Shown: one piece after another, positions 1 to 64,000 of the stretch
Layout of the letters: every line of letters begins with the position of its first letter
Numbering within the stretch: the first letter of the stretch is position 1
NCBI GenBank assembly: GCA_023255625.1
Contig: JAHFLF010000003.1
Span: 2,105-66,104, forward strand
Direction: 5' to 3'
DNA: 64,000 nt
From: Candidatus Harrisonbacteria bacterium
GTDB lineage: Bacteria > Patescibacteriota > Minisyncoccia > UBA6257 > 1-14-0-10-44-23
Translations under genes and position numbers: made by a program
Notes under the pieces: model-generated
What the model was told of the DNA's origin: nothing
The model's input: only the letters and a program-made list of their open reading frames with translations
Databases searched by the model: none

Positions 1-492
1 CCGCGCTTTGCAGGCAAGCGGCTCTCTAATGCTCTGGCAATCCTAGCCATTCACCAACTAAAAAAACTAGAACGGTTTAACACGCATCGTCAAAAAACCG
101 CCGCACTATATCAGGAACTTCTTAGCCCTCTCTTTGTCTCCCACCAACTAACTAGCCAACTAGCTAATTTACCCGCCGCGGCGGGCCGACTAACTGATAA
201 GCCCATTTGGCTACGCTATACTATCTGGACTGACCACGCTGATCGAGTAAAGACGGAGTGCGCAAAACAAGGCATACTTTCGGGCGACTGGTATGATACC
301 CCAATCGCGCCGCGCGGCGTCAGCTATGAAAGAATCGGCTACAAACTTGGCAGCTGTCCGGTCGCAGAAAAAATAGCGGCGCGAACTATCAATCTGCCAA
401 CTGATATTCATATTTCAGAAAACGACGCGCAAAAAATCTGTAATATCATAACCACATTCTATGGAAACAGCAATACACCCACTAAACGATAA
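1..492 (+). CDS. DegT/DnrJ/EryC1/StrS-family aminotransferase, C-terminal part (5' end lies outside the window)
   Basis: Frame 1 is open from nt 1 to the TAA at 490-492. The translation ...WYDTPIAPRGVSYERIGYKLGSCPVAEKIAARTINLPT... matches the C-terminal region of sugar aminotransferases. It contains an in-frame QLTSQLANL segment encoded by the CAACTAACTAGCCAAC repeat. Confidence 0.55.
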   Translation, partial: PRFAGKRLSNALAILAIHQLKKLERFNTHRQKTAALYQELLSPLFVSHQLTSQLANLPAAAGRLTDKPIWLRYTIWTDHADRVKTECAKQGILSGDWYDTPIAPRGVSYERIGYKLGSCPVAEKIAARTINLPTDIHISENDAQKICNIITTFYGNSNTPTKR

Positions 493-1489
493 AAAAATCT
501 GGGACGATTTTGTCGGCGGCGTGCAGCCCAACACCTTTTTGCACTCCTGGCAGTGGGGTGAGTTCAATCAGGCGACCCAGCATGAGATACACCGTTTTGG
601 TATTTATGGAGGCGAATCCCTCCTCGCCGTCGCCCTAATATTATATGTTCGCGCTCGCCGCGGTCATTTTCTTTTCTGCCCGCACGGACCTATCTTCAAA
701 AACGATGTCGACGCGCCAGAAGTCATGGCCGCGCTCACGGACCGACTCGTAGATCTCGCTAAAGAAAAAAAGTGTGTACTGATCCGCATCAGCCCGCTGC
801 TGCCACCAACCAAACAGAACGATGAATTATTTTTCCAGCTCGGCTACCGCAACGCGCCAATCCACATGGCCCATCCAGAGCTCGGCTGGATTCTTGATCT
901 CACGGCGACCGAAGACAAGCTGCTTGCCGGCATGCGCAAAACCACGCGTTATTCGATCAAAAAAGCCGAGAAGGACGGAGTCACGGTGACAATGAGCACG
1001 GACAGTAAAGATGTCGAAACTTTCTGGCAGGTTTACCAGACCACTTTCGCTAGGCAGCACTTCACTCCTTTTTCTAAAGATTATCTGCGCGCTGAATTCG
1101 AAACATTCGCGCGGGATAACAATGCCGCGCTGTTCTTCGCGCATTACAAAGGAGATGTCACCGCCACCGCCCTGATCATTTTCGATGAACACAGTGCTTA
1201 TTACCACCACGCCGCCACAACCCAGAAACACGCCGGCCTCACTGATGCCCAGCTGCTGCAATGGCACATTATTCAAGAAGCAAAGCGCCGCGGCTGCTCA
1301 CAATACAACTTCTGGGGGGTAGTACCCGAGGACGGCAAAAGGCACCCCTGGACCGGTCTTTCGATCTTCAAGCGCGGCTTTGGCGGGCGCGAAGAGGCGT
1401 ATGTCCACGCCAAAGACCTAGTTCTCTCGCCACGATACTGGCTAACATATACAATTGAGATGACTAGGCGCTGGAAACGCCGACTTTAA
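461..1489 (+). CDS. FemAB-family peptidoglycan bridge-formation (aminoacyltransferase) protein
   Basis: 342 aa. Segments GIYGGESLLAVALILYVRARRGHFLFCPHGPIF and AHYKGDVTATALIIFDEHSAYYHHAATTQ..NFWGV resemble FemX/FemA/MurM GNAT-fold proteins. It overlaps the DegT stop by 32 nt. Confidence 0.65.
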   Translation: METAIHPLNDKKIWDDFVGGVQPNTFLHSWQWGEFNQATQHEIHRFGIYGGESLLAVALILYVRARRGHFLFCPHGPIFKNDVDAPEVMAALTDRLVDLAKEKKCVLIRISPLLPPTKQNDELFFQLGYRNAPIHMAHPELGWILDLTATEDKLLAGMRKTTRYSIKKAEKDGVTVTMSTDSKDVETFWQVYQTTFARQHFTPFSKDYLRAEFETFARDNNAALFFAHYKGDVTATALIIFDEHSAYYHHAATTQKHAGLTDAQLLQWHIIQEAKRRGCSQYNFWGVVPEDGKRHPWTGLSIFKRGFGGREEAYVHAKDLVLSPRYWLTYTIEMTRRWKRRL

Positions 1490-1492
1490 AAA

Positions 1493-2281
1493 ATGAAACC
1501 TAAATCTCAATCGCAACGAAAATTTTTCCGACGGATCCGTTGGTATGCAATTATTGGCGGCGTAATACTGCTTGTCTTGCTGCTTGCGTTATTAGTTGTT
1601 AGATCACCATTTTTTAAGATAAATGAAATGATTGTCGTCGGCGTACCGTCAGAACTGCAGACAAAAATTATTGCCGAGCTGACGATCAACATTCTTCGCA
1701 TTCCGCGTTCTGCAATACTTGGGCCCGATAATTATTTTAGCTGGCCGGAAAAATTTCCATATACCGCCGATGAGGCAACGATGATTTCTATCAAAAAAGA
1801 CCTTTTTGACCGAAAGATTACTTTGACCGTAACGCCGCGCCAGCGATATGCGGTCTGGTGTCAGGGGCAACCGGAGGAATCCTTAAATTGTTTCTGGATT
1901 GATCAACTCGGAGTTATTTTTGAATCAGCGCCAATTGCAGATGGGCAATTAGTCCGGACGATTTATTCTGCGAGTCCAATTGGCCGCCCACTAACCGGGA
2001 CGCCTATATTAGCTCAAGAGATTTTTTCCGTAATTAAAAAAACGCTCGATGGATTATCTTCACTAGATATCGGTCTAGAAAAAATTGAATACAAGCAATC
2101 GCTACAGGAATTGCATCTGATAACCTCTGGCGGCACATTGCTCATGATCAGCACCCGCTTTGACCCCTCACCAACTGTTTTGCCGTCAATTCGCCGGCTT
2201 AGCTCTAACCCCGGGTTAGATAAATTAACTTATATAAATTTGACCGTCGAGAATCGGGCGTATGTGAAGTACCGGCAATAG
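1493..2281 (+). CDS. FtsQ/DivIB-like cell division protein (basic N-terminus, one TM, POTRA-like region)
   Basis: 262 aa. Basic cytoplasmic N-terminus, a single TM helix (AIIGGVILLVLLLALLVV), then SPFFKINEMIVVGVP typical of the FtsQ POTRA start. It starts 3 nt after the FemAB-like stop. Confidence 0.4.
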   Translation: MKPKSQSQRKFFRRIRWYAIIGGVILLVLLLALLVVRSPFFKINEMIVVGVPSELQTKIIAELTINILRIPRSAILGPDNYFSWPEKFPYTADEATMISIKKDLFDRKITLTVTPRQRYAVWCQGQPEESLNCFWIDQLGVIFESAPIADGQLVRTIYSASPIGRPLTGTPILAQEIFSVIKKTLDGLSSLDIGLEKIEYKQSLQELHLITSGGTLLMISTRFDPSPTVLPSIRRLSSNPGLDKLTYINLTVENRAYVKYRQ

Positions 2282-2365
2282 TTAATTAGTTAGCTGGTTA
2301 GTTTGTTAGTTAGCAGAAACTCAACCCACCAACTAACTAGCTAACCAAGTAACGAACTAACCATG
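2281..2365. repeat. Imperfect hairpin array of TTAGTTAG / CTAACTAA units (member of the CAACTAACTAGC repeat family)
   Basis: gttaattagttagctggttagtttgttagttagc ... caccaactaactagctaaccaagtaacgaactaacc. The two arms are reverse complements built from TTAGTT units, and every frame contains TAG/TAA. It follows the FtsQ-like stop. Confidence 0.6.
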
Positions 2366-2803
2366 CTAACCTTTCCCAAAGACACCGCGCAAATTAGCTG
2401 GACGCGCCACATCAAAAACAAGATGGTTTTTTATCATTTAAGCGGAGCGCAAATTTTGCGCATTTTTCGTAAGCCGGACAGGCGTGAGGAGGGGATAGCG
2501 CCGCAAACAATCGCAGCGATGCAGACTAAGGTCGCAAATCGCATATCGCAAAGCGCAAATCGTCTAAATCAAAAACCGAGAGGGGAGGAAATTTGGATAA
2601 TGTACCGAATTAACTCAAAACAAATAACTCATAACAAACAACTGAAACAGGAGTCTCCGTTATTAGTTATGAGTGATAAGTCATTAGTTAATAAGAGTCG
2701 TGTGACTCTTATTTCCGCCTGGCGCTACCCCGGCACCACCAAGCCCGGCGAACGACCACCAATTCCGGAGGATGTGCTCGCGGAGCTTGAAAGTATCGGC
2801 TAA
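2363..2803 (+). CDS. hypothetical protein (C-terminus WRYPGTTKPGERPPIPEDVLAELESIG is encoded by the upstream copy of a direct repeat)
   Basis: 146-aa ORF with no recognisable family. Its last 27 codons lie in the ~80-bp repeat at 2705-2803, which is duplicated at 4258-4352. Confidence 0.35.
   Translation: MLTFPKDTAQISWTRHIKNKMVFYHLSGAQILRIFRKPDRREEGIAPQTIAAMQTKVANRISQSANRLNQKPRGEEIWIMYRINSKQITHNKQLKQESPLLVMSDKSLVNKSRVTLISAWRYPGTTKPGERPPIPEDVLAELESIG
2705..2803. repeat. Direct repeat copy 1 (~80 bp) flanking the HEHEH gene
   Basis: ctggcgctaccccggcaccaccaagcccggcgaacgaccaccaattccggaggatgt... is repeated with few mismatches at 4258-4352. Confidence 0.7.
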
Positions 2804-2824
2804 AATAGGTATTCTTCATTCAGA

Positions 2825-4249
2825 ATGAAAGATTATTTATCGATAGAAAAGTCGGCGCAGGAAGTAATACCACAACCTCCCAAGCAAAAGGATCCCTTAA
2901 CCATGAAGGGGGCGATTAGATCTGCGAAAGACAGTCTAGTTTCGTTAGCCAAAGAACAAAACACAAAAATTAATTTACGGCTCAAAGAATATTTTTTTAA
3001 AAAAGATTTAACTCCGGAAGATTTTGAAAAACTATTAGAGTTTGATTTCCAAGACGAACTGAACGACAATCCTCCTGTTGAGGGAACAAGATGGGAGAGG
3101 CACCATATAAAGTTTTTCCCATTCAGCATAGAAATTGATAGGATCAAAAAACTGCCCCGCGAAGAAAAAAGGATTGCGCTTGAAGAACTAAAAGACAAGC
3201 TAGCACGGCAAAGAAAAGCGCTGGCAATGTGCCGTGTTTTTCTGGAGCGATGTATTGAATTTAACAATGACTACCCGCTAGAAAAACTTCATATAATCGT
3301 TAATAAATTCCAAGAAAGCTACGGCTTCAATGATGACCAAAAATGGAGCTTTCATGATGCGATCAGTAAATACAGTAATAATCGCCAAAAAGTTCTTGCA
3401 GCGCGCAACGAATTCCAAAATGACGCGGAGCTGGTAAAACACATAACTGGCATTCCCGTGAAGGATGGCACAGTCCGTGTTTCGGTCGGCCCGATGACCA
3501 TTGATATATATACAGATACTTTCACGGCTGGACAAATTTTTGATCGTTCTATAGAACCAGTCACGACCGTAAGCGGGTTTTTTAATGCGAATGGACAGGA
3601 TATCCCATTTGGAGATGGCATTGCATTTACAGTCGTCAATACTGACAACATAAAAAGCGATAAAGCCACGGCAGCAGTACTCGAACACGAGCATGAGCAC
3701 TCAAAAAATCATCTTGTATTTAAAGAATTATTCGGCATAGACGGCCGCTACGCGAAAAACGGAAAATGGGACGAAAAAAATCCACAAAAAGACTTATCTG
3801 AAGAATATGTAAAATATGCATCAGAAAAAGACCCGGATATAAAGAAGGCGCTGCTTGAATCCTGCTTCGAAGTAGAGATCCAGTATGCTCTCGAATCTGC
3901 AAAAGATGAAATAACCGCAATACTAAAGGGTAATATGTACGGCGAAGACACACTCTCCTTTCTTCAAGATAATTTCAACGGTTATTTTCTGAACGGCGAA
4001 CATAACCATTACGATTATTTAAGAGAATTAAGAAATCGAGAAGATCAAAAAGATAATCCGGATTGGCAAGAACTGTCTCGTAAAATTCTTATCGACGAAT
4101 ACGCTTCAATTTTAACAAAAGCAGTCGAGGCAATTACACTGCTCATCAAACAAGGAAAATACTCTATTCAGGAAAGCATCGCGCTTCTGACCGATAAACC
4201 GATTGTCGAATGGCCCAAGACGGTTAAAAGAATGCTTGATGCTAAATAG
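2825..4249 (+). CDS. hypothetical AT-rich protein with an HEHEH (HExxH-type) putative zinc-metallopeptidase motif
   Basis: 474 aa with no signal peptide. Motif AAVLEHEHEHSKNHL. Visibly more AT-rich than the flanking genes. Bracketed by ~80-bp direct repeats at 2705-2803 and 4258-4352. Confidence 0.45.
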   Translation: MKDYLSIEKSAQEVIPQPPKQKDPLTMKGAIRSAKDSLVSLAKEQNTKINLRLKEYFFKKDLTPEDFEKLLEFDFQDELNDNPPVEGTRWERHHIKFFPFSIEIDRIKKLPREEKRIALEELKDKLARQRKALAMCRVFLERCIEFNNDYPLEKLHIIVNKFQESYGFNDDQKWSFHDAISKYSNNRQKVLAARNEFQNDAELVKHITGIPVKDGTVRVSVGPMTIDIYTDTFTAGQIFDRSIEPVTTVSGFFNANGQDIPFGDGIAFTVVNTDNIKSDKATAAVLEHEHEHSKNHLVFKELFGIDGRYAKNGKWDEKNPQKDLSEEYVKYASEKDPDIKKALLESCFEVEIQYALESAKDEITAILKGNMYGEDTLSFLQDNFNGYFLNGEHNHYDYLRELRNREDQKDNPDWQELSRKILIDEYASILTKAVEAITLLIKQGKYSIQESIALLTDKPIVEWPKTVKRMLDAK

Positions 4250-4257
4250 CTAGCGCG

Positions 4258-4352
4258 GATATATCGTGCTGGCGCTACCCGGGCACCACCAAACCCGGCG
4301 AACGACCACCAATTCCGGAGGATGTATTAGCTGAACTTGCCAATATTGATTA
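4258..4352. repeat. Direct repeat copy 2 (~80 bp) flanking the HEHEH gene; remnant encodes ...WRYPGTTKPGERPPIPEDVLAELANID* in frame 1
   Basis: ctggcgctacccgggcaccaccaaacccggcgaacgaccaccaattccggaggatgtattagctgaacttgccaatattgattaa. It is out of frame with the upstream gene, so it is not part of it. Confidence 0.7.
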
Positions 4353-4371
4353 AAAGGAATATGCTAAATTT

Positions 4372-4560
4372 AAACTCCAACAAGGAAAAAGTGGCAGCGT
4401 CGGTCCGACCGATGCGGTCTTCCACGCTTCGCTCCCATGCGAAGTCACTTCATCCCTAGTATCGCAAGGCGACCACTTCCTTGCGAGCGTAGACGGATCG
4501 GCGGACGGAACTCGGAAGCCGAAAGCCAATTCCGCGCACGCAGTTTTCCTTGTTGGAGCT
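4372..4560. repeat. GC-rich ~190-bp structured element closed by a perfect 15-bp inverted repeat (CTCCAACAAGGAAAA ... TTTTCCTTGTTGGAG) with internal hairpins
   Basis: The terminal inverted repeat is read directly from the sequence. Internal hairpins: CTTCGC/GCGAAG, TCGCAAGG/CCTTGCGA, CCGACCGATGCGG. It lies immediately upstream of ychF. Confidence 0.5.
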
Positions 4561-4627
4561 CTTCAGCATGTCGGGCTCGCGCACAACCTTTCTAATCAAT
4601 TGTGTTGCCGCGAGCCCTTACTTCATT

Positions 4628-5623
4628 ATGAAACTCTCCATCGGCATAGTCGGTCTGCCCAATGTCGGGAAATCTACACTCTTTAAACTGCTCACGAGCA
4701 ACGATATTTTGATTGCCAACTATCCATTCGCCACGATTGATCCGAATGTCGGCGTGGTTGCTGTTCCGGACGAACGAGTGGATAAACTGAACGAAATGAG
4801 CAAGTCAAAAAAAAGAATTCCGGCTATCGTCGAGTTTTACGACATCGCCGGACTGGTCAAGGGCGCGGCAACAGGGGAGGGGCTTGGTAATCAGTTTTTG
4901 ACGCATATTCGCGACACCAGCGCCATCGTTCAAGTACTGCGTTGCTTTGCGGGCGATGAGATTGTCCATGTTGAAAATTCTGTTGATCCAGTGCGCGACA
5001 TGGGCATCATTAACACCGAACTTGCACTCAAAGATTTAGAGACTGTTGAAAAACGGATTGTCAAAGCCAACGCCGAGGCGCGGTCAGGTAAAAAAGAGGC
5101 AATTAAAGAGGTGGAAATTCTGACGAAAGTGAAGGATGCGCTGTCGGCAGGGAAATCAATTCTTGAATTTGCATCTGATCCAACAGTAAGAGGTCTTTTC
5201 TTGCTGACCGCAAAACCAAAATTTTATTTATTGAATGGACAAGAAAGCGATGTACCGCCTGCACTCAAAGACGCTATCGCTGCAGAAAAAAGTACATATG
5301 TCGTTGCCGACCTAGCTACTGCCACAGAAATTCCGCAACTTATTCGCAAGGCCTACGAAATTCTAGGGCTTATTAGTTTTTTTACAACCGGCGAGGACGA
5401 AACACGGGCCTGGACGATCACGAAGGGGGATAAAGCCCCACAGGCCGCCGGCGTCATCCATACTGATTTTGAAAAAAAGTTTATCCGGGCGGAAACGGTT
5501 TCGTATAAAGATTTTGTTGAGTGTGGCGGCTGGTCAGCCGCCCGGTCAAAAGGCAAACTGCGTGTTGAAGGCAAAGAGTATGTAGTCGCCGACGGAGATA
5601 TTCTCGAGATCCGGCACTCGTAG
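4628..5623 (+). CDS. ychF: ribosome-binding ATPase YchF (Obg-family GTPase)
   Basis: MKLSIGIVGLPNVGKSTLF (P-loop) and a C-terminal TGS-like region. The ORF track starts at 4550, but the conserved N-terminus begins at the ATG at 4628. Confidence 0.85.
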   Translation: MKLSIGIVGLPNVGKSTLFKLLTSNDILIANYPFATIDPNVGVVAVPDERVDKLNEMSKSKKRIPAIVEFYDIAGLVKGAATGEGLGNQFLTHIRDTSAIVQVLRCFAGDEIVHVENSVDPVRDMGIINTELALKDLETVEKRIVKANAEARSGKKEAIKEVEILTKVKDALSAGKSILEFASDPTVRGLFLLTAKPKFYLLNGQESDVPPALKDAIAAEKSTYVVADLATATEIPQLIRKAYEILGLISFFTTGEDETRAWTITKGDKAPQAAGVIHTDFEKKFIRAETVSYKDFVECGGWSAARSKGKLRVEGKEYVVADGDILEIRHS

Positions 5624-5825
5624 AAGGTTGGGATTTTCGCAGACCGACACCGCCTATCTTTTTCTGCTGAAAAAGCGTCTGCTCTCGGCCCTCTTCGGGC
5701 CTGCGAGAGTGCCGCCTCGCATCAAACTTTACAGAAATTCTTCTCATTTCGGGAATAGAGAACTAATGCCAAAAAACGTGAAGGAGCAGAGCGCCCCATC
5801 ACGGACGACACTGCTCCTGTTGCTG

Positions 5826-6323
5826 CTAGCCCGGCCTAATGCCGGGGTGATCGAGGGGATCGGGTTGCCTACCCCTCCCTGGCCGACACTCTGCTGGCAC
5901 GACTAGCTGGCTGCCGAGCTGCCGAAACACATCACGAGACTCATCTGCAAGGATCAGAACGCGGCCCATGTCCGCCATCGGCTTAGTTCCAGCCGGCCAC
6001 ATCTCCCCGAGCCGGGAGTGTCGTGTATTGATGTACCCATCAACCGCGGTGGCTATCCTGGAAGAGATACCGCGAACAGACCTCTCCGGCCGGTCAAATG
6101 CGCCAGCGAACCGTAACGGACGCTCGGCCTCACCGAAGCCCCTCTGGTCCAGCATCGTGAAGAACATGGGGGCACGACCAAGGTAGGTCAGGATCGCTTC
6201 ATCATCCGAGAGCTCGACTACCGCCATGTCAAGGAGCAGCACGCCCTGGTCAATCATACGGCCAAGAAACTGCATGCCGGCAGCATACCTGCTCGGCCCG
6301 TCCAGAATGATCCACCGTGGCAT
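5826..6323 (-). CDS. hypothetical protein within a GC-rich island (coding status uncertain)
   Basis: 165-aa ORF in a ~0.7-kb high-GC segment (5630-6360). No recognisable family. Overlapping ORFs on other frames are typical of GC-rich DNA. Confidence 0.25.
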   Translation of the reverse strand: MPRWIILDGPSRYAAGMQFLGRMIDQGVLLLDMAVVELSDDEAILTYLGRAPMFFTMLDQRGFGEAERPLRFAGAFDRPERSVRGISSRIATAVDGYINTRHSRLGEMWPAGTKPMADMGRVLILADESRDVFRQLGSQLVVPAECRPGRGRQPDPLDHPGIRPG

Positions 6324-6537
6324 ACGCCACCTCTCTCTGAAGACCTTGCCCCGATGATTGGTGCGGGAGCACTCACCTCACGCCTGGCGCCAACGCGACT
6401 CCAGACGACCCCAGCATACACCGAGGGATTACAAACCTTCTTTAACCTACTCTCGAATAATTATAGCGTCAAATCCCCGTGGTATACTGTATTTATTCGC
6501 GTTATTACCTTCCCATTCGCATTATCAGCGATTACTC

Positions 6538-7518
6538 ATGGATATTGTCTTCAGTCAAATAGTTCTAGCTGGCTCAATCGCCGTGATTATCAGTCTGATT
6601 GTCCGGCGTATCGGAAAAAAATGGCTTGCCCGAGAAAATTGGGTTCGGCTTTTATTCGTTATCCCCGAAGGAACAGTCAATCCTTTGGCTGTACATGACC
6701 AACATGAAATCGCGCTTTCTGCAGAACTTTACAAGCGCTTCAAAGAGCTCGGCATCCCATTCGGGCTTGAAGTAGTAGTGCAACTGCTCGGTGAAGAAAT
6801 TTATTTTTATATTATTGTTCGCAAAACCGATGCTCACCATGCCCATCAATTAATAGAAACACTTTGGCCGACTGGATATCTAAACGAATCAGAAGATTAC
6901 GATTTGTGGAGTAGCGGCAGTACCGCAATAAACCAAGCAACAGGCGCGTATCTGACATTACGAAACCCCTATAGTATTCCGCTTAAAATGGCTTCTAAGG
7001 GCAATTTTGAGCCATTCCTGGAGCTTTTAGCTAAGCTATCCCGACTATCTCCAGTAGGCGAGGGGGCAGCTATACAAATTATTACGCGACCAGCCAGTCA
7101 ACACCTACTACAGGCCGTTGGTACATATCTGCAAAAACTTGAATCCGGTCAGTATAGCCCTTCTAAATATATTCATGAAGAATTTATCATCACACCAGAA
7201 ACCGTTAAACTCGTCAGGAAAAAAGTGAGTTCACCGCTTTTTTCTGTTAATTTTCGAATCGTAACAAGTCATTCCCGCGGCGAAGCAGTCCGAATTTTAA
7301 GGACTATCACCGACCACCTGGAGAAAAAGTCTCATGACGAGCATCAGCAATATAATGAATTTGTCGCAAAAATTCCGAAGGATCAAAAATATTTCATAAA
7401 TGAATTTTTAAGATATACATTTGAACCAGCGCAGGAGATTGTTATGAGTGCCGATGAGCTGGCTACATATTTTCATTTTCCCGGTCCAACGACTGCCGGC
7501 GCAAAGATTAAGAGATAA
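6538..7518 (+). CDS. hypothetical membrane-anchored protein
   Basis: Begins MDIVFSQIVLAGSIAVIISLIV (N-terminal TM). The upstream 60 codons of the tracked ORF lie in the GC island and were discarded. No family recognised. Confidence 0.4.
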   Translation: MDIVFSQIVLAGSIAVIISLIVRRIGKKWLARENWVRLLFVIPEGTVNPLAVHDQHEIALSAELYKRFKELGIPFGLEVVVQLLGEEIYFYIIVRKTDAHHAHQLIETLWPTGYLNESEDYDLWSSGSTAINQATGAYLTLRNPYSIPLKMASKGNFEPFLELLAKLSRLSPVGEGAAIQIITRPASQHLLQAVGTYLQKLESGQYSPSKYIHEEFIITPETVKLVRKKVSSPLFSVNFRIVTSHSRGEAVRILRTITDHLEKKSHDEHQQYNEFVAKIPKDQKYFINEFLRYTFEPAQEIVMSADELATYFHFPGPTTAGAKIKR

Positions 7519-7622
7519 TTTTCAATTCTCAATTTCTAGTTTCTAAACAATTTCCAATTTAAAAATTCAGAAATTAAAACATTGTTTGGAAATTGAAAAT
7601 TATAAATTATAAATTAATGAAC
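7519..7622. repeat. AT-rich ~100-bp repeat cassette, copy A (family shared with 57325-57435 and the 23S helix-25 insert)
   Basis: ttttcaattctcaatttctagtttctaaacaatttccaatttaaaaattcagaaattaaaacattgtttggaaattgaaaattataaattataaatt. Internal palindrome AAACAAT..ATTGTTT. A TTGAAA ... A/T-rich stretch sits just before the downstream ATG, so it is probably a promoter. Confidence 0.6.
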
Positions 7623-7624
7623 CT

Positions 7625-7963
7625 ATGGATGGCCTTCCTCAACACCACATAAGTCTGCGCAAGCGTCTGTACGGCCGGCTTGAAGCATATCCGCACCCTA
7701 ACAAACTCAAACGTCGGGTAGACGACTTAGCATATATTTTTGGTATTGCGATACCGCTTTTCACTATTCCGCAGCTCTATGAAATTTGGAGTCACCATAA
7801 TGCAGGTAATAATTCGCTTATCACCTGGGGCGCATTCAGTATCTCATCGCTGTTTTGGCTTTTTTATGGTATCCTCCACAAAGTAAAGCCCGTTATTATT
7901 AGTCAATCGTTGTGGTTTATTTTACAACTTTTGATTGTTATAGGTATTCTTCTCTATAACTAA
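7625..7963 (+). CDS. SemiSWEET / PQ-loop family small sugar transporter
   Basis: 112 aa with three predicted TM helices and the PQ motif (FTIPQLYEIWSHH). Confidence 0.5.
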   Translation: MDGLPQHHISLRKRLYGRLEAYPHPNKLKRRVDDLAYIFGIAIPLFTIPQLYEIWSHHNAGNNSLITWGAFSISSLFWLFYGILHKVKPVIISQSLWFILQLLIVIGILLYN

Positions 7964-8346
7964 TGAGTATGGAAAAATTTACAGCATCAGTCATAAGAGG
8001 AAAGGGGAGAGGCAAAAAAACAGTTGGCTTTCCGACTTTTAATTTAATCGTCCCTGAAAAACTCGTAATGAAGGAGGGCGTATATGCCTGTCTTGTTTGG
8101 ATAGATGGAAAAGAATACCGCGGCGCGATGCATTACGGGCCGACGCCAACCTTCGACGAGCAAGAAAAAGTTTTGGAAATTTTTGTTCTTAATTTTGAGG
8201 ATGGGGGACAGTCGATTGCGGAACTGAAATTCGAAGTCGGCCCATATCTGCGACCGGTTGCAACATTTCTAACACCCGAAGCTCTGCGCCACCAGATTGC
8301 CTTAGATGTACAACGGGTGCGTAAGACAAAACTTTTGATTTCTTAA
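7963..8346 (+). CDS. riboflavin kinase domain protein (RibF C-terminal-like)
   Basis: 127 aa. GKGRGKKTVGFPTFNL ... GVYACLVWIDGKEYRGAMHYGPTPTF ... LEIFVLNFE ... matches riboflavin kinase motifs. Confidence 0.65.
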   Translation: MSMEKFTASVIRGKGRGKKTVGFPTFNLIVPEKLVMKEGVYACLVWIDGKEYRGAMHYGPTPTFDEQEKVLEIFVLNFEDGGQSIAELKFEVGPYLRPVATFLTPEALRHQIALDVQRVRKTKLLIS

Positions 8347-8350
8347 TCAT

Positions 8351-8422
8351 ACATTGGCCGGTTTTGTTTTTCAGCACTCCGTTTACGGTGAGCCCGTGCT
8401 GGAAAACAAAATCGGCCAATGT
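8351..8422. terminator. Bidirectional terminator hairpin (~30-bp stem) between convergent genes
   Basis: catacattggccggttttgtttttcagcac ... gtgctggaaaacaaaatcggccaatgtatg is a near-perfect inverted repeat with a T-run and an A-run. Confidence 0.55.
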
Positions 8423-8449
8423 ATGGAAAAATATAAATTGGCTATTAAA

Positions 8450-9247
8450 TTAATAGCCAATCTTCTTGAGCCAAGCGGAATGCTCCCATTCCCAAAGTGC
8501 TTTAGCGCCTAAAAAGGCCTTAAAGTCATCTTTCCAGTCGTGCAATTCTTTCAGTTCGACGACGCCGGTCGGCGCGCTCCATTCGTGCATCCCAACTGTA
8601 CACGGACTCGTTCCGTTGCTACGGCCGCCGTTATTCTGCCAACCGGACTTTATTTTTTCCCGCCCACCTTTGTCGCGCATAGTCGCACCGCAGCGAACGC
8701 AACTTTGAAATTGATCAATCCGTAAAATCCAACGAGTTTCTAAATTAGAAAATTCACGGGTCAGTGCATCCATATAAGCTGAAGTTTGAATACCATAGTC
8801 CCGATAAATTGACTCTGAAGTTTTGATGTCTAACACGCCGAACCTGCCGTCGATCTCGGCCATCACATCAATCGTGCCGGCATAACGATGCTCCGGATTC
8901 ATAATCCGCCGCTCAACATGCTCCGGATTAACTTTCAATTTTATTCCGCTGGTTTTTAAAAATTCCAAAAATCCTCGTACAGAGGGGAGTATGGAAACCG
9001 GAATATCGCCCGGGCGTTGGCCAATCAAAATTTTTTCAATGGCCTCGTGCACCGCCGTACCCATTTCCGCCGATTTAGCACTAATCTCCTTGGCGCGTGC
9101 AAAACCAACATCCGCATAAAACTTTAATAAAGCCGGCTTGGCCTTCATATCGGTTATCCTGGTTACGCGGGGATACCAGACGCCGTCAATATCGTAGCCG
9201 CACTGGGTTTTGAAATCTTGTTCGTCGGTAAATTCGGTGAAAGCCAT
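8450..9247 (-). CDS. PD-(D/E)xK nuclease, Cas4/RecB-like, with a C-terminal Cys cluster
   Basis: GTIDVMAEIDGRFGVLDIKTSE...QTSAYMDAL (D..D.K..Q..Y core). C-terminal C-x2-C ... C (QSCVRCGAT...SPCTV). Confidence 0.5.
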   Translation of the reverse strand: MAFTEFTDEQDFKTQCGYDIDGVWYPRVTRITDMKAKPALLKFYADVGFARAKEISAKSAEMGTAVHEAIEKILIGQRPGDIPVSILPSVRGFLEFLKTSGIKLKVNPEHVERRIMNPEHRYAGTIDVMAEIDGRFGVLDIKTSESIYRDYGIQTSAYMDALTREFSNLETRWILRIDQFQSCVRCGATMRDKGGREKIKSGWQNNGGRSNGTSPCTVGMHEWSAPTGVVELKELHDWKDDFKAFLGAKALWEWEHSAWLKKIGY

Positions 9248-9322
9248 GTATGCTTATTTTACATGAGTTGACGCCGATATTCTAGGAGAGTAAAGTCTTA
9301 TACAAGGAGGGCAATACCGCCC

Positions 9323-9718
9323 ATGACCACCACCGAAGTCGCAACAGTCACCGCTCCAGCCCTTTTGCGGAGGGGCGAAGTGCTAGTGTTCGTCGAAGAC
9401 CTGAAGTGGGCAAGACGACACTTCACTTACGAGGTACCCGGCGTGCCAGGCAAGTTCTGTCCGCATGCCCGAGATGCCTCAATCGACCCGGAGAAACCCG
9501 GCAAGGTTCTGGCAAGAGTCTCCGTCGTCGTCGTCACGATCTTCTATGTCGTAGAAGAGAAGCTGGCCGCGGCTACGCAAGATCGGGCGATTCGAGGATT
9601 TCACCGAAATGCCAGGTATGTGTCGTGTCTGACATGTCCGCACTGTGGCCGCGACGGGATGCCGGCGGCCCCGATGCCGACGATAGGCGATAGGCAGGTC
9701 GCACCCTGGGGCTCTTAA
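9323..9718 (+). CDS. hypothetical protein in a GC-rich island (good SD AAGGAGGG)
   Basis: 131-aa ORF preceded by aaggagggcaataccgcccATG. C..H...C..C residues present. No family recognised. Confidence 0.3.
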   Translation: MTTTEVATVTAPALLRRGEVLVFVEDLKWARRHFTYEVPGVPGKFCPHARDASIDPEKPGKVLARVSVVVVTIFYVVEEKLAAATQDRAIRGFHRNARYVSCLTCPHCGRDGMPAAPMPTIGDRQVAPWGS

Positions 9719-10175
9719 GAACCAGGTCACGACAAAGCACGAGGGGGCCCGTCTGGATTCGTTCCGGGGCCTTCGTACGTTTCGAAGCATTTGATTTTTT
9801 AATACAGCTATAGAGCACTCTTTATCTAATTAACTGGCCAACAATTAACTCACTGACCAGCCGGGGAGCACGCCGCGGCTGCTGGCCGACAGCTTTTTCA
9901 ATACTATATGTTTCGCACAATATATCTTTTAAGAAAGATATATAAAGTTTCTATTTTAGCCATTTCCAATCATGCCTGTTTCCACCCTTATATTTTTCCA
10001 TTAAACCCTTAATTTCTCGTAGTCGTATAAGATCTTGATCATCAAATTTTTTCCTCTTGTTACGAACAAATATATCCACTGCTTCTTTCCATAATCCAAA
10101 ATCAAAACGCTTTTTAGCATGTAATTTATATGATTCGAAAAACGGAACTACTATATTCTTTAGATGAGCGAAAAA

Positions 10176-10526
10176 CTACAACTGGCGCTTTATCAAATCA
10201 AAGAAAAATCCAACTGTCGAAAGAAACAAATGCCCGATCGCTTTTAAAATTCCAAATAAATCGATTCCGGCTTTATCCTTGAGCCAGTTGTTAATCCGGA
10301 CAAAAACATTTTCCGCACCGCGAACAATGCCAGATACATCTGTGGTTGATGAGGCGCCTAATTGCCCCTGAATCAAATTATTGATTGCATCGTTAACTTT
10401 TTGGGTCGTGGTTGCGGCAAATGGCGCCTGCAAATTATCGCTGCCATATCGAATGGCGGCTTGAGTAGAACCAAACAAAAAATACCAACCGATGAGCAGA
10501 AACAGGAAAATTTTCGTATATTTCAT
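10176..10526 (-). CDS. small secreted/membrane protein (signal peptide plus a C-terminal hydrophobic segment; pilin- or VirB2-like topology)
   Basis: MKYTKIFLFLLIGWYFLFGSTQAA signal peptide; C-terminal GIDLFGILKAIGHLFLSTVGFFF. Confidence 0.35.
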   Translation of the reverse strand: MKYTKIFLFLLIGWYFLFGSTQAAIRYGSDNLQAPFAATTTQKVNDAINNLIQGQLGASSTTDVSGIVRGAENVFVRINNWLKDKAGIDLFGILKAIGHLFLSTVGFFFDLIKRQL

Positions 10527-10566
10527 AATTTTATTGTAACTCTTCTGCCGATGAGTTACTACACCT

Positions 10567-11817
10567 CTACAGATAATCCAGCGGATTCAATGTCAGACCG
10601 ATTGGCACCAAGCCCGCGCCAGCGATTGCGGTTAATTTGACCGTTGAACCAAGATAAACCCCAAAGTGAAGGTGTGCGCCAAAAGCATAGCCCGTTTTCC
10701 CGGAATAGCCAATAATGTCTCCCCGCTTGACTAAATCACCCGTTTTCACTTGCTGGCGGGAAAGGTGGCCGTACAAAGTAGCTAAACCGTTATCATGTTT
10801 CAGTACAATGTAACGACCGTATTGCAGTTTACCGTTATTTCCGGCTGCAAAAACAGTTCCATCATCTGCTGCTAATACTGGCGTCCCGATCGGAATACCA
10901 AAATCAATACCGTTATGAAAACAGGTTTTTTTATACAATCGACAAGCATCCGGAGTTTTTCCGTAACCTTGAGTCATTGTTCCGCTGGCAATCGGTTTAC
11001 TAAAAACTCCGGGCCGTTTGAGTGGCAGATTACTCGTTCCGTATTTATCTCGCAACTGCTGCTCAATGTCTGCGATGTCATCGCTAATTTGCTGCTGTTG
11101 TTTTTGCAGCTCGTCAACAATCTTCTGATAATTTGCCTCACTCTTTTTTGTATCTGCGAGCAACTTTTGCTTATCAGCAAGCTGATCCTCGGCAATCGCT
11201 TTTCGTGCCTTCAGAGTCTCTGCCTCTCTTTGTGCGGACTGCTTTTTATCTGATTGCTGATTAAGCTGGCCGGAAAGTTGGCTCTTGAGCTGCCTAAGCT
11301 GGTTAACTTGTTCAAGCAGGCCGACATTAAAATCTTGGATAGACTGTGTTTCCGCTAAAACCTCGGATAGCGTTTTATCACTCAAAAACAAAAATAACAA
11401 ACCCTCATCGCTTCGGTCCTGATATTCCCGGAGCAATGTTGCAACGGCTCCCTGTTTGAGTAAAATAGATTGTTCACTTTGCGTAATCTGTCCACTAATC
11501 GATTCGATTTCCAGTCCCAATTTATCAACCGTCAGCTGACTAACTTGAATACCGAGATTTACCTTCTTGACATTATCATCAATGCGACTCACCTCTTGTT
11601 TGAGAGTTTTGCCCTGCGCCGCAACATCTAATAACTGAATCTGGGTACTTTGCAGCTGTTTGGCAACCTCGTCAAGTTGTTTGGCTTTCTGATCGATAGC
11701 AAACTGCAGATCTTCCTGGGTTGCAGATAGTGCCGACAGCGGAATAGCAAAAATAAAAACTGCCAGGCATGCTGCGAATGCTCTGTTTAGATAGTGTAAA
11801 AAATAATTTCTGGACAT
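10567..11817 (-). CDS. M23-family metallopeptidase with an N-terminal coiled coil (EnvC/LytM-like murein hydrolase or activator)
   Basis: Signal peptide, a long Q/E/K-rich coiled coil, and a C-terminal HNGIDFG...YGHLS...GAHLHFGV M23 motif set. Confidence 0.7.
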   Translation of the reverse strand: MSRNYFLHYLNRAFAACLAVFIFAIPLSALSATQEDLQFAIDQKAKQLDEVAKQLQSTQIQLLDVAAQGKTLKQEVSRIDDNVKKVNLGIQVSQLTVDKLGLEIESISGQITQSEQSILLKQGAVATLLREYQDRSDEGLLFLFLSDKTLSEVLAETQSIQDFNVGLLEQVNQLRQLKSQLSGQLNQQSDKKQSAQREAETLKARKAIAEDQLADKQKLLADTKKSEANYQKIVDELQKQQQQISDDIADIEQQLRDKYGTSNLPLKRPGVFSKPIASGTMTQGYGKTPDACRLYKKTCFHNGIDFGIPIGTPVLAADDGTVFAAGNNGKLQYGRYIVLKHDNGLATLYGHLSRQQVKTGDLVKRGDIIGYSGKTGYAFGAHLHFGVYLGSTVKLTAIAGAGLVPIGLTLNPLDYL

Positions 11818-11832
11818 GTTCTATACTTTTTC

Positions 11833-13365
11833 CTAAGCGACCGCAAGTTTTTGTAGCGCAATTTTGAGACGGCGAAGCGACTCATGTTTACCAAGTGCAA
11901 CAAGAATTTCAACCGGCGGTGGCGAATTCTCCTTGCCGGAAACAGCGACTCGAAGTGGCCACAGCACATCTCCCTTACCAAATTGTTCAGCAACTTTCAT
12001 AATCTTTGGCTCTAGAGATTCCTTCGTAAAAATCTGATCTGGTAATTCCTGCAGTAAATCAAAACAATACTGTAAATTAGTTTTGGCTGCGGCCGCATTA
12101 GATTTTTTCCAGACAAGCACGCTAGCAGCATATTCCGGTAACTCAAAGAAAAACCCGGACAGTTCTTGAAAATCTGCAAGTGTTACCATCCTTTCCTGCA
12201 CTAACGGAATAGCGAGAGCCAAGGATTCTTTGCTCCAACTAGGATCGCAAAATCCCCCCTCAACTAAGCAACTGACTAACCGACTAACTGATAACTGTTT
12301 GATGTAATGCGCATTAAAAAAATCCAGTTTTTGTTTATCAAATTTTGCTCCGCCTTTTTGCACACGGTCAAGCGAGAACAATTCTACCATTTCTTCAAAA
12401 GACAATATCTCTCGGCTACCAACCGGCCGGACCTCGCCCCGTACCGTGCTTTGCTCTGGTGCGGGGTGCCAGCCGATCAGCACCAAAAAGTTGATCAGCG
12501 CCTCGGGCAGGTAGCCGGCCTCGCGGTACTCGCGCACAGTTGTTCCCCCATCGCGCTTACTCATCTTCCCCTTCCCAGTGGCGCTTAAAATCAGTGGTAG
12601 GTGGGCGTACTGCGGCGAGCCAAAGCCAAGCGCCTGCGCAAGCGCAATCTGTTTGGGAGTGTTTGCCAGATGTTCCTCGCCGCGGATAACATGAGAAATC
12701 TGCATCTCGTGATCATCAATAACCACGGCAAAATTATACAGCGGCTCACTCATTGACTTTGCAATGACAATGTCGCCGCTAAGCGCATTATCAAATTCCA
12801 CCTCTCCGCGAATCAAGTCGGTCATCCCTATCTTTTCAGGAACAACCTTGAAGCGGATAACGCTCTCTTTACCCTCCGCCAGACTCTTCGCTATGTCTAG
12901 TTCCGTATATGAACGACATTTGCCGCTGTACTTCGGCACTTGGCCAGCTGACTCCTGACTCTGGCGTCTTGCTTCAAGCTCCTCTTTTGTACAAAAACAA
13001 TAGTACGCTTTGTGTTCACTAAGCAGTTGCTGCAAGTACTTTGCATACAGTTCTAGCCGGGCTTTTTGCCGGTACGGCCCGAATTCACCTTTTTCGGAAC
13101 CATCGGGTTTACCCGCCGTGGCGGGCATAACTCCTTCATCAAACACAATGCCCGCCCAATGAAAACTATTCAGGATGTCCTGCTCAAATTCTTTGGTTGA
13201 TCGCGCGTCATCGGTATCCTCAATTCGCAAAACAGCAGTTCCACCATGCTGCTTTGCGAATAAAATATTATAGAGTGCCGTGCGCACGCCGCCAATATGC
13301 AAACTGCCCGTTGGCGACGGGGCCATGCGAACACGAATTTTTTTATCTTTTTTAGATATCATCAT
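11833..13365 (-). CDS. gltX: glutamyl-tRNA synthetase
   Basis: RVRMAPSPTGSLHIGGVRTALYN (HIGH) and KMSKRDGG (KMSKS). Start placed at the MMISKK ATG pair (13360-13365); the tracked upstream start is a TTG. It carries an in-frame QLSVSRLVSCLVEG segment encoded by the TTAGTTAG repeat (12255-12300). Confidence 0.85.
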   Translation of the reverse strand: MMISKKDKKIRVRMAPSPTGSLHIGGVRTALYNILFAKQHGGTAVLRIEDTDDARSTKEFEQDILNSFHWAGIVFDEGVMPATAGKPDGSEKGEFGPYRQKARLELYAKYLQQLLSEHKAYYCFCTKEELEARRQSQESAGQVPKYSGKCRSYTELDIAKSLAEGKESVIRFKVVPEKIGMTDLIRGEVEFDNALSGDIVIAKSMSEPLYNFAVVIDDHEMQISHVIRGEEHLANTPKQIALAQALGFGSPQYAHLPLILSATGKGKMSKRDGGTTVREYREAGYLPEALINFLVLIGWHPAPEQSTVRGEVRPVGSREILSFEEMVELFSLDRVQKGGAKFDKQKLDFFNAHYIKQLSVSRLVSCLVEGGFCDPSWSKESLALAIPLVQERMVTLADFQELSGFFFELPEYAASVLVWKKSNAAAAKTNLQYCFDLLQELPDQIFTKESLEPKIMKVAEQFGKGDVLWPLRVAVSGKENSPPPVEILVALGKHESLRRLKIALQKLAVA

Positions 13366-13454
13366 GTCTTTGTTTGTCATTGCGAGGTACTCCGCGGCAA
13401 TCCATCTTTTATCTTTTTCCTGGATTGCTTCGCGTACTCGCAATGACAGACTAA

Positions 13455-14597
13455 CTAGGTCATCGCCCCGGCCACAGTTAAAATATCTTTGGCTATCTGA
13501 TCCGACGCCTCCGGCTTGTAAAACTGTTTTGCCTGTTGAACCATGCTGGAACGCAAATCATCGTTATCGATGATCTTCTGCAGCTGATTAAAAACTAAAC
13601 CGGGTAATAGATTCGGTTCTTCGATAATGATACCGGCACCGCAGAGTGCATACGCGTAAGCATTTTCAAACTGATGGTTATTCGCCGAACTGGCGATTGG
13701 GACAAGCAGCGCCGGCTTGCCATTAGCCGCTATTTCAAAAATCGAACTGCCGGCGCGCGAAATCACTATGTCTGCCGCACCAAATGCCGCGGCCATCTGC
13801 TCGTCAGAAAGAAAAGCGAATGGCCGATATCGCGCTATTAATTCCGGTTTGATAAATTTTGTGACAAAAGCGAATTCTTTTACATGCTGATCAAAATTTT
13901 CCCGCCCAATTTGGTGAACTACCTCAAATTGAGTTAGCAAAGTTTCGGTATTGGCGAGCACAAAATCATTCAAAATTTGCGCCCCCTGCGATCCGCCGAC
14001 GATAAAAAGAACGGGGCGATCATCGGCAAGTCCCAAAATTCGCCTACACTCCGCCGCACTCTGCTGGTTAATAACCTGTGGCCGCACCGGAAGGCCGACC
14101 ACATTCACTTGTTCATTCTTCGGAAAATATTGTTTTGCGTGCTGAAAAGCCAATTCAACAATCGCCGCATGTTTTGCAGAAATTTTGTTGGTCAGACCCG
14201 GTATCGCGTCAGATTCATGAATGACGAGTGGAATCCGATACCAGCGAGCAGCATAAATAATCGGCAACACGCCCGGCCCGGATTTAGAAAACACCACCTC
14301 CGGCATAAAAAAGTACAATTTAAAAAGCGCTTGAATGAAACCCCAGAAAAACTTGAAAAAATCTAGAATATTCAGTGCCGAAACATACCTTCTTAGCTTG
14401 CTGCTGACTACTCGCGATACTCGTATACTATTTTCCGCCAGAATACTGTCGTAACTGCCCGGATCGCCGAAATAACGGATATCTAATTCAAACTGCTTTT
14501 CCGATCCCAATTCCTTTAATTTTTGCGCAACGGAAATAAGCGGAAAAATGTGTCCGCCTGTTCCCCCGCCAATAAGTAAGATATGAGTTTTAGTCAT
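13455..14597 (-). CDS. murG: UDP-N-acetylglucosamine--N-acetylmuramyl-(pentapeptide) pyrophosphoryl-undecaprenol N-acetylglucosamine transferase
   Basis: MTKTHILLIGGGTGGHIFPLISVAQ... MurG N-terminal G-rich motif; GT28 fold overall. Confidence 0.85.
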   Translation of the reverse strand: MTKTHILLIGGGTGGHIFPLISVAQKLKELGSEKQFELDIRYFGDPGSYDSILAENSIRVSRVVSSKLRRYVSALNILDFFKFFWGFIQALFKLYFFMPEVVFSKSGPGVLPIIYAARWYRIPLVIHESDAIPGLTNKISAKHAAIVELAFQHAKQYFPKNEQVNVVGLPVRPQVINQQSAAECRRILGLADDRPVLFIVGGSQGAQILNDFVLANTETLLTQFEVVHQIGRENFDQHVKEFAFVTKFIKPELIARYRPFAFLSDEQMAAAFGAADIVISRAGSSIFEIAANGKPALLVPIASSANNHQFENAYAYALCGAGIIIEEPNLLPGLVFNQLQKIIDNDDLRSSMVQQAKQFYKPEASDQIAKDILTVAGAMT

Positions 14598-14650
14598 GAA
14601 AATTAACCATAAGCTCTATATATTCTACCTCAAGCCAACCAATTCATGAA

Positions 14651-14679
14651 TTGACAATATTGCCAAAAGCTGCTTTAAT
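14651..14679 (+). promoter_or_regulatory. sigma-70-like promoter (TTGACA - 17 nt - TTTAAT) upstream of the receiver-domain gene
   Basis: ttgacaatattgccaaaagctgctttaat, read directly. Confidence 0.4.
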
Positions 14680-14738
14680 ATAAATGATGGGCATGCCGCC
14701 CATCCCCTAGTTCTTGGGTTCTTCAAGGAAAGGAAAGG

Positions 14739-15113
14739 GTGATGAAAAAGCAGAAGTCAATCGAGGTCCTGGTGATCGAGGCGGACGACGACGCCCGAGA
14801 AGAGATGAAGAAGTTTCTCGAGGGGGTCGGCGGGTTCAATGTGCTCGCAATCAGTCGACTCTACGCCGCACAAACGCTGATCGAGGAAGCCCGTCCACCT
14901 TTCGATGTCGTCGTGATCGGCGATGTGGCACACAACATCGCGTGGGTCAGGCGAGTCAGAGCAGCGCACCCCACCCTGCAGATGAGCGGCAGGTCCAAGG
15001 ATGCAAGAGTCGCGCTCCAGCTACACGGAGCTGGCTGCAACGGCGCGAGTTCGGGACCAATCTCGCCCGACTACGCCAACATCCTTCGCCGCATGGCTAG
15101 CGGCGAGACATAG
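14739..15113 (+). CDS. stand-alone response-regulator receiver (CheY-like) domain protein, GC-rich
   Basis: IEVLVIEADDDAREEMKKFLEGVGGFNVLAISRLYAAQTLIEEARPPFDVVVIGD is consistent with a receiver fold. SD aggaaaggaaagggtgATG. The GC content is high relative to its neighbours. Confidence 0.5.
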   Translation: MMKKQKSIEVLVIEADDDAREEMKKFLEGVGGFNVLAISRLYAAQTLIEEARPPFDVVVIGDVAHNIAWVRRVRAAHPTLQMSGRSKDARVALQLHGAGCNGASSGPISPDYANILRRMASGET

Positions 15114-15129
15114 ATAGGGCCCGAAGCAA

Positions 15130-15171
15130 GGCCCGATGCGACCCGAGTCGCATCGGGCCGCATCATTTTTT
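15130..15171 (+). terminator. Rho-independent terminator after the receiver gene
   Basis: cccgatgcgacccgagtcgcatcggg hairpin followed by TTTTTTG. Confidence 0.6.
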
Positions 15172-15198
15172 GCCATATGCGAATGCGAGCGCGAAAAA

Positions 15199-15621
15199 CT
15201 ACTCGATTTTAGCTCCACACACTGTAGCCGAGTCGCCCGTAGAAAGAGCCCGATACGATTGATAGCAACCATACAGAATGGTGTCAGTTAAAAAAGTGAG
15301 TACTAACAAAGCGGCTAAATAGACTAATATCTTATGCCACGGCTTTTTTATTGAACGCCCGGAAAACTGATTCACAAAATAGAATGCGACCAGTAGAGCC
15401 GGAATGGTCAGGATAAAAATAGGATTCGAAAAAATGCTAATTAAAACGCCAAATAAACCGACAAAACCAATGGGAACGAATAAACCGACAAAATAAGTCA
15501 AGGTGCTCCCAAATGGGGAAACGAAACCAAGGAGAATATAAAACGCGGTCAGTAAAATCCACCAAAACCAAATTGTCTGCCAACCCTTTTGCCCCGCGCT
15601 CAAACTAAAAGTATTTTGCAT
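15199..15621 (-). CDS. hypothetical polytopic membrane protein
   Basis: 140 aa, 4-5 hydrophobic helices. No family recognised. Confidence 0.4.
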   Translation of the reverse strand: MQNTFSLSAGQKGWQTIWFWWILLTAFYILLGFVSPFGSTLTYFVGLFVPIGFVGLFGVLISIFSNPIFILTIPALLVAFYFVNQFSGRSIKKPWHKILVYLAALLVLTFLTDTILYGCYQSYRALSTGDSATVCGAKIE

Positions 15622-15644
15622 ATTAAATTAATTATAGCACTATT

Positions 15645-15750
15645 GCAGCGCACTTCGCGATAAGGCGGCACTCTCGCAGGCCCGAAGAGGGCCGAGGGCA
15701 GTCGCTGCGCCAGCAGGCGCAGATAGACGGTGCCGATCTATCGCGAAGTG
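15645..15750. repeat. GC-rich compound hairpin (12-bp inverted repeat CACTTCGCGATA/TATCGCGAAGTG enclosing CTCGCAGGCCCGAAGAGGGCCGAG); core repeated at 5672-5720
   Basis: A 34-nt identical core (CTCGGCCCTCTTCGGGCCTGCGAGAGTGCCGCCT) is shared with 5672-5720 in the opposite orientation. Both copies follow gene ends (ychF, ftsW). Confidence 0.55.
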
Positions 15751-15762
15751 GGCAAAAATAAA

Positions 15763-16875
15763 TCATTTATTTGTGTATTTTGAAACATTTACCACGATCC
15801 CCATCATCGTCATAAACACCGCCAAACTTGTGCCACCGTAACTAATAAACGGCAGGGGTGTACCGGTCAGCGGCAGCAGTCCGGTCATTGCTCCAACATT
15901 CACAAAAACCTGTATTGTGATAATTGAGCCAAAGCCAATCAGAAGTAATCGCCCAAAAGGATCCGGGGTATGGCGGGCAAGCATTAATATGCGTAAAACG
16001 AGAAAAAGAAAAAGGCCAAGCAGGATGACCGAGCCAACAAAACCAAATTCCTCCCCCGCTACAGCAAAAATAGAATCTCCGATCGGTTCCGGTAAACGAT
16101 ATTTAACGGTTGATTGGCCATATCCCACTCCGAAAATACCGCCTGCACCAATTGCAGTTTTGGCCTGTAGCAGATGATAGCCGCTCCCCTGCGCATCAGC
16201 TTCCGGGTTTAAAAATGACAATACGCGCTGCGCACGATAAGGCGTAACCGCAACGATAAGCGCAAGAGAAAAAAGGCCGGCCGCAATAATCGCGCCAAGA
16301 TAGCGCAACTTCGCGCCGCTGACAAAATACATAATTAGGGCAACCAAAATCAGCATTGCAACCGGGCTGGTGCTGTGCTGTAAAATCAAGATTCCGGAAA
16401 CAACTGTCAGGACAACTGCAAATGGTAAAAATCCCTGCCGCAGTGATTGCTGGGCATGATCTTTAAATGAGAGCCAGCTGGCCAGATAAATCAGCAATGT
16501 GATTTTCAATAATTCCGCCGGCTGAAAGGAAAATGGCCCAAGCGCCAGCCAGCGGGTTGCTCCTTTTGCCGTGAGCCCAAGCGGAGTAAATACCAGTAGC
16601 AAACCAATAATGCTCAAAACCAGCAGCCAAACGCTCAAAGAGCGTTTCACATAAGTACCATAGAAAAGTTTAGATGCACACCAAAAACCGATTAAACCCA
16701 GAGAAAGTCCGTAATAAATTTGGTGTTTCAAATAGTAATAGCTATCACCATATTGAGTGGCGGCTAGATTAGAAGAACTGCTGGCCAGAATTACGAAACC
16801 AAAAAGAATTAGTAATCCAAGGCAAAAAATTACAACAATATCTGGCGCGTGCTGCTTACGAGAAATAGCAAACAT
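15763..16875 (-). CDS. ftsW: SEDS-family peptidoglycan glycosyltransferase FtsW/RodA
   Basis: Ten TM segments. The C-terminal motif LPLTGTPLPFISYGGTSL is typical of SEDS proteins. It sits next to murG. Confidence 0.8.
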   Translation of the reverse strand: MFAISRKQHAPDIVVIFCLGLLILFGFVILASSSSNLAATQYGDSYYYLKHQIYYGLSLGLIGFWCASKLFYGTYVKRSLSVWLLVLSIIGLLLVFTPLGLTAKGATRWLALGPFSFQPAELLKITLLIYLASWLSFKDHAQQSLRQGFLPFAVVLTVVSGILILQHSTSPVAMLILVALIMYFVSGAKLRYLGAIIAAGLFSLALIVAVTPYRAQRVLSFLNPEADAQGSGYHLLQAKTAIGAGGIFGVGYGQSTVKYRLPEPIGDSIFAVAGEEFGFVGSVILLGLFLFLVLRILMLARHTPDPFGRLLLIGFGSIITIQVFVNVGAMTGLLPLTGTPLPFISYGGTSLAVFMTMMGIVVNVSKYTNK

Positions 16876-16888
16876 AATTCACGCAGGA

Positions 16889-18409
16889 CTAAGTCCGACG
16901 CAAAACTTTCCCGTTTCGCACTCCTTGAAAGATACCGTCGCGCACCGCAAGCTCGCCTCCAACAATCACATGCACCGGCTGAAACCCTCCTTGTTTTGAG
17001 TGTGGCAGGAGAAGCGGCTGCAACACAGCAAGATCAGCCACCATGCCCTCTTTGAGTATGCCGCGGTCTTTGAAGTTAAGAATTTTGGCCGGCTTTGCAG
17101 TTATTTTATTAATCGCCCACTCCAGCTTGAGCCCACGCTCCATGCAAATATTCAGAAATTTGGAAAAGGTCTTGCTGGCCCGTTCATTTTCAATCACATT
17201 ACGATTTTCCAGTAAACTTGGGCTGTTGCTGGCAACTAGCGCCTTCTCGCCCATTAAAGCGTCAACAACCATTGAATAATTGATGTTCTTCCGAAAAACC
17301 ACTGCCTTTAATCTGGTGTAGCGCATTAGATTCAAAAGTCCTTGCTGGGCATCAACCTCCTGGGTCGCCGCGTATTCGGTCAAAGTTTTACCGATGCTGT
17401 AATCAAAGCCGGGCGCCCGAGCAATCACAACCTGATCACCCTGAATTTTCGCAAATTCTTTTTTAAGTTCTACCTCCTGGCCGGTATCTTTAATCAATTC
17501 CTGCATCTTTTCCAAACTTCCCTGCTGCGCCCATTGCGGCAAAAGAGTATAAATAGGCACGATACTGTAATCGAACGGGTAGGCGTCAAAATAGATCGGC
17601 GCATCTGTAGCACGAATCAGTTCAAGCGCAGCAGTAAACTGTTTTTCAAAACCGATAATTGGCCGGAAATGACTAATGATAGTCGGCACGCCGGTTTCTT
17701 TCGCAATCGCAATAGTTTCAGTTACAGATTGTTCGACATTTTCGGTCTCGTCGCGCAAATGAGTACCATAAACACCGTTAAATCTGGCGGCAATACTCGC
17801 CAGCATTTTAATCTCCGCAAATGGCGTGCCCCGCGAATGATTGTAAGCCAAACCAGTAGAAACCCCGATGGCCCCCTCCTCAATCGCCTGCCGAACAATC
17901 GAACTAGAAAGCTGAACTTCTGATTCGTTCAAATCCCGGATCTCTTCTCCCAGAATCCCACGCCGAACAGTAGAATGGCCAACGAGCGTAGCAAAATTAA
18001 CTCCCGGCGACAGAGTTTGTAGTGTCCAAAGCAGCTCCTCCATAGTGTGCCAATTCACATTCACCAAATTTATATCGCCCCATTTTCGAATTGATTCTAA
18101 AGTACCCTTAATCAATGGAGCTAGCGAACTGCCGCATTGCCCGCCGACTATGGTCGTAACGCCCTGCAGTAAAAAATCCTGCTGTGCCGGATCCGTAAAT
18201 AAGCTTAAATAGTGGTCGCTGTCTGTATTAACATCAATAAATCCAGGCGTTGTAATCATCCCTGCTCCATCTAGAACAACATCTGCCTGATTCGCACTAA
18301 AGTTACCAATTGCAGAGATAAGATCGTTCTTAATCAGAATGTCCGTAACTACGCCGGGAGTTCCAGTCCCGTCAATCACTGTGCTGCCTTTAATAAGAAT
18401 TGTGCCCAT
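16889..18409 (-). CDS. amidohydrolase-family protein (D-aminoacylase / N-acyl-D-amino-acid deacylase-like)
   Basis: 506 aa. MGTILIKGSTVIDGTG...GMITTPGFIDVNTDSDHY... resembles the metal-dependent hydrolase N-terminus, but the metal-ligand motif is degenerate. Confidence 0.55.
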   Translation of the reverse strand: MGTILIKGSTVIDGTGTPGVVTDILIKNDLISAIGNFSANQADVVLDGAGMITTPGFIDVNTDSDHYLSLFTDPAQQDFLLQGVTTIVGGQCGSSLAPLIKGTLESIRKWGDINLVNVNWHTMEELLWTLQTLSPGVNFATLVGHSTVRRGILGEEIRDLNESEVQLSSSIVRQAIEEGAIGVSTGLAYNHSRGTPFAEIKMLASIAARFNGVYGTHLRDETENVEQSVTETIAIAKETGVPTIISHFRPIIGFEKQFTAALELIRATDAPIYFDAYPFDYSIVPIYTLLPQWAQQGSLEKMQELIKDTGQEVELKKEFAKIQGDQVVIARAPGFDYSIGKTLTEYAATQEVDAQQGLLNLMRYTRLKAVVFRKNINYSMVVDALMGEKALVASNSPSLLENRNVIENERASKTFSKFLNICMERGLKLEWAINKITAKPAKILNFKDRGILKEGMVADLAVLQPLLLPHSKQGGFQPVHVIVGGELAVRDGIFQGVRNGKVLRRT

Positions 18410-18437
18410 TATTTTGAGTATAACACTCTTCTGGGAA

Positions 18438-18989
18438 TCATTGAACCTTAATAATGCCGCGATATTTACTGTCTAAGCGATTATAGTAGCCGTAAATTTG
18501 CTGACTATCTGAACCTGCTGAACCGGTCGAAAAAGTGTAAGTATAAGACTCACCGGGCTGCAGCCCGAATGTCGAATCAAGCGGCGGGTTAGTCTCACCG
18601 GCCGCAATTGGCCATAGCAAATTTTTGCTGCGATTAATAAAAGTTACAATTGGCCGCTGGCCAGATAAAACTACAGAGTTGGGCGCAAAGCCACTATTGG
18701 TATATATAATCTGAATCGTGCTCGGTGTCGAAACAGAACCGCCCACAAGAACACCGGCAGAATTTCCAGAATTGATAATCCCGACATTAACTCCTTTTGT
18801 GTCAGCAGATGACTTTGCGCTATTACTGGTGATCGTAGTTCTATCCGTGCTTGAAGCGCCCGGATAATACTCTCCGGGTTTCTTACTAGGATTAAGCAAA
18901 TTCCCGGCAAAAAAGAAAAGCAAAAAACCGGTCGCGATTATTAAAAGAATGACGGCCGTTGTAGATCCTTTTGCAACAAAAAAACGCAT
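18438..18989 (-). CDS. hypothetical membrane-anchored, Ser/Thr-rich protein
   Basis: Start moved to MRFFVAKGSTTAVILLIIATG because the tracked N-terminus overlaps the 5S rRNA. No family recognised. Confidence 0.35.
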   Translation of the reverse strand: MRFFVAKGSTTAVILLIIATGFLLFFFAGNLLNPSKKPGEYYPGASSTDRTTITSNSAKSSADTKGVNVGIINSGNSAGVLVGGSVSTPSTIQIIYTNSGFAPNSVVLSGQRPIVTFINRSKNLLWPIAAGETNPPLDSTFGLQPGESYTYTFSTGSAGSDSQQIYGYYNRLDSKYRGIIKVQ

Positions 18990-19044
18990 ACATTTAGTAT
19001 AGCATCTGGCAAAATAAAATAGCACATCTGAAGCACCGGCAAAT

Positions 19045-19152
19045 CCTACTTTCCCAGCAGGCAGAACCCGCAAGTATCATCGGAATAATTGGCTTTCACT
19101 TCTCTGTTCGGAATGGGAAGAGGTGGGACACCAAATATCAAATCACCGGCAC
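19045..19152 (-). rRNA. rrf: 5S rRNA
   Basis: Reverse complement matches the 5S consensus segments ...CATCGG..GCTTTCACTTCT.TGTTCGG.ATGGG..AGGTGGGAC.ACC. The exact ends are uncertain. Confidence 0.6.
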
Positions 19153-19195
19153 ATCACATGCGCCATTTTTATTAGGGATTAGCACAGTTTCTCGA

Positions 19196-19240
19196 ATTTC
19201 TCATTCGTACTTTCGTACTAAATTCGTAATTCGTAGATCT
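19196..19240. repeat. TTCGTA iteron motif (4 x TTCGTA) in the 23S-5S spacer; second copy at 37578-37620
   Basis: tctcattcgtactttcgtactaaattcgtaattcgtagatct versus ttattcgtactttcgtgaattaattcgttattcgtagctct. Confidence 0.5.
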
Positions 19241-19596
19241 ACAGTGCTTGAATGATCAGTCTAGTATGTCATCTTTCAACGAGAACCCATATATATGGCG
19301 CTCGTTGAACGACAACATCATTAGCGTCCCGCCAAAGGCGGGACTAGTAGTTAGTTGCGATGGCATATTAGTACGTCTCGGCTACACACCTTACGGTGCT
19401 TACACCTAACGCCTATCAACGTAGTAGTCTTCTACGAACCATCAAACATCCTTTCGAATATTCTGGTATCTAATCCTGGAGTTGGCTTCGTGCTTAGATG
19501 CTTTCAGCGCTTATCCATTCCGAACGTAGCTACCCGGCACGTCTACTTGGTAGTAGAGCCGGTACACCAGCGGTTCGTTCAATCCGGTCCTCTCGT

Positions 19597-20117
19597 CACG
19601 ATATTCTTGCGAATACTTTTCCCCTCTCACGAGGAGCGTAGACTATATCTTGACCCACCCTAAATCGCTTTTGCGACCGGGTAAAGGGTCTCGGCATCTT
19701 ACAAATGCAGCCCTGTCTGCGAAACATATCGCAAACTTTCTGGAACTACATAAGTCCGCCCGTTATCCCGCTGTTAGCGGAACCGGAACAAGTCGTTACG
19801 GGGTCAAGCGCGAAATACGCGCAAGTTGAAAGTTTATCAAGTTTATAAAGTTATAAAGTAGAAACGGAAACCCGCATCCACTTGATGAACTTTACAAACT
19901 TTCAACTTTACAAACTTGCGTGCTTTGCACGCCGACTTCCCACGGTATTGTCTTATTACTTTTCTGGTCCTCAAGCTTGTACGCCTTTGGCGTATAAATT
20001 GTACCACGCGTTTGAGGACTAACTCTCGCTTGGTTATCAACAGACCAGACCGTCATAAGATTCCACCGTTATTAGCCGAATTTTCATCACGCATTACTGC
20101 ATGAAGTAGCAAACTTT
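19597..20117 (-). ncRNA. group I intron A (ORF-less, ~521 nt) in the 23S sarcin-ricin loop region (between U2656 and A2657, E. coli numbering, inferred)
   Basis: P7/P9.0 core AAGATATAGTCTACGC on the minus strand. Removing 19597-20117 reconstitutes CCTAGT|ACGAGAGGACCGG. It contains a copy of the AAGTT composite palindrome (19806-19933). Confidence 0.6.
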
Positions 20118-20315
20118 ACTAGGATCGACTCTCCTCCGATACCATACGCCTGCAACAGATAGAGACCAACCTGTCTCACGACGGTTTGAACCCAGCTCAC
20201 GTGCCCTTTTAATTGGCGAACAGACAAACGCTTGGGAGCTTCTTCACCCCCGCGCTAGGGCGAGCCGACATCGAGGTGCCGAGCGTTGCCGTCGATAGGA
20301 ACTCTCGAGCAACAC

Positions 20316-20350
<35 letters not shown>

Positions 20351-20705
20351 TCTTTGTGCTTTCTATAAAGCAACATCGGGTCACTAAGTTCTGCTTTCGC
20401 ATCGGCGCGACTTGTAGGTCTTGCCGTTAAGCCAGCATGTGCCTTTACACGTTCAGCCCGATTTCCATCCGGGCCAAGCTGACCTTAATAAACTCCTCCG
20501 CTACTCTTTAGGCTTGTTGTTAGTTGCATGCATCATTTCTGTGCATCGCTTCATGTCGCCATGAAGGTCAGACTATATCTTCAGCATATCCGGATATGAT
20601 TGCTGTTTGGCGTATAGTCGTTGAGGACTCTCTTATTGAAGCTGAAAGAAGGAGTGAAATAAATAATTAATACATAATAACTACTTCACGTCCACGCGAT
20701 GCGTG

Positions 20706-20781
20706 TGGTGGGCTCTGAAGGACTTAAACCTCCGACCTCCTGGATTTCAACCAGGTGCTCTAGCAGCTGAGCTAAGAGCCC
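20706..20781 (-). ncRNA. tRNA-like structure 1 inside intron B: full cloverleaf with a Phe(GAA) anticodon arm and encoded CCA, but the D/T tertiary invariants are altered
   Basis: Minus strand: GGGCTCT TA GCTC AGCTGCTA GAGC A CCTGG TTGAAAT CCAGG AGGTC GGAGG TTTAAGT CCTTC AGAGCCC A CCA. C19 and U56 replace G19/C56. T-loop is TTTAAGT. Confidence 0.5.
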
Positions 20782-20797
20782 ACTTGTTCGCATTTTT

Positions 20798-20889
20798 TGG
20801 AGCGGGCGAGAGGATTCGAACCTCTACCCTATCGCCGCCAAAGCCCTTGCGGGCTCAAGGGGCTTGCCCTGCCGTTAGACCACGCCCGC
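20798..20889 (-). ncRNA. tRNA-like structure 2 inside intron B: class II-like (long extra arm) with canonical acceptor, D and T arms but an aberrant anticodon region
   Basis: Minus strand: GCGGGCG TG GTC TAACGGCAG GGC A AGCCCCTTGAGCCCGCAAGGGCT ... AGAGG TTCGAAT CCTCT CGCCCGC T CCA. U8, GG in the D-loop and T-loop TTCGAAT are present. No 5-bp stem plus 7-nt anticodon loop can be drawn. A GCAA-tetraloop hairpin AGCCC/GGGCT occupies the region. Confidence 0.4.
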
Positions 20890-21407
20890 TCCGTTACAAC
20901 ATTGCTTGCGATTTTCCTCCTTCTTTCAACTTCAATAAGGTTGCCTGCTGATTGTCCGCATCGATCTTGAATTTTTACCCTTTTCGACAAGAGGTATCAA
21001 GATATGCCCGGATATTCCAGCATATAGCCAAATTTTTTACCGTTAACCCCCATATGCGCAGAGGCACATATATACTTGAGGATAACGCCCCATTAAAACT
21101 GCCCACCAGGCACTGTCCCGCGACGTTTTTGCCGTCGAGGTTAGAATCTAAAATTTTACAGATGGCTGTTTCATTGTTGGATCCATGTCTCCCGAAAGAG
21201 ACACTTCAAATCCTCGCCACTACGCTACGCAGTAAAATCCTAGAGCCAATACCAAGCTACAGTAAAGCTCCCGGGGTCTTTTCGTCTTGCTGCAGGTACC
21301 CAGCGTCTTCACTGGACTCGCATTTTCACCGAGCTCTTCGTTGAGACAGTTCTCCACTCGTTACACGATTCGTGCGCTTCGGAACTTACCCGAAAAGGAA
21401 TTGCGCT

Positions 21408-21956
21408 CACTATTGTTACTATCCGCCAGCTTGCGGACGGATGAATATTTCTATTCACCTCTATGCATTACTGCACAGGTCGGACTATATCTTCATATAT
21501 GCGTTATCAGGCGCATACTGTTCGGCGTGTAGTCTCTACAGGGTCATATTGAAGCTGAAAGAAGGATGCGAAGTGTATCGCTACTCCTTCGTATCCGCGC
21601 GGAAGGCGCGAAAGAGAGGTGACGGGTCTCATGTATTTACCCGCATTGCAATAAAGACTCGTAGTCTTTAATCTTGAGGCAACCGGCTCGCCCCGAATTG
21701 CACTGCAGCCCTTGCGGGTTCTGCAGGAAGCAGCCATACCATCCGAAGGCAACAGGCTCGAGTAGTCTGGTGGACGCTGTGCGCCACTCGAATCTCTTCC
21801 GCCTACATCGGAGCTAACCCTTGCTTCTCACACCCCTCTCATTTTCCTTCTTTCAACTTCAATAGACTTCCCTCGGTATTGTCCAAGACAAAATTTCCTT
21901 TCCTATATTCTTGGATGTTCACCGATATAGCCAAATTTTACTAAGGCAAGCAATTC
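21408..21956 (-). ncRNA. group I intron C (ORF-less, ~549 nt) at 23S helix 69, site L1917 (inferred)
   Basis: P7 3'/P9.0 AAGATATAGTCCGACC plus P9 hairpins GGTGAATAGAAATATTCATCC and TCCGCAAGCTGGCGGA. Removing the intron joins ...TAACTATAATCGTTCTAAGGT|AGCGCAATTCC, which matches the E. coli sequence CUAAGGU|AGCGAAAUUCC. Confidence 0.65.
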
Positions 21957-22004
21957 ACCTTAGAACGATTATAGTTATCGCTGACATTGACGAGGGCTTC
22001 GGGC

Positions 22005-22130
22005 AGTGCGCATGCCCTGCGCACAAGTCGCAAGTTTATCAAGTTCTTCAAGCTCGAAAGTAGAAACCGGAATTCGGCCTTACTTGATAAACTTGATGAA
22101 CTTTTTACTTGACGAACTGTGTGCAGAGCA
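22005..22130. repeat. AAGTT composite palindromic element, copy in the 23S helix 68 region
   Basis: GCGCACAAGTCGCAAGTTTATCAAGTTCTTCAAG ... CTTGATAAACTTGATGAACTTTTTACTTGACGAACTGTGTGC, flanked by small GCGCA..TGCGC hairpins. It replaces about 25 nt of E. coli sequence with about 135 nt. Confidence 0.6.
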
Positions 22131-22261
22131 CACACCCACCGTTAACCTTCTCGCATCGGTCACGTGTCACCCCCTATACATCCTCTTGCGAGTTAGCAGG
22201 GAGTTGTGTTTTTGATAAACAGTCGGCAGAGATACTTTCGCTGCGGCCCCGCGCGCACAGC

Positions 22262-22391
22262 GCGCAAGTCACAAGTTTATCAAGTTCATAAAGTTATAAA
22301 GTAGAAACGGGAATCGCTTCCGGTATTCACTTGATGAACTTTACGAACTTTCAACTTGATGAACTGCGTGCTGCGCACGCCGGGCAGGCCT
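22262..22391. repeat. AAGTT composite palindromic element, copy replacing 23S helix 63; about 85% identical to the copy inside intron A
   Basis: gcgcgcacagcgcgc + caagtcacaagtttatcaagttcataaagttataaagtagaaac...cacttgatgaactttacgaactttcaacttgatgaactg + cgtgctgcgcacgcc. Confidence 0.6.
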
Positions 22392-23595
22392 TATTGCTAA
22401 CTTACGGCCGCTTTTTTGCCGAGTTCCTTAACGAAGATTCACTCGTTCCCCTGAGGATACTCTCCTCACCCACCAGTGTCGGTTTACGGTACGATGCACA
22501 TGTTCTAAACTTAGAAGTTTTTCTTGGAAGGCTATTCTGCTGTATTAGTCTTGGAAAACCAAAACCTTATCGGAACGCGCGCACTACTACATTAAAGTAA
22601 GCTACCCGGATTTACCTGGATAACAGTGCTTATCGTCCTAAACGCCAAACCATTAAGGCGCACAGCTCTATGTCCTCCGTCACTCCATCGCACAAACATG
22701 CGCGGGCCGGAATATTAACCGGCTTCCCATTAGCTACGGTTCTCACCATTGCCTTAGGATCGCCTAACCCGCGGTTGATTGCCATTGCCGCGGAAACCTT
22801 GGATTTTCGGGGTACGCGTTTCTCACGCGTATTGTGGTTACTTGTGCCAACATTCTCTCTTCCAAACGCTCCACGGGCTCTCACGAGTCCCGCTTCACAG
22901 CTATATTCGTCCTTCAACGAATGATTGGAATGCTCTCCTACCGCGCCACCTGATAAATCAAGTGACACCCGCAATTTCGGTACTATGTTTAGCCCCGGTA
23001 CATTTTCGGCGCAGTCGCCCTCGAATAGTGAGTTGTTACACACTCTTTAAAGGATGGCTACCTCTAAGCCAACCTCCTATCTGTCTATGGGAAACTACTA
23101 CCTTTAACACTTAACATAGATTTAGGGACCTTAATTTGCGATCTGGGCTCTTCCCCTCGCGACCATGGAGCTTTGCCCCCACAGTCTAACTAGCTAGACG
23201 TTTTATGTGAGTATTCGGAGTTTAACTGAAATGTCGCCCTTTCGGGCTGTACACCTCAACTAGTAGCTCTACCCCTCACATGATGTCTCTAGCCGCTAGT
23301 CCGAAAACTATTTCGGAGAGAACCAGCTATTACCAAGCTCGATTAGCTTTTCACTTCTTATCCCAAGTCATCCCAGGGTTTTGCACAACCCACGAGTTCG
23401 GTCCTCCATAGGATTTTACTCCTACTTCAACCTGCTCAGGACAAGCTCGCCTTGGCTTCGGGTCTTATGTATGCCGCTTATTGTCGCGCTATTAACACTC
23501 GGTTTCCCTACGCCTCCACCGCCGAAGCGGCTTAGACTAATGCGACACACATAAACTCGTTGGCTCATTCTTCAATAGGCACATAGTCACCCCAC

Positions 23596-23735
23596 GCGCA
23601 CCTCACTGCTGTGACGTGCGCAATTTTCAATTACCAATTTTCAATTTTCAAACAATTTTGAAATTAATCAATTGTTTAGAAATTAGAAATTAGAAATTAG
23701 AAATTGCGCACTCTCACGACAGTGAGATGCGCGCT
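23596..23735. repeat. Insertion in 23S helix 25 region: AT-rich cassette (same family as 7519-7622 and 57325-57435) closed by GC-rich inverted repeats
   Basis: gcgcacctcactgctgtgacgtgcgc | aattttcaattaccaattttcaattttcaaacaattttgaaattaatcaattgtttagaaattagaaattagaaattagaaatt | gcgcactctcacgacagtgagatgcgcgc. Confidence 0.6.
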
Positions 23736-23798
23736 GGGGGCTCCTATTCATTGTAAGCGTACGGTTTCAGGTACTATTTCACCGCCCTTACCGGGCTG

Positions 23799-23839
<41 letters not shown>

Positions 23840-23935
23840 TGAAGTGTATTTAGCCTTACCGGATAGTACCGGTATGTTCCCGCATAGTTTATTTGCCACG
23901 CGGTACTCTAGAAATCTCATATTGCTACAAGACCA

Positions 23936-24195
23936 GTCCTGTATGTCACATATGCCGCGAAATGCGGAAGCATTAAAATTGTCGAGACCGCGACGCGAGT
24001 GGCGAGACATATGGCTATGCCATAAGCTCGACGCTCGCAACAAAGGTATCGACAATTTTAATGCTTTGACGGGCTAATTTTTGCCTGATTCTTTGTTGCT
24101 TGTCGTAGCCATAGCTAAAGCTATTGTCTACTCCGCGCGCCTAGAATCATGCCAAAATTCGCACCGCCGCATTCGTGTCATATGTGACATACAGG
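23936..24195. repeat. ~260-375-nt insertion in 23S domain I (between E. coli positions ~200 and ~460) with nested perfect inverted repeats
   Basis: Outer 17-bp inverted repeat: cctgtatgtcacatatg (23936-23952) / catatgtgacatacagg (24179-24195). Inner 16-bp inverted repeat: gcattaaaattgtcga (23967-23982) / tcgacaattttaatgc (24046-24061). There is an rRNA-length excess of about 375 nt here. Confidence 0.6.
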
Positions 24196-24694
24196 ACAAA
24201 AAACGAGAGTCAGAACTGTTTTCGCATACTGGGCTATCACCATCTTTGGCGCGTCTTTCCAGGCGCTTCTGCTAACAGACTGTTTTTTAACTCTCTTTTT
24301 ACAAATCACGCAGCAGCCGTAAAGCTGCTCCGTGAAAAGTAAAAGTGTTTTTCTCTAAACCCCCAAAAGATTTATTGCTAAATCCCTCGAGTTTGGGCTC
24401 TTCCGTTTTCGCTCGCCGCTACTAACGGAATACAATTTGTATCTTTTCCTCTGGTTACTGAGATGTTTCACTTCACCAGGTTGACGAACGCATCACTTAT
24501 GTATGCGAACTATGTCGGGTTACGACATAAGGTTTCCCCATTCGGAAATCTCCGGATCACAGGTTGCTAACACCTCCCCGAAGCTTATCGCAGCTACGCC
24601 ACGTCCTTCATCGCCACTTCATGCCAAGGCATCCACCGTACGCCCTTTAACGCTCTGACGCATGTCAGAGCTCACTAACCACATAATGCTCAAG

Positions 24695-24812
24695 CGCGCA
24701 TAGCGCGCAAGTAACAAGTGGCACAAGTGAAAACTGGTAAACAAGTGAATGCAAATCCACTTGCCTACTCGTGTCTACTTGTTTCTACTTGCGAACTGCG
24801 TGCTACGCACGC
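24695..24812. repeat. AAGTT composite palindromic element, copy in the 23S leader
   Basis: gcgcgcatagcgcgc aagtaacaagtggcacaagtgaaaactggtaaacaagtgaatgcaaatccacttgcctactcgtgtctacttgtttctacttgcgaactg cgtgctacgcacgcc. Confidence 0.55.
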
Positions 24813-25384
24813 CTGAGACTAGACTGATCATTCAAGCACTGCACCGCCTTCGCGGTGAAGTCGCCCGTCTTGCTTTCGCAAAACTTTGTTTACTCCGACG
24901 GCAAGTCGAAGCGAGCTATCTATTTTCAAATGCGACTAAGAAAAAAGAATCGCTCGATTTTGTCATAATTTCAAACATGGATATACAGTAAATACGATGT
25001 TTTACTTTCACGACTCCGGCACGCTTGCCCTAACAAGCGCATAGCCGGCTCTATATATAGAAGACACATTACTACTTAAGCGCCGCCCTACGGACGACTG
25101 GTAATAATGTCTTTTCTATACTGGATCTGTAAAGGTGCAACTTCACTTATCCAGTCCTACAAGCAACCAATGTTTCTTACTAGCCAGCGAAGGAATTACC
25201 CGCGCCGTTGGCGGGGTCAATTTCTTGGTAGAAATTGAAAACCGCTCTTTTCGAGCGGCTACGAAACCAACTCAAACTTTTCCTACTTGTCCGCCTCAGG
25301 CGGAATCGGAAAAGTTCAATGGTTTTTGTGCCGCAGGAATTAAGATAAAATTTAACATTTAGTAGCTAGTGACTGATGGGAAAG

Positions 25385-25412
25385 AGTATAGCAAAGACCA
25401 AAAAACTGTCAA
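25385..25412 (-). promoter_or_regulatory. Candidate rRNA operon promoter (TTGACA - 16 nt - TATACT), about 750 nt upstream of the mature 23S 5' end
   Basis: Minus strand TTGACAGTTTTTTGGTCTTTGCTATACT; near-consensus -35 and -10. Confidence 0.5.
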
Positions 25413-26116
25413 GTAGAACTTATGCACTTGACGAAAAAATAGAACTGCATGAGAATATAGATTCGATCCAATCCTACTCGAGTTCAAGGGATCGGGCGGA
25501 GTATCTACCGCCCTACCCGCGCGCAGAAACTGTGCGCCAAATTGAGCGAGTTAAGGGCGATGGTTAGCCACGAATCCAGCTCGTAGTGCGTCGAGCACCG
25601 AGCATCATGTAAGCCGACGCGGATAGCCGGCACCCCAACGAGGAGCTCACTCGGTAAGGCATGATGAAGTGGAAAGGCACTCGACAATCGAGAACCATCG
25701 CCCTAGGAAAAGGATCTCCGCGTCAATAACGCGGGTGCAGAGAAGCATGCGGCTTCCACGAACTCCACCCCCCTAACCGCATTGTGGATTTTGCACTCGC
25801 GCCAATCTCATGCTCACCCCAGCTTCGGCAAGGGTGGGCATGTCTATTTTTATACACTGGCAGTAATTTATTTTCAGAGTATAATAAAATAGCAAATCTC
25901 GAGCTGGTGGAGGGAAGCACAGCTGTCACACAAAAGTCCTGCCCGGACACCCGCGACAGCGCTTGGCTCATGCAGGTACGGACGCCGAGTTTCAGCTCAA
26001 AAACCGGTCGGCCCACACGCAACCTCTCTTCCGAGGCGCCTCTGCACTTCACCAGCTCCCCGCCTTACCGGACGATGTTCACTCCCGAACATCGTCCGTT
26101 CTCTATTCCAATTAAT

Positions 26117-27583
26117 TTAATAAAGACGCGGGAAGAGCGGTTGAGTTGGTTTAACCACACTCATCTTACCGTCTACCGGATGCATGCACGCATCGATTTT
26201 GCCCGCCGTTTCCGGCAGAAAAATCTTGAGTAGTTGCCGGACATTATTTAAAATTTCCAGAGCATTGACTAAAATAAGCCGCTGCTCGTTCGAGCCAGTT
26301 ACTAAACTCCAGGGCTTATTTTCAGCCAGATAGCGATCCCCAAAACTAACTAAGCTCCAGATTGCCGCCAGCGACTCATGTAATTTTCGTTCTTCAATAC
26401 CTTTTGTTACGGCGACTTTGGCCTGATTATTAGCAGCAGTAATCTCTGCAGCAAATTCCGGAGAAGCAAAACCAATCTCGCCGAGCTTTTCAGCCAGAGT
26501 CAAAACTCTGGAGGCAAAATTACCCAGTCCGTTCGCCAAATCCGCATTGTAGCGCAGTTTAAATTTTTCATCGCTAAAATCACCATCGCCGTCAGACGGA
26601 ATCTCGCGGAGAAGATAGTAGCGCACTGCGTCAACACCATATTTTTGAACAAGCTCTACGGGGTCAACAGTATTGCCAAGCGACTTAGACATCTTCTGGC
26701 CGTTCACCGTTATATAGCCATGCACAAATAACTCTTTAGGCAGGGTTAACTTTGCAGAAAGCAGCATCGCCGGCCAATAAATTGCGTGGAAACGGATAAT
26801 TCCTTTGCCGATAATATGCAGGTTCGGCGGCCACCAGTCCTGGCCAGTTTGATTATTACCGGATTCAGCGGCGGTTCGATAATAATTCAGCGCATCAAAC
26901 CAGACATACATAATCTGATCCGGATCGCCTGGCACTGGCACGCCCCAGTTATGCGCCCGTTCTTTTGAACGAGAGATACTAAAATCCTCTAGTCCTTGCT
27001 TAATAAAGCCAAGTGCTTCGTTTTTGCGGTGCTCGGGGACAATTTTATATTCATCAGAGTTCAAAATTTTAGCCAGCTGGCCCTGGTATTTGGAAAGTTT
27101 AAAAAAATAATTTTCCTCTTCAATCTCATCCAGTTTACGGCCAGGGTGTTCATGGCACTCCCCCTTCTCATTTAATTCATCTAATGTATAAAACTGCTCG
27201 CAGCCCACACAGTACAATCCTTTATATTTTTTCTTGTAAATATCGCCGGCATCGGCGCAACGAGTCCAAAGATCCTGCGCAGAGAGAAAATGTTCCGGTG
27301 CGGTTGTCCGCTGGAAATGGTCAAAACTAATATTATAGAGCTTACCCAAATCTAAAAATGCTTGAGCGTTGCGATCACACAACTGCTGCGTCGTGATGCC
27401 CTCTTTCTGCGCGGCCTGTACATTTTTTAGAGAATTTTCATCGGCGCCGTAGATAAAAAATACCTCGTCGCCTTTTTGGCGACGATAGCGCGCGATCACA
27501 TCGGCCTCGACTAGCTCCATCGCAAAACCGATATGCGGCTTAGCGTTCACATAAGGAATGGCGGTGGTCAGGTAGAAGCGCAT
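26117..27583 (-). CDS. metG: methionyl-tRNA synthetase (short form, no C-terminal tRNA-binding domain)
   Basis: MRFYLTTAIPYVNAKPHIGFA (HIGH-type motif); KMSKSLGN present. Confidence 0.85.
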   Translation of the reverse strand: MRFYLTTAIPYVNAKPHIGFAMELVEADVIARYRRQKGDEVFFIYGADENSLKNVQAAQKEGITTQQLCDRNAQAFLDLGKLYNISFDHFQRTTAPEHFLSAQDLWTRCADAGDIYKKKYKGLYCVGCEQFYTLDELNEKGECHEHPGRKLDEIEEENYFFKLSKYQGQLAKILNSDEYKIVPEHRKNEALGFIKQGLEDFSISRSKERAHNWGVPVPGDPDQIMYVWFDALNYYRTAAESGNNQTGQDWWPPNLHIIGKGIIRFHAIYWPAMLLSAKLTLPKELFVHGYITVNGQKMSKSLGNTVDPVELVQKYGVDAVRYYLLREIPSDGDGDFSDEKFKLRYNADLANGLGNFASRVLTLAEKLGEIGFASPEFAAEITAANNQAKVAVTKGIEERKLHESLAAIWSLVSFGDRYLAENKPWSLVTGSNEQRLILVNALEILNNVRQLLKIFLPETAGKIDACMHPVDGKMSVVKPTQPLFPRLY

Positions 27584-27700
27584 GGTAGGTAGTTAGCTAG
27601 TTAGTTGGTTACTTTGTTAGTTAGTTTAATACGGAAACGCTTTACTGCAAATTTCTTGACTGACTAACCGTCGACCGACTAACTGGCGACTACTCCGTCT
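27584..27700. repeat. TTAGTTAG / CTAACTAG hairpin array in the metG 5' region (member of the CAACTAACTAGC family)
   Basis: ggtaggtagttagctagttagttggttactttgttagttag ... gactgactaaccgtcgaccgactaactgg. Confidence 0.55.
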
Positions 27701-28701
27701 GGCTCCACTGGGTGATCATGGCCAAGATGTTTAATAATCTCTTGCAAGAGCACGGCAACCGGTACGGCAATCACCGCACCAATAACACCGAAGGCCTCGC
27801 CACCGATCAGTAACGCAACAATCACAATAACCGGATTCAAATTAAGCGTGTACCGGCTGATAATCGGCAAGATCAGGTTGCTCTCGATCTGTTGGACAGC
27901 CACGAAAAAAATCAAAGTGTATAAACCAAGCGAGCCAGATTGAGTAAAAGCAGTTAACACGGCTATACCACCGGTAAAAATCGGGCCGACAAACGGTACA
28001 AGCTCAAATGCCGCGGCGGCGACCGCTAAAACGAATGCATATTTAACGCCCAGCAAACTCAAGCCAATGAAAACAGAGATTCCAATAATCACGCTTAGCA
28101 AAATCTGTCCGGCGAACCAATAACCGATTTTTATCCGGATACGCTCGTAGACCATGAGCATCTTCTTATGATACTGAAAAGGTACAATCGCCTGCATAAA
28201 ACGCTCGACTCCGTCCCGGCCTAGCGTCAGATAAAAAGAAATTACAAAAACGATCGTTGCCAGCAGCAACCCGCCAAGCATCTGCGATAAAAATGAGACC
28301 AAAGTTGTCTGACCGCCGAGCAACCCGTTGGTAAACTCATTGATTGCGCTAATGATCGTCTGCAAAACTGTTGATTGAATGCCAAGCGATTCAATCAAGC
28401 TGCCAAAGATATCCTGCGAATTCTCTAAAATTCCGTTCATTTCAGTCAAAAAAATCGGCACAACAATATACAGCACAAGCGCTATCACAAACAGAAGCAG
28501 AATATAAACGGCCAATGTGCCGATCAGCCGAGGAATCCGCCGGCGCTCCAACCAGCTAACGAAAGGGTCGAGCGAGGCAGCGATAATGATAGCCAAAAGA
28601 ACGGCTATGAGTACATCACTCGCCAAATAAACCACAGCAACCAAAGCAAGCATGGCTAATAATTTCCACAAGCTGCTCCAAGAAATCGAAAGTTGAGACA
28701 T
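27679..28701 (-). CDS. AI-2E (UPF0118, PerM/YhhT-like) family transporter
   Basis: 340 aa, eight TM segments, typical AI-2E topology and length. Confidence 0.7.
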   Translation of the reverse strand: MSQLSISWSSLWKLLAMLALVAVVYLASDVLIAVLLAIIIAASLDPFVSWLERRRIPRLIGTLAVYILLLFVIALVLYIVVPIFLTEMNGILENSQDIFGSLIESLGIQSTVLQTIISAINEFTNGLLGGQTTLVSFLSQMLGGLLLATIVFVISFYLTLGRDGVERFMQAIVPFQYHKKMLMVYERIRIKIGYWFAGQILLSVIIGISVFIGLSLLGVKYAFVLAVAAAAFELVPFVGPIFTGGIAVLTAFTQSGSLGLYTLIFFVAVQQIESNLILPIISRYTLNLNPVIVIVALLIGGEAFGVIGAVIAVPVAVLLQEIIKHLGHDHPVEPDGVVAS

Positions 28702-28792
28702 CTACCCTATTCTAATCTAGATTTTTAAAAAGAGAAACAACGCCACGCCGCCGTATCAACCTATATAACGCAGCCGGACGGAAAATCTTACA

Positions 28793-30058
28793 CTAAAGCT
28801 TCAGCAACTCCTCAAACTCCTTCCCCTCTTTTTTCGGCCCAATCATCGCCAGGTTTAACCCGGCATTCTTAAATAATTCCTTAGCCAGCGTCTGAATCTC
28901 GGCAGAGGTAACTAACTCAATCTTCTTCAAAATTTCGTCCGGAGTCATTTCGCTTTTACGCAGAACCTCCTGCACACCATAATACACGGCAAGCGAGTCC
29001 GAGGTTTCTAGACCAAGCATCATCGTGCCAGAAAGATGACTCTTCGCTCGAGCCAACTCCTCTGCGCTAACCGGTTCATCAGTCAGTCGCTTAAACTCCG
29101 CTAAAATTGCCTGAATCACAATTTCCAGCTTGCTGTGCTCCACGCCAGCACCAGCGGCAATGTAACCGTGGTCTGTGTACAAATCTGCACTGGCATTAAT
29201 ATAGTATGCCGCACCTAACTCTTCGCGAATTTTATGAAAAAGCCGCGAGCTCATTCCGCCGCCTAAAATGTCGGCTAAAACTTCCAGCGTATAGCGGCGT
29301 GGATCAAACATTGAAAAAGCCCGAAAGCCGAGCATCAAGTGCGTTTGGTCTGATTCTTTATGTTTGACAAAAACTATCGGCTTTTCCTGCTTTTCAATCA
29401 CTGCCAGTTTAGTCCCCTTTCCGCCGGAGGACATATTGCCAAAAAGTTTCTCAATTTGCGCCAGCACCGCCGGCTCATCAAAAGCACCAGTAACAATTAC
29501 TGTAGTGGCCTGCGGTAAATAATGTTTGGCCCGATAGGCGACAAAATCCTCCTTAGTCAAAATCCGAATAATGTCTTTTTCTCCACCAACATCCCAGCCA
29601 GCCGGCTGGTCGCCATAAAGCAGGTGTAAAAAAATATCGCCAATCTTTCGCTGCGGCATATCCTCGTACATATTTAGCTCCTCGATAATCACGCCTTTTT
29701 CTTTTTCAATCTCCGCTTTATCAAAAATTGGGTTCAAGTATAAATCAGAAATCAAATCTATCGCCTGCTGCGCATGATGCTTCTCAACTTTGGCAAAATA
29801 ACCGGTCCATTCATGGCTGGTAAAGGCGTTGTAGTGAGCGCCGAGTCCGTCCAGCTCGGCAGAAATCAGCATCGAGGTCGGCCGATTGGTCGTGCCCTTA
29901 AAACACATGTGTTCTAAAAAGTGCGACAAACCGTTGATTTGTTTTTGCTCATACTTACTGCCGGCCTCAACCATGACTAAAACCGTCATGGCCATATTTG
30001 CCGGCTGCGGCACAGTGATAATCCGCAGACCATTTTTTAGAATTGTTTTTTTGTACAT
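28793..30058 (-). CDS. M16-family (pitrilysin/insulinase-like) zinc peptidase
   Basis: HFLEHMCFKGT inverted zinc-binding motif (HxxEH). Start set at MYKKTILKNGLRIITV; the tracked N-terminal 50 codons run through the upstream terminator hairpin. Confidence 0.75.
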   Translation of the reverse strand: MYKKTILKNGLRIITVPQPANMAMTVLVMVEAGSKYEQKQINGLSHFLEHMCFKGTTNRPTSMLISAELDGLGAHYNAFTSHEWTGYFAKVEKHHAQQAIDLISDLYLNPIFDKAEIEKEKGVIIEELNMYEDMPQRKIGDIFLHLLYGDQPAGWDVGGEKDIIRILTKEDFVAYRAKHYLPQATTVIVTGAFDEPAVLAQIEKLFGNMSSGGKGTKLAVIEKQEKPIVFVKHKESDQTHLMLGFRAFSMFDPRRYTLEVLADILGGGMSSRLFHKIREELGAAYYINASADLYTDHGYIAAGAGVEHSKLEIVIQAILAEFKRLTDEPVSAEELARAKSHLSGTMMLGLETSDSLAVYYGVQEVLRKSEMTPDEILKKIELVTSAEIQTLAKELFKNAGLNLAMIGPKKEGKEFEELLKL

Positions 30059-30138
30059 ACGAATGATTATGATACCAATATACAAATTGTACAAATAATA
30101 CGAATGTTTACAAATGATAGGGGCTATAAAACGCGATA

Positions 30139-30178
30139 AAAAGAAAGAGCGCCGCGAATCCCGAAGGATCGCGGCGCC
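30139..30178 (-). terminator. Rho-independent terminator of the upstream GC-rich gene
   Basis: GCGCCGCGATCCTTCGGGATTCGCGGCGC on the minus strand, followed by TCTTTCTTTTT. Confidence 0.55.
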
Positions 30179-30255
30179 CGGTGTCCGGCCGCCGAAGCGA
30201 CTGGACACTTTGTTGCTAGGGCAGCTGCATCAGCTGCCCGGAACTGCGGAACCGA

Positions 30256-31458
30256 TCAGTAGACCAGAAGATCCTGTCCGCTGACCGGACCCGGCGCGTA
30301 CACCGGGTTGCCAGTGTCGGTTCCATGGCCCGTTCCCCATCCGCCGAACTCGATCGGGGCGAGATAGGTTCCGGGATAAGAGTTCGCGAGGATGTCCCCG
30401 AAGAACTCCACATACATGGCCTCGCCTGATTGAGAGGTCGCGCTGTCGAAGAAGCCGCCGCCGAAGTAGTGCGATCCGCTGAAGACGAACGGGATGGTCG
30501 AACTGTACTTCTCACCGTTCACCCAGACCTGCAGGTTCTGCAGCCCCAGCGTGTTCGGCAGGTGGAACCAGAAGTCGAGCTGGTTCAACGACAGCCCCTC
30601 CTGCGACCCCGGGAAGATGTACCAGGCCCCGAGCTTGGCCATGTTCGTGCCCGCCGGGTGCACGATCGGGCCCTCGAAGACCGGATCGCGGATGACTGTA
30701 ACATCCTGCGGTCCGAAGACCGAGATGGTCCGGCGAAGCGCGGTGATGCTCGCGTCCTTCTGGTCGATCTCGACCTGCGCCTGAATGAACTTATCGGCCA
30801 CGGCCCCTCGCTCCTGCTCCCGCTGGTCAGCGAGCTTGGCCATGGCCATCTTCTCCGCGCCGAGCGTGACGATCTGCGTTTCGCGGGCGGCAATTCCTTC
30901 TTGCAGAACACGGATCTGGGCCTCTTTGTCGAGCCGCCCATCATGCTCCATGTCGGCCTCTGTTCGGAGGTCGCCGATCTGCTTCTGGAGCGCCGCGCTC
31001 TCGGTGGCCTTCGCCACCTTGAGATCGGCGAGCTCCTTCCGCAGGGCGAGAATCTGCTCGCCGTCAGTCGGCCGCCGAAGTGCCGGCATCTTGAAGACCG
31101 ACGGCCTCGCGCCGAGCGTGAAGGTCCGGTCGAACGGCGAAGCCGCGTGTTCCAGGTCCACTGCGTGGACCCAGTACCGGCCTCCGACACGCGCCTCCCG
31201 CCAGTTGAAGAACCGTGACGGGCCGACGAAGCGTGGCTGGCGCGGTGCCAGGACGAGCTCGAACCTTCCCTGCTCGTTCTTCTGGAAGATCGAGATGTCC
31301 AGCACGCGCCCCTCGTCCGCGCGCAGCCCGATCGCTCCGGGCACGCCGAGCGTGAGCCCGGAGCGCTCCTCGTCCTGGGCATTCGCCGAAACGGCGAAGC
31401 CCAGACCGATGAACAACGAGACCAGGAACGCCGCAAACGACTTCCGCGAGAAACCCAT
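30256..31458 (-). CDS. GC-rich secreted coiled-coil protein (hypothetical)
   Basis: ATG at 31456-31458 preceded by AGGTGGGGG. Signal peptide MGFSRKSFAAFLVSLFIGLGFAVSANA, a central coiled coil, and a Gly/Tyr-rich C-terminal domain. It sits in a high-GC island with overlapping spurious ORFs. Confidence 0.4.
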   Translation of the reverse strand: MGFSRKSFAAFLVSLFIGLGFAVSANAQDEERSGLTLGVPGAIGLRADEGRVLDISIFQKNEQGRFELVLAPRQPRFVGPSRFFNWREARVGGRYWVHAVDLEHAASPFDRTFTLGARPSVFKMPALRRPTDGEQILALRKELADLKVAKATESAALQKQIGDLRTEADMEHDGRLDKEAQIRVLQEGIAARETQIVTLGAEKMAMAKLADQREQERGAVADKFIQAQVEIDQKDASITALRRTISVFGPQDVTVIRDPVFEGPIVHPAGTNMAKLGAWYIFPGSQEGLSLNQLDFWFHLPNTLGLQNLQVWVNGEKYSSTIPFVFSGSHYFGGGFFDSATSQSGEAMYVEFFGDILANSYPGTYLAPIEFGGWGTGHGTDTGNPVYAPGPVSGQDLLVY

Positions 31459-31564
31459 CCTGCACCCCCACCTGAAAGCCACTGAATTTCTGCAAAAAAC
31501 GACCTCACGTTGAGGTCGCCAGCAGACAAATATGATAGCATTATTGTATTAAAATGTCAAATCT

Positions 31565-31598
31565 CTATGTTACAGCGTACTAGTACGCTGTAACATAG
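31565..31598. repeat. 34-bp perfect palindrome CTATGTTACAGCGTACTAGTACGCTGTAACATAG (copy 1)
   Basis: Read directly. A second copy at 40848-40881 differs only at a symmetric compensating pair (C/G to T/A). Confidence 0.7.
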
Positions 31599-31639
31599 CA
31601 GTAAAATATAAAACATTGCAAAGAATAGCTATATAAAAG

Positions 31640-32980
31640 CTATTCTGACAATTTTGCCAAAATGTATGCCGGTAACTCACTGATTTTTACCCGTTCCTGC
31701 TTCATAGTGTCGCGATCACGAACGGTAACAGTATCAATTTTGGCCTGGTCGCTCCCCTCCTCGCCAAGAGTTTCAAAATCAATAGTTACGCAAAATGGCG
31801 TGCCAATTTCGTCCTGACTGTAGTATCTTTTTCCGACATTTCCCCTATCGTCCCAGGCCACAGTTAGTTGGTTAGTTGGTTGGCTAGTTAGTTGGTTAAA
31901 TACTTCGCGGGCCTTTTCAACTAACGCGGGTTTGTTGGCTAAGAGTGGAAACACGGCAACTTTGTACGGGGCAACCCATTTTGGTAATTTCAAATAGACG
32001 CGATCATTTTCTTTATCTTCTGTAAACGCCTCAAGAAGAGTAACGAGCACGCTGCGGTCAAGACCGAAACTTGGCTCAATCACATACGGATAGATTTTTT
32101 CGTTGGTCTCGGGATCCTGATACGGCGGCTCGGCAAAGTGATTCTTTAAATCAAAATCAGTTCGCGAGGCAAGACCATAAAGCTCTTTCTGGCCAAATGG
32201 ATACTTGTATTCAACATCAATTGTTTTTGCGGAGTAGTGCGCGCGTTCACCGTCAGCAATAGGCACATACACAACATGCTCGTCTTTAACTCCCAAATCT
32301 TTGACCCACTGCTTCATCTGGGTAAGCCAGTAATCAAAATGCTGATCCCACTCGCTGGGTTTTACAAAATATTCAAATTCCATGAGGTCAAACTCACGCT
32401 GGCGGAAGATAAAGTTGCCGGGCGTTATCTCATTGCGAAATGCGCGGCCCTGACTGGCAATACCAAACGGCAACCGCTTACGGCTCGTGTCTAAAACATT
32501 TTTAAAATTAACAAACATCGCCTGGGCAATCTCCGGACGAAGATAGACCGTGCTCGCCTTTTCTTCGGTTGGCCCGAGCGAGGTCTTGAGCATTAGATTG
32601 AAATTCTTTGGCTCGGTGAAACCATCCTTTCCGCTGCATGCCTGGCACGGCTTCGCTGAATCAATTTGATCCGCTCGAAAACGCGCATGACATTTTTTGC
32701 ACTCCACCAGCGGGTCATTGAAAGTCGCCAGGTGGCCACTTTTCTCCCAAACCTTCGGATTCATAATGACAGCCGCATCCAGCCCAACCATGTCATCGCG
32801 ATGCTCCACGAACCGCCTCCACCACTCGTCCTTGATATTTTTCTTAAGCTGCGCCCCAAGCGGCCCGTAATCCCAGGAGTTTGCCAGCCCGCCATAAATT
32901 TCAGAGCCCGGAAATACAAAACCCCGCCGCTTACAGAGCGCAATTACTTTCTCCATCAAATCATCTTTTCCTTGTTCCAT
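31640..32980 (-). CDS. glyQS: glycyl-tRNA synthetase, dimeric class II (alpha2) type
   Basis: MEQGKDDLMEKVIALCKRRGFVFPGSEIYGGLANSWDYGPLG... is typical of the GlyRS alpha2 type. It contains an in-frame FNQLTSQPTNQLTV insert encoded by the CAACTAACTAGC repeat (31860-31905). Confidence 0.85.
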   Translation of the reverse strand: MEQGKDDLMEKVIALCKRRGFVFPGSEIYGGLANSWDYGPLGAQLKKNIKDEWWRRFVEHRDDMVGLDAAVIMNPKVWEKSGHLATFNDPLVECKKCHARFRADQIDSAKPCQACSGKDGFTEPKNFNLMLKTSLGPTEEKASTVYLRPEIAQAMFVNFKNVLDTSRKRLPFGIASQGRAFRNEITPGNFIFRQREFDLMEFEYFVKPSEWDQHFDYWLTQMKQWVKDLGVKDEHVVYVPIADGERAHYSAKTIDVEYKYPFGQKELYGLASRTDFDLKNHFAEPPYQDPETNEKIYPYVIEPSFGLDRSVLVTLLEAFTEDKENDRVYLKLPKWVAPYKVAVFPLLANKPALVEKAREVFNQLTSQPTNQLTVAWDDRGNVGKRYYSQDEIGTPFCVTIDFETLGEEGSDQAKIDTVTVRDRDTMKQERVKISELPAYILAKLSE

Positions 32981-32994
32981 AACTTTCCGATATT

Positions 32995-34851
32995 CTACTG
33001 CGACTTCACTCTTTTATCCACACTGGTAACGGTCAAATCATCTGGGAGCATAACGGTAACGGGCCCGTCTTGCAAGTTCAATTTTTCACCGGTAAAACTG
33101 TCGGTATATGTACCGGTTGTTTCGCGAATCAACTCTGGATATTGATCAACCTGGTCTATAGCCGGAGTTAGTTCAACCTGAAAAATTAGTTCGGTCGGAT
33201 CGCTCAAAATACCTTTGGTAGCCGGAATTTTTGCCACGCCCCAGGTCATTTCCTGAGTTCGGTCGTTATACACAGGAGCATCCGGCGTAGTTGATTTGTA
33301 TTTTCCGGTGTAGCGCACATTCGAGCCCAAAAATGCCTTTAGAGAAATATTTTCAACATCAGTTGAGGTATTTTTGAAAATCCAGTGGATTGTAAACTGG
33401 GTAGCCCGCCCGACTATAGCCGGAAAGACTCCGTCGTTGGCAAAACCCGAAGCCGCGTCGCGATAATAACCGCTGGAAATAAAACCAAGCATCCCCTTCA
33501 TCTTGCTGGTCAGCTGGGCTAAGCCAAGAGTTTTACTCAACGAAACTCCACGCGGGACGGTCGGCGACTCAATTTCTGCATTTACCGTGATCACAAAATT
33601 TTTCGAACTCAATCTTGTAATTGGATAAGCTGGTTTTGTGGTAATTGTAAAAGTAACTGCTCCGGTAGCACCGGGGGCAAGCGAGCTTAATTCCGGTACG
33701 CGCGAGGCATTCCAAACAATCGTGTTGTCGCTGCTGCGCAATACGCCATTCGTTTTCAAAGTCTTAATATCAAACATCTCGCCGGTTGTCTTCGCCCGAA
33801 CAATCACATCTTTAAGACCAATCTCGGTTGTGTTTGTGTAAGTCAGACGATACCGCAACGACTCGGCCGGCGCGACCACCTTGTTGTTACCACCCTCAAG
33901 CTCTATGCGGATAGAAAGCGGCGAAGGAGCCAGTGTCAAACTCACGCTAGTTTGCGCCAAATCGTAGCGCCCCTCGCCAATCTGCGCGCTCAAAACGCTG
34001 CCGATCTCAAAGATCGCCTCGTCCTGCCCGACAATAAATCCCTTGAGAACAAGTTTACCGCTCGCTCCGGCGGCGAGTGCAGCAATATTCCAAGATTGAG
34101 CATCCTCCGCGCTTACTTGAGGATCAGCACTGGTAACCGTAAATCCCTGCGGATATTTCATCGCCAATTTCACCGCTTCATAATCCAGATCCGTCGCATT
34201 ATGATAATTGATCTCGGTTACAAACTCTGAACTGCCGAGAACTTTCGTCGGCGCGGTAATCGAAAGATCAATGCCGGCCGCTCCAACCACAACATCTTTA
34301 CTGGCGATTTTTTCAAAACGAGAACTTAAAGCACCCGGAACATAAGAAACTGCCGCCTTAACCTGGAGTACGGTGTTTTCCTGGCCCGTTGCCATAATCA
34401 TAAAAGACTCCTTACGAACAATTGCGCTTTCCAGGACACCAACAGAGCGATTCTCAACAGTCCGCGATCCGGGCACGCCGACAAAAATGATATCCTCCGG
34501 AAGCGTTACGCTAACCTGCGCATCTTTCAAGGCATCTCCGGAATTATTGGCAATCTGCACAATCAGCTCGGTTGGCACTCCTCGGTGCAGCTGATCCGGT
34601 AGACCGATGCTGATCTCCAAACCATTACCGTTATTTGCTCGAAGAATAAAATAGCCAACCAAACCGACGACCGCGACTAAAACGACTGAACCGATTATCA
34701 AGATTTTTTTGCCGAAGGAAGAATGTGGCGGCGCAAGCACCGGCCCGCCGGCGGGCATTTGGTTCAGCCAAGAACCCTGCTGATCCGGAACCAGGGGCTG
34801 ATTTTGTCCGGGGACTTGTGGAGTATTTTGTGATGCGTCAAATTGATCCAT
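32995..34851 (-). CDS. large membrane-anchored surface protein with beta-rich (Ig-like / DUF11-like) repeats
   Basis: 618 aa. A single N-terminal TM (KKILIIGSVVLVAVVGLVGYFIL), then repetitive T/S/V-rich beta-strand-like segments. Confidence 0.4.
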   Translation of the reverse strand: MDQFDASQNTPQVPGQNQPLVPDQQGSWLNQMPAGGPVLAPPHSSFGKKILIIGSVVLVAVVGLVGYFILRANNGNGLEISIGLPDQLHRGVPTELIVQIANNSGDALKDAQVSVTLPEDIIFVGVPGSRTVENRSVGVLESAIVRKESFMIMATGQENTVLQVKAAVSYVPGALSSRFEKIASKDVVVGAAGIDLSITAPTKVLGSSEFVTEINYHNATDLDYEAVKLAMKYPQGFTVTSADPQVSAEDAQSWNIAALAAGASGKLVLKGFIVGQDEAIFEIGSVLSAQIGEGRYDLAQTSVSLTLAPSPLSIRIELEGGNNKVVAPAESLRYRLTYTNTTEIGLKDVIVRAKTTGEMFDIKTLKTNGVLRSSDNTIVWNASRVPELSSLAPGATGAVTFTITTKPAYPITRLSSKNFVITVNAEIESPTVPRGVSLSKTLGLAQLTSKMKGMLGFISSGYYRDAASGFANDGVFPAIVGRATQFTIHWIFKNTSTDVENISLKAFLGSNVRYTGKYKSTTPDAPVYNDRTQEMTWGVAKIPATKGILSDPTELIFQVELTPAIDQVDQYPELIRETTGTYTDSFTGEKLNLQDGPVTVMLPDDLTVTSVDKRVKSQ

Positions 34852-34881
34852 AGTATCTATTCATAATTCTTAACTTCGACA

Positions 34882-35426
34882 TTATACCATGAGGTGCTGA
34901 ATTCCCGGAGAGATCTGGCTGCCGCGGTTAAGACACGCGCTGCACATATAAATAGATTCTCGGATCAAAAAATGTTCTGGCTGCGATTTGTTACACTGGC
35001 TGCAATGTGAGTGCAAAGGATCAAAACCAAGCACGCGCAGAAGTTGAGCAGTGGCTAAATCACCTTTTTCGATTAGCTGCCAAAGTGCTGCGTCCGGTTG
35101 ATGCAAATCTGTCATTTTTAAAATCAAATGCGCGACGCCAATTTGGGTAGTTGTTTTTTGGATTTTTTTATCACTCGCACTCGCCAACTCGTTAATCGTA
35201 CTGATTGCCAGCGCATCGACTAACTGCATACCACGCCGTTCCACCAGACGAACTGTTACCAAAGATAGCGGCTGAATATGTCCGGCCAATTTACTGGTTG
35301 GTTTTCGGGCCGACCTCGCCAGGGCAACGACTCGACCCAGCGATTTCGTAAACAAATGAACCCGCAAATCACTCTCGCCCGATGGCTCAATATCTAAAAC
35401 AAAACCCGAGGTGCTGTGTTCTTGCA
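34882..35426 (-). CDS. recO: DNA repair protein RecO
   Basis: MQEHSTSGFVLDIEPSGESDLRVHLFTKSLGRVVALARSARK (OB fold) plus a C-terminal Cys4 (HCSQCNK...YMCSACLNRG). The upstream part of the tracked ORF is a GC-rich read-through. Confidence 0.6.
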
Positions 35427-35524
35427 TGTAGTCACAAAAATTAAAAAAGGAAGAAGAATTTCTGGCAAAATTACTTTGTGGCCGGTTGAGACGAGGGCGT
35501 CCTCGTCTCAACCGTGCCGGTGCT

Positions 35525-35968
35525 TCAAGCGGTCGCGATGTGCGGCCGCTTTTGTTCTTCGATCCACTTCTCGTACGCGGGCAGGCGTCCGAGCGCCTGG
35601 GCGATGGCCTGGTCAGCCGGTGTCTCGTGGCAAGCACGACTGAACCCAACTTCGACCAGTCGACCGATCTCCGTCAGATCTGCACGGACGAAAAGCTGCC
35701 CTCTGCTGACCACCGGATGCTTGCGACCAAGCCGCTTGGCCAGATCAACAAGCCGCGAGGTGGTAATCGGATGTTGTCGCACGACGATGAGCGCCGTGTA
35801 ACCCCTGCGCCGATCCTGTAGCGCAAGCCGAATCGCGTCGACGGGATGGTAGTGCCCGAGAATTGGCTCTCCCGCCCGGACAAAGTCAATTTCCAGTCCG
35901 AGCGCCACTTTCACCTGATGCGCGAGCCGCATGTCCTCGACATGCGGCGAGACGAAAAGAATCTTCAC
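35525..35968 (-). CDS. hypothetical protein in a GC-rich island
   Basis: 147 aa, begins MKILFVSPHVEDM. No family recognised. High GC. Confidence 0.3.
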   Translation of the reverse strand: MKILFVSPHVEDMRLAHQVKVALGLEIDFVRAGEPILGHYHPVDAIRLALQDRRRGYTALIVVRQHPITTSRLVDLAKRLGRKHPVVSRGQLFVRADLTEIGRLVEVGFSRACHETPADQAIAQALGRLPAYEKWIEEQKRPHIATA

Positions 35969-36117
35969 GGCCCCTCCCTGTCTTTGTCATGCGCCCCGTG
36001 CGCAGGAACAACTTCAGCATGCATCACTTTCATCGGCTCGTCAAAAGACAAAATCACCACATTTCACGGCCGTATGATATGGTGATTTTAGTTTTTCTTA
36101 GAATGATTATAGAACGA

Positions 36118-36840
36118 CTACTCAAGCGCTCCAACAAACACCTTTTTCAAAATTTCGCTTGTCAATAAATCATGCGTGCTGCCATGAATAATTATTTTCC
36201 CTTTATCTAAAACATATCCGCGATGCACTATTTCCATGAGTGATTTTATATTATGCTCAACGATCAAAATTGCCGTCTTGTGACGATCATTTATTGCTTT
36301 AATATTTGCAAAAACCTCCTTGACGATTTTTGGAGCCAGCCCCAGCGACGGCTCATCAAGCAGCAATACTTTCGGATCGGTCATTAAACCTCGAGCAAGG
36401 GCGAGCATCTGTTGCTGTCCGCCGGAGAGTAGACCACTTTTCGTGTAGCGTTTATCGTGTAGGGCCGGGAAAATACTAAAAACTTCAGTGATTCGCTCTT
36501 TAAGCAAATCTTTGTCGCGCACTACCACCCCGGCAATCTCTAGATTTTCTAACACAGTCAGATTGGCAAACACGCGCCGGCCCTGCGGCACAAAAGAAAT
36601 TCCCCTTTCAACCATCTCGTAGGAAATTGGCGCAACTTTTTGATCGTGCCAAAAAATCGAACCATGCGAAAGTGGGGCTAGCCCAAAAATTGCCTTCAAA
36701 ATTGTTGACTTGCCGGCGCCGTTTGGCCCCATGAGCGCCACAATCTCGCCCTCGTCAATCGCAACCGAAACGCCGTCAAGCGCCCTCACGCCCCCGTAGT
36801 CCACATGCACATCTTTGATTTGCAACAAAATATCTTTCAT
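36118..36840 (-). CDS. livF: branched-chain amino acid ABC transporter ATP-binding protein (LivF-like)
   Basis: Walker A GPNGAGKST, signature LSGGQQQM, Walker B LLLDEP. Confidence 0.8.
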   Translation of the reverse strand: MKDILLQIKDVHVDYGGVRALDGVSVAIDEGEIVALMGPNGAGKSTILKAIFGLAPLSHGSIFWHDQKVAPISYEMVERGISFVPQGRRVFANLTVLENLEIAGVVVRDKDLLKERITEVFSIFPALHDKRYTKSGLLSGGQQQMLALARGLMTDPKVLLLDEPSLGLAPKIVKEVFANIKAINDRHKTAILIVEHNIKSLMEIVHRGYVLDKGKIIIHGSTHDLLTSEILKKVFVGALE

Positions 36841-36841
36841 A

Positions 36842-37573
36842 TTATTTTCCTAAATACGCTTGGATAACATTGTGTTGGCTTAAAACACTCGCCGGTGCGC
36901 CTTCGGCCAAAAGCTGGCCGTTATCCATCACAACAATATGGTCTGCAAGCGATCGGATAAGTTCCATGTTGTGTTCAATAAGCACAACTACCTTCCCCTT
37001 CGCGCGCAAATCTATCAAAATCTCTGAAAGCATTTTTACCATTGACGCTGCCAGCCCAGCAAATGGTTCATCGAACAAATAAATGTCTGCCTCAATAGCC
37101 AGAGTGCGTCCAATCTCCAGCAATTTACGCTGACCATACGAAAGCTGACGCGCCAGCTGATGTCGCTTATCCCATAGACCAATCCGTTCTAAAATCTCCT
37201 GCGCTCGAACCTCATGCATCTTCCCGCGTGCAGACCGCAGCGATTTAAAAACTCCGCGCTCGGTCAGCACAACTAAAATATTATCAAGCACGGTTATTTG
37301 TTCAAATAACCGAACCTCTTGAAATGTACGCGTGATACCGAACTCAATCGCCTCGTAGGATTTGAGTCCGGTTATCTGCTCACCACCAATGATTAAGACG
37401 CCACTATCAATTGCAGCCATACCGCTTAGTACATTCGTCAAGGTACTTTTGCCGGAACCGTTTGGGCCAATAATGCCGGTTATCTTGCCCGGCGTAAGCA
37501 CGAACGATAAGCCATCAACGGCGCGAACGCCGCCGAAATTTTTGTGCAAATTTTTAATTTCCAGCGCCGACAT
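36842..37573 (-). CDS. livG: branched-chain amino acid ABC transporter ATP-binding protein (LivG-like)
   Basis: GPNGSGKST, LSYGQRKLLEIGR, YLFDEP. Confidence 0.8.
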   Translation of the reverse strand: MSALEIKNLHKNFGGVRAVDGLSFVLTPGKITGIIGPNGSGKSTLTNVLSGMAAIDSGVLIIGGEQITGLKSYEAIEFGITRTFQEVRLFEQITVLDNILVVLTERGVFKSLRSARGKMHEVRAQEILERIGLWDKRHQLARQLSYGQRKLLEIGRTLAIEADIYLFDEPFAGLAASMVKMLSEILIDLRAKGKVVVLIEHNMELIRSLADHIVVMDNGQLLAEGAPASVLSQHNVIQAYLGK

Positions 37574-37618
37574 AATTTTATTCGTACTTTCGTGAATTAA
37601 TTCGTTATTCGTAGCTCT

Positions 37619-38485
37619 CTAAAGTTTATACTCCCCAATTAACCCCTGCGGCCGCCAGAACATCATCACAATAAGTAACACGCCATAAATCACTTCACGC
37701 AACTGCGCAGCTACATCTGCAGGCAATCCGATGAGACGGGAGAATTCAATGATCATGACTAAAATTGCTGTGCCTAAAATCGCTCCTCTCACATTTGCCA
37801 AACCGCCAACGATAATACACGCCAACATAAATACAGAGTCAACAATAGTGAATGTGCTCGGGTCAATGTAGCGGATGTAGCCGGCAAAAAGTCCCCCGGC
37901 GAGCGCAGCCATACCGCAGCCAATCATAAAAATCAATAACTTAAAATGTTTTGTCCGATAGCCGAATACTGCAATCGCCTCTTCGTCTTCACGGATTGCC
38001 TTGAGAACTCTACCGAAGGGCGTGCTCACTATCCACTTCGCGAGCCAATACACTAAAATCAGCAAAGTCAGGCACAAAAGTAAAAAAGGCAAATTCTCCG
38101 CGAACGAAACGCCAAATAATGCCGGCCGAGTAATCCCGGCAACGCCCAGCGGTCCGCCGGTTACAGAATCCCAATTTTTCATAATGCTATTAATGATATA
38201 GAGAAATCCGATTGAACCAAGAATGTAGTAATCTCCGCGGAACTTACTCATGACGCTGCCAATCAGTAATGCCACAACTCCGGCAAGGAAAATACCGGCC
38301 AGCATGGCAACGAAGAAATTGACGCCGCCATGTATTAGCAAGAGCGCGGTCGTGTATGCTCCAATTCCGTAAAAAGCAGCGTGCGCCAAGGTAACCAATC
38401 CGGTATAGCCGGTAATTGAATTCATACTGATCGCCAAAATAGCGTAGATGGCAAAAATGCTGGCAAGATTAATCAAGTAACTCAT
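37619..38485 (-). CDS. livM: branched-chain amino acid ABC transporter permease (LivM-like)
   Basis: 288 aa polytopic. Overlaps the upstream livH stop by 4 nt. Confidence 0.75.
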   Translation of the reverse strand: MSYLINLASIFAIYAILAISMNSITGYTGLVTLAHAAFYGIGAYTTALLLIHGGVNFFVAMLAGIFLAGVVALLIGSVMSKFRGDYYILGSIGFLYIINSIMKNWDSVTGGPLGVAGITRPALFGVSFAENLPFLLLCLTLLILVYWLAKWIVSTPFGRVLKAIREDEEAIAVFGYRTKHFKLLIFMIGCGMAALAGGLFAGYIRYIDPSTFTIVDSVFMLACIIVGGLANVRGAILGTAILVMIIEFSRLIGLPADVAAQLREVIYGVLLIVMMFWRPQGLIGEYKL

Positions 38486-39348
38486 TGTTTCAATATTCCC
38501 TGCGGTTTAAAAATTAAAAATAGGATTAGCATACTGAACCCAATGATTGCCTTCCACTCTCCGCCTAAAAAACCTACACCGGCCGTCTCGGCAAAACTTA
38601 AAAAGAAAGCACCTAAAAAAGCGCCGGAGGTAATTCCCATGCCGCCGATGAGGGCCGCTGTGATTGCCAAAATAATACTGGTCAGACCGTACCCCGGACT
38701 CATGCCCAAATCAAGTCCGACCAAAATGCCACCAAGGCCTGCCAGAGCAGAACTCAAAAGAACCACCTTATTCAAGTGCTTGTTTGTATTCAGTCCCATG
38801 ATCTTCGCCACCTCTTCGTCATCAGCGATGGCGCGAGTGGCCTTACCAAAAAGTGTCTTGCGCGAAATCAGCATGAGTGACAAAAAAATCAAGATACTAA
38901 CTGCAATAGTAACAATCTGCACAGAAGTTATGGTAATGCTGCCAAATTCAAAAACATGCCATTGACTTGTTGCCGGCTGCAACGACTGATATTCACTACC
39001 AAACCCGATGATAGTAAAGGCCTGGAGAGCCGTCATCGCGCCGATAGCCCCAACGAGCAAAGTCATGTTTGACGATCCGCGTTTTCGCAGTGGTTCGTAA
39101 ATGCAGATATGTAGCAGCCAACCGAGCAGCGCGGCCCCGATGATTCCGGCGCAGAAACCAATCAAGGCAGGCATTTTGAGAAAACGCGTTACCGCTATAA
39201 AAATATAGGCCCCGGACATAAAGACCGGCGCGAGGGAAAGATTAAAAAACTTGAGTACGCTGTACTGCAGCGAAAAAGCCATGGCTAAAAAACTATATTG
39301 GGCCCCGGTAATCAATGCGGCGACGACAAGCTGTAAAACGAGCGCCAT
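38482..39348 (-). CDS. livH: branched-chain amino acid ABC transporter permease (LivH-like)
   Basis: 288 aa polytopic. Operon order livK-livH-livM-livG-livF. Confidence 0.75.
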   Translation of the reverse strand: MALVLQLVVAALITGAQYSFLAMAFSLQYSVLKFFNLSLAPVFMSGAYIFIAVTRFLKMPALIGFCAGIIGAALLGWLLHICIYEPLRKRGSSNMTLLVGAIGAMTALQAFTIIGFGSEYQSLQPATSQWHVFEFGSITITSVQIVTIAVSILIFLSLMLISRKTLFGKATRAIADDEEVAKIMGLNTNKHLNKVVLLSSALAGLGGILVGLDLGMSPGYGLTSIILAITAALIGGMGITSGAFLGAFFLSFAETAGVGFLGGEWKAIIGFSMLILFLIFKPQGILKQ

Positions 39349-39422
39349 ATATTGAGGATACCATGCGCGGCCGAAAACCCGTGGAAGCGGGTTTTCGGCC
39401 GCGCAAATAGATTAACTTCTTT

Positions 39423-40553
39423 CTACTCCATCGGGGCCGCCATACCGGCCTTTACAACTTTAACAACATAATTAGCACCGACAACATCTCCATTAATGTC
39501 AAACTTGATTTCGTCGGAAGAAACACCGCCTTTATAATTCGTCTGGTAGAGAGCATTTTTGATTGCGGTTGAGTCAGTGCCAACCTTCTTCATGATGTCC
39601 GCTAGAATATAGATTCCGTCATATGCGCCCGGGGTGCAGGCAATAACCTCTTCGCTCCCGGTCTTCGCTTTTAATTTTGCCCCAAGTGTATCGCCATGCG
39701 CCGCGCTGACGACGGTGTACATGGCGCCCTCGCCGATTGTCCCAACATCAGCCCAAATCTTCGGATCATCCCAGGCATCTCCGCCAAGCATCGGCACATT
39801 TAATTTCATATCCGCGGCCTGCTTGAGCCCGGGAATTGATGCATCAGTATAACTTAAGAAATAAACTAATTCCGGTTTCGCGGCTTTAATCTTAGCCAGT
39901 TGAGCGCGCAGATCATGAGATGTCTGCTCAAAACTCTCCTCGGCCACAATTGTACCGCCCATTTCGGTGAAAGATTTTTTGAACACGCCGGCGATACCAT
40001 CGCCCCAATCAGTTTTCACATTCAGAATCGCAACCTTGGTTTTGCCAAGCTGTTCTTTTACAAACTTCGCGCCATACGAACCTTGATAGGTGTCCGACGG
40101 GTAGTCACGGAAGATGTAATCGCCCGCCTCTGTAACCTTCGGCGCAGAAGAACAGTAACTCAACATGGTTGTTTTTGTCTGCTCGGCAATCGGCGCAATC
40201 GCCAGCGTCTCTCCAGAGCAGGCACCGCCAAGAATAACAGGCACATGATCAACATTGATAAGCTTATTACCCGCCTGGCTGGCATCGGCTCCGTTGCATT
40301 TACCGTCTTCGTAAATAACCTGAAGCGGGCGGCCATTAATACCTCCTGCACCGTTTACTTCGTCAACTGCAATCTCCACCGCTGATTTTGCATTAAGACC
40401 CAAGTTGGCTAAGTCGCCGTTGAGCGGCCCGACAAAACCGATCGTAATCGGACTCTTATCGGTTGCCCCCTCCTGATTCTTCGATCCAGACAGGATGACA
40501 ATCAGAACAACCACTATAATAATCACAACCGCCCAACCTATCTTTTTTCCCAT
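39423..40553 (-). CDS. livK: ABC transporter substrate-binding protein, Leu/Ile/Val-binding (LivK/LivJ) family
   Basis: N-terminal anchor MGKKIGWAVVIIIVVVLIVILSG. Type I periplasmic binding fold motifs (ITIGFVGPLNGDLANLG...). Confidence 0.75.
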   Translation of the reverse strand: MGKKIGWAVVIIIVVVLIVILSGSKNQEGATDKSPITIGFVGPLNGDLANLGLNAKSAVEIAVDEVNGAGGINGRPLQVIYEDGKCNGADASQAGNKLINVDHVPVILGGACSGETLAIAPIAEQTKTTMLSYCSSAPKVTEAGDYIFRDYPSDTYQGSYGAKFVKEQLGKTKVAILNVKTDWGDGIAGVFKKSFTEMGGTIVAEESFEQTSHDLRAQLAKIKAAKPELVYFLSYTDASIPGLKQAADMKLNVPMLGGDAWDDPKIWADVGTIGEGAMYTVVSAAHGDTLGAKLKAKTGSEEVIACTPGAYDGIYILADIMKKVGTDSTAIKNALYQTNYKGGVSSDEIKFDINGDVVGANYVVKVVKAGMAAPME

Positions 40554-40685
40554 AGTGTAAATTTAAATAAAATAATAATTTAATTTAAGAGTAGCAGACT
40601 ATCAAAAGCTGGCAAGTAACCTTGTGTCGGACGGCTTTAACAAAAACCCGCGCGGATCCGCTCTAAAATCCAAAGTTCTTTTTTG

Positions 40686-40766
40686 TGCTCGGGAGAGGAC
40701 TCGAACCTCCACGCCTTGCGGCGCTACCACCTCAAGGTAGTGCGTCTGCCATTTCGCCACCCGAGC
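40686..40766 (-). tRNA. tRNA-Leu (anticodon GAG)
   Basis: GCTCGGG TG GCG AAATGGCAGA CGC A CTACC TTGAGGT GGTAG CGCCGCAAGGCGT GGAGG TTCGAGT CCTCT CCCGAGC A. Long variable arm. Confidence 0.85.
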
Positions 40767-40847
40767 ATCAAATTAAATTTGATTTGGCCAGTATACCTAA
40801 AGTCCGCTTAATTTTCAAATTTTGAAAACCAAAAAAACTCCCCTGGT

Positions 40848-40881
40848 CTATGTTACAGTGTACTAGTACACTGTAACATAG
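40848..40881. repeat. 34-bp perfect palindrome CTATGTTACAGTGTACTAGTACACTGTAACATAG (copy 2)
   Basis: Read directly. It lies between rplS and tRNA-Leu. Confidence 0.7.
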
Positions 40882-40904
40882 CAAGAAATCAGAATCGCAA
40901 AGAA

Positions 40905-40953
40905 AATAAAACACAAGCGCGCCGCCCTTCTGGGCGGCGCGCTTGTGTTTTTA
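40905..40953. terminator. Bidirectional Rho-independent terminator (rplS end)
   Basis: aaaacacaagcgcgccgccc ttct gggcggcgcgcttgtgtttttac. Confidence 0.65.
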
Positions 40954-40965
40954 CTTGCTTATATC

Positions 40966-41349
40966 TTACTTGCTTACCTCTGCTTCTGCAACCTTCTCGC
41001 CTTTTGCCATCTTCGCAGTTCGCTCATACGCAACCGCGGTCTTGCGGCGCAGCTGGCGGCGGCTGATATCACGGACATAATAAATCTTACTGCGGCCAAC
41101 TTTTTTCGGTGAACTTAAAATTTCTACCTTTGAAATTGACTGGCAGTTAATCGGATATACTTTTTCCATTCCCTCACCGGCAACCGTTGCCCGGACAGTG
41201 AAAGAGGCGCCAGCTTCGCTGCCATGTTTACGGCAAAGTACAAGCCCTTCGAAACGGCTCTCCCGCGTCTTAGCGCCCTCTTTAACAGTCTCGATCACGC
41301 GCACAGTTGCGCCGGCTTTGATTTTTGGAAGTACTGATTCGTGGATCAT
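40966..41349 (-). CDS. rplS: 50S ribosomal protein L19
   Basis: RFEGLVLCRKHGSEAGASFTVR...SISKVEIL...IYYVRD matches bL19. Confidence 0.85.
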   Translation of the reverse strand: MIHESVLPKIKAGATVRVIETVKEGAKTRESRFEGLVLCRKHGSEAGASFTVRATVAGEGMEKVYPINCQSISKVEILSSPKKVGRSKIYYVRDISRRQLRRKTAVAYERTAKMAKGEKVAEAEVSK

Positions 41350-41578
41350 GAAAATTTAGTAAAATTTTCACCCCATGAGATGGCGTACTCGCCTATCTCT
41401 TCGGGGTGGCTTCTAATAACTCTTGCGAGTGAGAATAACAGAAAAGGAGAAATCGCGCAACTACTCGTTTAAAAACTCACAGCCGCCTGACCCGGCTGGA
41501 GTCGGCGGCTGGCCGCGGCGGGTCCTTTCAACCCGCAAAAAAAGAGAAACAATACTACTTGTATATCAGGAAGCCCGG

Positions 41579-42181
41579 CTAATCGCGCTTCGCACGCCGT
41601 CTCGCAGCCAACCTCAATTCGGGGCCGAGATAAGATTCCACCGGCAAACCCATTGCCGCGAGACGCCCGAACAGATGGCGACGAGCTCGCGACAGAGCCA
41701 TGCCGAAGGCCTCCGGCCGAAGTCCGCAGGCAGCAGCTGCAGCTAGGTTGTTCTCATGAACTTCCAGCATTCGGATAACCAGCTGCTCATGCGGCGTGAG
41801 CTTAGCCAGTTCTATCAGCACCACCTGCCGTAATTCGACATCGCAGAGATCGCCTGCCGGATCGTCTGCTTGCCGACTCGCGGCCTGTATTTTCGCCACC
41901 TTCTCCATCCATCGCAACCTTACATTCCGCTGACGTAGTTCCTCGAGAAAAAAGTTCTTGCACAGCGTGACGAGCAGGCCGATGGCGCTTAGACGGATTG
42001 TGTTTCGCTTGGCGTAGCTTAGATAACGCAGGACCGCCTGCTGGAAATGCTCGTCGAACTCCTCAAGGGACATATGAACATTCTGCCTCTTCAAGGTGCA
42101 ATGTACAGATCTCTTGACCATGAGATACAGCTCTGAATCAGAAAGAGCAGCAAGGAGCTGCTCGTGCGTCAGCAACTCCAT
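41579..42181 (-). CDS. sigma-70 family (ECF-like) RNA polymerase sigma factor
   Basis: Region 2-like and region 4 HTH (LTPHEQLVIRMLEVHENNLAAAAACGLRPEAFGMALSRARRHL). Start placed at MELLTHEQ. Confidence 0.5.
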   Translation of the reverse strand: MELLTHEQLLAALSDSELYLMVKRSVHCTLKRQNVHMSLEEFDEHFQQAVLRYLSYAKRNTIRLSAIGLLVTLCKNFFLEELRQRNVRLRWMEKVAKIQAASRQADDPAGDLCDVELRQVVLIELAKLTPHEQLVIRMLEVHENNLAAAAACGLRPEAFGMALSRARRHLFGRLAAMGLPVESYLGPELRLAARRRAKRD

Positions 42182-42279
42182 CACTCCCTCCTTCTGGAGA
42201 AAAAGTCTGGATCCCCGCATTACCCGCATTCAATGTATCTTACGGCCTCTAAATTTGCAAACTAAGGTATTATAGAACT

Positions 42280-43425
42280 ATGCGCATTACCGTAGATCTT
42301 CGGCCGCTGGGCAGCGGCAGCCGCACCGGCATTCCCGGGTACACCTCTGATATTATTGGCGCACTACTTGCATACAAAGCCGGACACCAGTACACGCTTT
42401 TCCAAAATGGTTTCCGCACTCAATCGCTGCTGACCCAGTGGCGCGATTCAGCAAATGTGCATATTATCGAGAAGCGGATACCAAATCGCCTGCTGAATCT
42501 TTCAATGCGTCTTTTTAATCTGCCGCGGCTCGAGAAATATGCGCCGGCCGATGTTATCTTCAGCCCAAACTTTTATCTGCTGCCTAAGACAAAAACTCCG
42601 CGCGTTATCACTTTCCACGATTTATCCTTTCTGCATTATCCGGAGTTTTTCCGGCGCAAAGATCACGTCTGGCACCAGATGCAGCAGTACGCCCAGCAGG
42701 CGGCGCAGGCGACGCATCTGATCGCCGTTTCGGAGTTTACCAAAAATGACCTAGTCACATTACTCAACATTCCGGAGGGAAAAATAACGGTTATTTATCC
42801 TGGAATCAGTCAGCATTTTATACCGTACTCGGCCGGCGACGGACGACTAGCTGCTTATCGTATCGAAAAAAAACTACACCGGCCTTTTATTCTTTATCTT
42901 GGTTCGCTGGAACCGCGTAAAAATCTTTCGCTACTCATCCGGGCTTTTGATGAGTTCCGTGCCGACCCGCGATTTAAAGGATATGAACTCGTTATCGCCG
43001 GTCGCGATGGACTGGGGGCGGGCTCTTTGCGGCGGCTCGCCAGCGATCTGGCGAGCCGCTCCGCCATCCGCTTTCTCGGCCCCGTCACCGACGAAGAGCG
43101 CGTGCTGCTTTACAACTGCGCACGAGTATTTGTCTTCCCAAGCTGGTTTGAAGGGTTCGGTTTTCCGCCGCTTGAGGCGCAATGCTGCGGTGTGCCAGTT
43201 ATAGCCGCCGACCGCACCTCGCTTCCGGAGATCCTTGGCGACTCGGCGGTGCTTATAAATCCTTGGCGTCCGGGCGAACTGGCGCAGGCGATAGTTTCGC
43301 TGGAAACCAATTCAGATTTACGATCAGGTATAATTGCGAAGGGGCTAAAAAATTCTGCGCGCTTTACCTGGGAAAAAGCTGCCGAAGAAACACTCGCGGT
43401 ACTCGAGAAAACCCAAATCGCATGA
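42280..43425 (+). CDS. glycosyltransferase family 1 (GT4-type)
   Basis: EPRKNLSLLIRAFDEF ... FVFPSWFEGFGFPPLEAQCCGVPVIA is typical of GT1 C-terminal motifs. Confidence 0.75.
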   Translation: MRITVDLRPLGSGSRTGIPGYTSDIIGALLAYKAGHQYTLFQNGFRTQSLLTQWRDSANVHIIEKRIPNRLLNLSMRLFNLPRLEKYAPADVIFSPNFYLLPKTKTPRVITFHDLSFLHYPEFFRRKDHVWHQMQQYAQQAAQATHLIAVSEFTKNDLVTLLNIPEGKITVIYPGISQHFIPYSAGDGRLAAYRIEKKLHRPFILYLGSLEPRKNLSLLIRAFDEFRADPRFKGYELVIAGRDGLGAGSLRRLASDLASRSAIRFLGPVTDEERVLLYNCARVFVFPSWFEGFGFPPLEAQCCGVPVIAADRTSLPEILGDSAVLINPWRPGELAQAIVSLETNSDLRSGIIAKGLKNSARFTWEKAAEETLAVLEKTQIA

Positions 43426-43480
43426 GAACCCTGAACCCATTCGCATATTCGGATCATTAGCATGTTAGCGAATACTGACA

Positions 43481-45457
43481 ATGAAAGACGAAATAAAAAT
43501 TGTAAAAATTAAAAGGCCGGGAAGAAAAACTAAGCGGCTGCACCGCAAGCGGAAAATTAGCATATTTATTATTTGTGGCGTCATATTACTTATCTGTATC
43601 TTCTACGGCTGGCGACTTTTAACATTGAGAGATTTTGCGGCGCAATCAAAAACTCAAATTATTTCCCAGCTTGCGGAGGCACGGCTCGCGCTCTCCTCGC
43701 TCAACCCGGATGGTGCTACCCTGCCGCTCTCGCAGGTTAATGCCGAACTAAAAACTCTAAATATTGAAGCGGAAAAATACGGCGTCTTAAAGCTGGCCGG
43801 CTGGTGGGGCAATGTGCAAGATAAATTTAAAGCGCTACCGACAATTTTGCAAAATCTTACCGGCATTTCCGGCGTAGCTATTCATGTGAATGAGGATATT
43901 AGCTATCTCAAAGAGCACACCGTTGGACTGATGATGAGCGGTCGCGGCGACGAGCTACTGATAAAACTCGGCTCCCTGCAGGACAAACTGGCCCGGCTAA
44001 ATTTTTATCTGGCGAATGCGGCTTTCCAGCAAGCCGTTGATGCCAAAACGCAAACATCACTCTCTAAATTCAGCCAAGAGATTGGTCAGGCAACCAAAGC
44101 ACTTTCTTCGTTACGCGAATTTTTAAACCCGGTAACTCCCAGGCATGCGCTGGTCATGTTTCAAAATGAAAGTGAGCTGCGACCGGCCGGTGGTTTTTTA
44201 GGCAGCTACGCCGACATTACAATCGCGCATGGCGCCGTAGCTGGCATTGATGTGCGCGATATTTATGACCCGGACGGCCAACTAGATATCCAAATGACCC
44301 CGCCCAGACCGCTGCAACGGCTGACTAAGGATTGGGAAATCCGCGACGCAAATTGGTTTTTTGATTTTCCGGCATCAGCGAAGCAGGTATTAAGTTTTAT
44401 CAATCAATCGAAAATGTATACCGAACACAATATCCATTTCGACGGCGCGATGTCGGTCAATACAAAAGTTCTGGCCAGCATTATCGGCCTAGTCGGGCCG
44501 ATTGAACTCCCTGAATACAAGCTGACGATAACGCCGGAAACTTTTATGCGCGAGCTGCAGCGAGAGGTTGAGCAGGGCTACAATAAAAAAATTAATCAAC
44601 CGAAAAAAATACTTCAGGCACTTGCGCCAATTTTGCTGGAACGGCTCAAAACACGAACCCCTGAACAAAATCAAAAACTCCTGGAGAGCGTTAATTATCA
44701 CCTTTCACGCCGCGACATTCAGCTTTATCTTGACGATCCGGTGCTCGAAGCACAATTCAAAGAGCGCAATGTCGCCGGAGAATTATTGCCGCTGTCAAAA
44801 GCCAGCACATCGAGCATCATCGATTACCTTGGCGTCGCAACCGCAAATATGGCCGGCGGCAAGAGCGACTACTTCACCCAGCAAGATATTGCACTGGAAA
44901 GTTTTTTCTCGGCCAGCGGCACATTGGTCAGCAACCTAAAAATCACCCGCAAACACTCCGGACAAAACGAAACCGACTGGTGGTACACCGCACCAAACAA
45001 AACCTATACGCAAATTTATCTGCCGCTCGGCTCCCGGATATATAATGCGACCGGCACGCGCCCGTGGCCGGATCCGATTACTCGAGATTATAGCAGCTAT
45101 CATACTGAACCGACCGTCGTCGAAATCGAAAGCTCACACCGTTTTTTTGAAGATGAACAGCTGGATCGCTTTATTGCTTTTGGCAAAACTGTCTTTGCCG
45201 GCTGGATCACTACGCGTGCCGGAGCAACCTCAACTTTTAAGATGAGCTATCGTAATCCGAAAAAATTTAGCGCGGCCGTAAAAAATTATGAATTCATTTT
45301 TGAGAAACAATCCGGGGCGAATACTTCTTTTTCATTCAGCATAACTGCGCCGCCGGGATATAAGTGGCAGGAAACTGGCAGCGCCAACCTAAAATACGAA
45401 TCCGCCGATCCCCCCGGCCGCGTCCATATCCGTCAAACGCTTATTCCAATTCGATAA
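43481..45457 (+). CDS. large N-terminally anchored envelope protein (DUF4012-like; low confidence)
   Basis: 658 aa. Basic N-terminus, one TM, a long extracytoplasmic domain. It lies downstream of the glycosyltransferase. Confidence 0.35.
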   Translation: MKDEIKIVKIKRPGRKTKRLHRKRKISIFIICGVILLICIFYGWRLLTLRDFAAQSKTQIISQLAEARLALSSLNPDGATLPLSQVNAELKTLNIEAEKYGVLKLAGWWGNVQDKFKALPTILQNLTGISGVAIHVNEDISYLKEHTVGLMMSGRGDELLIKLGSLQDKLARLNFYLANAAFQQAVDAKTQTSLSKFSQEIGQATKALSSLREFLNPVTPRHALVMFQNESELRPAGGFLGSYADITIAHGAVAGIDVRDIYDPDGQLDIQMTPPRPLQRLTKDWEIRDANWFFDFPASAKQVLSFINQSKMYTEHNIHFDGAMSVNTKVLASIIGLVGPIELPEYKLTITPETFMRELQREVEQGYNKKINQPKKILQALAPILLERLKTRTPEQNQKLLESVNYHLSRRDIQLYLDDPVLEAQFKERNVAGELLPLSKASTSSIIDYLGVATANMAGGKSDYFTQQDIALESFFSASGTLVSNLKITRKHSGQNETDWWYTAPNKTYTQIYLPLGSRIYNATGTRPWPDPITRDYSSYHTEPTVVEIESSHRFFEDEQLDRFIAFGKTVFAGWITTRAGATSTFKMSYRNPKKFSAAVKNYEFIFEKQSGANTSFSFSITAPPGYKWQETGSANLKYESADPPGRVHIRQTLIPIR

Positions 45458-45514
45458 AAAAGAAAACCCCCGCACCAGCAAGCTGGATATAGGGGGAATG
45501 TTCATGAACAGATT

Positions 45515-45802
45515 TCAGCACCTCCTCCATCTGTTCATGGCTGAATCGAAATCCTTGTCACCGTCGCTTTTCCTCCCCCGGCAGATCTTGACTGCCAAGC
45601 AGATGAGCGCGACGCCGGGCAGAATCGGAATCGCGACCATTAGCACCACTGCCAGGACGATCACGCTGAAGATGAGCATCCCGCGTGAGCTCGGGTGCGC
45701 AGCGTATTCCCGATCATTCTCAATCTGCCGACGCCTTTCACGCCAGCAAAGCAGGAAAGATAGGGCGATGCACACCACTGCATAAATCTCGAGCCAGTCC
45801 AT
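45515..45802 (-). CDS. small GC-rich membrane protein (hypothetical)
   Basis: 95 aa, two hydrophobic helices. High-GC island. Confidence 0.3.
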   Translation of the reverse strand: MDWLEIYAVVCIALSFLLCWRERRRQIENDREYAAHPSSRGMLIFSVIVLAVVLMVAIPILPGVALICLAVKICRGRKSDGDKDFDSAMNRWRRC

Positions 45803-45811
45803 GGGAACCTC

Positions 45812-46099
45812 CTAGCTGCGCGTGTGGTGCCGACTTGAGTAGTCAACGAGCCACAGGAGAAACAGCGCCTGTCCCAGGCCGCCGATGACCGCCCCAATCG
45901 ACCACACTGCCAGATTCGGCGGCATCCACAACCACTCAATCCAAGTCCATCGAGCACTGGCCGTTGACAGGCCGCCGATGCGAAACATCGCAACGACTCC
46001 GAGGGCGCCGCAGATGAGCCACAACGCAGAGATGACCGCGACAATATAGTCGAACATGAGACACCTCCCATCACAGCCGGACACTCCGGCTGCGTCCAT
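45812..46099 (-). CDS. small GC-rich membrane protein (hypothetical)
   Basis: 95 aa, three hydrophobic segments. High-GC island. Confidence 0.3.
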   Translation of the reverse strand: MDAAGVSGCDGRCLMFDYIVAVISALWLICGALGVVAMFRIGGLSTASARWTWIEWLWMPPNLAVWSIGAVIGGLGQALFLLWLVDYSSRHHTRS

Positions 46100-46100
46100 A

Positions 46101-46832
46101 CTACCCTAGCAAATCCAGCAAAGATTGCAATTCGGATGGCAATGATGCGTCGATACTTATTTTCTTGCCGCCTGGAGTTTTAAACTCCAAATGTTGCGCA
46201 TGTAAAAATTGCCGCCCAAGCTCAAAAATATCCTTGTGCTTGCCGTACAGCTTATCGCCATAAACCTCGTGACCGATTGAACTCAAGTGTACGCGAATCT
46301 GGTGCGTCCTGCCGGTCTTTGGCATCACGCGCAAAAGTGTAAACTCATCTTTGCCACGCATGTAATGAGCAAGTGTTGCATATTCCGTTACGGCCTCACG
46401 CGGCATTTTGCCCTTAAACACAGTCCGCCTCACAGTTCCATCTTTGATACTGATGGGCTTATCAATCACGCCGCTCTTTTCGTGAATCCTCCCCCACACA
46501 AGGGCGAGATATGTTTTTTTAACCGCCCGGCCTTGGAAAAGTTTTTTCAAATATTCAAATGCTTTTTGATTGCGAGCGATAACCATTGCGCCACTCGTCT
46601 CACGGTCTAGCCGGTGCACAATTCCCCCGCGCTGCTGTTTGATAAGCCCCTCCTCGGACTTGTCGCCCACCTCTTTTGTCTCTGGATATTTCTCCGCGAG
46701 CCAGTCAACGAGCGTCGGCTCGTTGTGTAACTGACCCGTTTTATTAAAAATCCCGTGCACCAAAAGCCCGGCTGGTTTATTAATGACCAACACATCTTTG
46801 TCTTCGTATAAAACTGGAATTTTCATATTCAT
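46101..46832 (-). CDS. rluD: RluA-family 23S rRNA pseudouridine synthase (RluD-like)
   Basis: HRLDRETSGAMVIARN catalytic motif. Confidence 0.8.
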   Translation of the reverse strand: MNMKIPVLYEDKDVLVINKPAGLLVHGIFNKTGQLHNEPTLVDWLAEKYPETKEVGDKSEEGLIKQQRGGIVHRLDRETSGAMVIARNQKAFEYLKKLFQGRAVKKTYLALVWGRIHEKSGVIDKPISIKDGTVRRTVFKGKMPREAVTEYATLAHYMRGKDEFTLLRVMPKTGRTHQIRVHLSSIGHEVYGDKLYGKHKDIFELGRQFLHAQHLEFKTPGGKKISIDASLPSELQSLLDLLG

Positions 46833-46872
46833 TATTCTCTAATTCTGCAGAATATTGGTATAAGCAATGATT

Positions 46873-47736
46873 CTAAATTTGTTTAATCCAATTAGTGATC
46901 TTTTTTGCGAACTCTTTTTCTTTACCTTTGAAACTATGACTGGCGTCCTTAATCTCCATCGCATCAACAACGGGCGAACTAAAAAGATGACCGACGATCT
47001 CAGTAAAATACTTGTGCACCGGCAACGATAGATGCTCATCTTTATCTCCAATAATGACGCAAACCGGTACATTGATCCTGCTTAAAATATTCCACTTTCC
47101 ACCATAGCCGTGATATGGGAAGGTGTCCTCAACTCCGCCAGGAGTAAATAAACTTACATATCTCTGCGCATTCATAAAAACGTCAAATTTCTTATATGAC
47201 AAAATCTCCGATGGGTTGTGTTCTGCAACTTTAGTCGCTTCAGCCAACAACTTACGCATTTTTTTATCGAGCGGACGCACATCAGTTAATCCTGCCGCAA
47301 AAACCGCCCCACAGACCATAGCGCTGGGCTTCCTAGATAAATAATATGAAATTTTGTTTGCACCGGTACTGTGACCGATGAGAATCACTTTTTTGCAGCC
47401 ACGAGAACGCATGAAACGGATGGTCGCATCAATATCTTTAACGCAATCGGTGAATTTCTCAAACCCACCTCCGATAAAATATCTTGTACCATCTTTTCTT
47501 TTTTCGCTATCAACCATATCGTGCCCACGATTGTTAAAAACTGCGTATGCATAACCTGCATCAGTTGCTGTTTGCGCGAGCGTCTGCATAAGTCCGGCAT
47601 TGTGCGAAAAGGCACTTGTCAATCCGTGAACCCAGACAATGCCAATGTTCGCATTACGCTTTGGAACAGCAAAAAGGCCCTCATGAGTGAGGCCATCGCT
47701 TGTCGTGATCTGCGCCAATTCAAAAAGTTGCTTCAT
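46873..47736 (-). CDS. alpha/beta-hydrolase fold protein (esterase/lipase-like)
   Basis: GHSTG nucleophile elbow. Its start codon is 1 nt from the tRNA-Val 3' end. Confidence 0.55.
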   Translation of the reverse strand: MKQLFELAQITTSDGLTHEGLFAVPKRNANIGIVWVHGLTSAFSHNAGLMQTLAQTATDAGYAYAVFNNRGHDMVDSEKRKDGTRYFIGGGFEKFTDCVKDIDATIRFMRSRGCKKVILIGHSTGANKISYYLSRKPSAMVCGAVFAAGLTDVRPLDKKMRKLLAEATKVAEHNPSEILSYKKFDVFMNAQRYVSLFTPGGVEDTFPYHGYGGKWNILSRINVPVCVIIGDKDEHLSLPVHKYFTEIVGHLFSSPVVDAMEIKDASHSFKGKEKEFAKKITNWIKQI

Positions 47737-47737
47737 G

Positions 47738-47811
47738 TGCGCGTGCCCTGATTCGAACAGGGTACCTCGTCGATGTCAACGACGCGCTCTAACCAAGTGA
47801 GCTACACGCGC
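47738..47811 (-). tRNA. tRNA-Val (anticodon GAC)
   Basis: GCGCGTG TA GCTC ACTTGGTTA GAGC G CGTCG TTGACAT CGACG AGGTA CCCTG TTCGAAT CAGGG CACGCGC A. Confidence 0.85.
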
Positions 47812-48494
47812 AATAAAAGCCTCTCGCAAAAATCTCTACTAATATTAATCAATTTACGCTGAATTGCAACATTAGCACATCTTAGAGAGCAAACGCCATG
47901 GTAGGCGGGGTATGTCTTTGATCCAATGGTTCGTTTGTCAAAATTCACTTGTTTAAAATTTTCAACCGGAATATCCAGCTCTTTTGACCAATGTCGTTTC
48001 ATTGCGTCGCCATCTTGGTCTGCTCTGAGATACAATTCACATCTGATTTTCTGAGTATCAATTTTATAATTTTTTCTAAGAATATATAAGAAAGTTTTGA
48101 GAATTAAGGGGTCAGAATTGCCAATTCCTGTTTCATCGTTACTCTTAAAGCCCTCGCCGAAATACAAAAATGCTAATGCCAAATCAAGAATGTCTGGATT
48201 ATCCAAATCTAAATTTTCTAAAACTGCATCTGATTGCTTTCTCGCCTCAGCAAGCCTACCAGCCTTCTGGGCATTATGCCATTCAACTGCCTTGAAACGC
48301 GCTTTAATCAGCCCCTCCCGCCAATCTCTTTTTAACTTATCTTTTTGTTTCCTACTTAACTCAACATCCTTAAGCCAAGGAGATACCGTGGACTGATTGA
48401 TTCCTAAGTGCTTAGCGATCCGTCCGATAGAAAGCCCTTTTATTCGCAAACGAATCGCTTCTTCTCTTTCTTTAACAAATTTAATACCACGCAT
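47802..48494 (-). CDS. HTH-domain protein with a single LAGLIDADG-like motif (putative free-standing homing-endonuclease-like gene)
   Basis: N-terminal HTH (LSIGRIAKHLGINQSTVSPWLK). LDLALAFLYFGEGFKSND resembles LAGLIDADG / GEGxF. Its stop overlaps the tRNA-Val 5' end by 10 nt. Confidence 0.45.
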   Translation of the reverse strand: MRGIKFVKEREEAIRLRIKGLSIGRIAKHLGINQSTVSPWLKDVELSRKQKDKLKRDWREGLIKARFKAVEWHNAQKAGRLAEARKQSDAVLENLDLDNPDILDLALAFLYFGEGFKSNDETGIGNSDPLILKTFLYILRKNYKIDTQKIRCELYLRADQDGDAMKRHWSKELDIPVENFKQVNFDKRTIGSKTYPAYHGVCSLRCANVAIQRKLINISRDFCERLLLRV

Positions 48495-48658
48495 GTATAC
48501 ATTATACCATCAGTAGTCCGAAAGTTATCAACAAAAAATGCCCGTTTGGGCAAATGCATAAATAAAGATTCTGTCGGGTCGGAGCACGCTTGCGCGCGCT
48601 CCGACCCGAACGATTGCTTCTTACTCCGAGCTACACACTCGGAGCGACGAAGCCGGAG

Positions 48659-50149
48659 TCAGACTCGAACATCTGCACCTGCTTCGTCACTTGTCTGAAC
48701 ACTGTGCCCGCTGCGCACCAGCGCCTCGGCCACCTCACCATCTAGGAATTCACGAACCTGCTCTTTCGACCGGCCCAGGAAACGAGCCGGGTCGAGCATG
48801 AAGCCCAAGTCATCGCGAACTGATGCGAAGTCCGGATCCGTCTCGATCCGGTCAAGAAGGTCGCTGTCAACCCCCTCTGCCCGCACGCGCTGCATCGCCT
48901 CCCGAGAGTGGCCGCGAATTAGCTCGTGCAATTGCTGCCGATCGCCACCGCTCTTCACGGCGAGCATGAGGATCTCCTCGGTGGCCATCGCCGGCAGCTC
49001 GCGCCGGAGGTCGCGCAGTAGCGCCGCCGGGTAGACGACGAGCCCCTTCGCGACATTCGCCTGCAGCAGCAATGCCGCGTCGATCGCGAGGAACGCCTCT
49101 GGCAGTGCGATTCGCTTGCCCGCGCTGTCATCGAGCGTCCGCTCGAACCACTGCTCCGCCGCCGTCTGTTCCGCAACGCTCGCAAGGGCCATTGCGACAC
49201 GAGCCAGCGAGGTCATCCGCTCGGAGCGCATCGGGTTGCGCTTGTACGCCATCGCCGAGGAGCCGATCTGCCCCGCAGTGACGGGTTCGTCGACATGCCC
49301 GAGCCCCATGAGCAGCCGGATGTCGTTCGCGAACTTGTGGACGGACTGGCCCACACCCGAGAGCAACTGCATCGCCTGTGCGTCGACCTTGCGCGGCGGG
49401 GTCTGCCCCGTAACCGAGAAAGTCCGGTCAAACCCCATTGACGCCGCGACACGCCGGTCGAGCTCGCGCACCTTGGCGTGGTCGCCGCCGAACAGAGTCA
49501 GGAACGATGCCTGGGTGCCGGTGGCCCCCTTGCATCCGAGGAACCGGAGATTCCGACGCCTCCATTCGCAGTCTTCGAGATCCAGGAGAAGATCCTGGAT
49601 CCAGAGGCAGACCCGCCGACCGAAGGTCGTCGGCTGTGCCGGCTGGAAGTGCGTGTACGACAGACACGGCGTCGAGATGTGCGCTTCGGCGAGATCCAGA
49701 AGCGCCACGATGACTGCGACGAGCCGCAGCTTGATCGTCTCGAGCGCCTCGCGCAGGATGATCAAGTCAGTGTTGTCGACCACATAGGCACTCGTGGCGC
49801 CCAGATGGATGATCGCGGCTGCCTTCGGACACTGGAGACCGTACGCGTGTACATGCGCCATCACATCGTGGCGCACCTCGCGTTCGCGGCGATCCGCGGC
49901 GTCGTAGTCGATGTCGTCGAGGTGCGACTCCAGCTCGACGATCTGCTCGTCCGTAATGGCGAGTCCGAGCTCCTGCTCGGCCCGCGCAAGGGCGAGCCAC
50001 AGCCGCCGCCAAGTGCGGAACTTCCGGTTGTCGCCGAACAGCTCGAGCATCACACGGCTGGCGTACCTAGTTGTGAGCGGGTTGACATATGTCTCGTGCG
50101 GATCGCCCGCATCGGTTGTCATAGCTTTCCTTCCTTCCTGGGAAATCAC
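48659..50149 (-). CDS. purB: adenylosuccinate lyase (high-GC gene)
   Basis: Lyase family 1 blocks: HLGATSAYV, HFQPAQPTTFG, GSSAMAYKRNPMRSE, LDDSA. Judged by eye at about 65% GC. Confidence 0.8.
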   Translation of the reverse strand: MISQEGRKAMTTDAGDPHETYVNPLTTRYASRVMLELFGDNRKFRTWRRLWLALARAEQELGLAITDEQIVELESHLDDIDYDAADRREREVRHDVMAHVHAYGLQCPKAAAIIHLGATSAYVVDNTDLIILREALETIKLRLVAVIVALLDLAEAHISTPCLSYTHFQPAQPTTFGRRVCLWIQDLLLDLEDCEWRRRNLRFLGCKGATGTQASFLTLFGGDHAKVRELDRRVAASMGFDRTFSVTGQTPPRKVDAQAMQLLSGVGQSVHKFANDIRLLMGLGHVDEPVTAGQIGSSAMAYKRNPMRSERMTSLARVAMALASVAEQTAAEQWFERTLDDSAGKRIALPEAFLAIDAALLLQANVAKGLVVYPAALLRDLRRELPAMATEEILMLAVKSGGDRQQLHELIRGHSREAMQRVRAEGVDSDLLDRIETDPDFASVRDDLGFMLDPARFLGRSKEQVREFLDGEVAEALVRSGHSVQTSDEAGADVRV

Positions 50150-50206
50150 GCAGACACCATGCCTGCTTTGTTCCCTGACTGTACCCTACACCAAAATAGA
50201 GCAATT

Positions 50207-50290
50207 TTGCAAAAACCTCCTGATTATCTTAGTTAGAAAATATGAATTTTGCACAAAGGGAGCACTAAATCTTATGTGCTCATCTTGTGC
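50207..50290. terminator. Long perfect hairpin (28-bp stem) between purB and folD; putative terminator or attenuator
   Basis: ttagttagaaaatatgaattttgcacaa ... ttgtgcaaaattcatattttctaactaa. Confidence 0.4.
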
Positions 50291-50314
50291 AAAATTCATA
50301 TTTTCTAACTAAAT

Positions 50315-51100
50315 TTAATTCGCTAGCTTATAAAAATTACTAAAAAGCATTGCAACGACAATCGGCCCTGTACCGCCCGGAGTTGGCGTCACGAATCCGG
50401 CAACACGGGAGACAGATTTAAAATCAACGTCACCGGAAAGTGTGTCGCTTTCGTCGCGACCGTAGCCGTAGTCAATAATCACGGCACCGTTTTTTATATC
50501 GTCCCCCTTGATGAGGCGCGGCACGCCTGTCCCGCTGACCACTAAGTCGGCATTGCGAACAACAGAAGATTCATATCCTCCTTTATTCATAATCGTAAGT
50601 TTTCTTGCTTTACCCATCAGCCAATCAGCAATCGGCCGTCCGATAAGCAAACCCGAGCCAACGATTACAACATCTTTTTCGACTACATTAAAATTGATCT
50701 CTTGCAAAATCCGCTGCAGGGCGCCAGCCGCCGGCGCCAAAATCTTGCTGGTCTCGCCGTTTAAAACATCAACATCTTTATCGATGCCTATTTCGTTCAG
50801 AACGGCAACGCGATCATATTTTTGCGGCAGCGGTAGCTGAATAATCACCGCGCCTACATCAGGATTTTCATAAATCGCTCGCACCTTTTTCTGCAATTCA
50901 ACCTGCGCAAGCGAATCCGCAAAACGATACAGATGAAATTTCACACCAAGCGACCGCGCCGCCATTTCTTTTTGCTTTAGAAAACTTAATGATGCCGAAT
51001 CATCACCAACCAAAATTGCCGCAAACTCCTTCTCTGGCACGAGTTGTTTGCGTAATTCCTTCAATATTTTTCCAGCTATATTGTTCCCGTCAATAATCAT
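50315..51100 (-). CDS. folD: bifunctional methylenetetrahydrofolate dehydrogenase/cyclohydrolase
   Basis: AAILVGDDSAS ... IIQLPLP ... VVIVGSGLLIGRP ... PGGTGPIVVAML. Confidence 0.85.
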   Translation of the reverse strand: MIIDGNNIAGKILKELRKQLVPEKEFAAILVGDDSASLSFLKQKEMAARSLGVKFHLYRFADSLAQVELQKKVRAIYENPDVGAVIIQLPLPQKYDRVAVLNEIGIDKDVDVLNGETSKILAPAAGALQRILQEINFNVVEKDVVIVGSGLLIGRPIADWLMGKARKLTIMNKGGYESSVVRNADLVVSGTGVPRLIKGDDIKNGAVIIDYGYGRDESDTLSGDVDFKSVSRVAGFVTPTPGGTGPIVVAMLFSNFYKLAN

Positions 51101-51129
51101 AAAATTAACTATACCCTTATTCGGGCGAA

Positions 51130-51390
51130 TTAGACCATAGTAAGAATCTGCTTAAAGGCGCTCGGCATTTCTTTCGCAAGTCGATAATATACATAAATGC
51201 TCCGCTGCTCTTTTTCTAATAAATCGGCCAAGAAAAGTGTTCGCAAGTGGCGCGAGGTTGCCTTAAATGATAAATGTATCTCGCCGGCAATATCCTGCAC
51301 CGTCGCCTCTCGTTCTTGCTTGAGATACTTTAATATTTGTAAGCGGCGCAAATTAGCAACTGCTTTTAATTTTTTCTCAACTTCTTTCAT
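51130..51390 (-). CDS. ArsR/SmtB-family transcriptional regulator
   Basis: LANLRRLQILKYLKQEREATVQDIAGEIHLSFKATSRHLRTL winged HTH. Confidence 0.7.
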   Translation of the reverse strand: MKEVEKKLKAVANLRRLQILKYLKQEREATVQDIAGEIHLSFKATSRHLRTLFLADLLEKEQRSIYVYYRLAKEMPSAFKQILTMV

Positions 51391-51460
51391 AATCTTTTAC
51401 TATCTTATTAAAGTATACCATGCCCTTATTCGGCCGAATGAGTCTATAGTAGATCCTTCA

Positions 51461-52735
51461 CTAATATGGGAGAGGGAAATTTTTGCAGAGCGCTACGACC
51501 TCTTTTCGGATTTTTGCTGGTGATTCTTTCTGGTCAATCAGCCGATGAATCCAGCCGGCAATAATTTTCATTTCTTTTTCTTTCATGCCGCGACTAGTAA
51601 CAAGCGGCGTGCCCATGCGAATACCGGTTGGTCGGAACGGCTTGTCGTCGCCGGGCACCGAATTACGGTTAGCAATAATGCCTGCTTTTTCAAGTAATTG
51701 CTCACCCTCGGAACCAGTCACATTTTTATTTTTTAGGTCAATGAGCAGCAAGTGGTTTTCTGTGCCGCCGGAGTAAATGGTAAATCCGTACTTCGCAAGC
51801 TCCTGCGCAAGCACCTTCGCATTTTTTACAATCTGTACCCCGTACCTCTTAAACTTCGGATCCTGCATTAGCTTGAACATAAGGGCAATCGCCGCCGTCT
51901 GGTTATTGTGTGGGCCGCCTTGAATCCCCGGGATAATGGCCTTATTGATGGCCATACCCAGCTGCTGCCCCTTCGCAAAGATAACGGCACCGCGAGGGCC
52001 CCGCATCGTCTTGTGCGTCGTCGCCATGACTGCGTCAGTGTGCGGAAACGGACTTGGATGCTGCCCCGTCGCAACTAAGCCGGCAATATGGCTGATATCG
52101 GCAACATGATACGCGCCAACTTTTTTAGCAATCTCGCCGATGCGTTTAAAATCAATCAGCCGTGAATAGGCCGTCGCACCAGAATAAATAACTTTCGGCT
52201 TGTGCTCCATCGCCAGTTTTTCAATCTGTGCATAATCAAGCAGACCGGTCTTCTCATCTAAGCCGTACTGCACCGATTTGTAAAAGATGCCTGAAAAATT
52301 CAACTTAAATCCATGAGTCAAGTGTCCGCCGTGTGCAAGCGACATACCAAGCACAGTGTCGCCCGGTTTCATGAGCGCGAAATAAATTGCCATGTTTGCC
52401 GCAGAACCAGAAGCCGCCTGCACATTCAAAAACCAAGTATCTTTATCCGCCGGATTTACCTCGTCCGATTTCATTGGCAGTTCGGTTGAGGGTTTGCCAT
52501 TTATACCGAATGCTTTAAATCCCTCGGTTTGCGCGAGCAACTCAATCTCATCGCAGAACTCATTGCCCGGATAGTAACGCCGGCGCGGATACCCTTCAGA
52601 ATATTTATTGACGAGCGGCGTGCCGAGCACTTTTAGAATTTCCGGATCAGCAATATTTTCTGACGGAATCAGCCCAATCGTCTCCTGCTGGCGCTTAGTT
52701 TCGGCATTTATTAACTTCCACAGTTTTGTATACAT
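51461..52735 (-). CDS. glyA: serine hydroxymethyltransferase
   Basis: PLP-lysine region ATTHKTMRGPRG and the overall SHMT pattern. Confidence 0.9.
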   Translation of the reverse strand: MYTKLWKLINAETKRQQETIGLIPSENIADPEILKVLGTPLVNKYSEGYPRRRYYPGNEFCDEIELLAQTEGFKAFGINGKPSTELPMKSDEVNPADKDTWFLNVQAASGSAANMAIYFALMKPGDTVLGMSLAHGGHLTHGFKLNFSGIFYKSVQYGLDEKTGLLDYAQIEKLAMEHKPKVIYSGATAYSRLIDFKRIGEIAKKVGAYHVADISHIAGLVATGQHPSPFPHTDAVMATTHKTMRGPRGAVIFAKGQQLGMAINKAIIPGIQGGPHNNQTAAIALMFKLMQDPKFKRYGVQIVKNAKVLAQELAKYGFTIYSGGTENHLLLIDLKNKNVTGSEGEQLLEKAGIIANRNSVPGDDKPFRPTGIRMGTPLVTSRGMKEKEMKIIAGWIHRLIDQKESPAKIRKEVVALCKNFPLPY

Positions 52736-52827
52736 GATGATTTTGTATAAATTGTACTCGATTTATTTACAAAATCTTCACCCCGCCAACGGCGCGGGTA
52801 ACGACTCTGTAAGATTTACTTTACCAT

Positions 52828-53592
52828 TTACTCCAATCTGATTCCACCTTTTCCTTTCTTCCACTTCGCTTTTTTAAGCAGCGGGTAAAATACATCATCC
52901 TGCGGGCGCACAAGCAGACCATCATTTTTATTTTTGGGCTTGTATGGCTTATCCGTAAACTGCACAAACGGAATGTCGGTAATAAGCGCCGCCGGCGTAG
53001 ACTCATTCCCCTCTCCCATCACAACAACAGCAGCGGCTGCAAATCCATCAGCGATATTGCGCAATGTTACCTTGAGCGGCTCGCCAAATAAATCGGGCGT
53101 ACCGCGATAATCAGTCAGTGGCACAAAACCATACGAGCCGATTGAGATGCCAACCGTGCCGCGGCGAAAAGGCAACAGATGCGAATCAGTAATTAATACA
53201 CCAACGCGCTTTACGCCATACTCTTTGCGCAGCCACTGCCAAATCTTTTTCGCCGATTCATTCGGGCTGATCGGCAGAAGAGTAAAATACTTCGCACTAT
53301 TACTCATATCAATCCCCGCAGAAGAAATGAATGCGCTGTGCTTGACCGTTGCCTGGTAATCGCCAAATCGGGTTTCCGTTTTTGGAAAATAATAATCTGC
53401 TTCAAGACGCATGAGCGCATCTTTTGTATTCCCCTTTTGTAACACACACCGCCCCTCCCAAATGCTCACCGCTTTTGAAGTAACCACCAAAACTGAATTT
53501 TCCGGCACATGCCTAATTGACCTGCGCAAAACTGCCAGCAGGTCATCCTGCGGTGGCTGTAGAACCCGAGTTTTAATTGGTTTAACGAACAT
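52828..53592 (-). CDS. CofE-like gamma-glutamyl ligase family protein
   Basis: VLVVTSKAVSIWEGR ... is typical of F420-0:gamma-glutamyl ligase-like proteins. Function in this organism unknown. Confidence 0.5.
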   Translation of the reverse strand: MFVKPIKTRVLQPPQDDLLAVLRRSIRHVPENSVLVVTSKAVSIWEGRCVLQKGNTKDALMRLEADYYFPKTETRFGDYQATVKHSAFISSAGIDMSNSAKYFTLLPISPNESAKKIWQWLRKEYGVKRVGVLITDSHLLPFRRGTVGISIGSYGFVPLTDYRGTPDLFGEPLKVTLRNIADGFAAAAVVVMGEGNESTPAALITDIPFVQFTDKPYKPKNKNDGLLVRPQDDVFYPLLKKAKWKKGKGGIRLE

Positions 53593-54109
53593 ATTTCAGT
53601 AGTAATGTCCCCCGTTTATTTAATTTCTTAACACTCGCAAGCTTAAATTTTTCCTCAAACGACCCTTCGGCAATGAGCGACTTTCCGTTACCAAAGATGA
53701 ACGGCTCAATCGTCAGTAGTATTTCGTCAATCAGCTTTGCTTTGAAAAACAAAGCGTTGATTTCACCGCCGCCAACCAAAAACAATTGCGTATACCCCTT
53801 CTTTGCATACTCTTCAACCAACTTCTGCGCAGTCGCGCTCGTAAACTCTAGTTGGCCTGGCCGTACATGTTTGCCATACCGCTTCGGCGTGCGCGTCATC
53901 ACCACACGAAGCTGCCCCGGACGAAACTCCATAAAGTCACGCGCAGCATCATAGGTTTTACTGCCCATCACGACCAGCTTCTGCTTTTTGAGTGTTCCGT
54001 AAAACAACTCTTGGTCTTCTCCAGATGCCCACTCTTGGATATCAACACTCGTCGTGCCCTTCGTAATCCGTCCGTTGATTGTAGAAACCATCATGAGCAC
54101 GACTCGCAT
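53582..54109 (-). CDS. dihydrofolate reductase-like (RibD C-terminal domain family) protein
   Basis: MVSTINGRITKG ... LVVMGSKTYDA ... LFLVGGGEINALF ... pattern. Confidence 0.55.
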   Translation of the reverse strand: MRVVLMMVSTINGRITKGTTSVDIQEWASGEDQELFYGTLKKQKLVVMGSKTYDAARDFMEFRPGQLRVVMTRTPKRYGKHVRPGQLEFTSATAQKLVEEYAKKGYTQLFLVGGGEINALFFKAKLIDEILLTIEPFIFGNGKSLIAEGSFEEKFKLASVKKLNKRGTLLLKYVR

Positions 54110-54112
54110 ATT

Positions 54113-54766
54113 CTATGCTTTCTGAATTTGCTTTTTTTCACCGCGCAGCCAGCGAATTCCAAGATACGAAAGTGGCGTAAAGGCAAAACCCATCGCAACC
54201 TTGTAGACCCACCAGGAAAGAGTAGTCGTAATGAGCACTGGCCAGGAATACACGCCGATAAATGCAATGCTCATGAACAAGACGCTGTCAAGAAACTGCG
54301 ACCAGATGTTAGACATAAGCGACCGGAGCCAAAAGTGCCGCGAACCAAACCGTGCCTTGAAAAAGAAAAACGAAAGCACATCCTGATACTCGGCAACAAT
54401 ATAGGCAACCAGCGAGGCAATCGTAATCCGCGCCGTAATACCAAACACCGTCCCGTACGCACCCTGTACCCAGCTAGCGTCATGCGACCAGGGCATGGCC
54501 AGCGAAATCATCGCGTAGATAAGAAAGACCAGATTGCTCAAGAATCCGGCAATCACAAATGACTTGGCCGTCTCCTTGCCAAACACCTCGCCGACAACAT
54601 CGGTCATGATAAAGACAATCGGAAACGAAAATACTGCCACCGACAGATGCGTGCCGAAAAGAAATGGCATTAATTTAAGTCCAAGCGTATTGGCCGCAAA
54701 CAGAGAGGTCAGGTACAGAGTCAGCGCGACGAGCAGCCGCCGCGAGGTAAAGATAGTAAGATCCAT
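54113..54766 (-). CDS. yhhQ: queuosine-precursor transporter YhhQ (VUT/DUF165) family membrane protein
   Basis: 217 aa, six TM segments, TDVVGEVFGKETAKS motif. Confidence 0.6.
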   Translation of the reverse strand: MDLTIFTSRRLLVALTLYLTSLFAANTLGLKLMPFLFGTHLSVAVFSFPIVFIMTDVVGEVFGKETAKSFVIAGFLSNLVFLIYAMISLAMPWSHDASWVQGAYGTVFGITARITIASLVAYIVAEYQDVLSFFFFKARFGSRHFWLRSLMSNIWSQFLDSVLFMSIAFIGVYSWPVLITTTLSWWVYKVAMGFAFTPLSYLGIRWLRGEKKQIQKA

Positions 54767-54934
54767 GCGAGAAATAATTTAATGGTAAAACAAAACCGCC
54801 TAACAGTGGCGGTTTCTAAACAATAACATAAGAAGCCGCCAAAAACTATGAGGCGACTCGCGAGGTAAATGAAGACCAGGTTGTGATGTGAGCGTTGTGA
54901 AGCATAGGATTAGTATAGCATAAGTTTGTCTTTG

Positions 54935-55006
54935 TGCGCGTGGGAGGGATCGAACCTCCGGCCTTTTCATTATCAGTGAAATGCTCTACCACTGAGCTAC
55001 ACGCGC
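54935..55006 (-). tRNA. tRNA-Ile (anticodon GAT)
   Basis: GCGCGTG TA GCTC AGTGGTA GAGC A TTTCA CTGATAA TGAAA AGGCC GGAGG TTCGATC CCTCC CACGCGC A. Confidence 0.85.
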
Positions 55007-55260
55007 CCTTCTTCGCTTAGCTTGGTAACTAAGCTTCGCAAGGGCAAGAGATGGTATATCTGTATCTCTCGTCCTTCCGAAGCTCGAGTACTCACGAGCG
55101 TAGGAGGAAGCTACACGCGCCCTTCTTCGCTTAGCTTGGTAACTAAGCTTCGCAAGGGCAAGAGATGGTATATCTGTATCTCTCGTCCTTCCGAAGCTCG
55201 AGTACTCACGAGCGTAGGAGGAAGCTACACGCGCCCTTCTTCGTTAAAGCTTCGCAGGGC
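55007..55260. repeat. Tandem direct repeat (107-bp unit, about 2.4 copies) abutting the tRNA-Ile 5' end; each unit ends with a mimic of the tRNA 5' end (AGCTACACGCGC)
   Basis: Unit cccttcttcgcttagcttggtaactaagcttcgcaagggcaagagatggtatatctgtatctctcgtccttccgaagctcgagtactcacgagcgtaggaggaagctacacgcg repeated at 55007-55113 and 55114-55220, then truncated to 55260. Confidence 0.8.
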
Positions 55261-55315
55261 AAGCATTAACTTAGCTATTATTTTTACCTGAATACGGCTG
55301 GTTAGTCAATGAAGG

Positions 55316-55675
55316 TTACGGCCTAGTTGTGGTCGGCTTAGCCGACGGGATTGTTGATGTCGCCAAGGTCGTTGTTGAGCCATTCGTTGTAGTCGCCACG
55401 GTTGTCGTTGCAACACTTGGCCCGGGGATTGAATATGCGCTTAAAAGAGTCGTGCTGCCCGGGTAAAGACGCTTGACAATTTCATCATATTTCGCAAAGT
55501 TAAAGGCCTGATTTTTATCAGCATCTAACTGTTCCTCGCCAAAAACAGCATCGGCTTTTTGCGTTATAGCACTCACCAGATAAATAAAGTAAGTAATCAA
55601 ACCGAGAGCCAGCAAACTAGCCGCCACCATATAAATAACCTCCCGCCGATGATTGCCAGCATTTTTAATTCTCAT
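55316..55675 (-). CDS. hypothetical membrane-anchored protein with a Thr-rich C-terminal tail
   Basis: One TM (VIYMVAASLLALGLITYFIYLV); C-terminal TTTVATTTNGSTTTLATST low complexity. Confidence 0.3.
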   Translation of the reverse strand: MRIKNAGNHRREVIYMVAASLLALGLITYFIYLVSAITQKADAVFGEEQLDADKNQAFNFAKYDEIVKRLYPGSTTLLSAYSIPGPSVATTTVATTTNGSTTTLATSTIPSAKPTTTRP

Positions 55676-56221
55676 TTATTTAGTATAAATCAACCCGTTT
55701 GTTGTTAAATTATACTTGTCTTCCAGCTGATAATTAACTGTAATGTTGTCAAAATGAATAAAGTACGGATGTGCCTCCAAAAATTTGATGAATCCAACCA
55801 GAGCGTCATATGTGCCGCTAGTGCTTAAGTCAAAATGAATGCTGCCGGGACTTTGCCCTGTCGCCTTCTTCTGTTCTCCATATTCAAATCCGGCCGTAAC
55901 GCCAAACTCTTTCGGGTAAACATTATTCATCTTGCGTCGAAAACTTAATAAATCATTTTCTCCCGGAAGCACCGTTTCAAGCCAGGTAAGCAGTGGCTCT
56001 GCCCGCTTCAAGTCGCTGTTGCCGCCGGCCAAAAGCTCAACCATCCGGTTACGCAGAGCAATCTCGTTCTTTTGAGCTCGAATATCCGCCGCTTGTTTGG
56101 TAGTATGAATATTCAGAATAACAACTGCGGCCGCCAAAACAACTATCGTAGCGACTGCGATTACCACTTGCACCAATAAGCGTCTGTAAAAATTAGTTAA
56201 AGTCATCGTATAGTATTCCAA
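55676..56221 (-). CDS. hypothetical membrane-anchored protein (PilO/PilN-like topology; low confidence)
   Basis: N-terminal TM, coiled-coil segment, then a C-terminal alpha/beta domain. Confidence 0.3.
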   Translation of the reverse strand: MEYYTMTLTNFYRRLLVQVVIAVATIVVLAAAVVILNIHTTKQAADIRAQKNEIALRNRMVELLAGGNSDLKRAEPLLTWLETVLPGENDLLSFRRKMNNVYPKEFGVTAGFEYGEQKKATGQSPGSIHFDLSTSGTYDALVGFIKFLEAHPYFIHFDNITVNYQLEDKYNLTTNGLIYTK

Positions 56222-56288
56222 ACACGCTAATCATCATGAATACGCTAAAAAAATAATCGGGAATAATTATAGTATATCATAATAAGAT

Positions 56289-57323
56289 ATGGCTGCGATC
56301 TCTGAACATTCCTTCTACAATGCGCTCGCTCTCCGCTATCGTGCGAATTACGGAGCTCTTAAAAAATTGCGGCAGCGATTTTCCAGCTGGGGAAAAGCGT
56401 ACGCTGCCACTCGCGATCGAGAGACGCCGGATCCGGAAGAAGCATTTGCGGAACTTGAAAAATTTGGCATCCAGTGTATTCTGCGCGAAGACAAAATTTT
56501 TCCGGCACAACTTTTAGAAATTTCCTGGCCGCCATTCGCGCTGTATGTTCGTGGCCAGTTGCCAAAAAAGTGGACTCCGGCCTTGGCGATGGTCGGTACG
56601 CGTAAAGCAACGCCGGTTGGCCTCCGATTTGCCGAACAGCTGGCCGGCGATCTAGCCAGACGCGGTGTCATAATTATTAGCGGGCTGGCTCTGGGGGTTG
56701 ACGCGGCCAGCCAACATGGTGCAATTGCCGGCGGCGGCATCACCGTGGCCGTCCTTGCCTCCGGATTAGATCGGATCACGCCGCAAACTAATAGCCGGCT
56801 GGGAGAACAAATTTTGCAAAAAGGCGGCGCGATTATCTCTGAATATCCAATCGGCACCGAATCTGTACCGCGACTTTTCCTGGAAAGAAACCGAATTGTC
56901 AGCGGTCTATCACAAGCCGCTCTGATTATTGAGGCGCCTAAGCGCTCCGGCACGCTCTCAACCGCCCGTTTTGCAATTGAACAAAATCGGGATGTCCTGG
57001 TTGTGCCCGGCGGAATAAATAACCCAAATTATGAGGGTTCAAATGAGCTACTCAAGCAAGGTGCACAACTCGTTACCGGCATTAGCGATGTACTCCAAAC
57101 GCTGGGTCTTGATGAGCAGCCGGAAAAAGCAACTATGCGCTTTCCTTTTCTTGATGATCCGCAGCAAAAAATCATGGCATATTTGACAGAGCTCGGCGAG
57201 CCCGTGCATACTGACGCCTTGTCCGATGCGCTAAAAATCTCCGGACAACAAATTAGCGAATCGCTGGCTATGCTAACTATTATGAGCATCGTCAAAGAAG
57301 AAGGCGGCCGATATTATATATGA
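56289..57323 (+). CDS. dprA: DNA processing protein A (SMF family)
   Basis: MVGTRKATPVGLRFAEQLAGDLARRGVIIISGLALGVDAASQHGAI...VPGGINNPNYEGSNELLKQGAQLV. Confidence 0.85.
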   Translation: MAAISEHSFYNALALRYRANYGALKKLRQRFSSWGKAYAATRDRETPDPEEAFAELEKFGIQCILREDKIFPAQLLEISWPPFALYVRGQLPKKWTPALAMVGTRKATPVGLRFAEQLAGDLARRGVIIISGLALGVDAASQHGAIAGGGITVAVLASGLDRITPQTNSRLGEQILQKGGAIISEYPIGTESVPRLFLERNRIVSGLSQAALIIEAPKRSGTLSTARFAIEQNRDVLVVPGGINNPNYEGSNELLKQGAQLVTGISDVLQTLGLDEQPEKATMRFPFLDDPQQKIMAYLTELGEPVHTDALSDALKISGQQISESLAMLTIMSIVKEEGGRYYI

Positions 57324-57324
57324 A

Positions 57325-57435
57325 TGCAAATTTCTATTTTTCAATTTCTAATTCCTAAACAATTTCCAATTTATAAATTTCAAAATTAAAATATTGTTTG
57401 AAAATTGATAATTAAAAATTAGAAATTTTACACCC
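57325..57435. repeat. AT-rich ~100-bp repeat cassette, copy B (about 85% identical to 7519-7622), immediately upstream of topA
   Basis: ttttcaatttctaattcctaaacaatttccaatttataaatttcaaaattaaaatattgtttgaaaattgataattaaaaattagaaatt. Confidence 0.6.
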
Positions 57436-59652
57436 ATGAAACTCCTCATCGTCGAATCCCCCACCAAAGCGAAAACAATCGGCAAATATATCGGCAGCGG
57501 CTACACCGTCGTCGCTTCGGTCGGCCATGTGCGAGATCTGCCGAAGTCAAATAAAAAAGCGATTGATATCGCCGCTGGGTTTGTGCCGCACTATGAAGTG
57601 AGCGCCGGCAAAGAGAAAGTGATAGCAGAAATCAAATCTCTGGCGCACAAAGCCGACGAGACTATTTTAGCAACCGACCCGGATCGAGAGGGCGAGGCCA
57701 TCGCCTGGCACATCGCGCAGGCCGTAGGATTAAAAAACCCAGACCGCGTTGTTTTTCATGAAATCACCAAAGAGGCGGTGCTGGAGGCACTTATGCATCC
57801 GCGCAAAATTGACATGCAACTTAAAGAAGCGCAGGAGGCGCGGCGGGTTTTAGACCGCTTAGTCGGCTATGACCTCTCCGGACTGATTTGGAAAAAAGTT
57901 CGTTACGGACTTTCGGCTGGCCGCGTCCAGTCCCCGGCGCTGCGAATTCTCATGGAACGCGAACGCGAAATCCGCGCTTTCAAACCAGACACCTTCTTCT
58001 CTATTTCTGTCTTGCTTCGCAAGATCCCGCATAGCGGGACAGAATCGCAAGAAGACACCTTTACCGCTGTCTGCGAAAAAGAACCGGCAACTGCAGCCGA
58101 GGCCGAGCTGATTTGCACCGCCGCCAAAAATGGAAAGTGGGCGGTTGTCTCGGTTACAGAAACGCAGGTGAATCGCTCTCCTCTTCCGCCGTTTACAACC
58201 AGCACGCTCCAGCAGGTCGCCTCTAACCGACTTGGTTTTTCACCAAAAAGAACGATGATGGCGGCGCAAAAGCTCTATGAGCATGGGCACATAACTTATA
58301 TGCGCACCGACAGCGTGAACATCTCTGCTGTTGCGCTGGAGCAGATAAAGTCGGCGGTTGTTAAAAAATTTGGCGCGGCGGCGCACCAACCGCGCGTTTA
58401 CAAAACCACCTCAAAAAATGCGCAGGAGGCCCACGAGGCCATCCGTCCATCGCATTTTGAAAAAGAAACCGCTGGGCTAAGCGATGACCAGCATGAACTT
58501 TATCGGCTGATCTGGCAGCGGACAGTCTCTTCGCAGATGCAGGACGCAGTTATGATGCGCACGCGGGTTATTTCTAATATTCAAACGAAAACAATTCCCG
58601 ACTTTGTGGTGAACGGCTCACGCGTCATAAGCGCCGGCTGGCTGGCCGCCGATCCGGAGGCCAAGGGCGAGGACAAGTCAGTGCCAAAAGTTGCCGCGCA
58701 CGATCCGCTCTCGCTCATAAAAATCACGCCGGAAGAAAAGCAGACCCAGCCGCCAAACCGATATTCAGAGGCAGGGCTCATTAAAGAACTGGAAAAGCGC
58801 GGCATCGGTCGCCCGTCAACCTATGCCTCAATTATCAACACGATTATTGAGCGCGGCTACGTTGATAAAGATGGACGGACGCTGAAGCCGACAGACACCG
58901 GCGATGTGGTCTCCACATTTTTGGAGCAAAATTTTGAAAACTATATCAGCGATACCTTTACGGCCGAGATGGAGGACGAGCTGGATGATATCGCCACCGG
59001 TAAGCGAAAATATTTGCCGACTCTCAAGGACTTTTACGGGCCGTTTTCAAAAGATGTAAAGTCAAAAGAAAAAACCGCAAAGTTGACCACGCTTGGCGAT
59101 GCCGATCCAAAACTCAAGTGCCCAAAATGCGGTGCCGCGATGATTATTAAGCTAGGCCGCGGCGGTAAGTTTTTGAGCTGCGAGACATTTCCGGAATGCA
59201 AAGGTATGCGGAACATTGACGGCAGCGAAATTAAAGAAGCAGCGGCAATCGGCACTGATCCAGTGAGCGGCTTGCCGGTGTTTATCATGACCGGCCAATA
59301 TGGACCGTATGTTCAATTAGGTATTAAAGACGACAAAAAAAATAATAAGAACAAAAAACCGCGCCGATCATCAGTACCAAAAGAAAAAGACCCGGCAACC
59401 GTCACGCTTGAAGAGGCCCTGAAATATCTTTCCCTGCCGCGCCAGCTTGGCGCGCATCCGGACACAAAGGAAATAATCTCCGCCAATATCGGCATGTTCG
59501 GTCCGTATATTGTTCATCAAAAAGATTTTCGTTCGCTGAAACCGGCTGATGGAGACGATGTCTATACTATTAATCTTGACCGCGCCTTAGAAATTTTCAA
59601 AGAGCCAAAAAAGTTTGGCCGCCGCGGCCGCCAGAAAAAGGAAACTCCATAG
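57436..59652 (+). CDS. topA: DNA topoisomerase I
   Basis: Toprim N-terminus MKLLIVESPTKAKTIGKY, active-site region GHITYMRTDS, a C-terminal zinc ribbon (CPKCGAAM...CETFPECKG), and a basic tail. Confidence 0.9.
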   Translation: MKLLIVESPTKAKTIGKYIGSGYTVVASVGHVRDLPKSNKKAIDIAAGFVPHYEVSAGKEKVIAEIKSLAHKADETILATDPDREGEAIAWHIAQAVGLKNPDRVVFHEITKEAVLEALMHPRKIDMQLKEAQEARRVLDRLVGYDLSGLIWKKVRYGLSAGRVQSPALRILMEREREIRAFKPDTFFSISVLLRKIPHSGTESQEDTFTAVCEKEPATAAEAELICTAAKNGKWAVVSVTETQVNRSPLPPFTTSTLQQVASNRLGFSPKRTMMAAQKLYEHGHITYMRTDSVNISAVALEQIKSAVVKKFGAAAHQPRVYKTTSKNAQEAHEAIRPSHFEKETAGLSDDQHELYRLIWQRTVSSQMQDAVMMRTRVISNIQTKTIPDFVVNGSRVISAGWLAADPEAKGEDKSVPKVAAHDPLSLIKITPEEKQTQPPNRYSEAGLIKELEKRGIGRPSTYASIINTIIERGYVDKDGRTLKPTDTGDVVSTFLEQNFENYISDTFTAEMEDELDDIATGKRKYLPTLKDFYGPFSKDVKSKEKTAKLTTLGDADPKLKCPKCGAAMIIKLGRGGKFLSCETFPECKGMRNIDGSEIKEAAAIGTDPVSGLPVFIMTGQYGPYVQLGIKDDKKNNKNKKPRRSSVPKEKDPATVTLEEALKYLSLPRQLGAHPDTKEIISANIGMFGPYIVHQKDFRSLKPADGDDVYTINLDRALEIFKEPKKFGRRGRQKKETP

Positions 59653-59869
59653 TATGTCATTGCGAGGTACTCCGTGGCAATCCAGAATCCCTAAAATGAA
59701 AAATCCCCCAGAGGTTATCTGAGGGTTTTCTCTCTTTCGAGAGTGAACGGCTGCTGGTGGTAATGACCACCGACATAAGACAGACTCACAAAACTGCAAA
59801 AAGAAACGGACAACAAGTTCTACGAACGACACGAGAAAACAGTCACGAAGCTACTTCAATGGAGCTAAA

Positions 59870-60181
59870 TCAGTACTGACCTCCGTTCTGAAAGATATCA
59901 ATTTTCGGGAGGTCGATCTCCGAAAGGACTAACGGCTCAGCCCCAAGCATCGGGGTCGGATAATACCACCTCCGAAACAGGCGCTGCGCCTGCGCGCTGC
60001 CGCGATCTCGCGGCTCAAAGACGGCCACATCGAATGAATCGCCGCACAAGCCGGTTGGAATTAACAACCGCTCGTCATTTTTCAAGGGCTCCAGAACCCG
60101 GTCTAGGTTCTTTTCCCAGACCGTTGGCTTCCTACCCAACTTCTTGAAAATGTTGGGTCCTACTGCGTCGATCAGCGTCAT
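59870..60181 (-). CDS. hypothetical protein (GC-rich segment)
   Basis: 103-aa ORF. No family recognised. Confidence 0.25.
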   Translation of the reverse strand: MTLIDAVGPNIFKKLGRKPTVWEKNLDRVLEPLKNDERLLIPTGLCGDSFDVAVFEPRDRGSAQAQRLFRRWYYPTPMLGAEPLVLSEIDLPKIDIFQNGGQY

Positions 60182-60655
60182 GCCCGCCTCCGTGTCTGCG
60201 GCATTACATAGCCGCGGAGTTTAGGCATTTCCGGGTTGGAAACGACCAAGCTACGCGGCTACGAAAATTAACAAAGTACTCCATATAGAGTACACCCTTT
60301 TGAGTATTTTGTCAATATCACTAAAAACCTTGATTTTATGGGCTTAAACAGCCATGTGCCTATTTAAAAATGCGTCGCGGGGAACCAAAGGTTCCCCGCT
60401 CGCGCTAGCGCAGACGCCGGCTTCTTCGCCCGAATCGACGAAGGTGGATTCCCCGCTGTCGTCCGTACAGAGCGTACAGAGCCAGCACGGCACCTTGCCG
60501 TCCGGCGTGAGCGGAAGTCTCGCGTCCGCTTGCTGCTCCGGAGTCAGGTGAACATCGTGTCCAACCTGACATTTCAAACTCGCCGGGTGAAGCATAGTCC
60601 CCCTCCTAAGTTGGGCCCTGACTACTCCGTGCAGTCTTAGTAAATCAAAAATAAA

Positions 60656-61723
60656 CTATAAAGTAAATTCCTGTTCGCCCTCCGTAGCTGTCTCCGTTGC
60701 CGAGCCATTGGCAACTAGGCCGTCTGGGGCAGGCTCGCCTACAACGGCCACAGGATCAGAATGACGCGGGGAGGAATCCGGAATTGCTTTAAATTCTTCA
60801 TTCTTAATTCTTAATTCTTCATTCGCCGCATCCTGCACTATCTGATTTTCTTCCTGACTAACTGTCGTCTGACTAACCGACGACTGACCCATCGTCATCT
60901 TCTGCAAAAGCGCATACAACTCCTCCGGCGTTGAAAAGGCAATTGTAATTTTTCCGATCGCTCCATTTCTTTCAACCTGGACCGTTGAGCCGAGATGCTC
61001 TTCAAGCTGCGTTTTAATACTCATCGCCTCCGCATCCACCGTGCCCACTTGTGCTACTTGCCCACTTGTAACTGGCGCCTGTGGCGCCTTTATATACGCA
61101 ATCTTATTGCGAATCTCGCGCACCGAAAGTCCGCGCAAAATAATATCATCAAAAAGTTGCTGCTGTTGCTTCACATCATCCAGCGATAAAATCAGACGCG
61201 CCTGACTTTCGTTAATTTTTCCGGCCGAAACCGCGTCTTGAATTCCCGTCGGCAAATTTAAGAGCCGCATTGTATTTGCAACAACCTCACGGCTCTTGCC
61301 AATGCGCTGCGCGATCTCCCGCTGTGTCAGCCGAAATTCTTCTTGAAGACGGGCGTACGCGCGCGCCGCTTCGATTGGATTTAAGTCTGCCCGTTGCACA
61401 TTTTCAACAATGGCCAGCTCCAGCTTCTCTTTATCCAGCCCGACATTTTTAATGACCGCCGGTACGCGTTCCAGACCAACCAATTGCGCGGCTCGAAAAC
61501 GCCGTTCACCGGCAACAAGCTGGTAACGAACTATTGTACCGGTTTCTGTAACCTCTTCAATCTTGGTAACGACAAGCGGCTGTAAAATACCGTAATCGCG
61601 AATTGAATTAGCCAGCTCGCCTAGTTGCTCATCATTAAAAACCCGCCTTGGCTGATACGGGTTTGGCTCAATTTTATTAACCTCAATTAAAAAAACATGT
61701 TCTTGAATCTGGGGCTGTTGCAT
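60656..61723 (-). CDS. parB: ParB/Spo0J-family partition protein with a long low-complexity C-terminal extension
   Basis: ParB box GERRFRAAQLVGLERVPAVI, HTH, and a C-terminal acidic/Thr-rich tail. No parA is adjacent. Confidence 0.75.
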   Translation of the reverse strand: MQQPQIQEHVFLIEVNKIEPNPYQPRRVFNDEQLGELANSIRDYGILQPLVVTKIEEVTETGTIVRYQLVAGERRFRAAQLVGLERVPAVIKNVGLDKEKLELAIVENVQRADLNPIEAARAYARLQEEFRLTQREIAQRIGKSREVVANTMRLLNLPTGIQDAVSAGKINESQARLILSLDDVKQQQQLFDDIILRGLSVREIRNKIAYIKAPQAPVTSGQVAQVGTVDAEAMSIKTQLEEHLGSTVQVERNGAIGKITIAFSTPEELYALLQKMTMGQSSVSQTTVSQEENQIVQDAANEELRIKNEEFKAIPDSSPRHSDPVAVVGEPAPDGLVANGSATETATEGEQEFTL

Positions 61724-61724
61724 A

Positions 61725-61805
61725 GCTTTTTAGCTGGTCAGCTGTTTAGCTTCTTAGCTTTAAAATGACTCGCCGGAAAAGCTGACTAGCTGATAAGCTA
61801 AGGAG
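61725..61805. repeat. TAGCT/CAGCT-unit imperfect hairpin array upstream of parB (related in style to the TTAGTTAG arrays)
   Basis: agctttttagctggtcagctgtttagcttcttagcttt ... aaaagctgactagctgataagctaaggagctg. Confidence 0.45.
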
Positions 61806-61856
61806 CTGTCCACGCCTCTTTATTTTACAACATTATTCTGTTATATTCAAAGCCAA

Positions 61857-61940
61857 GCCCGGGTGGCGGAACTGGCAGACGCGATGGATTCAAGACCCAT
61901 TGGCCGAAAGGCCTTGAGAGTTCAACTCTCTCCCCGGGCA
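61857..61940 (+). tRNA. tRNA-Leu (anticodon CAA)
   Basis: GCCCGGG TG GCG GAACTGGCAGA CGC G ATGGA TTCAAGA CCCAT TGGCCGAAAGGCCT GAGAG TTCAACT CTCTC CCCGGGC A. One A.C mismatch closes the anticodon stem. Confidence 0.75.
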
Positions 61941-61943
61941 CAC

Positions 61944-62624
61944 ATGGCCAAACCAAAATTGCCTGATATAGATTTTCCATGGACGCCTAATCTAGCTTAT
62001 GCAGTTGGTCTCTTAACAACTGATGGCAATCTTTCTCCGGATGGTAGACATATCAACTTTACCTCGAAAGATGAAGAGCTAGTTCTCTCCGTCAAGTCCT
62101 GCCTGAATCTAAAAAATCGAATCGGTAAAAAAGGAAATGGCTCTTATCTTAACGAGAAAAAATACTTCGTCTTACAATTTGGGAATATACAATTGTATCG
62201 CTGGTTGGTGAGGATTGGATTGACTCCGCGAAAAAGTAGGACGATCGGTGCGCTGGAAATTCCCAACGAGTTTTTCAGAGATTTTCTCCGAGGTCACCTA
62301 GACGGTGACGGCGGGATAACTACATGTACTGACTACTATAACGCATCAATAAAACCAGAATATGTATACATCCGCCTTTGCGCTCGTTTCATTTCGGCGA
62401 GTGAAAAACATATGCGATGGATGAAAGAAAAAATAGAAGAGACTCTTCAAATTTTTGGAAGTCTGCATAAAGCAAAGGCTCGTAGTGAGGTACACGCCAA
62501 TATGTGGATACTCAAATTCGGCAAAAAAGAAAGCATCAAACTCCTTAGTAAGCTTTACTATGACAAAAATCTTCCCTCACTCTCGCGCAAACGGCTGATT
62601 GCCGAAAAATTCATTTCGTTATAA
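61944..62624 (+). CDS. double-motif LAGLIDADG homing endonuclease (free-standing)
   Basis: Motif 1 LAYAVGLLTTDGNL and motif 2 FLRGHLDGDGGI. The ATG is 4 nt after the tRNA-Leu(CAA) 3' end; the tracked start at 61863 would lie inside the tRNA. Confidence 0.7.
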   Translation: MAKPKLPDIDFPWTPNLAYAVGLLTTDGNLSPDGRHINFTSKDEELVLSVKSCLNLKNRIGKKGNGSYLNEKKYFVLQFGNIQLYRWLVRIGLTPRKSRTIGALEIPNEFFRDFLRGHLDGDGGITTCTDYYNASIKPEYVYIRLCARFISASEKHMRWMKEKIEETLQIFGSLHKAKARSEVHANMWILKFGKKESIKLLSKLYYDKNLPSLSRKRLIAEKFISL

Positions 62625-62695
62625 ACTGAAAGTATTGGCTAAAAAAAGAGAATTTTAACCATAAAGTTGATTATAAATTTTTTGAATAATATTTT

Positions 62696-63169
62696 ATGGG
62701 TATAGAGAAATATCAGCCTTCGGAAAGTGAAGCGAAGAACGCTGAACGCTCAATGACCGAAGAGGACAGAGCACGAACACAAATGAGAGAAAATTATCTC
62801 AACTTTTTGCGGGCAAGAGGAGAACATCTGGGATTTACAATTGATACAGAGCGTATAACTTGGAATGGTCTCGAAGGGTGCATCGAGGGCTCTATTAAGG
62901 GCCACAAAGTTGAATTTTATTTGAAAAACCCTGAAGGTGGAAGACCGGACGATCCGGATATTTTTGTTTCTATAGACGGCGCCAATATCGATGACAAGAA
63001 AATAAAATATGATTTATATCAAAAGTATGGTGCGTCGTTAATTCGTGATATAAAATTTATTTCAAGTATCGAAGACCCTGACTCGGTTAAAGGAGGAGAA
63101 CAGATCCGCGACCGGATCGATGAAAACTGGAAAAAAGCGATGGATGTGGCCCAAGAGCTTCTGAAGTAG
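62696..63169 (+). CDS. hypothetical protein
   Basis: 157-aa acidic protein. No family recognised. Confidence 0.35.
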   Translation: MGIEKYQPSESEAKNAERSMTEEDRARTQMRENYLNFLRARGEHLGFTIDTERITWNGLEGCIEGSIKGHKVEFYLKNPEGGRPDDPDIFVSIDGANIDDKKIKYDLYQKYGASLIRDIKFISSIEDPDSVKGGEQIRDRIDENWKKAMDVAQELLK

Positions 63170-63351
63170 ATATTCGCATCGTGATTTTTTTGGTTTGCCG
63201 TCAAAGAAAACCTGTCATACCTTCGGCAGATCTCCCGAAGGGAAAGAAATTGTTAAAGACCGGTGCGCCTTTCGCTTGCGCCGCTCCGGGCTAAGCCGCG
63301 AACCAAGTTCGGACTATTTCAAGAATGGAGCACACAGTTACATGAAAAATC

Positions 63352-64000
63352 CTTTACTGTATCTTTTCTCAAAAATGTGGGGTTACTCTAAAGGCAACCG
63401 CCGGAATGTGTTGTTTTATATTTTCCTGTGTATTTCAGCAAATTTACTTTTAGCCCTTGAACCTTTAATAATAGGGCTTTTTTTAAACACTCTCCAAATT
63501 GGAGGCGTTCATCAAGAGACTTTATCTCGCCTATTTTTTATTTTAATGCTTTTACCACTCCTTGAACTTGGCTTTTGGTCTATGCACGGACCAGCGCGAG
63601 TTATTGAAAATAAAAACGCCTTCTTTGTAAGGAAAAACTATAAGAATTATCTTTTGCGCGGTACTATGGCACTACCGATGGAGTGGCATACAGATCATCA
63701 CTCCGGCGATACGATAGACAAAATTGAAAAAGGAACAACGGCTTTATTCAATTTCTCGGAGCGAACTTTTGAAGTTATCCAAGGGATGATCAGCTTACTT
63801 ACTGCTTTTGTTGTTATGTTTTTCTTTGACCCGCTCGCAGCTGGAGCCGCTTTAGTCATTAGTATCTTTACTTTTTATGTTCTCACCTTGTTTGATAGAA
63901 GACTTATCCCGGGCTATAAGTCCGTCAATAAAATGGAAAATACAATCTCTGCGAAAATTTTTGACGCTTTAAGCAATGTAACAACAGTTATTATTTTGCG
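63352..64000 (+). CDS. ABC exporter, N-terminal transmembrane domain (MsbA/type I exporter-like; continues beyond the window)
   Basis: Six-helix TMD pattern. LFYIFLCISANLLLALEPLIIGLFLN ... is typical of ABC_membrane domains. Confidence 0.7.

Follow-up and report, generated by a model that had tools for sequence, protein, structure and literature searches.

Group I introns are known to harbour homing-endonuclease genes in their peripheral loops and, in rare cases, a second ribozyme. In twin-ribozyme introns, P2 or P6 of the splicing ribozyme houses the branching ribozyme GIR1 along with an endonuclease gene, and the nuclear rRNA introns of Naegleria have a second functional RNA in P6. The intron described here (intron B), which interrupts a patescibacterial 23S rRNA gene, resembles twin-ribozyme introns in that a second, independently folding RNA occupies a peripheral helix, but its cargo is tRNA-shaped and comprises neither a GIR1 match nor an endonuclease gene. 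With the homing-endonuclease introns of bacterial and organellar 23S rRNA genes (L1931-type, with a LAGLIDADG ORF in a peripheral loop) it shares the ribozyme family, the host gene and the position of the cargo, and both are distributed patchily among close relatives, as mobile elements are. It differs from them in that the cargo is a tRNA-shaped non-coding RNA without an ORF and that a long, invariant stem closes the slot.

Bacterial rRNA operons contain spacer tRNAs (tRNA-Ile and tRNA-Ala between 16S and 23S) that are released by RNase III and RNase P, as in the classic layout of the E. coli locus L002. Like spacer tRNAs, the units in intron B are apparently promoterless, co-transcribed with the rRNA and flanked by a long stem, and spacer tRNAs served as the model for the release proposed below; unlike spacer tRNAs, they lie inside a putatively self-splicing intron within the 23S coding sequence, and one of the two cannot decode. 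Judged by rRNA processing stems and intervening sequences, the stem of 27–29 bp is long enough for an RNase III-type substrate. In rRNA intervening sequences, RNase III cuts a long double-stranded stem and the insert is discarded without ligation; the stem of intron B, located inside an intron and not in mature rRNA, is a candidate for such a cut.

Genes for tRNAs within group I introns have been predicted in organelles, for example tRNA-Ile in atp6-i1 of Ophiostoma minus and tRNA-Arg in cox1-1281 (PMC7902536), and the initial annotation, which could not place tRNA-like modules inside an rRNA intron in any known class, was overstated in this respect. These cases are mitochondrial, lie mostly in protein-coding genes with a LAGLIDADG ORF alongside, and are tool predictions without structural or functional study (PMC7902536). 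Intron B shares the nesting of tRNA in a group I intron with them, but it is bacterial, located in rRNA and devoid of an ORF, and it holds a tandem pair including a remodelled mimic within a conserved stem. Our literature searches found no example of tRNA units within a bacterial rRNA intron. In Patescibacteria and cyanobacteria, group I introns interrupt the anticodon loop of tRNA genes, and such introns are exceptionally numerous in CPR genomes (PMC13011429). Phylum and partners are the same in intron B, whereas the nesting is reversed, with complete tRNA-shaped units inside the intron. A further connection between group I introns and tRNA-binding proteins is provided by introns that depend on aminoacyl-tRNA synthetases for splicing, such as bI4 and aI4 with yeast mitochondrial LeuRS, or those requiring the Neurospora TyrRS CYT-18 (PMC7600831). 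As the second unit of intron B (TL2) is nearest to tRNA-Leu, a similar link is conceivable, which we regard as a lead only; the known synthetase-dependent introns, unlike intron B, contain no literal cloverleaf.

Our analysis confirmed an intron with two tRNA-shaped units in a stem-closed slot, which suggests non-coding RNA as a possible cargo of bacterial rRNA introns. A structured non-coding RNA in a peripheral slot would be a new kind of intron cargo, here composed of a near-canonical tRNA and an engineered-looking mimic in a stem that is more strictly conserved than the ribozyme. It would also be a concrete case in which to ask what CPR bacteria, whose genomes are tiny but whose rRNA genes are rich in introns, gain from these introns or how they put up with them, whether introns can move and express tRNA genes, and whether literal tRNA shapes can bring RNase P or synthetases to a ribozyme.

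The 23S rRNA gene and its intron at L2262

Intron B is located in the 23S rRNA gene (19350..24659, minus strand, ~5.3 kb; RF02541, 1867 bits) of a metagenome-assembled genome from the Patescibacteria (CPR). The window, i.e. the whole stretch of DNA that was analyzed, has a length of 64 kb. Homologs of the FtsW and MetRS encoded in it are named Harrisonbacteria, Paceibacterota and Patescibacteria, which defined the host taxonomy and, together with the dense bacterial ORFs, ruled out an organellar origin. No 16S gene is present in the 64-kb window, so that the 23S gene appears to be unlinked from 16S. At L032 and L033, no rRNA was found next to MetRS, which is followed by TatD there. The 23S gene is split by three group I introns (A, B and C) and additionally contains several expansion or hairpin insertions. 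Its 3' end at ~19350 was read from the alignment with E. coli and from the sequence; the RF02541 match ends at 20042 because intron A interrupts it. As this third intron sits within the sarcin-ricin loop, the 23S gene is mis-delimited by annotation.

Intron B comprises 566 nt (20513..21078, minus strand) and is inserted at approximately position 2261/2262 of E. coli 23S rRNA (L2262), as determined with RF00028 and exon alignment. The RF00028 (Intron_gpI) match covers 20549-21075 on the minus strand within the LSU_rRNA_bacteria match and reaches 54.9 bits (E = 2.6e-12; gathering cut-off 50 bits) with an alignment over the full length of the model. The ends were set by alignment to E. coli 23S rRNA and by relatives with uninterrupted exons, which places the last base of the 5' exon at a U (21079) and the last base of the intron at a G (20513). 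Removal of intron B yields continuous conserved rRNA in the E. coli alignment, and six relatives are uninterrupted across 21079/20512.

An internal guide sequence, GGGGU (21046..21050, minus strand), was read from the sequence and pairs with the end of the 5' exon, AUCCU, to form P1 with a U·G at the splice site. Two compact introns at the same 23S site in other CPR genomes (L004 and L007) combine the exon UGCCU with the guide GGGCG, so that two P1 pairs are altered on both sides relative to intron B. RNAalifold analysis of introns B, C, L004 and L007 recovered P3, P4, P5, P6, P8 and P9 with compensatory changes in 18 of the 40 predicted pairs, and intron B conforms to this pattern; the P7 strands GACUAUA and UAUAGUC were directly read from it. 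These features identify intron B as a group I intron with an intact core that is predicted to self-splice. The canonical core that the initial annotation had claimed is thus backed by the model score and by covarying helices, whereas the boundaries proposed there, 20513-21076, had to be corrected to 20513-21078.

Two tRNA-shaped units in intron B

Both units are encoded on the rRNA strand. The tRNA-Phe(GAA) unit of 76 nt (20706..20781, minus strand) was detected by ARAGORN at 20706-20781 and by RF00005 at 20709-20781 with 67.0 bits (E = 1.6e-13, cut-off 29 bits) and zero non-canonical pairs, a score within the range of the host tRNAs (46.6–78.9 bits). Its four stems (7/4/5/5 bp) are intact, the 7-nt anticodon loop UUGAAAU has U33 and A37, the bases G34-A35-A36, A73 and U20 are retained, and CCA is encoded. 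The D loop, AGCUGCUA, contains C19 and the T loop, UUUAAGU, contains U56. While G18 and U55 are present, the nearly universal tertiary elbow pair G19:C56 is lost; GG and C56 are retained in each of the four host tRNAs within the window. The Phe cloverleaf had been described with exactly these properties (GAA anticodon, encoded CCA, C19 and U56). ARAGORN found no other tRNA-Phe gene within the 64-kb window.

TL2 (20798..20889, minus strand; RF00005 and ARAGORN) is a class II tRNA-like unit of 92 nt that ends with UCCA. RF00005 assigned 41.9 bits to positions 20801-20889 (E = 1.3e-06), against the same cut-off of 29, so that both units score well above noise in the covariance-model check that had been recommended. 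TL2 has a perfect 7-bp acceptor stem, a perfect T arm with UUCGAAU, and a D arm with GG. In place of the anticodon and variable arms, it has one 11-bp rod capped by GCAA, in which the UUGAG bases are buried. The cloverleaf with this rod reaches -40.7 kcal/mol, compared with -28.4 kcal/mol for a cloverleaf with a 13-nt loop. With a single GCAA-capped rod formed from both its anticodon and its variable arm, TL2 cannot decode, and we treat it as tRNA-like and not as a tRNA gene since the 7-nt anticodon loop is missing. The three arms, the GCAA hairpin and the lack of a standard anticodon arm had all been recognized before; the D stem, called perfect there, includes two G·U pairs. TL2 is a remodelled class II tRNA that comes nearest to tRNA-Leu, with 59 of 82 positions matching the host tRNA-Leu(GAG). 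ARAGORN labelled it 'Lys CTT' at 20798-20889, but this label was rejected because tRNA-Lys(CTT) would require an anticodon loop of 13 nt and an anticodon stem with two A-C mismatches. A tRNA-Sec-like nature, to which a 10-bp acceptor helix might point, was likewise dropped: TL2 lacks a UCA anticodon and a properly formed arm, and its three additional acceptor pairs are contributed by the leader.

This leader, GGA (20890-20892), pairs with U73-C74-C75 and thereby extends the acceptor helix of TL2 to 10 bp. Between TL2 and the Phe unit lies a spacer of 16 nt, AAAAAUGCGAACAAGU (20782..20797, minus strand), the final GU of which pairs with A73-C74 of the Phe unit. Pairing of the 5' leaders with positions 73-75 thus gives acceptor helices of 9–10 bp in both units and buries the CCA. 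In the 3' linker of the cargo (20654..20705, minus strand), a hairpin CACGC-AUC-GCGUG is followed by an AU-rich stretch that leads into the stem. The whole insert folds with -140 kcal/mol (z = -9.2 versus shuffles), and both cloverleaves are kept in the minimum-energy fold. We found no convincing internal promoter in the cargo of intron B. CCA is encoded in both units, but in none of the four host tRNA genes, which sets the units apart from the usual genes of this host.

The longest stop-free stretch in the cargo corresponds to 83 aa, and the gene caller predicted no gene there. A decayed endonuclease gene was rejected as source of the cargo, since neither tblastx nor blastn detected a significant match to the LAGLIDADG ORFs of L026, L027 and L035. 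Between 19900 and 24800, only tRNA, Intron_gpI and spurious miRNA families of Rfam matched at E ≤ 0.1, and a twin-ribozyme arrangement was dismissed for want of a match to GIR1 or another ribozyme family at this threshold. It appears that tRNA-derived RNA, and not a homing-endonuclease gene, fills the slot that is closed by the 27–29-bp stem in intron B. Phages and plasmids showed only generic tRNA-Phe similarity of ~75%, and exact-pattern scans of viral contigs retrieved neither unit, so that a donor of this kind was not supported. No further genome with tRNA cargo was found among the DNA scanned and the contigs of relatives examined.

The P6a stem and its contents

The cargo is bounded by the P6a stem, the 5' arm of which (20911..20939, minus strand) includes the invariant 20-nt core UAUUGAAGUUGAAAGAAGGA at 20918-20937, with a Shine-Dalgarno-like AAGGAGG inside, while the 3' arm (20632..20660, minus strand) includes the invariant core UCCUUCUUUCAGCUUCAAUA at 20634-20653. 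The arms have 29 nt each and are 90% complementary as DNA; RNAfold predicts that they form a 27-bp helix enclosing 264 nt. The inverted repeat reported around the tRNA-like units is therefore real, but it is not perfect as DNA due to one C/T difference, and its coordinates were a few bases off. In rRNA-sense RNA, this difference between the arms results in a conserved U·G wobble, with the G contributed by UCCUUCUUUCAGCUUCAAUA. Pairing along the stem is thus complete in rRNA-sense RNA alone, which points to a role at the RNA level.

The same stem closes a different insert in intron C, as had been observed from the outset. Intron C (21408..21956, minus strand, 549 nt; RF00028, 48.9 bits) is a paralogous group I intron inserted at AAGGU/AGCG, the classical L1931 site. 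Its identical 20-nt P6a core (21845-21864 and 21547-21566, minus strand) encloses a structured RNA of 278 nt (21567-21844, minus strand; fold z = -5.8), which showed no similarity to the endonuclease genes of relatives. A known RNA family, a degenerate tRNA or GIR1 were rejected as identities of this RNA, because it had no Rfam match at E ≤ 10. In one relative (L013/L014), a conserved structured RNA of the intron C type occupies the P6a slot of an L2593 intron. The 5' core is identical in intron C and the L014 intron and the 3' core in intron C and L013, so that three introns, each inserted at a different 23S site, agree at all 40 positions of the 2×20-nt stem core, whereas their ribozyme cores are just 62–78% identical. 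The only significant similarity between the cargoes of introns B and C is the GCAA hairpin GA[G/A]CCCGCAAGGGCT (reached by 7 of 500 shuffles); that between their 3' linkers is not significant (261 of 1000 shuffles).

When up to four mismatches were allowed, the stem motif was detected only in introns B, C and L013/L014 and nowhere outside introns in the window and the relatives, and a MITE-like or TIR-bounded dispersed cassette was rejected on this basis. Among 17 metagenome matches and one viral match to the motif, only L013 and L014 were real and the others were chance matches in coding DNA. No target-site duplication can be seen, as the sequences on either side carry on the P6 helix.

In L004, P6a is a short hairpin capped by GUAA at the exact position of the intron B cargo, and in L007 a short hairpin with a non-GNRA loop. 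The L1931 intron of L027 has a LAGLIDADG_1 ORF in the P6 loop, and the endonuclease-bearing relatives are without the long invariant stem. Together with the 278-nt RNA in intron C and its counterpart in L013/L014, these contents bear out the earlier suggestion of a modular insertion site and mark P6a as the cargo slot of this family of mobile 23S introns in Patescibacteria. Two outcomes had been named as evidence against genuine tRNA-like modules: related genomes with the same intron but no inserts do exist, whereas covariance-model scores below noise were not observed.

The L2262 site is empty in six relatives, one of them with a flanking exon that is 96% identical, indicating that intron B is a recent gain and that those lineages consequently get their tRNA-Phe from an ordinary gene. 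Intron turnover in the clade is fast at L1931, L2262, L2500, L2593 and L2656. The contigs of the closest relatives by FtsW (L028 and L030) begin inside or after the 23S gene, and L2262 lies outside their coverage.

Possible fates of the cargo

The cargo may be a source of tRNA-Phe that is released along with a helper, a mimic that has a structural role or recruits proteins, or a relic. We infer, as a plausible but still somewhat doubtful explanation, that intron B could be a vehicle and expression site for non-coding RNA from which the units are processed out. Having no promoter of its own, the cargo would be transcribed within the pre-23S rRNA and would exit with the intron upon splicing at ...AUCCU/CCUAAAG, for which the expected junction is GGGCGUUAUCCU/CCUAAAGAGUAGC. 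The long stem would keep the two halves of the ribozyme together and insulate the core from the cargo. As with spacer tRNAs in ordinary rRNA operons, RNase P would then cleave each unit at G1 (20889 and 20781), perhaps preceded by a double-strand-specific cleavage within the stem. Trimming of the 3' ends would stop at the encoded CCA and leave a 76-nt tRNA-Phe and a stable 92-nt tRNA-like RNA. Bacterial RNase P recognizes the acceptor/T-arm minihelix and RCCA, and both units have these elements. A Phe unit that scores like the host tRNAs, the persistence of both cloverleaves in the fold and the missing promoter are consistent with release. On the other hand, TL2 is plainly not a tRNA, the loss of G19:C56 in the Phe unit is what a pseudogene or a mimic might show, and the paired leaders resemble closed structural helices and could hinder RNase P. 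The 64-kb window, a fraction of the genome, contains no gene for RNase III, the RNase P protein, RNase Z or the CCA-adding enzyme, an absence that carries no weight against the model.

Alternatively, and in our view rather unlikely, the units may be mimics that are never released and either form rigid, L-shaped domains at the periphery of the ribozyme or recruit tRNA-binding proteins. The GCAA-capped rod of TL2 could dock on a core helix, and LeuRS, PheRS or RNase P could be recruited as folding cofactors. An encoded CCA blocks RNase Z, as is known from B. subtilis, and its presence in the units but not in the host tRNA genes would fit a mimic, as would the closure of both acceptor helices by leader and trailer pairing with the CCA buried inside. 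The well-paired four-arm shape of TL2, which hides the anticodon bases and is 12 kcal/mol better than the standard cloverleaf, argues in the same direction, and so do the sharing of the GCAA hairpin as the sole significant similarity with the cargo of intron C and the closure of P6a in the compact L004 homolog by GUAA, which belongs to the same GYAA class. However, the other compact homolog, L007, does not have a GNRA loop at P6a, so that conserved docking of L6a is not established, and no receptor was identified. The Phe unit also retains the PheRS identity bases and a flawless anticodon loop of 7 nt, for which a scaffold would have no use, while the elbow pair used by elbow-binding partners is lost from it. 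Although LeuRS and TyrRS are documented splicing cofactors of group I introns, the LeuRS-dependent region of bI4 does not fold like tRNA-Leu (PMC7600831), and TL2 carries U73 where tRNA-Leu has A73.

Little probability also attaches, in our opinion, to a passive relic, in which recombination brought two tandem tRNA genes, or part of a tRNA cluster, into the slot, where they may have replaced a homing-endonuclease gene or an RNA of the intron C type and now decay without function. The intron would tolerate such an insert because P6a loops tolerate insertions. The missing anticodon arm of TL2 and the lost elbow pair of the Phe unit could be signs of decay, of which little would be visible yet in a recent, lineage-specific intron that is absent from six relatives. 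The fast turnover of introns in the clade, other small repeats scattered across this rRNA gene and the tRNAs predicted by tools in fungal mitochondrial group I introns (PMC7902536) are compatible with such a capture. Decay is difficult to reconcile with zero mismatches in any helix of either unit, with an insert far more stable than its shuffled controls and with a bounding stem that is fully conserved next to much more divergent cores. The rod of TL2 requires several coordinated pairs, which a simple deletion would not create, and a donor locus was not found.

A joint reading, to which we give a low probability, would regard the group I introns of this clade as vehicles for non-coding RNA in stem-bounded cassettes, with a tRNA-Phe supply coupled to rRNA and TL2 as a recruiting mimic. 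The invariant 20-bp stem may then be the recognition or processing site for interchangeable RNA cassettes in intron B, intron C and the L2593 intron, and rRNA transcription, splicing and the supply of tRNA-Phe, possibly from its only copy, may be coupled. TL2 may in this case be a purpose-built mimic through which the intron recruits an aminoacyl-tRNA synthetase or RNase P.

That assembly joined the tRNA pair to the intron via short repeats common to introns B and C is extremely improbable: although the inverted repeats recur in two introns 0.9 kb apart and the assembly of a relative breaks within the homologous insert (L013/L014), the repeats of 20–29 nt are much shorter than the k of 141 that the contig name gives for the assembler, the 27-bp helix runs on through the two cargo junctions and includes further pairs that only intron B has, and a second assembly from a different sample (L001, ENA ERZ27297344, contig k141_5146887) has the identical arrangement. 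This assembly differs from the window at 3 of 21,467 positions, none of them in intron B, and the chimeric assembly that had been considered as a possible refutation was thus not borne out. In genomes with this arrangement, standard pipelines will put a tRNA-Phe and a bogus 'tRNA-Lys' within the 23S gene.

The 23S rRNA gene and the ribozyme of intron B

The window has a GC content of about 48% and is a bacterial contig dense in genes. Among the names carried by the homologs of its FtsW and MetRS are Candidatus Harrisonbacteria, Paceibacterota, Liptonbacteria and Patescibacteria group, which identifies the host as a member of the CPR/Patescibacteria. The 23S rRNA gene is located on the minus strand and followed by a 5S gene; Rfam detected no 16S gene within the window. 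Alignment to the E. coli 23S rRNA gave about 2.4 kb of extra sequence, consisting of three group I introns and several expansions. Intron C (21956..21408, minus strand, 549 nt) occupies the classical L1931 site (sites follow E. coli numbering), intron B (21078..20513, minus strand, 566 nt) follows E. coli position ~2261/2262, and intron A (20117..19597, minus strand, 521 nt) follows U2656, splitting the sarcin-ricin loop between AGU and ACGAGAGG. Each is preceded by U and ends with G. Intron A had a weak Rfam score (22.1 bits), and its ends were set cleanly by the uninterrupted exon of relatives. It also cuts the Rfam 23S match short at 20042, whereas the actual 3' end of the gene lies near 19350.

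The initial annotation of a group I intron in the 23S rRNA gene was borne out by an Intron_gpI match of 54.9 bits (cut-off 50) at 20549-21075. Scanning species-representative genomes for the P7 motif and the 3' exon identified same-site introns in three CPR or unclassified MAGs: L004 (260 nt), L007 (266 nt) and L006, whose intron ends were not delimited. The introns of L004 and L007 are plainly homologous to intron B, with near-identity in P3, P4, the P4'-P6 junction, P7 and P9. A consensus fold of four sequences recovered P3, P4, P5, P6, P8 and P9, with compensatory changes in 18 of 40 predicted pairs. The guide GGGGU of intron B fits its own exon AUCCU, and L004 and L007 pair the guide GGGCG with the exon UGCCU. 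With a covarying core and an exon-matched guide, the ribozyme looks functional and fitted to the rRNA of this host. As a ribozyme, intron B is a standard member of a known family.

The tRNA-like cargo and the P6a slot

The novelty of intron B lies in its RNA cargo, in the tRNA mimic and in an invariant stem common to different cargos. The two tandem tRNA-like units proposed earlier were both recovered by Rfam (cut-off 29) and ARAGORN, the Phe unit (20781..20706, minus strand) with 67.0 bits and the second unit, TL2 (20889..20798, minus strand), with 41.9 bits. The acceptor, D, anticodon and T stems of the Phe unit are all perfect, its 7-nt anticodon loop contains U33, G34-A35-A36 and A37, and U20, A73 and an encoded CCA are present. 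Almost all bacterial tRNAs have a G19:C56 pair, as do all four host tRNAs in the window; the Phe unit has C19 and U56 instead, as first noticed. CCA is encoded in both units but is missing from all four host tRNA genes (40685-40766, 47737-47811, 54934-55006 and 61857-61941), in which C-A follows the discriminator A. The leader pairs with positions 73-75 in both units, giving acceptor helices of 10 bp in TL2 and 9 bp in the Phe unit.

In TL2, the acceptor stem is perfect, the D arm carries GG and the T arm is canonical. The description of this unit as lacking an anticodon arm but bearing a GCAA cap agrees with the folding results: a standard cloverleaf would require a 13-nt anticodon loop, and folding of the region into one GCAA-capped 11-bp rod is 12 kcal/mol better. 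TL2 most closely resembles class II tRNA-Leu: 59 of 82 positions match the host tRNA-Leu(GAG), with which TL2 has the D region GUGG...GGCAG as well as the T arm in common, and CUUGAG is retained. In our reading, TL2 is a class II tRNA that has been remodelled and would be unable to decode.

Both units are enclosed, as initially suggested, by an inverted repeat, with arms of 29 nt (20632-20660 and 20911-20939) that in the rRNA-sense RNA form a 27-bp helix with one U.G wobble. This helix extends P6a. The folding energy of stem and cargo together is -140 kcal/mol, which is better than that of shuffled sequences by 9.2 standard deviations; the minimum-energy structure contains both cloverleaves.

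P6a is the cargo slot of this intron family, and its occupant varies among homologous introns. In L004, a short GUAA-capped hairpin sits at the exact start point of the long stem of intron B, and L007 has a short hairpin with a non-GNRA loop. The P6 loop is filled by a LAGLIDADG_1 ORF in L027, a related L1931 intron, and an ORF of 87 aa is called at this position in L026. In intron C, the same 20-nt stem core surrounds an unrelated 278-nt RNA (21567-21844, minus strand), which folds well (z = -5.8) and has no Rfam match at E<=10. The proposal that the repeat encloses a different, non-tRNA insert in intron C holds, and the suggested modular insertion site is supported by the comparison of homologous introns. 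A metagenome scan for the stem motif additionally identified L013 and L014, two contigs from one organism with 23S exon pieces mostly 82-88% identical to the window (70-95% over all pieces). In this organism L1931 and L2262 are empty, and a same-stem intron with C-type cargo (L014 1-66 and L013 2727-2879) is present at ~L2593. Pairing in the basal helix of this cargo, judged by eye, is apparently kept through two-sided changes, and the C-type cargo may represent an undescribed structured RNA class.

The stem core (20634-20653, 20918-20937, 21547-21566 and 21845-21864 in the window; L013 2707-2726 and L014 67-86) is identical at 40/40 positions, wobble included, across introns B and C and the L013/L014 intron, and the ribozyme cores of the same introns are 62-78% identical. 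Against a background identity of about 75%, such agreement corresponds to a ~1e-5 event per pair. A search allowing up to four mismatches gave no further occurrence of the motif in the window or in the relatives. Since one arm contains the Shine-Dalgarno-like AAGGAG(G) and the other the anti-Shine-Dalgarno-like CUCCUUCUUUC, the stem could be descended from a hairpin in which the ribosome-binding site of an endonuclease gene, since lost, was hidden. Such an origin would not explain its continued invariance.

Fate and origin of the cargo

Encoded on the sense strand, the cargo is part of an intron whose removal is required for ribosome function, and the helix bounding the cargo would keep the ribozyme halves together. 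It would be expressed via rRNA transcription, leave together with the intron and then be processed in the manner of spacer tRNAs. RNase P would cut at both G1 positions, possibly after RNase III-type cleavage of the stem, and trimming would take the 3' ends back to CCA, yielding tRNA-Phe and a stable tRNA-like RNA. We favor this route tentatively and consider it, as a whole, somewhat short of probable.

It is rather unlikely, but conceivable, that the units remain in place as structural or protein-recruiting mimics. The engineered-looking rod of TL2, the GCAA hairpin common to the cargos of introns B and C and the closed acceptor helices of both units are in line with this function, and aminoacyl-tRNA synthetases are known to act as group I splicing cofactors (PMC7600831). 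Comparably doubtful is a captured, decaying tRNA pair: the loss of the elbow pair and of an anticodon arm and the youth of the intron point to decay, whereas the absence of mismatches from the helices and the conservation of the stem speak against this reading. The 183.7-kb metagenome contig ENA ERZ27297344 k141_5146887 matches the window; this second assembly differs from the window at 3 of 21,467 compared positions, none within the feature, and an assembly artefact is very improbable.

Six relatives lack an intron at L2262 (L014, L026, L034, L035, L038 and L039), among them L034, with a flanking exon 96% identical to that of the window, and L039, from an organism found in the same samples. 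Occupancy of L1931, L2500, L2593 and L2656 also varies from genome to genome. Intron B is therefore a recent gain in a fast-turnover clade, and the compared genes show rapid rRNA intron turnover within one CPR clade. The tRNA cargo is known from one species only, in two or three assemblies; no tRNA was present inside the 23S genes of the relatives examined, no donor was found in phage, plasmid and viral collections, and no internal promoter stands out in the cargo. In the literature searched, no tRNA or tRNA-like cargo was described for a bacterial rRNA intron. PMC7902536 briefly mentions predicted tRNA genes within group I introns of fungal mitochondria. CPR tRNA genes with group I introns inside are well described (PMC13011429); the nesting in those CPR genes is the reverse of that in intron B.

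Further variation in and around the 23S rRNA gene

The set of occupied intron sites in the 23S gene is different in each of L014, L026-L028, L034, L035, L038 and L039, with or without LAGLIDADG ORFs, and L038 has no intron at L1931, L2262, L2500, L2593 or L2656. Between MetRS and the 23S start lie 1.46 kb with small called ORFs only (24660-26116). In L032 and L033, MetRS is followed by a ~1-kb gap and TatD without rRNA, so either the rRNA locus has moved or synteny is broken here.

A ~260-nt expansion after E. coli position ~348 (23935-24199) is single-copy in the window and occurs in 2-4 copies at differing places in the 23S genes of relatives (L014rc 1113-1537, 1865-2131, 2776-2937 and 4300-4569; L034 2132-2390 and 2886-3138; L035 109-357 and 3364-3544); it is a repeated insertion element. 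Palindromic hairpins of ~110 nt (GCGCGCA..GCGCGCAAGT..AAGTTTATCAAGT...) form a family inserted within intron A and at expansion sites of the 23S gene (19808-19916, 22010-22118 and 22251-22365); a partial copy immediately precedes the 23S gene (24694-24728), and L014 contains related copies. The element appears to be a small mobile hairpin colonising the rRNA gene. At the helix-25 site, an AT-rich, intervening-sequence-like hairpin with (AATTTCT)n repeats (23599-23735) gives several spurious plant microRNA matches in Rfam.

What the first reader, a model, noticed from the sequence alone, without database searches (positions are those of the whole stretch)
23596..23735. The same AT-rich cassette sits upstream of two protein genes and inside 23S helix 25
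Cassette A (7519-7622, upstream of the SemiSWEET gene) and cassette B (57325-57435, upstream of topA) are about 85% identical over ~95 bp. They share the internal palindrome AAACAATT...AATTGTTT and tandem GAAATT/AGAAATT units. A third member is embedded in the 23S gene between GC-rich inverted repeats (gcgcacctcactgctgtgacgtgcgc / gcgcactctcacgacagtgagatgcgcgc), at the helix-25 site that hosts intervening sequences in other bacteria. A promoter-like AT-rich cassette doubling as an rRNA insertion suggests a small mobile element, or a protein-binding module co-opted in different contexts.
Basis: seen in the sequence. Interest (0 to 1): 0.6.

Follow-up and report, generated by a model that had tools for sequence, protein, structure and literature searches.

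The report
Dispersed palindromic repeat inside 23S helix 25
The AT-rich insert at the tip of 23S rRNA helix 25 is a true copy of a roughly 90-bp palindromic repeat that fills gene spacers in many Patescibacteria (CPR) genomes, so short rRNA intervening sequences in this group appear to be built from a dispersed repeat element.

Summary
Cassettes A (7517-7615) and B (57329-57427) are 85% identical. The core of the helix-25 insert (C, 23622-23705) shares their layout: 7-nt AATT-phased arms around AAACAATT...AATTGTTT.

A profile built only from other genomes scores A, B and C at 46-55 bits. Nothing else in the window exceeds 4 bits, so this is not low-complexity chance.

The cassette belongs to a family found in many Patescibacteria MAGs. 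Family copies fill otherwise minimal spacers whatever the gene orientation. The orthologous dprA-topA spacer lacks the element in all four relatives examined. A copy also caps 23S helix 45 in a Saccharibacteria MAG. AATT-periodic hairpins cap helix 25 in about 15 metagenomic 23S loci, some scoring as family members.

In rRNA the core is bracketed by GC-rich palindromic clamps and folds into one long hairpin (-80 kcal/mol).

Best reading: a dispersed palindromic repeat that spreads by an unknown route, nested here in an IVS-type insert that is probably excised. Excision is inferred, not shown. The promoter reading is not supported. Short CPR inserts at IVS sites are published; I found no description of the intergenic family or its link to them.

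The parts
23622..23705 (-). AT-rich core of the helix-25 insert (copy C). It has four AATTTTC-type heptads, AAACAATT, a 12-nt centre, AATTGTTT, then four AGAAATT heptads. This is the short-centre variant of the family.
   Evidence: Searches give sequence and coordinates; 46.3 bits, E 1.7e-13, with a profile built without the window copies; it aligns with the short-centre members L018, L068 and L092.
23706..23734 (-). GC-rich clamp on the 5' side of the insert in the rRNA (GCGCGCAUCUCACUGUCGUGAGAGUGCGC). It is itself a palindrome.
   Evidence: It pairs with the other clamp in the minimum-free-energy fold. Read by eye, it can also fold on itself.
23596..23621 (-). GC-rich clamp on the 3' side of the insert in the rRNA (GCGCACGUCACAGCAGUGAGGUGCGC). 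It resembles the other clamp as a direct repeat and is also palindromic.
23583..23595 (-). 3' strand of the native helix-25 stem (GUGGGGUGACUAU), which carries the insert.
   Evidence: cmscan alignment to the bacterial LSU model.
23735..23745 (-). 5' strand of the native helix-25 stem (AGGAGCCCCCA).
   Evidence: cmscan alignment and fold.
7517..7615 (.). Intergenic copy A. It fills the whole spacer between ORF 6358-7518 and the weak MtN3/SemiSWEET-like ORF 7625-7963.
   Evidence: D6; 54.7 bits.
57329..57427 (.). Intergenic copy B. It fills the spacer between dprA (56289-57323) and topA (57436-59652).
   Evidence: D6; 48.8 bits. An identical copy lies on a second assembly, L002.
19351..24659 (-). 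Host 23S rRNA gene, about 5.3 kb because of several insertions. It is bracketed by a 24-nt, 100% complementary processing stem (24818-24841 with 19242-19265).
   Evidence: One search gives the 5' end. maps model positions 2500-2925 to 20300-19351. (I24) gives the processing stem.

Best explanation
The 140-bp insert at the tip of 23S helix 25 is an intervening-sequence (IVS)-type hairpin. Its 84-bp AT-rich core is a genuine copy of a dispersed palindromic repeat of about 85-100 bp. The repeat has 7-nt AATT-phased arms around an AAACAATT...AATTGTTT core and is widespread in Patescibacteria (CPR). A and B are ordinary intergenic copies of the same family.

The family behaves like a non-autonomous insertion element. 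It lands in places that tolerate an extra hairpin. These are the tiny spacers between genes, whatever their orientation, and the exposed tips of rRNA helices. It turns over on the timescale of genus- or family-level divergence.

In rRNA the core is bracketed by two GC-rich palindromic clamps, so the transcript extends helix 25 by about 65 bp. By analogy with classical helix-25 and helix-45 IVSs, this extension is most likely cut out by RNase III, leaving a fragmented 23S rRNA.

In the dprA-topA and SemiSWEET-like spacers the element is co-transcribed or silent baggage, with at most a modest effect on RNA stability or processing.

Shown: family membership, hairpin potential, position in the rRNA, distribution, and absence at an orthologous site. 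Inferred: mobility, excision by RNase III, and lack of a dedicated function in mRNA.
For: (1) Family membership is not a composition effect. The independent profile scores A, B and C at 46-55 bits and nothing else in the window above 4 bits. Shuffle z-scores are 9-20.

In 54 of those loci the hit also carries AATT-heptad arms on both sides, which the pattern did not require. Most named ones are Patescibacteria of many classes: Saccharibacteria, Magasanik-, Buchanan-, Falkow-, Doudna-, Zambryski-, Staskawicz-, Moraniibacteria and Parcubacteria. Several MAGs have many copies. CAJVWV01 has 7 loci.

(3) Context. Spacers with an element have a median length of 110 nt, against 74 nt without (lower quartile 17 nt). 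The mix of co-directional, convergent and divergent pairs is 31:3:4, against a background of 218:37:29 (p=0.68). This shows no preference for the 5' or 3' ends of genes.

(4) Turnover. The dprA-topA pair is syntenic in relatives. In L158 and L159 (DprA 62% identical) the spacer is 16 nt with no element. L160 and L161 carry a different 7-nt-periodic hairpin built of TAAAC units. L162 carries an unrelated sequence. No family hit occurs in about 76 kb of those relatives.

(5) Recurrence in rRNA. A family copy sits at the apex of helix 45 in a Saccharibacteria MAG (L031). About 15 metagenomic 23S loci carry a GC clamp plus AATT-periodic arms at helix 25. Those in L120, L122, L130, L132 and L144 score 20-27 bits with the family profile. 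Family-like hits also lie at other places in the same 23S genes and in a 23S-5S spacer.

(6) C folds as one hairpin of -80 kcal/mol, z=-14.

(7) Tsurumaki et al. 2024 (PMC11270868) report many short non-intron inserts at the known IVS sites of CPR 23S genes and consider them probable RNase III-cleaved IVSs.
Against: No target-site duplication beyond chance was found. The ends are AATT on both sides, which would hide an AATT duplication. No transposase or autonomous parent was identified. No copy was found in viral contigs.

Strong conservation of primary sequence across deep CPR lineages is unusual for a purely selfish repeat. It suggests recognition by a conserved protein.

The intergenic copies are weak hairpins, averaging about -18 kcal/mol with a median z of -3.8. 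Mirrored heptads are non-complementary more often than expected (41 against 14, Fisher p=2e-4). Hairpin stability is therefore not what is being conserved.

The relatives compared are distant (50-64% DprA identity). Absence there shows turnover, not recent movement.

Excision of the insert from rRNA is untested.

Fourteen family-positive loci carry unverified 'uncultured Gammaproteobacteria/Bdellovibrionales' labels.
Confidence: 0.55

Rival explanations
1. The element is a functional RNA-processing cassette. Its hairpin is a substrate for a double-strand-specific RNase such as RNase III. Cleavage removes it from 23S rRNA. In polycistronic mRNAs, cleavage occurs a few nucleotides upstream of the next start codon, which uncouples cistrons and creates near-leaderless 5' ends in genomes that lack Shine-Dalgarno sites.
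For: Elements end 0-15 nt before the next ATG and start 0-15 nt after the previous stop. Genes that follow elements have no Shine-Dalgarno motif (1 of 31), and element-bearing genomes are SD-poor overall (26 of 294). In the window, 17 of 40 genes have a TAnnnT box 6-9 nt before the ATG, against about 6 expected. By eye, the two genes after A and B lack one at that distance. The same element sits at the two classical RNase III IVS sites.
Against: The closeness to stop and start codons is what insertion into a 10-20-nt spacer would give anyway. Copies occur in convergent and divergent spacers at background frequency. A relative manages with a 16-nt dprA-topA spacer and no element. Sense and antisense RNA fold equally well, -18.1 against -18.1 kcal/mol, p=0.93. 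The hairpins are weak and carry maintained mismatches.
Confidence: 0.15
2. The element acts on DNA as a protein-binding module. This is the first reader's promoter or regulator idea: the phased AATT heptads and the central palindrome bind a conserved nucleoid-associated protein, regulator or RNA polymerase, and the rRNA copy is a co-opted or accidental site.
For: Primary sequence is conserved across deep CPR lineages, rather than base pairing. There is no strand asymmetry. The heptad period places TTGAAA and GAAAAT 17 nt apart in many right arms (read). Y:R opposition is maintained without Watson-Crick identity.
Against: The sigma-70 scan finds 0 sites in A and one weak central site in B. The -10-like hexamers lack the TAnnnT form seen before other genes of this genome. 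Copies lie between convergent genes and inside 23S genes at several helices. The orthologous topA spacer has no such site in any of the four relatives examined.
Confidence: 0.12
3. The helix-25 insert is a permanent expansion segment kept in the mature ribosome. It is not excised. Its likeness to A and B then has no bearing on rRNA processing.
For: Helix 25 is a variable, surface-exposed site. The hairpin is very stable. Nothing here shows cleavage. CPR rRNAs are known for unusual insertions (PMC11270868).
Against: Classical inserts at this site are excised (established knowledge, cited). The paper read says its own findings support a previous study's results on these inserts. That the earlier work (Brown et al. 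2015) found CPR rRNA insertions missing from transcripts is my recollection and was not read here. A 38-bp A-U helix with a mismatch every 7 nt is an odd permanent ribosome component.
Confidence: 0.15
4. The similarity is chance resemblance between AT-rich, low-complexity spacers.
For: All three copies are 80-90% A+T and built of short repeats. Dinucleotide shuffles do not preserve periodicity.
Against: The independent profile separates A, B and C by more than 40 bits from every other AT-rich segment of the window. They share an ordered layout of arms, core, centre, core and arms with 54 elements from other genomes.
Confidence: 0.02

Closest known systems
Classical 23S rRNA intervening sequences at helices 25 and 45 (Salmonella, Yersinia, Campylobacter, Leptospira, Coxiella)
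   Same: Same two insertion sites. The insert replaces the terminal loop with a long stem-loop whose ends pair. Distribution is sporadic. No ORF is needed. These IVSs have long been suspected of a mobile origin.
   Different: Here the core is a recognisable copy of a repeat that is also dispersed in intergenic spacers, and the same family is seen at both helix 25 and helix 45. The core is bracketed by two palindromic GC clamps. Excision by RNase III is not shown for this case.
Short non-intron insertions at sites 23IS2 and 23IS4 of CPR 23S genes (Tsurumaki et al. 2024, PMC11270868)
   Same: Same clade, same sites and same size class (under 250 bp, no intron, no ORF). C is almost certainly one of these.
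   Different: In the section read, that study classifies them by position and length only and suggests they are IVSs. That section does not report a shared sequence family or relatives in intergenic spacers.
Correia repeat-enclosed elements of Neisseria (MITE, about 100-155 bp)
   Same: Small non-coding elements bounded by inverted repeats, with many copies, mostly intergenic and close to genes. They are co-transcribed into hairpins. From my own knowledge, those hairpins are RNase III substrates.
   Different: Correia elements have a TA target duplication, an IHF site and proven promoters, and are confined to one genus. The CPR family shows no detectable duplication, spans a superphylum, and also sits in rRNA genes.
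REP/BIME, ERIC and pneumococcal BOX elements
   Same: Extragenic palindromic repeats that sit inside operons. BOX is modular with a variable number of internal units, as the heptad arms and centre are here.
   Different: REPs are short and GC-rich and are linked to RAYT transposases. None of these is known at rRNA helix tips. The CPR element is AT-rich with a strict 7-nt phase.
Rickettsia palindromic elements (RPE)
   Same: Palindromic repeats that insert into functional genes at positions where the product tolerates them (own knowledge).
   Different: RPEs insert in frame into protein genes. The CPR family was not seen inside verified ORFs, and the functional genes it enters are rRNA genes.

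Membership tests
23S rRNA intervening sequence (helix-25/45 type) | Inserted at the apical loop of helix 25 (E. coli about nt 540-550) or helix 45 | tested here: met
   cmscan alignment: the insert lies between the two strands of the hairpin that follows ACAAUGA, LSU model positions about 583/584. The helix numbering comes from my own knowledge of the E. coli sequence.
23S rRNA intervening sequence (helix-25/45 type) | The 5' and 3' ends of the insert pair to form an extended stem-loop | tested here: met
   One hairpin of -80 kcal/mol, z=-14, with 0 of 200 shuffles as stable. Comparable folds occur in 6 other helix-25 inserts.
23S rRNA intervening sequence (helix-25/45 type) | Excised from the precursor by RNase III without re-ligation, giving fragmented 23S rRNA | not testable with these tools
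   Needs RNA-seq, Northern blots or in vitro cleavage.
[quoted passage not shown] | Small, non-coding and bounded by terminal inverted repeats | tested here: met
   84-99 bp. The arms are 36-42 nt and 81-89% complementary (I6, I7, I10).
[quoted passage not shown] | Multiple dispersed copies per genome | tested here: met
   3 copies in 64 kb here. 7 loci in MAG CAJVWV01 and 6 in MHIM01.
[quoted passage not shown] | Target-site duplication flanking each copy | tested here: inconclusive
   Flanks of 42 copies share no more than shuffled pairs do (2.95 against 3.01). For k=2, 7 are identical against 3.7 expected. The AATT termini could mask an AATT duplication.
[quoted passage not shown] | A related autonomous insertion sequence or transposase with matching ends | not tested
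   None was noticed in the window or loci. No systematic search was made.
[quoted passage not shown] | Filled and empty orthologous sites | tested here: met
   The dprA-topA spacer is filled here and on L002. It lacks the element in all four relatives examined: 16 nt and empty in L158 and L159, and filled by other sequences in L160-L162. The comparison is only at 50-64% DprA identity.
REP/BIME | Short (20-40 nt), GC-rich imperfect palindrome, linked to a RAYT transposase | tested here: not met
   The element is 84-99 bp and 80-90% A+T. RAYT linkage was not examined.
Sigma-70 promoter | -35 and -10 hexamers 16-18 nt apart, with A at position 2 and T at position 6 of the -10 | tested here: not met
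   0 sites in the A region, where 1.8 are expected by chance. One weak site (TTTCCA-18-TAAAAT) lies in the centre of B.
Intrinsic terminator | GC-rich stem followed by a run of T | tested here: not met
   None in or next to A or B on the coding strand.
Group I intron | Match to the catalytic core model | tested here: not met
   Rfam finds a group I intron only at 20549-21075 and nothing at 23596-23735.
TIGR array (Tas-associated guide RNA array) | Tandem 36-nt units with box C/D-like edge and loop repeats, next to a Nop-domain tas gene | tested here: not met
   The period is 7 nt, the copies are single, and they lie between housekeeping genes. The family's features are taken from PMC12045711.

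The most novel reading that the evidence does not exclude
The AATT-heptad palindrome is a CPR-wide RNA-processing cassette. A conserved double-strand RNase or heptad-binding protein cuts it wherever it is transcribed. This fragments 23S rRNA at helices 25 and 45. It also severs polycistronic mRNAs just upstream of start codons, giving near-leaderless messages in genomes that have largely given up Shine-Dalgarno initiation. Classical rRNA IVSs would then be one face of a general cistron-separating device.
Probability: 0.1. Interest if true: 0.8.

Novelty: new variant of a known kind. Interest (0 to 1): 0.5.

Why it matters
Where rRNA intervening sequences come from has been an open question since they were found in Salmonella. 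Here the core of a helix-25 insert can be traced to a named, searchable repeat family. That family also fills gene spacers and caps helix 45 in another class of CPR bacteria. This makes 'IVS = inserted palindromic repeat' directly testable by surveying filled and empty sites and by end-mapping RNA.

The result also gives CPR genomics a recurrent non-coding element to annotate. Such elements probably contribute to assembly breaks and to the 'uncharacterised short insertions' reported in most CPR 23S genes. The conservation of heptad sequence, rather than of base pairing, points to an unknown conserved partner protein.

Tried and rejected
- **Promoter and terminator scans of A and B.** They gave no support for either.
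- **Target-site duplication test on 42 copies.** No signal.
- **Sense versus antisense RNA folding of 37 co-directional copies.** No strand bias, so no evidence for selection on the mRNA strand.
- **Enrichment in co-directional gene pairs.** Not different from background. My earlier impression of an 'intercistronic' preference was dropped.
- **Viral contig scan.** Five chance hits and no family member.
- **TIGR arrays.** Rejected on period, copy structure and gene context.
- **Integron attC sites.** Rejected by eye: the neighbours are housekeeping genes and there is no GTTRRRY core.
- **Literature.** Only the CPR rRNA insertion survey is relevant. No description of the intergenic family was found in the library searched, which is not exhaustive.
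- **Strain variants of the 23S region.** Only the source contig had retrievable DNA.
- **Source contig.** About 118 kb of the 183,730-bp contig lies outside the window. Only about 3.3 kb of it was retrievable (L001), so the whole-genome copy number is unknown.

Full report
**1. What is in the window**

Rfam places a bacterial 23S rRNA gene on the minus strand. Its 5' end is at 24659. A second scan maps model positions 2500-2925 to 20300-19351. The gene is therefore about 5.3 kb, far longer than the 2.9-kb model.

A cmscan alignment of 23480-23900 shows about 140 nt with no counterpart in the model. They lie exactly between the two strands of the hairpin that follows ACAAUGA. By my knowledge of the E. 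coli sequence, this is helix 25.

On the plus strand the insert reads as follows:
- clamp GCGCACCTCACTGCTGTGACGTGCGC (23596-23621);
- an 84-bp AT-rich core (23622-23705);
- clamp GCGCACTCTCACGACAGTGAGATGCGCGC (23706-23734).

As RNA it folds into a single hairpin of -80 kcal/mol (z=-14).

Cassette A (7517-7615) starts inside the TAA stop codon of ORF 6358-7518 and ends 9 nt before the ATG at 7625. Cassette B (57329-57427) lies between the dprA stop and the topA start. topA is solid. The 'SemiSWEET' gene is only a sub-threshold MtN3_slv match.

**2. Is the similarity real?**

A and B are 85% identical over 99 nt. Alignment scores of A-C and B-C exceed all 500 dinucleotide shuffles (z about 9-10).

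Shuffles destroy periodicity, so I made a stricter test. I built a profile from 54 elements of other genomes only and searched the window. A, B and C scored 54.7, 48.8 and 46.3 bits. The next hit scored 3.7 bits, even though five other segments have GC of 25% or less.

One correction applies. The exact AAACAATT/AATTGTTT palindrome occurs only in C. A and B each differ by one base in the right half.

**3. The family**

In 54 of those loci the hit also carries tandem AATTTNN heptads to the left and NNAAATT heptads to the right. The pattern did not ask for these.

The layout is modular:
- three or four heptads;
- AAACAATTT;
- one to four further AATT-phased units, with C having the short centre, like L018, L068 and L092;
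- AATTGTTT;
- three or four heptads.

The named hosts are overwhelmingly Patescibacteria of many classes. Fourteen loci carry automatic 'uncultured Gammaproteobacteria/Bdellovibrionales' labels, and three carry archaeal labels. I did not verify these.

Copies within one genome share genome-specific centres. Examples are A and B here, the CAJVWV01 set, and the MHIM01 set.

The window organism itself is a Parcubacteria/Paceibacteria-type CPR bacterium, judged from the names of its DprA relatives. Its source contig is ENA ERZ27297344 k141_5146887, 183,730 bp.

**4. Where the copies sit**

Elements usually begin within 15 nt of a stop codon and end within 15 nt of the next ATG. At first this looked like an intercistronic signal.

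Measured against the background of the same loci, it is not. Co-directional, convergent and divergent pairs are 31:3:4 with an element and 218:37:29 without (p=0.68). Spacers with an element are about one element length (median 110 nt) and so are otherwise minimal.

The simplest reading is insertion into very short spacers of compact genomes, with no preference for gene starts or ends.

**5. Turnover**

dprA-topA synteny is conserved in relatives. The spacer is not:
- L158 and L159 (62% DprA identity): 16 nt, with no element;
- L160 and L161: a different hairpin with 7-nt-periodic TAAAC arms;
- L162: an unrelated sequence with a TATAAT box.

The family profile finds nothing in about 76 kb of these relatives. 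The element is thus dispensable for topA. Its distribution is patchy, as expected for something that spreads and is lost. The comparison is distant, so it does not show recent movement.

**6. Recurrence in rRNA**

In the Saccharibacteria MAG locus L031, a family copy lies at the apex of the hairpin that follows ACCGAAG, which is helix 45, the second classical IVS site.

A metagenome scan anchored on CCTGAAACCG plus two AATT heptads gave 44 loci. About 15 of them are 23S genes with a helix-25 insert built as GC clamp, AATT-periodic arms, GC clamp. Those in L120, L122, L130, L132 and L144 score 20-27 bits with the family profile.

The same genes carry further family-like hits in domain I, near helix 45 and in a 23S-5S spacer. 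L047 has a copy about 460 nt upstream of its 23S gene.

This repeat family, and AATT-heptad hairpins more broadly, cap rRNA helix tips in CPR bacteria.

Tsurumaki et al. (PMC11270868) had already reported many short non-intron insertions at the known IVS sites of CPR 23S genes and guessed that they are RNase III-type IVSs. In the section I read, they do not describe a sequence family or intergenic relatives.

Eight literature searches found no description of the intergenic family.

**7. How it probably works**

For C, the geometry matches a classical IVS, and the stem is long enough for RNase III. I consider excision the most likely fate, but nothing here shows it.

Read by eye, each clamp is itself a palindrome. 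The two clamps of one insert resemble each other as direct repeats. In L130 and in the window's AAGTT-type hairpins, T-A pairs in one clamp correspond to C-G pairs in the other.

The insert could therefore fold either as one long hairpin or as three hairpins. After removal of the AT core, the clamps might cap the new fragment ends. This last point is speculation.

For A and B, I found no support for a promoter or a terminator. There is no strand bias in RNA folding, and the hairpins are weak.

The arms do not conserve pairing. Heptad positions 1-5 are A-T. Positions 6-7 are Watson-Crick in only about 25% of mirrored units, G·U-type in about 30%, and mostly C·A otherwise. TTC units face TCT units more often than chance allows (41 against 14, p=2e-4).

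What is conserved is the phased sequence, with pyrimidine opposite purine. This hints at a protein partner and remains unexplained.

No target duplication, no transposase and no phage copy were found. The means of spread is unknown.

**8. Verdict**

The 'promoter-like' part is unsupported.

The helix-25 insert is a new member of a known kind, the CPR short IVS. The link to a superphylum-wide intergenic palindromic family is, as far as I could find, undescribed. I rate the whole as a new variant of a known kind, of moderate interest.

Noticed in passing
window 20549-21075 (-), with 20706-20781 and 20798-20889: A group I intron inside the 23S gene (Rfam 54.9 bits) encloses two tRNA-like genes: tRNA-Phe(GAA) and a 92-nt tRNA-Lys(CUU). 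ARAGORN calls both, and Rfam scores them at 67 and 41.9 bits. tRNA genes nested in an rRNA intron look unusual.
   Followed up: no
window 19351-24659 (-): The 23S gene is about 5.3 kb. It has at least three group I-like insertions, with AGATATAGTC-type cores near 21490, 20580 and 19650 on the RNA strand. It also has a 262-nt insert at 23936-24197 bounded by a 26-nt inverted repeat. Rfam's whole-window hit wrongly ended the gene at 20042; the true 3' end is about 19351.
   Followed up: partly
window 24694-24813, 22251-22381, 22010-22134, 19808-19933: This is a second hairpin family, with about 8-nt-periodic AAGTT arms and small GC palindromic clamps. It occurs four times in the rRNA operon: just upstream of the 23S 5' end, twice inside the gene (by eye, the helix 63 and helix 68 regions), and inside the 3'-proximal insertion (D4, D7, D8, D10, D14). 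It has the same architecture as C but a different sequence.
   Followed up: partly
window 2280-2361, 27583-27680, 31862-31919, 140-167, 12264-12291: This is a third family of hairpins, whose arms are AGTT/GGTT tetramer repeats. The copy at 2280-2361 fills the whole gap between ORFs 1493-2281 and 2363-2803. The copy at 27583-27680 fills the gap between metG and the AI-2E transporter gene.
   Followed up: partly
window-wide; gene starts listed: The genome has almost no Shine-Dalgarno motifs (7 of 48 by a loose test). A TAnnnT box lies 6-9 nt before the ATG in 17 of 40 genes, against about 6 expected. This suggests widespread leaderless transcripts. Other element-bearing CPR loci are also SD-poor (26 of 294).
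   Followed up: partly
family alignment; window 23622-23705: Mirrored heptads in the two arms are systematically non-complementary at positions 6-7: TTC faces TCT, giving U·G plus C·A. This occurs 41 times against 14 (Fisher p=2e-4), while pyrimidine stays opposite purine in about 80% of cases. Neither the hairpin model nor the decay model explains it.
   Followed up: partly
window 23596-23621 and 23706-23734; L130, L120, L117 helix-25 inserts; L031 4430-4600: The GC clamps that flank rRNA-borne copies are each palindromic and resemble each other as direct repeats. By eye, a TCTCACT...GCGTTC-like motif recurs in clamps of unrelated inserts at both helix 25 (window, L122, L152) and helix 45 (L031).
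   Followed up: partly
window 31565-31598 and 40848-40881; 8348-8425; 50229-50312: Other intergenic perfect or near-perfect palindromes are present. Two are copies of CTATGTTACAG(C/T)GTACTAGTAC(G/A)CTGTAACATAG. There is a 30-nt-arm GC-rich hairpin between convergent genes, and a 37-nt-arm hairpin between co-directional genes.
   Followed up: no
window 54995-55243: A 114-nt unit is repeated exactly 2.2 times in tandem, starting within the 3' end of tRNA-Ile (54934-55006) (D3, D20).
   Followed up: no
L123 (N. albigula foregut contig), L114/L153, L157, L116/L121/L135/L136/L143: Hairpins or single arms made of AATTTNN-type heptads also occur in contigs that look GC-rich or Bacteroidales-like rather than CPR. 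One example is (AATTTAG)3...(CTAAATT)4 in L123. Heptad-armed hairpins may therefore be broader than the CPR family.
   Followed up: no
L161 11039-11245: In one relative, the dprA-topA spacer holds a short duplicated topA 5' end (ATGAAACTTGTTATTGCTGAGTCGCCGACCAAGG...) right after its TAAAC-type hairpin. This suggests a rearrangement at that spacer.
   Followed up: no

Follow-up and report, generated by a model that had tools for sequence, protein, structure and literature searches.

Two protein-coding genes of the window (the whole 64,000-nt stretch of DNA that was analysed), designated P1 and P2, are each physically fused to a tRNA gene of their own and are part of the transcription unit of that tRNA. 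P1 directly follows tRNA-Leu(CAA) and P2 runs into tRNA-Val(GAC). Besides this window, about 140 related loci have a gene of one or the other type right at a tRNA gene, and hundreds of related genomes repeat the pairing. The explanation that we favour, with some confidence though not firmly, is that P1 and P2 are members of two large Patescibacteria (CPR) families of free-standing homing-endonuclease-type genes, each subfamily being tied to one tRNA gene. They are best read as tRNA-gene-specific homing cassettes embedded in tRNA transcription units, which would be capable of cleavage and homing. No description of tRNA-docked endonuclease genes in Patescibacteria was found in the searchable literature, and genes of the P1/P2 type look like selfish, tRNA-targeting mobile DNA that is undescribed for these bacteria.

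Table 1. Positions of the two tRNA-docked genes and of associated features in the window.
Feature	Position	Strand	Remarks
tRNA-Leu(CAA), class II, CCA not encoded	61857..61941	+	ARAGORN; Rfam tRNA 61857-61940, 46.6 bits
P1, free-standing double-motif monomeric LAGLIDADG endonuclease gene, 226 aa	61944..62624	+	
P1 LAGLIDADG motif 1, LAYAVGLLTTDGNL	61992..62033	+	D27 invariant (n=29 homologs)
P1 LAGLIDADG motif 2, FLRGHLDGDGGI	62283..62318	+	D120, G121, D122, G123 invariant (29 homologs)
Promoter-like hexamers 5′ of tRNA-Leu(CAA): TTTATT, 17-nt spacer, TATATT	61819..61847	+	read from sequence
P2, 230 aa	47802..48494	-	N-terminal HTH, long helix, C-terminal alpha/beta domain
P2 LAGLIDADG-like motif, LALAFLYFGEGFKSND	48135..48182	-	70 divergent superfamily members
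tRNA-Val(GAC)	47737..47811	-	ARAGORN; Rfam 62.9 bits
Promoter of the P2-tRNA-Val unit: -35 TTGATA 48531-48526; 19-nt spacer; extended -10 TGgTATAAT 48509-48501	48501..48531	-	
Alpha/beta-hydrolase-like gene, ATG = first base past the tRNA-Val 3′ end	46873..47736	-	

The program-listed reading frame of P1 opens at a GTG (61863) inside tRNA-Leu(CAA). As all homologs open with M-P/A-K-x-K-L-P at the ATG at 61944, the true start was placed there, 2-3 nt past the end of the tRNA. An initial sequence-only reading had described a double-motif LAGLIDADG gene 4 nt past this tRNA; both motifs and the adjacency stand, but the gap had to be corrected. In the expression anatomy, P1 lacks a Shine-Dalgarno sequence before its ATG and its spacer after the tRNA is 0-13 nt. 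The promoter-like hexamers, of which TATATT ends 9 nt 5′ of the tRNA, match the consensus weakly but are the only candidate promoter that could serve both tRNA-Leu(CAA) and P1; they were not reported by the promoter scan. A scan from these hexamers (61819) through the end of P1 gave no terminator-like site.

P1 is a genuine two-domain LAGLIDADG protein with an intact pair of catalytic Asp residues. It scores above the cut-off of Pfam LAGLIDADG_3 (24.6 versus 22.5 bits), with a match that covers aa 17-55 only, and a profile search against PDB retrieved 2dch (I-Tsp061I, E 1.7e-6). In the AF2 model (pLDDT 88.9) the order alpha-beta-beta-alpha-beta-beta-alpha is present twice, and the best 50 PDB matches listed by Foldseek are all LAGLIDADG proteins, with 2dch on top (7e-10). 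The fold initially suggested for the tRNA-Leu-linked gene is thus supported by profiles and by structure. D27, D120 and D122 do not vary among 29 homologs, P1 matches PHROG 4645 'endonuclease' (1.4e-29), and its homologs form more than 1380 clusters. An HTH domain was not found in P1 by Pfam.

The fusion of P2 with its tRNA is of another type. The last 10 nt of the P2 frame are the first 10 nt of tRNA-Val(GAC), and the TAG stop codon (47804-47802) represents nt 8-10 of the tRNA, so that the overlap which had been noticed at the outset is confirmed by the coordinates (47802 / 47811). Only 6 nt (GTATAC) lie between the extended -10 box and the ATG, which implies a leaderless mRNA. The same promoter architecture is found in 54 of 60 distinct P2-family loci, while a Shine-Dalgarno sequence occurs in one of the 60. 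A terminator-like hairpin (48539-48552) is located just upstream of the promoter. The best reading of this arrangement is that the conserved promoter would also drive tRNA-Val(GAC). There is no convincing terminator between tRNA-Val and the alpha/beta-hydrolase-like gene, which is probably co-transcribed as the third member of the unit.

P2 (AF2 model, pLDDT 90) combines an HTH with a C-terminal domain that is conserved and charged. The N-terminal HTH, already recognized in the initial reading, covers aa 7-43 (Pfam HTH_23, 6e-7, or HTH_28) and is followed by a long helix (aa 48-93) and by the alpha/beta domain (aa 100-229). Homologs of P2 form 635 clusters, and the superfamily of its C-domain comprises 2462 clusters at 50% identity. 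A LAGLIDADG-like motif had been claimed for this gene as well. The motif exists: among 70 divergent superfamily members, G115 never varies, and conservation is at least 90% at L110, Y111, E114 and K117. The fold, however, was not detected by Pfam, nor did Foldseek against PDB retrieve a LAGLIDADG match. A comparison of the P2 C-domain with the P1 N-domain by hhalign gave a weak signal (P 0.002-0.006), and P2 matches a BFVD 'Homing endonuclease' with a probability of 0.97 and an rmsd of 3.0 Å over 113 columns, at an E of 0.14. Taken together, these several weak signals suggest that the C-domain is probably a divergent, only weakly LAGLIDADG-like single domain.

All comparative data are from metagenome assemblies. 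Of 80 GTDB species-level Patescibacteria genomes, about 70 have a P1 ortholog whose start lies 0-40 nt past tRNA-Leu(CAA). In 70 of 80 metagenome loci, with 6 further loci cut by contig ends, the end of a P2 ortholog falls within -36 to +33 nt of the 5′ end of tRNA-Val(GAC), with a mode of -10; overlap is the commonest arrangement and the stop codon is usually nt 8-10 of the tRNA. Divergent paralogs are found upstream of other tRNAs, those of P1 at tRNA-Leu(GAG), Leu(CAG) and Leu(TAA) and those of P2 at tRNA-Ile(TAT), Gly(GCC) and Trp(CCA), in spacers that elsewhere measure 0-25 nt. Beyond the P1 gene of ca 0.7 kb, the neighbouring genes differ between genomes. Genes in the window are tightly packed, as illustrated by the hydrolase ATG directly past tRNA-Val, and in so compact a genome the two pairs might be chance neighbours. 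We consider this extremely improbable, since the same gene-tRNA pairs recur at the above frequencies in independent loci with otherwise different neighbours, which takes the adjacency far beyond chance and argues against random placement.

Filled and empty sites were compared for tRNA-Leu(GAG), tRNA-Gly(GCC) and tRNA-Ile(TAT). The spacer between rplS and tRNA-Leu(GAG) measures 0-22 nt in 11 loci; in 4 others it holds a P1-like gene and extends over 680-840 nt. Between tRNA-Phe and tRNA-Gly there are 3-23 nt at empty and 743-1067 nt at occupied sites, and the corresponding values between ftsH and tRNA-Ile are 3-156 nt and 758-795 nt. For tRNA-Leu(CAA), the 8 closest ParB-syntenic relatives served as an unbiased sample: the tRNA is at the same place in all 8 but the P1 ortholog is in none. 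One of these has a different LAGLIDADG_3 gene at the tRNA, another carries a GIY-YIG gene located 4 nt 5′ of it, and in two (L161 and L167) it has large serine recombinase genes with repeats at its flanks. Relatives thus have both occupied and empty sites at the same tRNAs, and occupancy by P1/P2-type genes is patchy. Together with the conserved adjacency, this fits the initial suggestion of tRNA-targeting mobile elements, which would act through endonuclease activity and homing. At tRNA-Leu(GAG), the tRNA alleles beside filled sites do not differ from those beside empty sites in any obvious systematic way, and a cleavage site, a target sequence or an immunity polymorphism was not identified.

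The recombinase genes in L161 and L167 raise the question of whether P1 and P2 are cargo or edge genes of recombinase-moved islands with tRNA attachment sites and are not mobile by themselves. The variable gene content downstream of P1 would agree with this, as would the partial tRNA 3′ copies described below, which are a hallmark of integrase-mediated insertion into tRNA genes, too. We nevertheless consider it quite unlikely. About 70 genomes keep only the gene of ca 0.7 kb constant at the tRNA, no recombinase appears in the cluster lists, occupied and empty sites differ by the length of the gene alone, and P2-type genes are fused 5′ of the tRNA, which is not where integrases act.

Decaying copies of both the genes and the tRNAs were encountered. 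Copies in L104, L137 and L120 are frameshifted or contain stop codons, and a 39-aa gene remnant persists in the rplS-tRNA-Leu(GAG) spacer of L115/L116. In six loci (L004, L007, L062, L065, L002, L064), 3′ parts of tRNA-Leu(CAA) are found directly past the P1 stop codon or overlapping it, and in L062 the P1 frame continues into the tRNA fragment. The order in L102/L103/L105 is intact tRNA-Val, P2, pseudo-tRNA-Val. In four of the five tRNA-Leu(CAA) remnants that were scored, the fragment is closer to alleles from other genomes than to its own intact neighbour. Only about 6-8 of 75 loci have a detectable P1-associated pseudo-tRNA, and none was found in this window by nhmmer. Foreign-type pseudo-tRNA fragments beside the gene are the only, and indirect, hint of cleavage and co-conversion.

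We propose that P1 and P2 may cut the tRNA gene in cassette-free genomes, probably in its conserved 5′/D-arm part and the flank. Repair off cassette-bearing DNA would copy the gene in, sometimes with a replacement tRNA, and the resident tRNA would then persist as a decaying fragment. A cassette with its gene between an essential tRNA and the promoter would be hard to delete. Expression of the endonuclease would be kept low in both cases, by RNase P, which would remove the stop codon from the P2 mRNA, and by tRNA 3′ processing, which would yield a near-leaderless P1 mRNA.

The sequence-only reading had listed three endonuclease-free group I introns in the 23S rRNA gene of the window. This gene (20042-24659) carries ca 1.7 kb of insertions, two of which match Rfam Intron_gpI (54.9 and 48.9 bits), and there is indeed no LAGLIDADG-like reading frame apart from P1 and P2 in the 23S insertions or elsewhere in the window. 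Around P1 and P2, Rfam detects nothing at E<=1 except the tRNAs, which are complete and uninterrupted. Both genes are therefore intron-less and free-standing, as had been stated, and P1 was assigned to the free-standing class because it is a separate ORF without an intron signal at this threshold. Group I intron-encoded endonucleases were rejected as a classification of P1 and P2 on the same Rfam result and the continuity of the tRNAs.

It had also been suggested that the genes were left behind after intron loss, and one might extend this to copies from rRNA introns. Group I introns do occur in tRNA and rRNA genes of Patescibacteria, and those in rRNA often encode LAGLIDADG proteins (PMC13011429, PMC11270868). 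In addition, the best structural match of P1 is an archaeal rRNA-intron endonuclease, and the P1 frame enters the tRNA fragment in L062. We regard a relic origin as very unlikely, though, and the suggestion of intron loss finds no support, because no group I intron signal was detected near P1 or P2 and the adjoining tRNAs are continuous. Furthermore, the ORF occupies the entire space between its neighbours, and the endonucleases reported from Patescibacteria tRNA introns are HNH-type and reside in tRNA-Asn, most such introns being devoid of them (PMC13011429).

Sequence identity within the P1 and P2 families is 50-60% across CPR classes, which is much for selfish DNA, and the P1 clusters agree in part with synteny classes. 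Much of the inheritance is hence vertical, and the genes may have a function for the host. P1 and P2 could be old, vertically inherited CPR genes that derive from homing endonucleases and now serve the host at tRNA loci, perhaps by regulating tRNA transcription units or by acting as RNA/DNA-binding maturation factors in analogy with WhiA and intron maturases, with absences being secondary losses. Both families are very large, well conserved and uniform in length, they keep the same place with respect to the tRNA from class to class, P2 contains a DNA-binding HTH and is located on a promoter that must drive the tRNA too, and WhiA is among the structural matches of P1. Domesticated LAGLIDADG proteins such as WhiA and the maturases typically lose the catalytic Asp residues, however, and both are invariant in P1. 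Nor is domestication easily reconciled with the absence of P1 from the 8 closest relatives that have the tRNA, with the insertion/absence polymorphism of paralogs at other tRNAs, with the pseudogenes and remnants, or with the foreign-type pseudo-tRNA fragments that flank the gene. The GC content of P1 (40.5%) and P2 (38.7%) is below that of neighbouring genes (47.8% for the window). On balance, we consider domestication rather unlikely.

The resemblance to WhiA, a bacterial transcription factor with two degenerate LAGLIDADG domains, a C-terminal HTH and missing catalytic acids, lies in its pairing of an HTH and a LAGLIDADG-type scaffold, the architecture that we propose for P2. P2 differs in that its HTH is N-terminal, that it has a single domain and a conserved Glu, and that it is multi-copy and patchy. 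For both families, the acids are conserved and the distribution is patchy and multi-copy, while the HTH is N-terminal (P2) or absent (P1), unlike in a WhiA-like regulator, which would be single-copy, nearly universal and vertically inherited.

As is characteristic of Seg/Mob-type homing endonucleases, P1 and P2 are intergenic beside a conserved gene, and P1 as well as paralogs of both at other tRNAs are present in some related genomes and absent from others at one and the same site. The known systems nearest to them are SegB of phage T4 and the mORFs of fungal mitochondria. SegB is a free-standing GIY-YIG homing endonuclease amid tRNA genes with its target in the tRNA region; it biases inheritance in favour of this region, and its expression is believed to be restricted by processing of the transcript (PMC2988022). 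A 2026 paper links SegB to segmental amplification (PMC13096335). SegB shares with P1 and P2 a free-standing endonuclease gene between or by tRNA genes but differs in its fold (GIY-YIG versus LAGLIDADG) and in residing on a phage genome instead of a bacterial chromosome. Its spacer and ribosome-binding site are its own, neither its start nor its stop is shared with a tRNA, and it is a single gene whereas P1 and P2 represent families with one subfamily per tRNA.

In mORFs (Allomyces atp6; Glomus atp6/atp9/cox2/nad3), a LAGLIDADG or GIY-YIG ORF is located at the end of a host gene; a foreign replacement gene end comes with the ORF and the native end is an unexpressed downstream remnant (PMC3630166). 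Equivalent to this is the order tRNA-Leu(CAA), P1, pseudo-tRNA, with a foreign allele type, in L004, L007, L065 and L002. The duplicated end typical of mORFs is found in all six P1 loci with tRNA 3′ parts and in the three P2 loci with a pseudo-tRNA-Val, but not in the window. The mORF hosts are mitochondrial protein-coding genes and not bacterial tRNA genes.

I-Tsp061I (PDB 2dch), an rRNA-intron LAGLIDADG protein, is the best match of P1 in structure and sequence and has the same monomeric double-motif fold, at ca 16% identity; P1 is not intronic and its context is a tRNA, not an rRNA. Patescibacteria are rich in rRNA-intron LAGLIDADG genes (PMC11270868). Their tRNA introns, too, are mobile elements focused on the tRNA genes of this phylum, but they are inserted into the anticodon loop, are spliced as RNA and seldom encode an endonuclease, which is then HNH-type (PMC13011429). 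At the P1 and P2 loci the endonuclease genes are located outside intact tRNAs.

Both genes studied here lie against a tRNA gene: the LAGLIDADG gene P1 follows tRNA-Leu(CAA) on the same strand, and the HTH gene P2 runs into the 5′ end of tRNA-Val(GAC). The listed P1 ORF starts with a GTG within the tRNA. Its true start is the downstream ATG, 2-3 nt past the tRNA, because all homologs begin there with M-P/A-K-x-K-L-P. The stop codon of P2 is a TAG that also represents nt 8-10 of tRNA-Val. The sequence-only reading had placed both genes in this way, including the end of P2 10 nt inside the tRNA, and only its gap after tRNA-Leu(CAA) was off by 1-2 nt. It was also correct in calling both genes free-standing and intron-less and in finding no endonuclease in the 23S introns. 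No LAGLIDADG-like frame occurs in the insertions of the 23S gene (~1.7 kb in total; two of the insertions match group I introns), nor elsewhere in the window besides P1 and P2. Its alternative suggestion that the genes are leftovers from lost introns is not supported, as there is no intron signal around either gene. Neither a second copy nor a remnant of the two families was found in the window. The GC content is 40.5% for P1 and 38.7% for P2, compared to 47.8% for the window.

Positions of the two genes, their tRNA genes and other features of the window
Feature	Position	Strand	Remarks
tRNA-Leu(CAA)	61857-61941	+	ARAGORN, Rfam
P1	ATG at 61944; listed ORF 61863-62624 (GTG 61863)	+	226-aa product
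tRNA-Val(GAC)	47737-47811	-	ARAGORN, Rfam
P2	47802-48494	-	230 aa; last 10 nt inside tRNA-Val
Alpha/beta-hydrolase gene	46873-47736	-	3′ of tRNA-Val(GAC)
Terminator-like hairpin	48539-48552		5′ of P2
Adenylosuccinate-lyase-like gene	48659-50149	-	64% GC in 48% GC window
rplS to tRNA-Leu(GAG) spacer	40767-40965		199 nt
Tandem repeat	54995-55243		114-nt unit, 2.2 copies, 100% identity
23S rRNA gene	20042-24659		
Group I intron match in 23S	20549-21075		Rfam
Two tRNA genes in this intron match	20706-20889	-	
Hairpin within 23S	23571-23750		long, nearly perfect

P1 is a LAGLIDADG protein by every test that could be run, in agreement with the double motif recognized from the sequence. It scores above the Pfam LAGLIDADG_3 threshold, its profile matches I-Tsp061I (PDB 2dch) at 1.7e-6, and the alpha-beta-beta-alpha-beta-beta-alpha unit occurs twice in the AlphaFold model (pLDDT 88.9). 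All 50 PDB matches listed by Foldseek are LAGLIDADG proteins, and there is a match to PHROG 4645 ('endonuclease', 1.4e-29). The acidic residues which close the two motifs (D27 and D120/D122) are invariant across 29 homologs. Relatives from phages are distant (27% identity; Brevibacillus phage endonuclease or intein-like) and reveal nothing about tRNA linkage. At a related locus, L029, a ~1200-aa ORF (285-3899) upstream of tRNA-Leu(CAA) has a LAGLIDADG-like stretch with a weak match to the P1 profile and may be an intein-containing gene.

In P2, a transposase-like HTH (aa 7-43) is followed by a 45-residue helix and a C-terminal alpha/beta domain (pLDDT 90). The N-terminal HTH had been predicted and is confirmed by Pfam, while the LAGLIDADG fold predicted along with it is indicated by weak signals. 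Searches with Pfam, NCBIfam and PDB sequence profiles matched the HTH alone, PHROGs gave no match for the C-domain, and no LAGLIDADG protein is among the top 50 matches when Foldseek is run against the PDB. According to the model, the C-domain opens with a helix that terminates in G-E-G, after which come a beta hairpin and another helix. In domain-wise hhalign comparisons its profile aligns to the N-terminal LAGLIDADG domain of P1 with P = 0.002-0.006, and the two P1 domains align more poorly to each other (P = 0.067). Only this domain-wise comparison is informative, the alignments of whole P1 and whole P2 yielding a probability of 0.2%. Below threshold, LAGLIDADG_3 is touched by 4 of 70 divergent members and Hom_end by one paralog. 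In a viral structure library the C-domain matches 'Homing endonuclease [Bodo saltans virus]' (probability 0.97, 3.0 A over 113 columns, E 0.14), and other matches covering it are annotated as 'rRNA intron-encoded endonuclease' and 'LAGLIDADG-like domain'. These weak but independent signals agree on a LAGLIDADG-derived fold, which we consider likely, if unproven.

The superfamily defined by the C-domain comprises 2462 clusters at 50% identity. Among 70 members with ~30% identity, G115 is invariant and E114, K117, R157, D159, Q160, D186 and R188 are conserved to at least 90%. This pattern in the alignment suggests that the domain is enzymatic and does not only bind. A search of a representative library with the C-domain was saturated by family members, so that no bridge to annotated families was visible. 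One divergent relative (P0475), from a GC-rich organism and with a convergent tRNA-like end, is found on 1.1-kb contigs only, which is too little to use.

The association with tRNA genes was analyzed on metagenome-assembled contigs throughout. For P1, a profile search of one genome per GTDB species confirmed 437 relatives. In about 70 of the best 80 of these 437, the predicted start lies 0-40 nt past the end of a tRNA-Leu(CAA) of the same strand, typically with a spacer of 2-8 A/T-rich nt that lacks a Shine-Dalgarno sequence. The nearest homolog (78% identity) likewise sits after the 3′ end of tRNA-Leu. For P2, a profile search of metagenomes confirmed 505 relatives, and the gene runs into tRNA-Val(GAC) in 70 of the best 80 of these 505 loci, with six more being cut by a contig end. 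The most frequent offset is -10, with TAG at tRNA nt 8-10 serving as stop; where tRNA-Val has no such TAG, the P2 frame goes on to a stop ~22 or 36 nt into the tRNA. The gene-tRNA pair is constant while neighbouring genes vary between lineages. These counts exclude a chance neighbourhood, which the sequence-only reading had kept as a possible refutation.

Divergent paralogs, which can be told apart by profile scores, are linked to other tRNA genes. P1-like paralogs directly precede tRNA-Leu(GAG), Leu(CAG) and Leu(TAA), and P2-like paralogs directly precede tRNA-Ile(TAT), Gly(GCC) and Trp(CCA), often with the stop codon inside the tRNA. Another gene tending to tRNA 3′ ends is the hydrolase gene, a homolog of which (cluster c72) is found directly 3′ of tRNA-Leu(GAG) in locus L076.

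Empty sites beside the same tRNAs had been proposed as a check, and both states were found in relatives. Three paralog sites vary in occupancy among genomes of the same synteny, holding the gene in some and lacking it in others. The spacer from rplS to tRNA-Leu(GAG) measures 0-22 nt when empty (11 loci) and 680-840 nt when occupied (4 loci), that from tRNA-Phe to tRNA-Gly 3-23 versus 743-1067 nt, and that from ftsH to tRNA-Ile(TAT) 3-156 versus 758-795 nt. When the 5′ sequences of tRNA-Leu(GAG) were compared, no immunity differences were detected between filled and empty sites. Stages of decay are seen in copies with frameshifts or internal stops (L104, L120, L137) and in L115/L116, whose rplS-tRNA-Leu(GAG) spacer retains a C-terminal piece of 39 aa. 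In the window, this spacer is 199 nt long, compared to 0-22 nt in most relatives, and contains a strong GC-rich terminator hairpin and the promoter-like TAGGTATACT; no endonuclease relic was found in it.

An unbiased sample for tRNA-Leu(CAA) and P1 was anchored on ParB, encoded divergently from this tRNA (eight contigs with topA-parB synteny, ParB 57-80% identical); the tRNA-Val(GAC) loci came from the P2-profile scan. On all eight contigs tRNA-Leu(CAA) is next to parB and a P1 ortholog is missing, and thus P1 is sporadic in the lineage of the window. Terminator hairpins directly follow the tRNA in several of these relatives. Others have an unrelated LAGLIDADG_3 gene in the P1 position downstream (L166), a GIY-YIG gene 4 nt upstream (L164), or large serine recombinase genes or elements beside the tRNA (L161, and L167 with long inverted repeats). 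The flank of tRNA-Leu(CAA) is thus a landing site, or hotspot, for several classes of mobile DNA. That P1 and P2 themselves are passengers of integrase-driven islands fits poorly, as the insert is a single gene and P2 is found 5′ of its tRNA. The window tRNA-Leu(CAA) matches the P1-linked tRNA of a distant genome in 70 of 85 positions and those of the ParB relatives in 58-64, a difference in sequence that is only suggestive. A UPGMA tree of P1 is mixed with respect to synteny and taxon labels and does not settle whether descent is vertical or horizontal.

Remnants of tRNA genes were detected at the far end of several cassettes. With a tRNA-Leu(CAA) profile, nhmmer identified 3′ partial copies directly behind or overlapping the P1 stop in L004, L007, L062, L065, L002 and L064; a simple mismatch-pattern search for repeats of the tRNA 3′ end had found fewer (3 of 69). 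The L004 remnant covers about tRNA nt 12-85 (E 1e-12) and differs from the intact tRNA by compensatory stem changes. 5′ fragments were never found at the P1 stop by the tRNA profile. In four of five scored cases the remnant is nearer to tRNA-Leu(CAA) alleles of other genomes than to the intact tRNA across P1. For P2, the order intact tRNA-Val, P2, degenerate tRNA-Val occurs in L102, L103 and L105. Fungal mitochondrial mobile endonuclease ORFs (mORFs) bring along a foreign end of the host gene while the native end stays behind (PMC3630166). Loci with pseudo-tRNA remnants have this same layout, whereas the nhmmer tRNA profile found no remnant in the window itself.

Starting from the observed fold, linkage, polymorphism, decay and remnants, we infer cleavage, a target position and a route of DNA exchange, and propose as the most likely mechanism that P1 and P2 are free-standing homing-endonuclease cassettes for which tRNA genes serve as targets and homology arms. 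The protein would cut the tRNA gene region of a cassette-free genome, and recombinational repair from incoming cassette-bearing DNA would copy the gene, sometimes together with a replacement tRNA. The positions at which remnants start (tRNA nt ~7-13) and P2 stops (nt 8-10) hint at an involvement of the acceptor/D-arm part as a candidate target. The main rival explanation is domestication, with a host role at the tRNA loci. In its favour are the strong conservation of both families and the P1 clusters that partly agree with synteny classes; it is opposed by the intact catalytic residues, the lack of P1 in the ParB relatives, the polymorphic paralogs, and the pseudogenes and foreign remnants.

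Two further irregularities of tRNA genes were encountered. Split matches to the tRNA-Val profile (nt 1-30 and nt 21/39-73, ~100-270 nt apart) occur in L087 (3916-4080) and L131-L133 (e.g. L131 4808-5161), and may be intron-containing or disrupted tRNA genes. In the window, a perfect tandem repeat lies directly upstream of tRNA-Ile(GAT) and enters it by 12 nt, each unit ending with tRNA nt 1-12, GCGCGTGTAGCT. Over their first 14 nt, tRNA-Ile(GAT) and tRNA-Val(GAC) do not differ; speculatively, the repeat could be a break/repair footprint at the tRNA part where P2 abuts tRNA-Val.

The cassettes share expression signals with their tRNAs. Upstream of P2, the terminator-like hairpin is followed by TTGATA, a 19-nt spacer and TGgTATAAT, with the ATG exactly 6 nt on. 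Of 60 distinct loci of the P2 family, 54 keep this promoter-to-ATG geometry and one has a Shine-Dalgarno sequence, so that the P2 mRNA is predicted to be leaderless. Because the P2 ORF abuts the tRNA, its promoter must also serve tRNA-Val(GAC), and in the window the ATG of the hydrolase gene is the first base past the tRNA 3′ end. The gap before P1 is too short for a separate promoter, and the gene must be transcribed by read-through from tRNA-Leu(CAA). An RNase P cut at the 5′ end of tRNA-Val would remove the P2 stop codon, making tRNA processing and P2 translation mutually exclusive for a given transcript, while a P1 mRNA almost without a leader would result once the 3′ end of tRNA-Leu is processed. 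In both cases, little endonuclease would be made at a high tRNA output. A further effect of an ORF lying between a promoter and its essential tRNA would be to shield the cassette from deletion, as has likewise been argued for T4 endonuclease genes with host promoters inside them (PMC2988022). Directly before the P2 promoter comes the adenylosuccinate-lyase-like gene, which no other compared locus has and which was probably acquired horizontally.

A free-standing homing endonuclease of T4, segB, is located between tRNA genes and targets that region (PMC2988022). LAGLIDADG genes have been described in rRNA insertions of CPR bacteria (PMC11270868), and the endonuclease genes reported in a survey of tRNA group I introns from Patescibacteria are of the HNH type, in tRNA-Asn introns (PMC13011429). 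Full-text literature searches retrieved no report of free-standing, tRNA-flanking LAGLIDADG-type families in Patescibacteria. Novel features are bacterial chromosomal cassettes with putative cleavage activity that are dedicated to tRNA genes, each such tRNA having a subfamily of its own; start and stop signals common to endonuclease ORF and tRNA; and a second, uncharacterised HTH-containing superfamily. Tentatively, and with considerable doubt, all of this might be combined into an undescribed, phylum-wide homing system of Patescibacteria. It would employ two protein superfamilies, the new one combining an HTH with a single LAGLIDADG-like domain (>2400 clusters at 50% identity, catalytic domain without a Pfam model), and each subfamily would address one tRNA gene. 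The cassettes would have taken over the expression signals of an essential tRNA (promoter before the endonuclease ORF, stop in the tRNA), so that tRNA processing competes with translation and deletion silences the tRNA, and would spread by mORF-like homing with a foreign tRNA copy.

If this is true, the tiny CPR genomes tolerate and widely share selfish endonuclease genes against tRNA as well as rRNA genes, which may serve as a marker of DNA exchange among lineages that cannot be cultured. Meganuclease engineering could also draw on the cassettes, a natural collection of compact LAGLIDADG enzymes whose targets (tRNA genes) would be predictable. The predicted mode of expression is unusual, in that a leaderless mRNA is joined to a tRNA and RNase P is expected to cut off its stop codon. 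For annotation, the cassettes account for ORFs called through tRNA genes (253-aa forms) and for pseudo-tRNA fragments, and they suggest that tRNA alleles may be replaced horizontally in these genomes.

In the 23S rRNA gene of the window, two tRNA genes are found within a group I intron match, at the usual place of endonuclease ORFs. The first, tRNA-Phe(GAA), has its CCA encoded and scores 67 bits in Rfam; the second is tRNA-like, 92 nt in length and equipped with a long extra arm, and ARAGORN names it Lys(CTT) (41.9 bits). The hairpin within the same 23S gene has sub-threshold matches on both strands to several plant microRNA precursor models; it probably represents an expansion segment or a third insertion that is not of group I.
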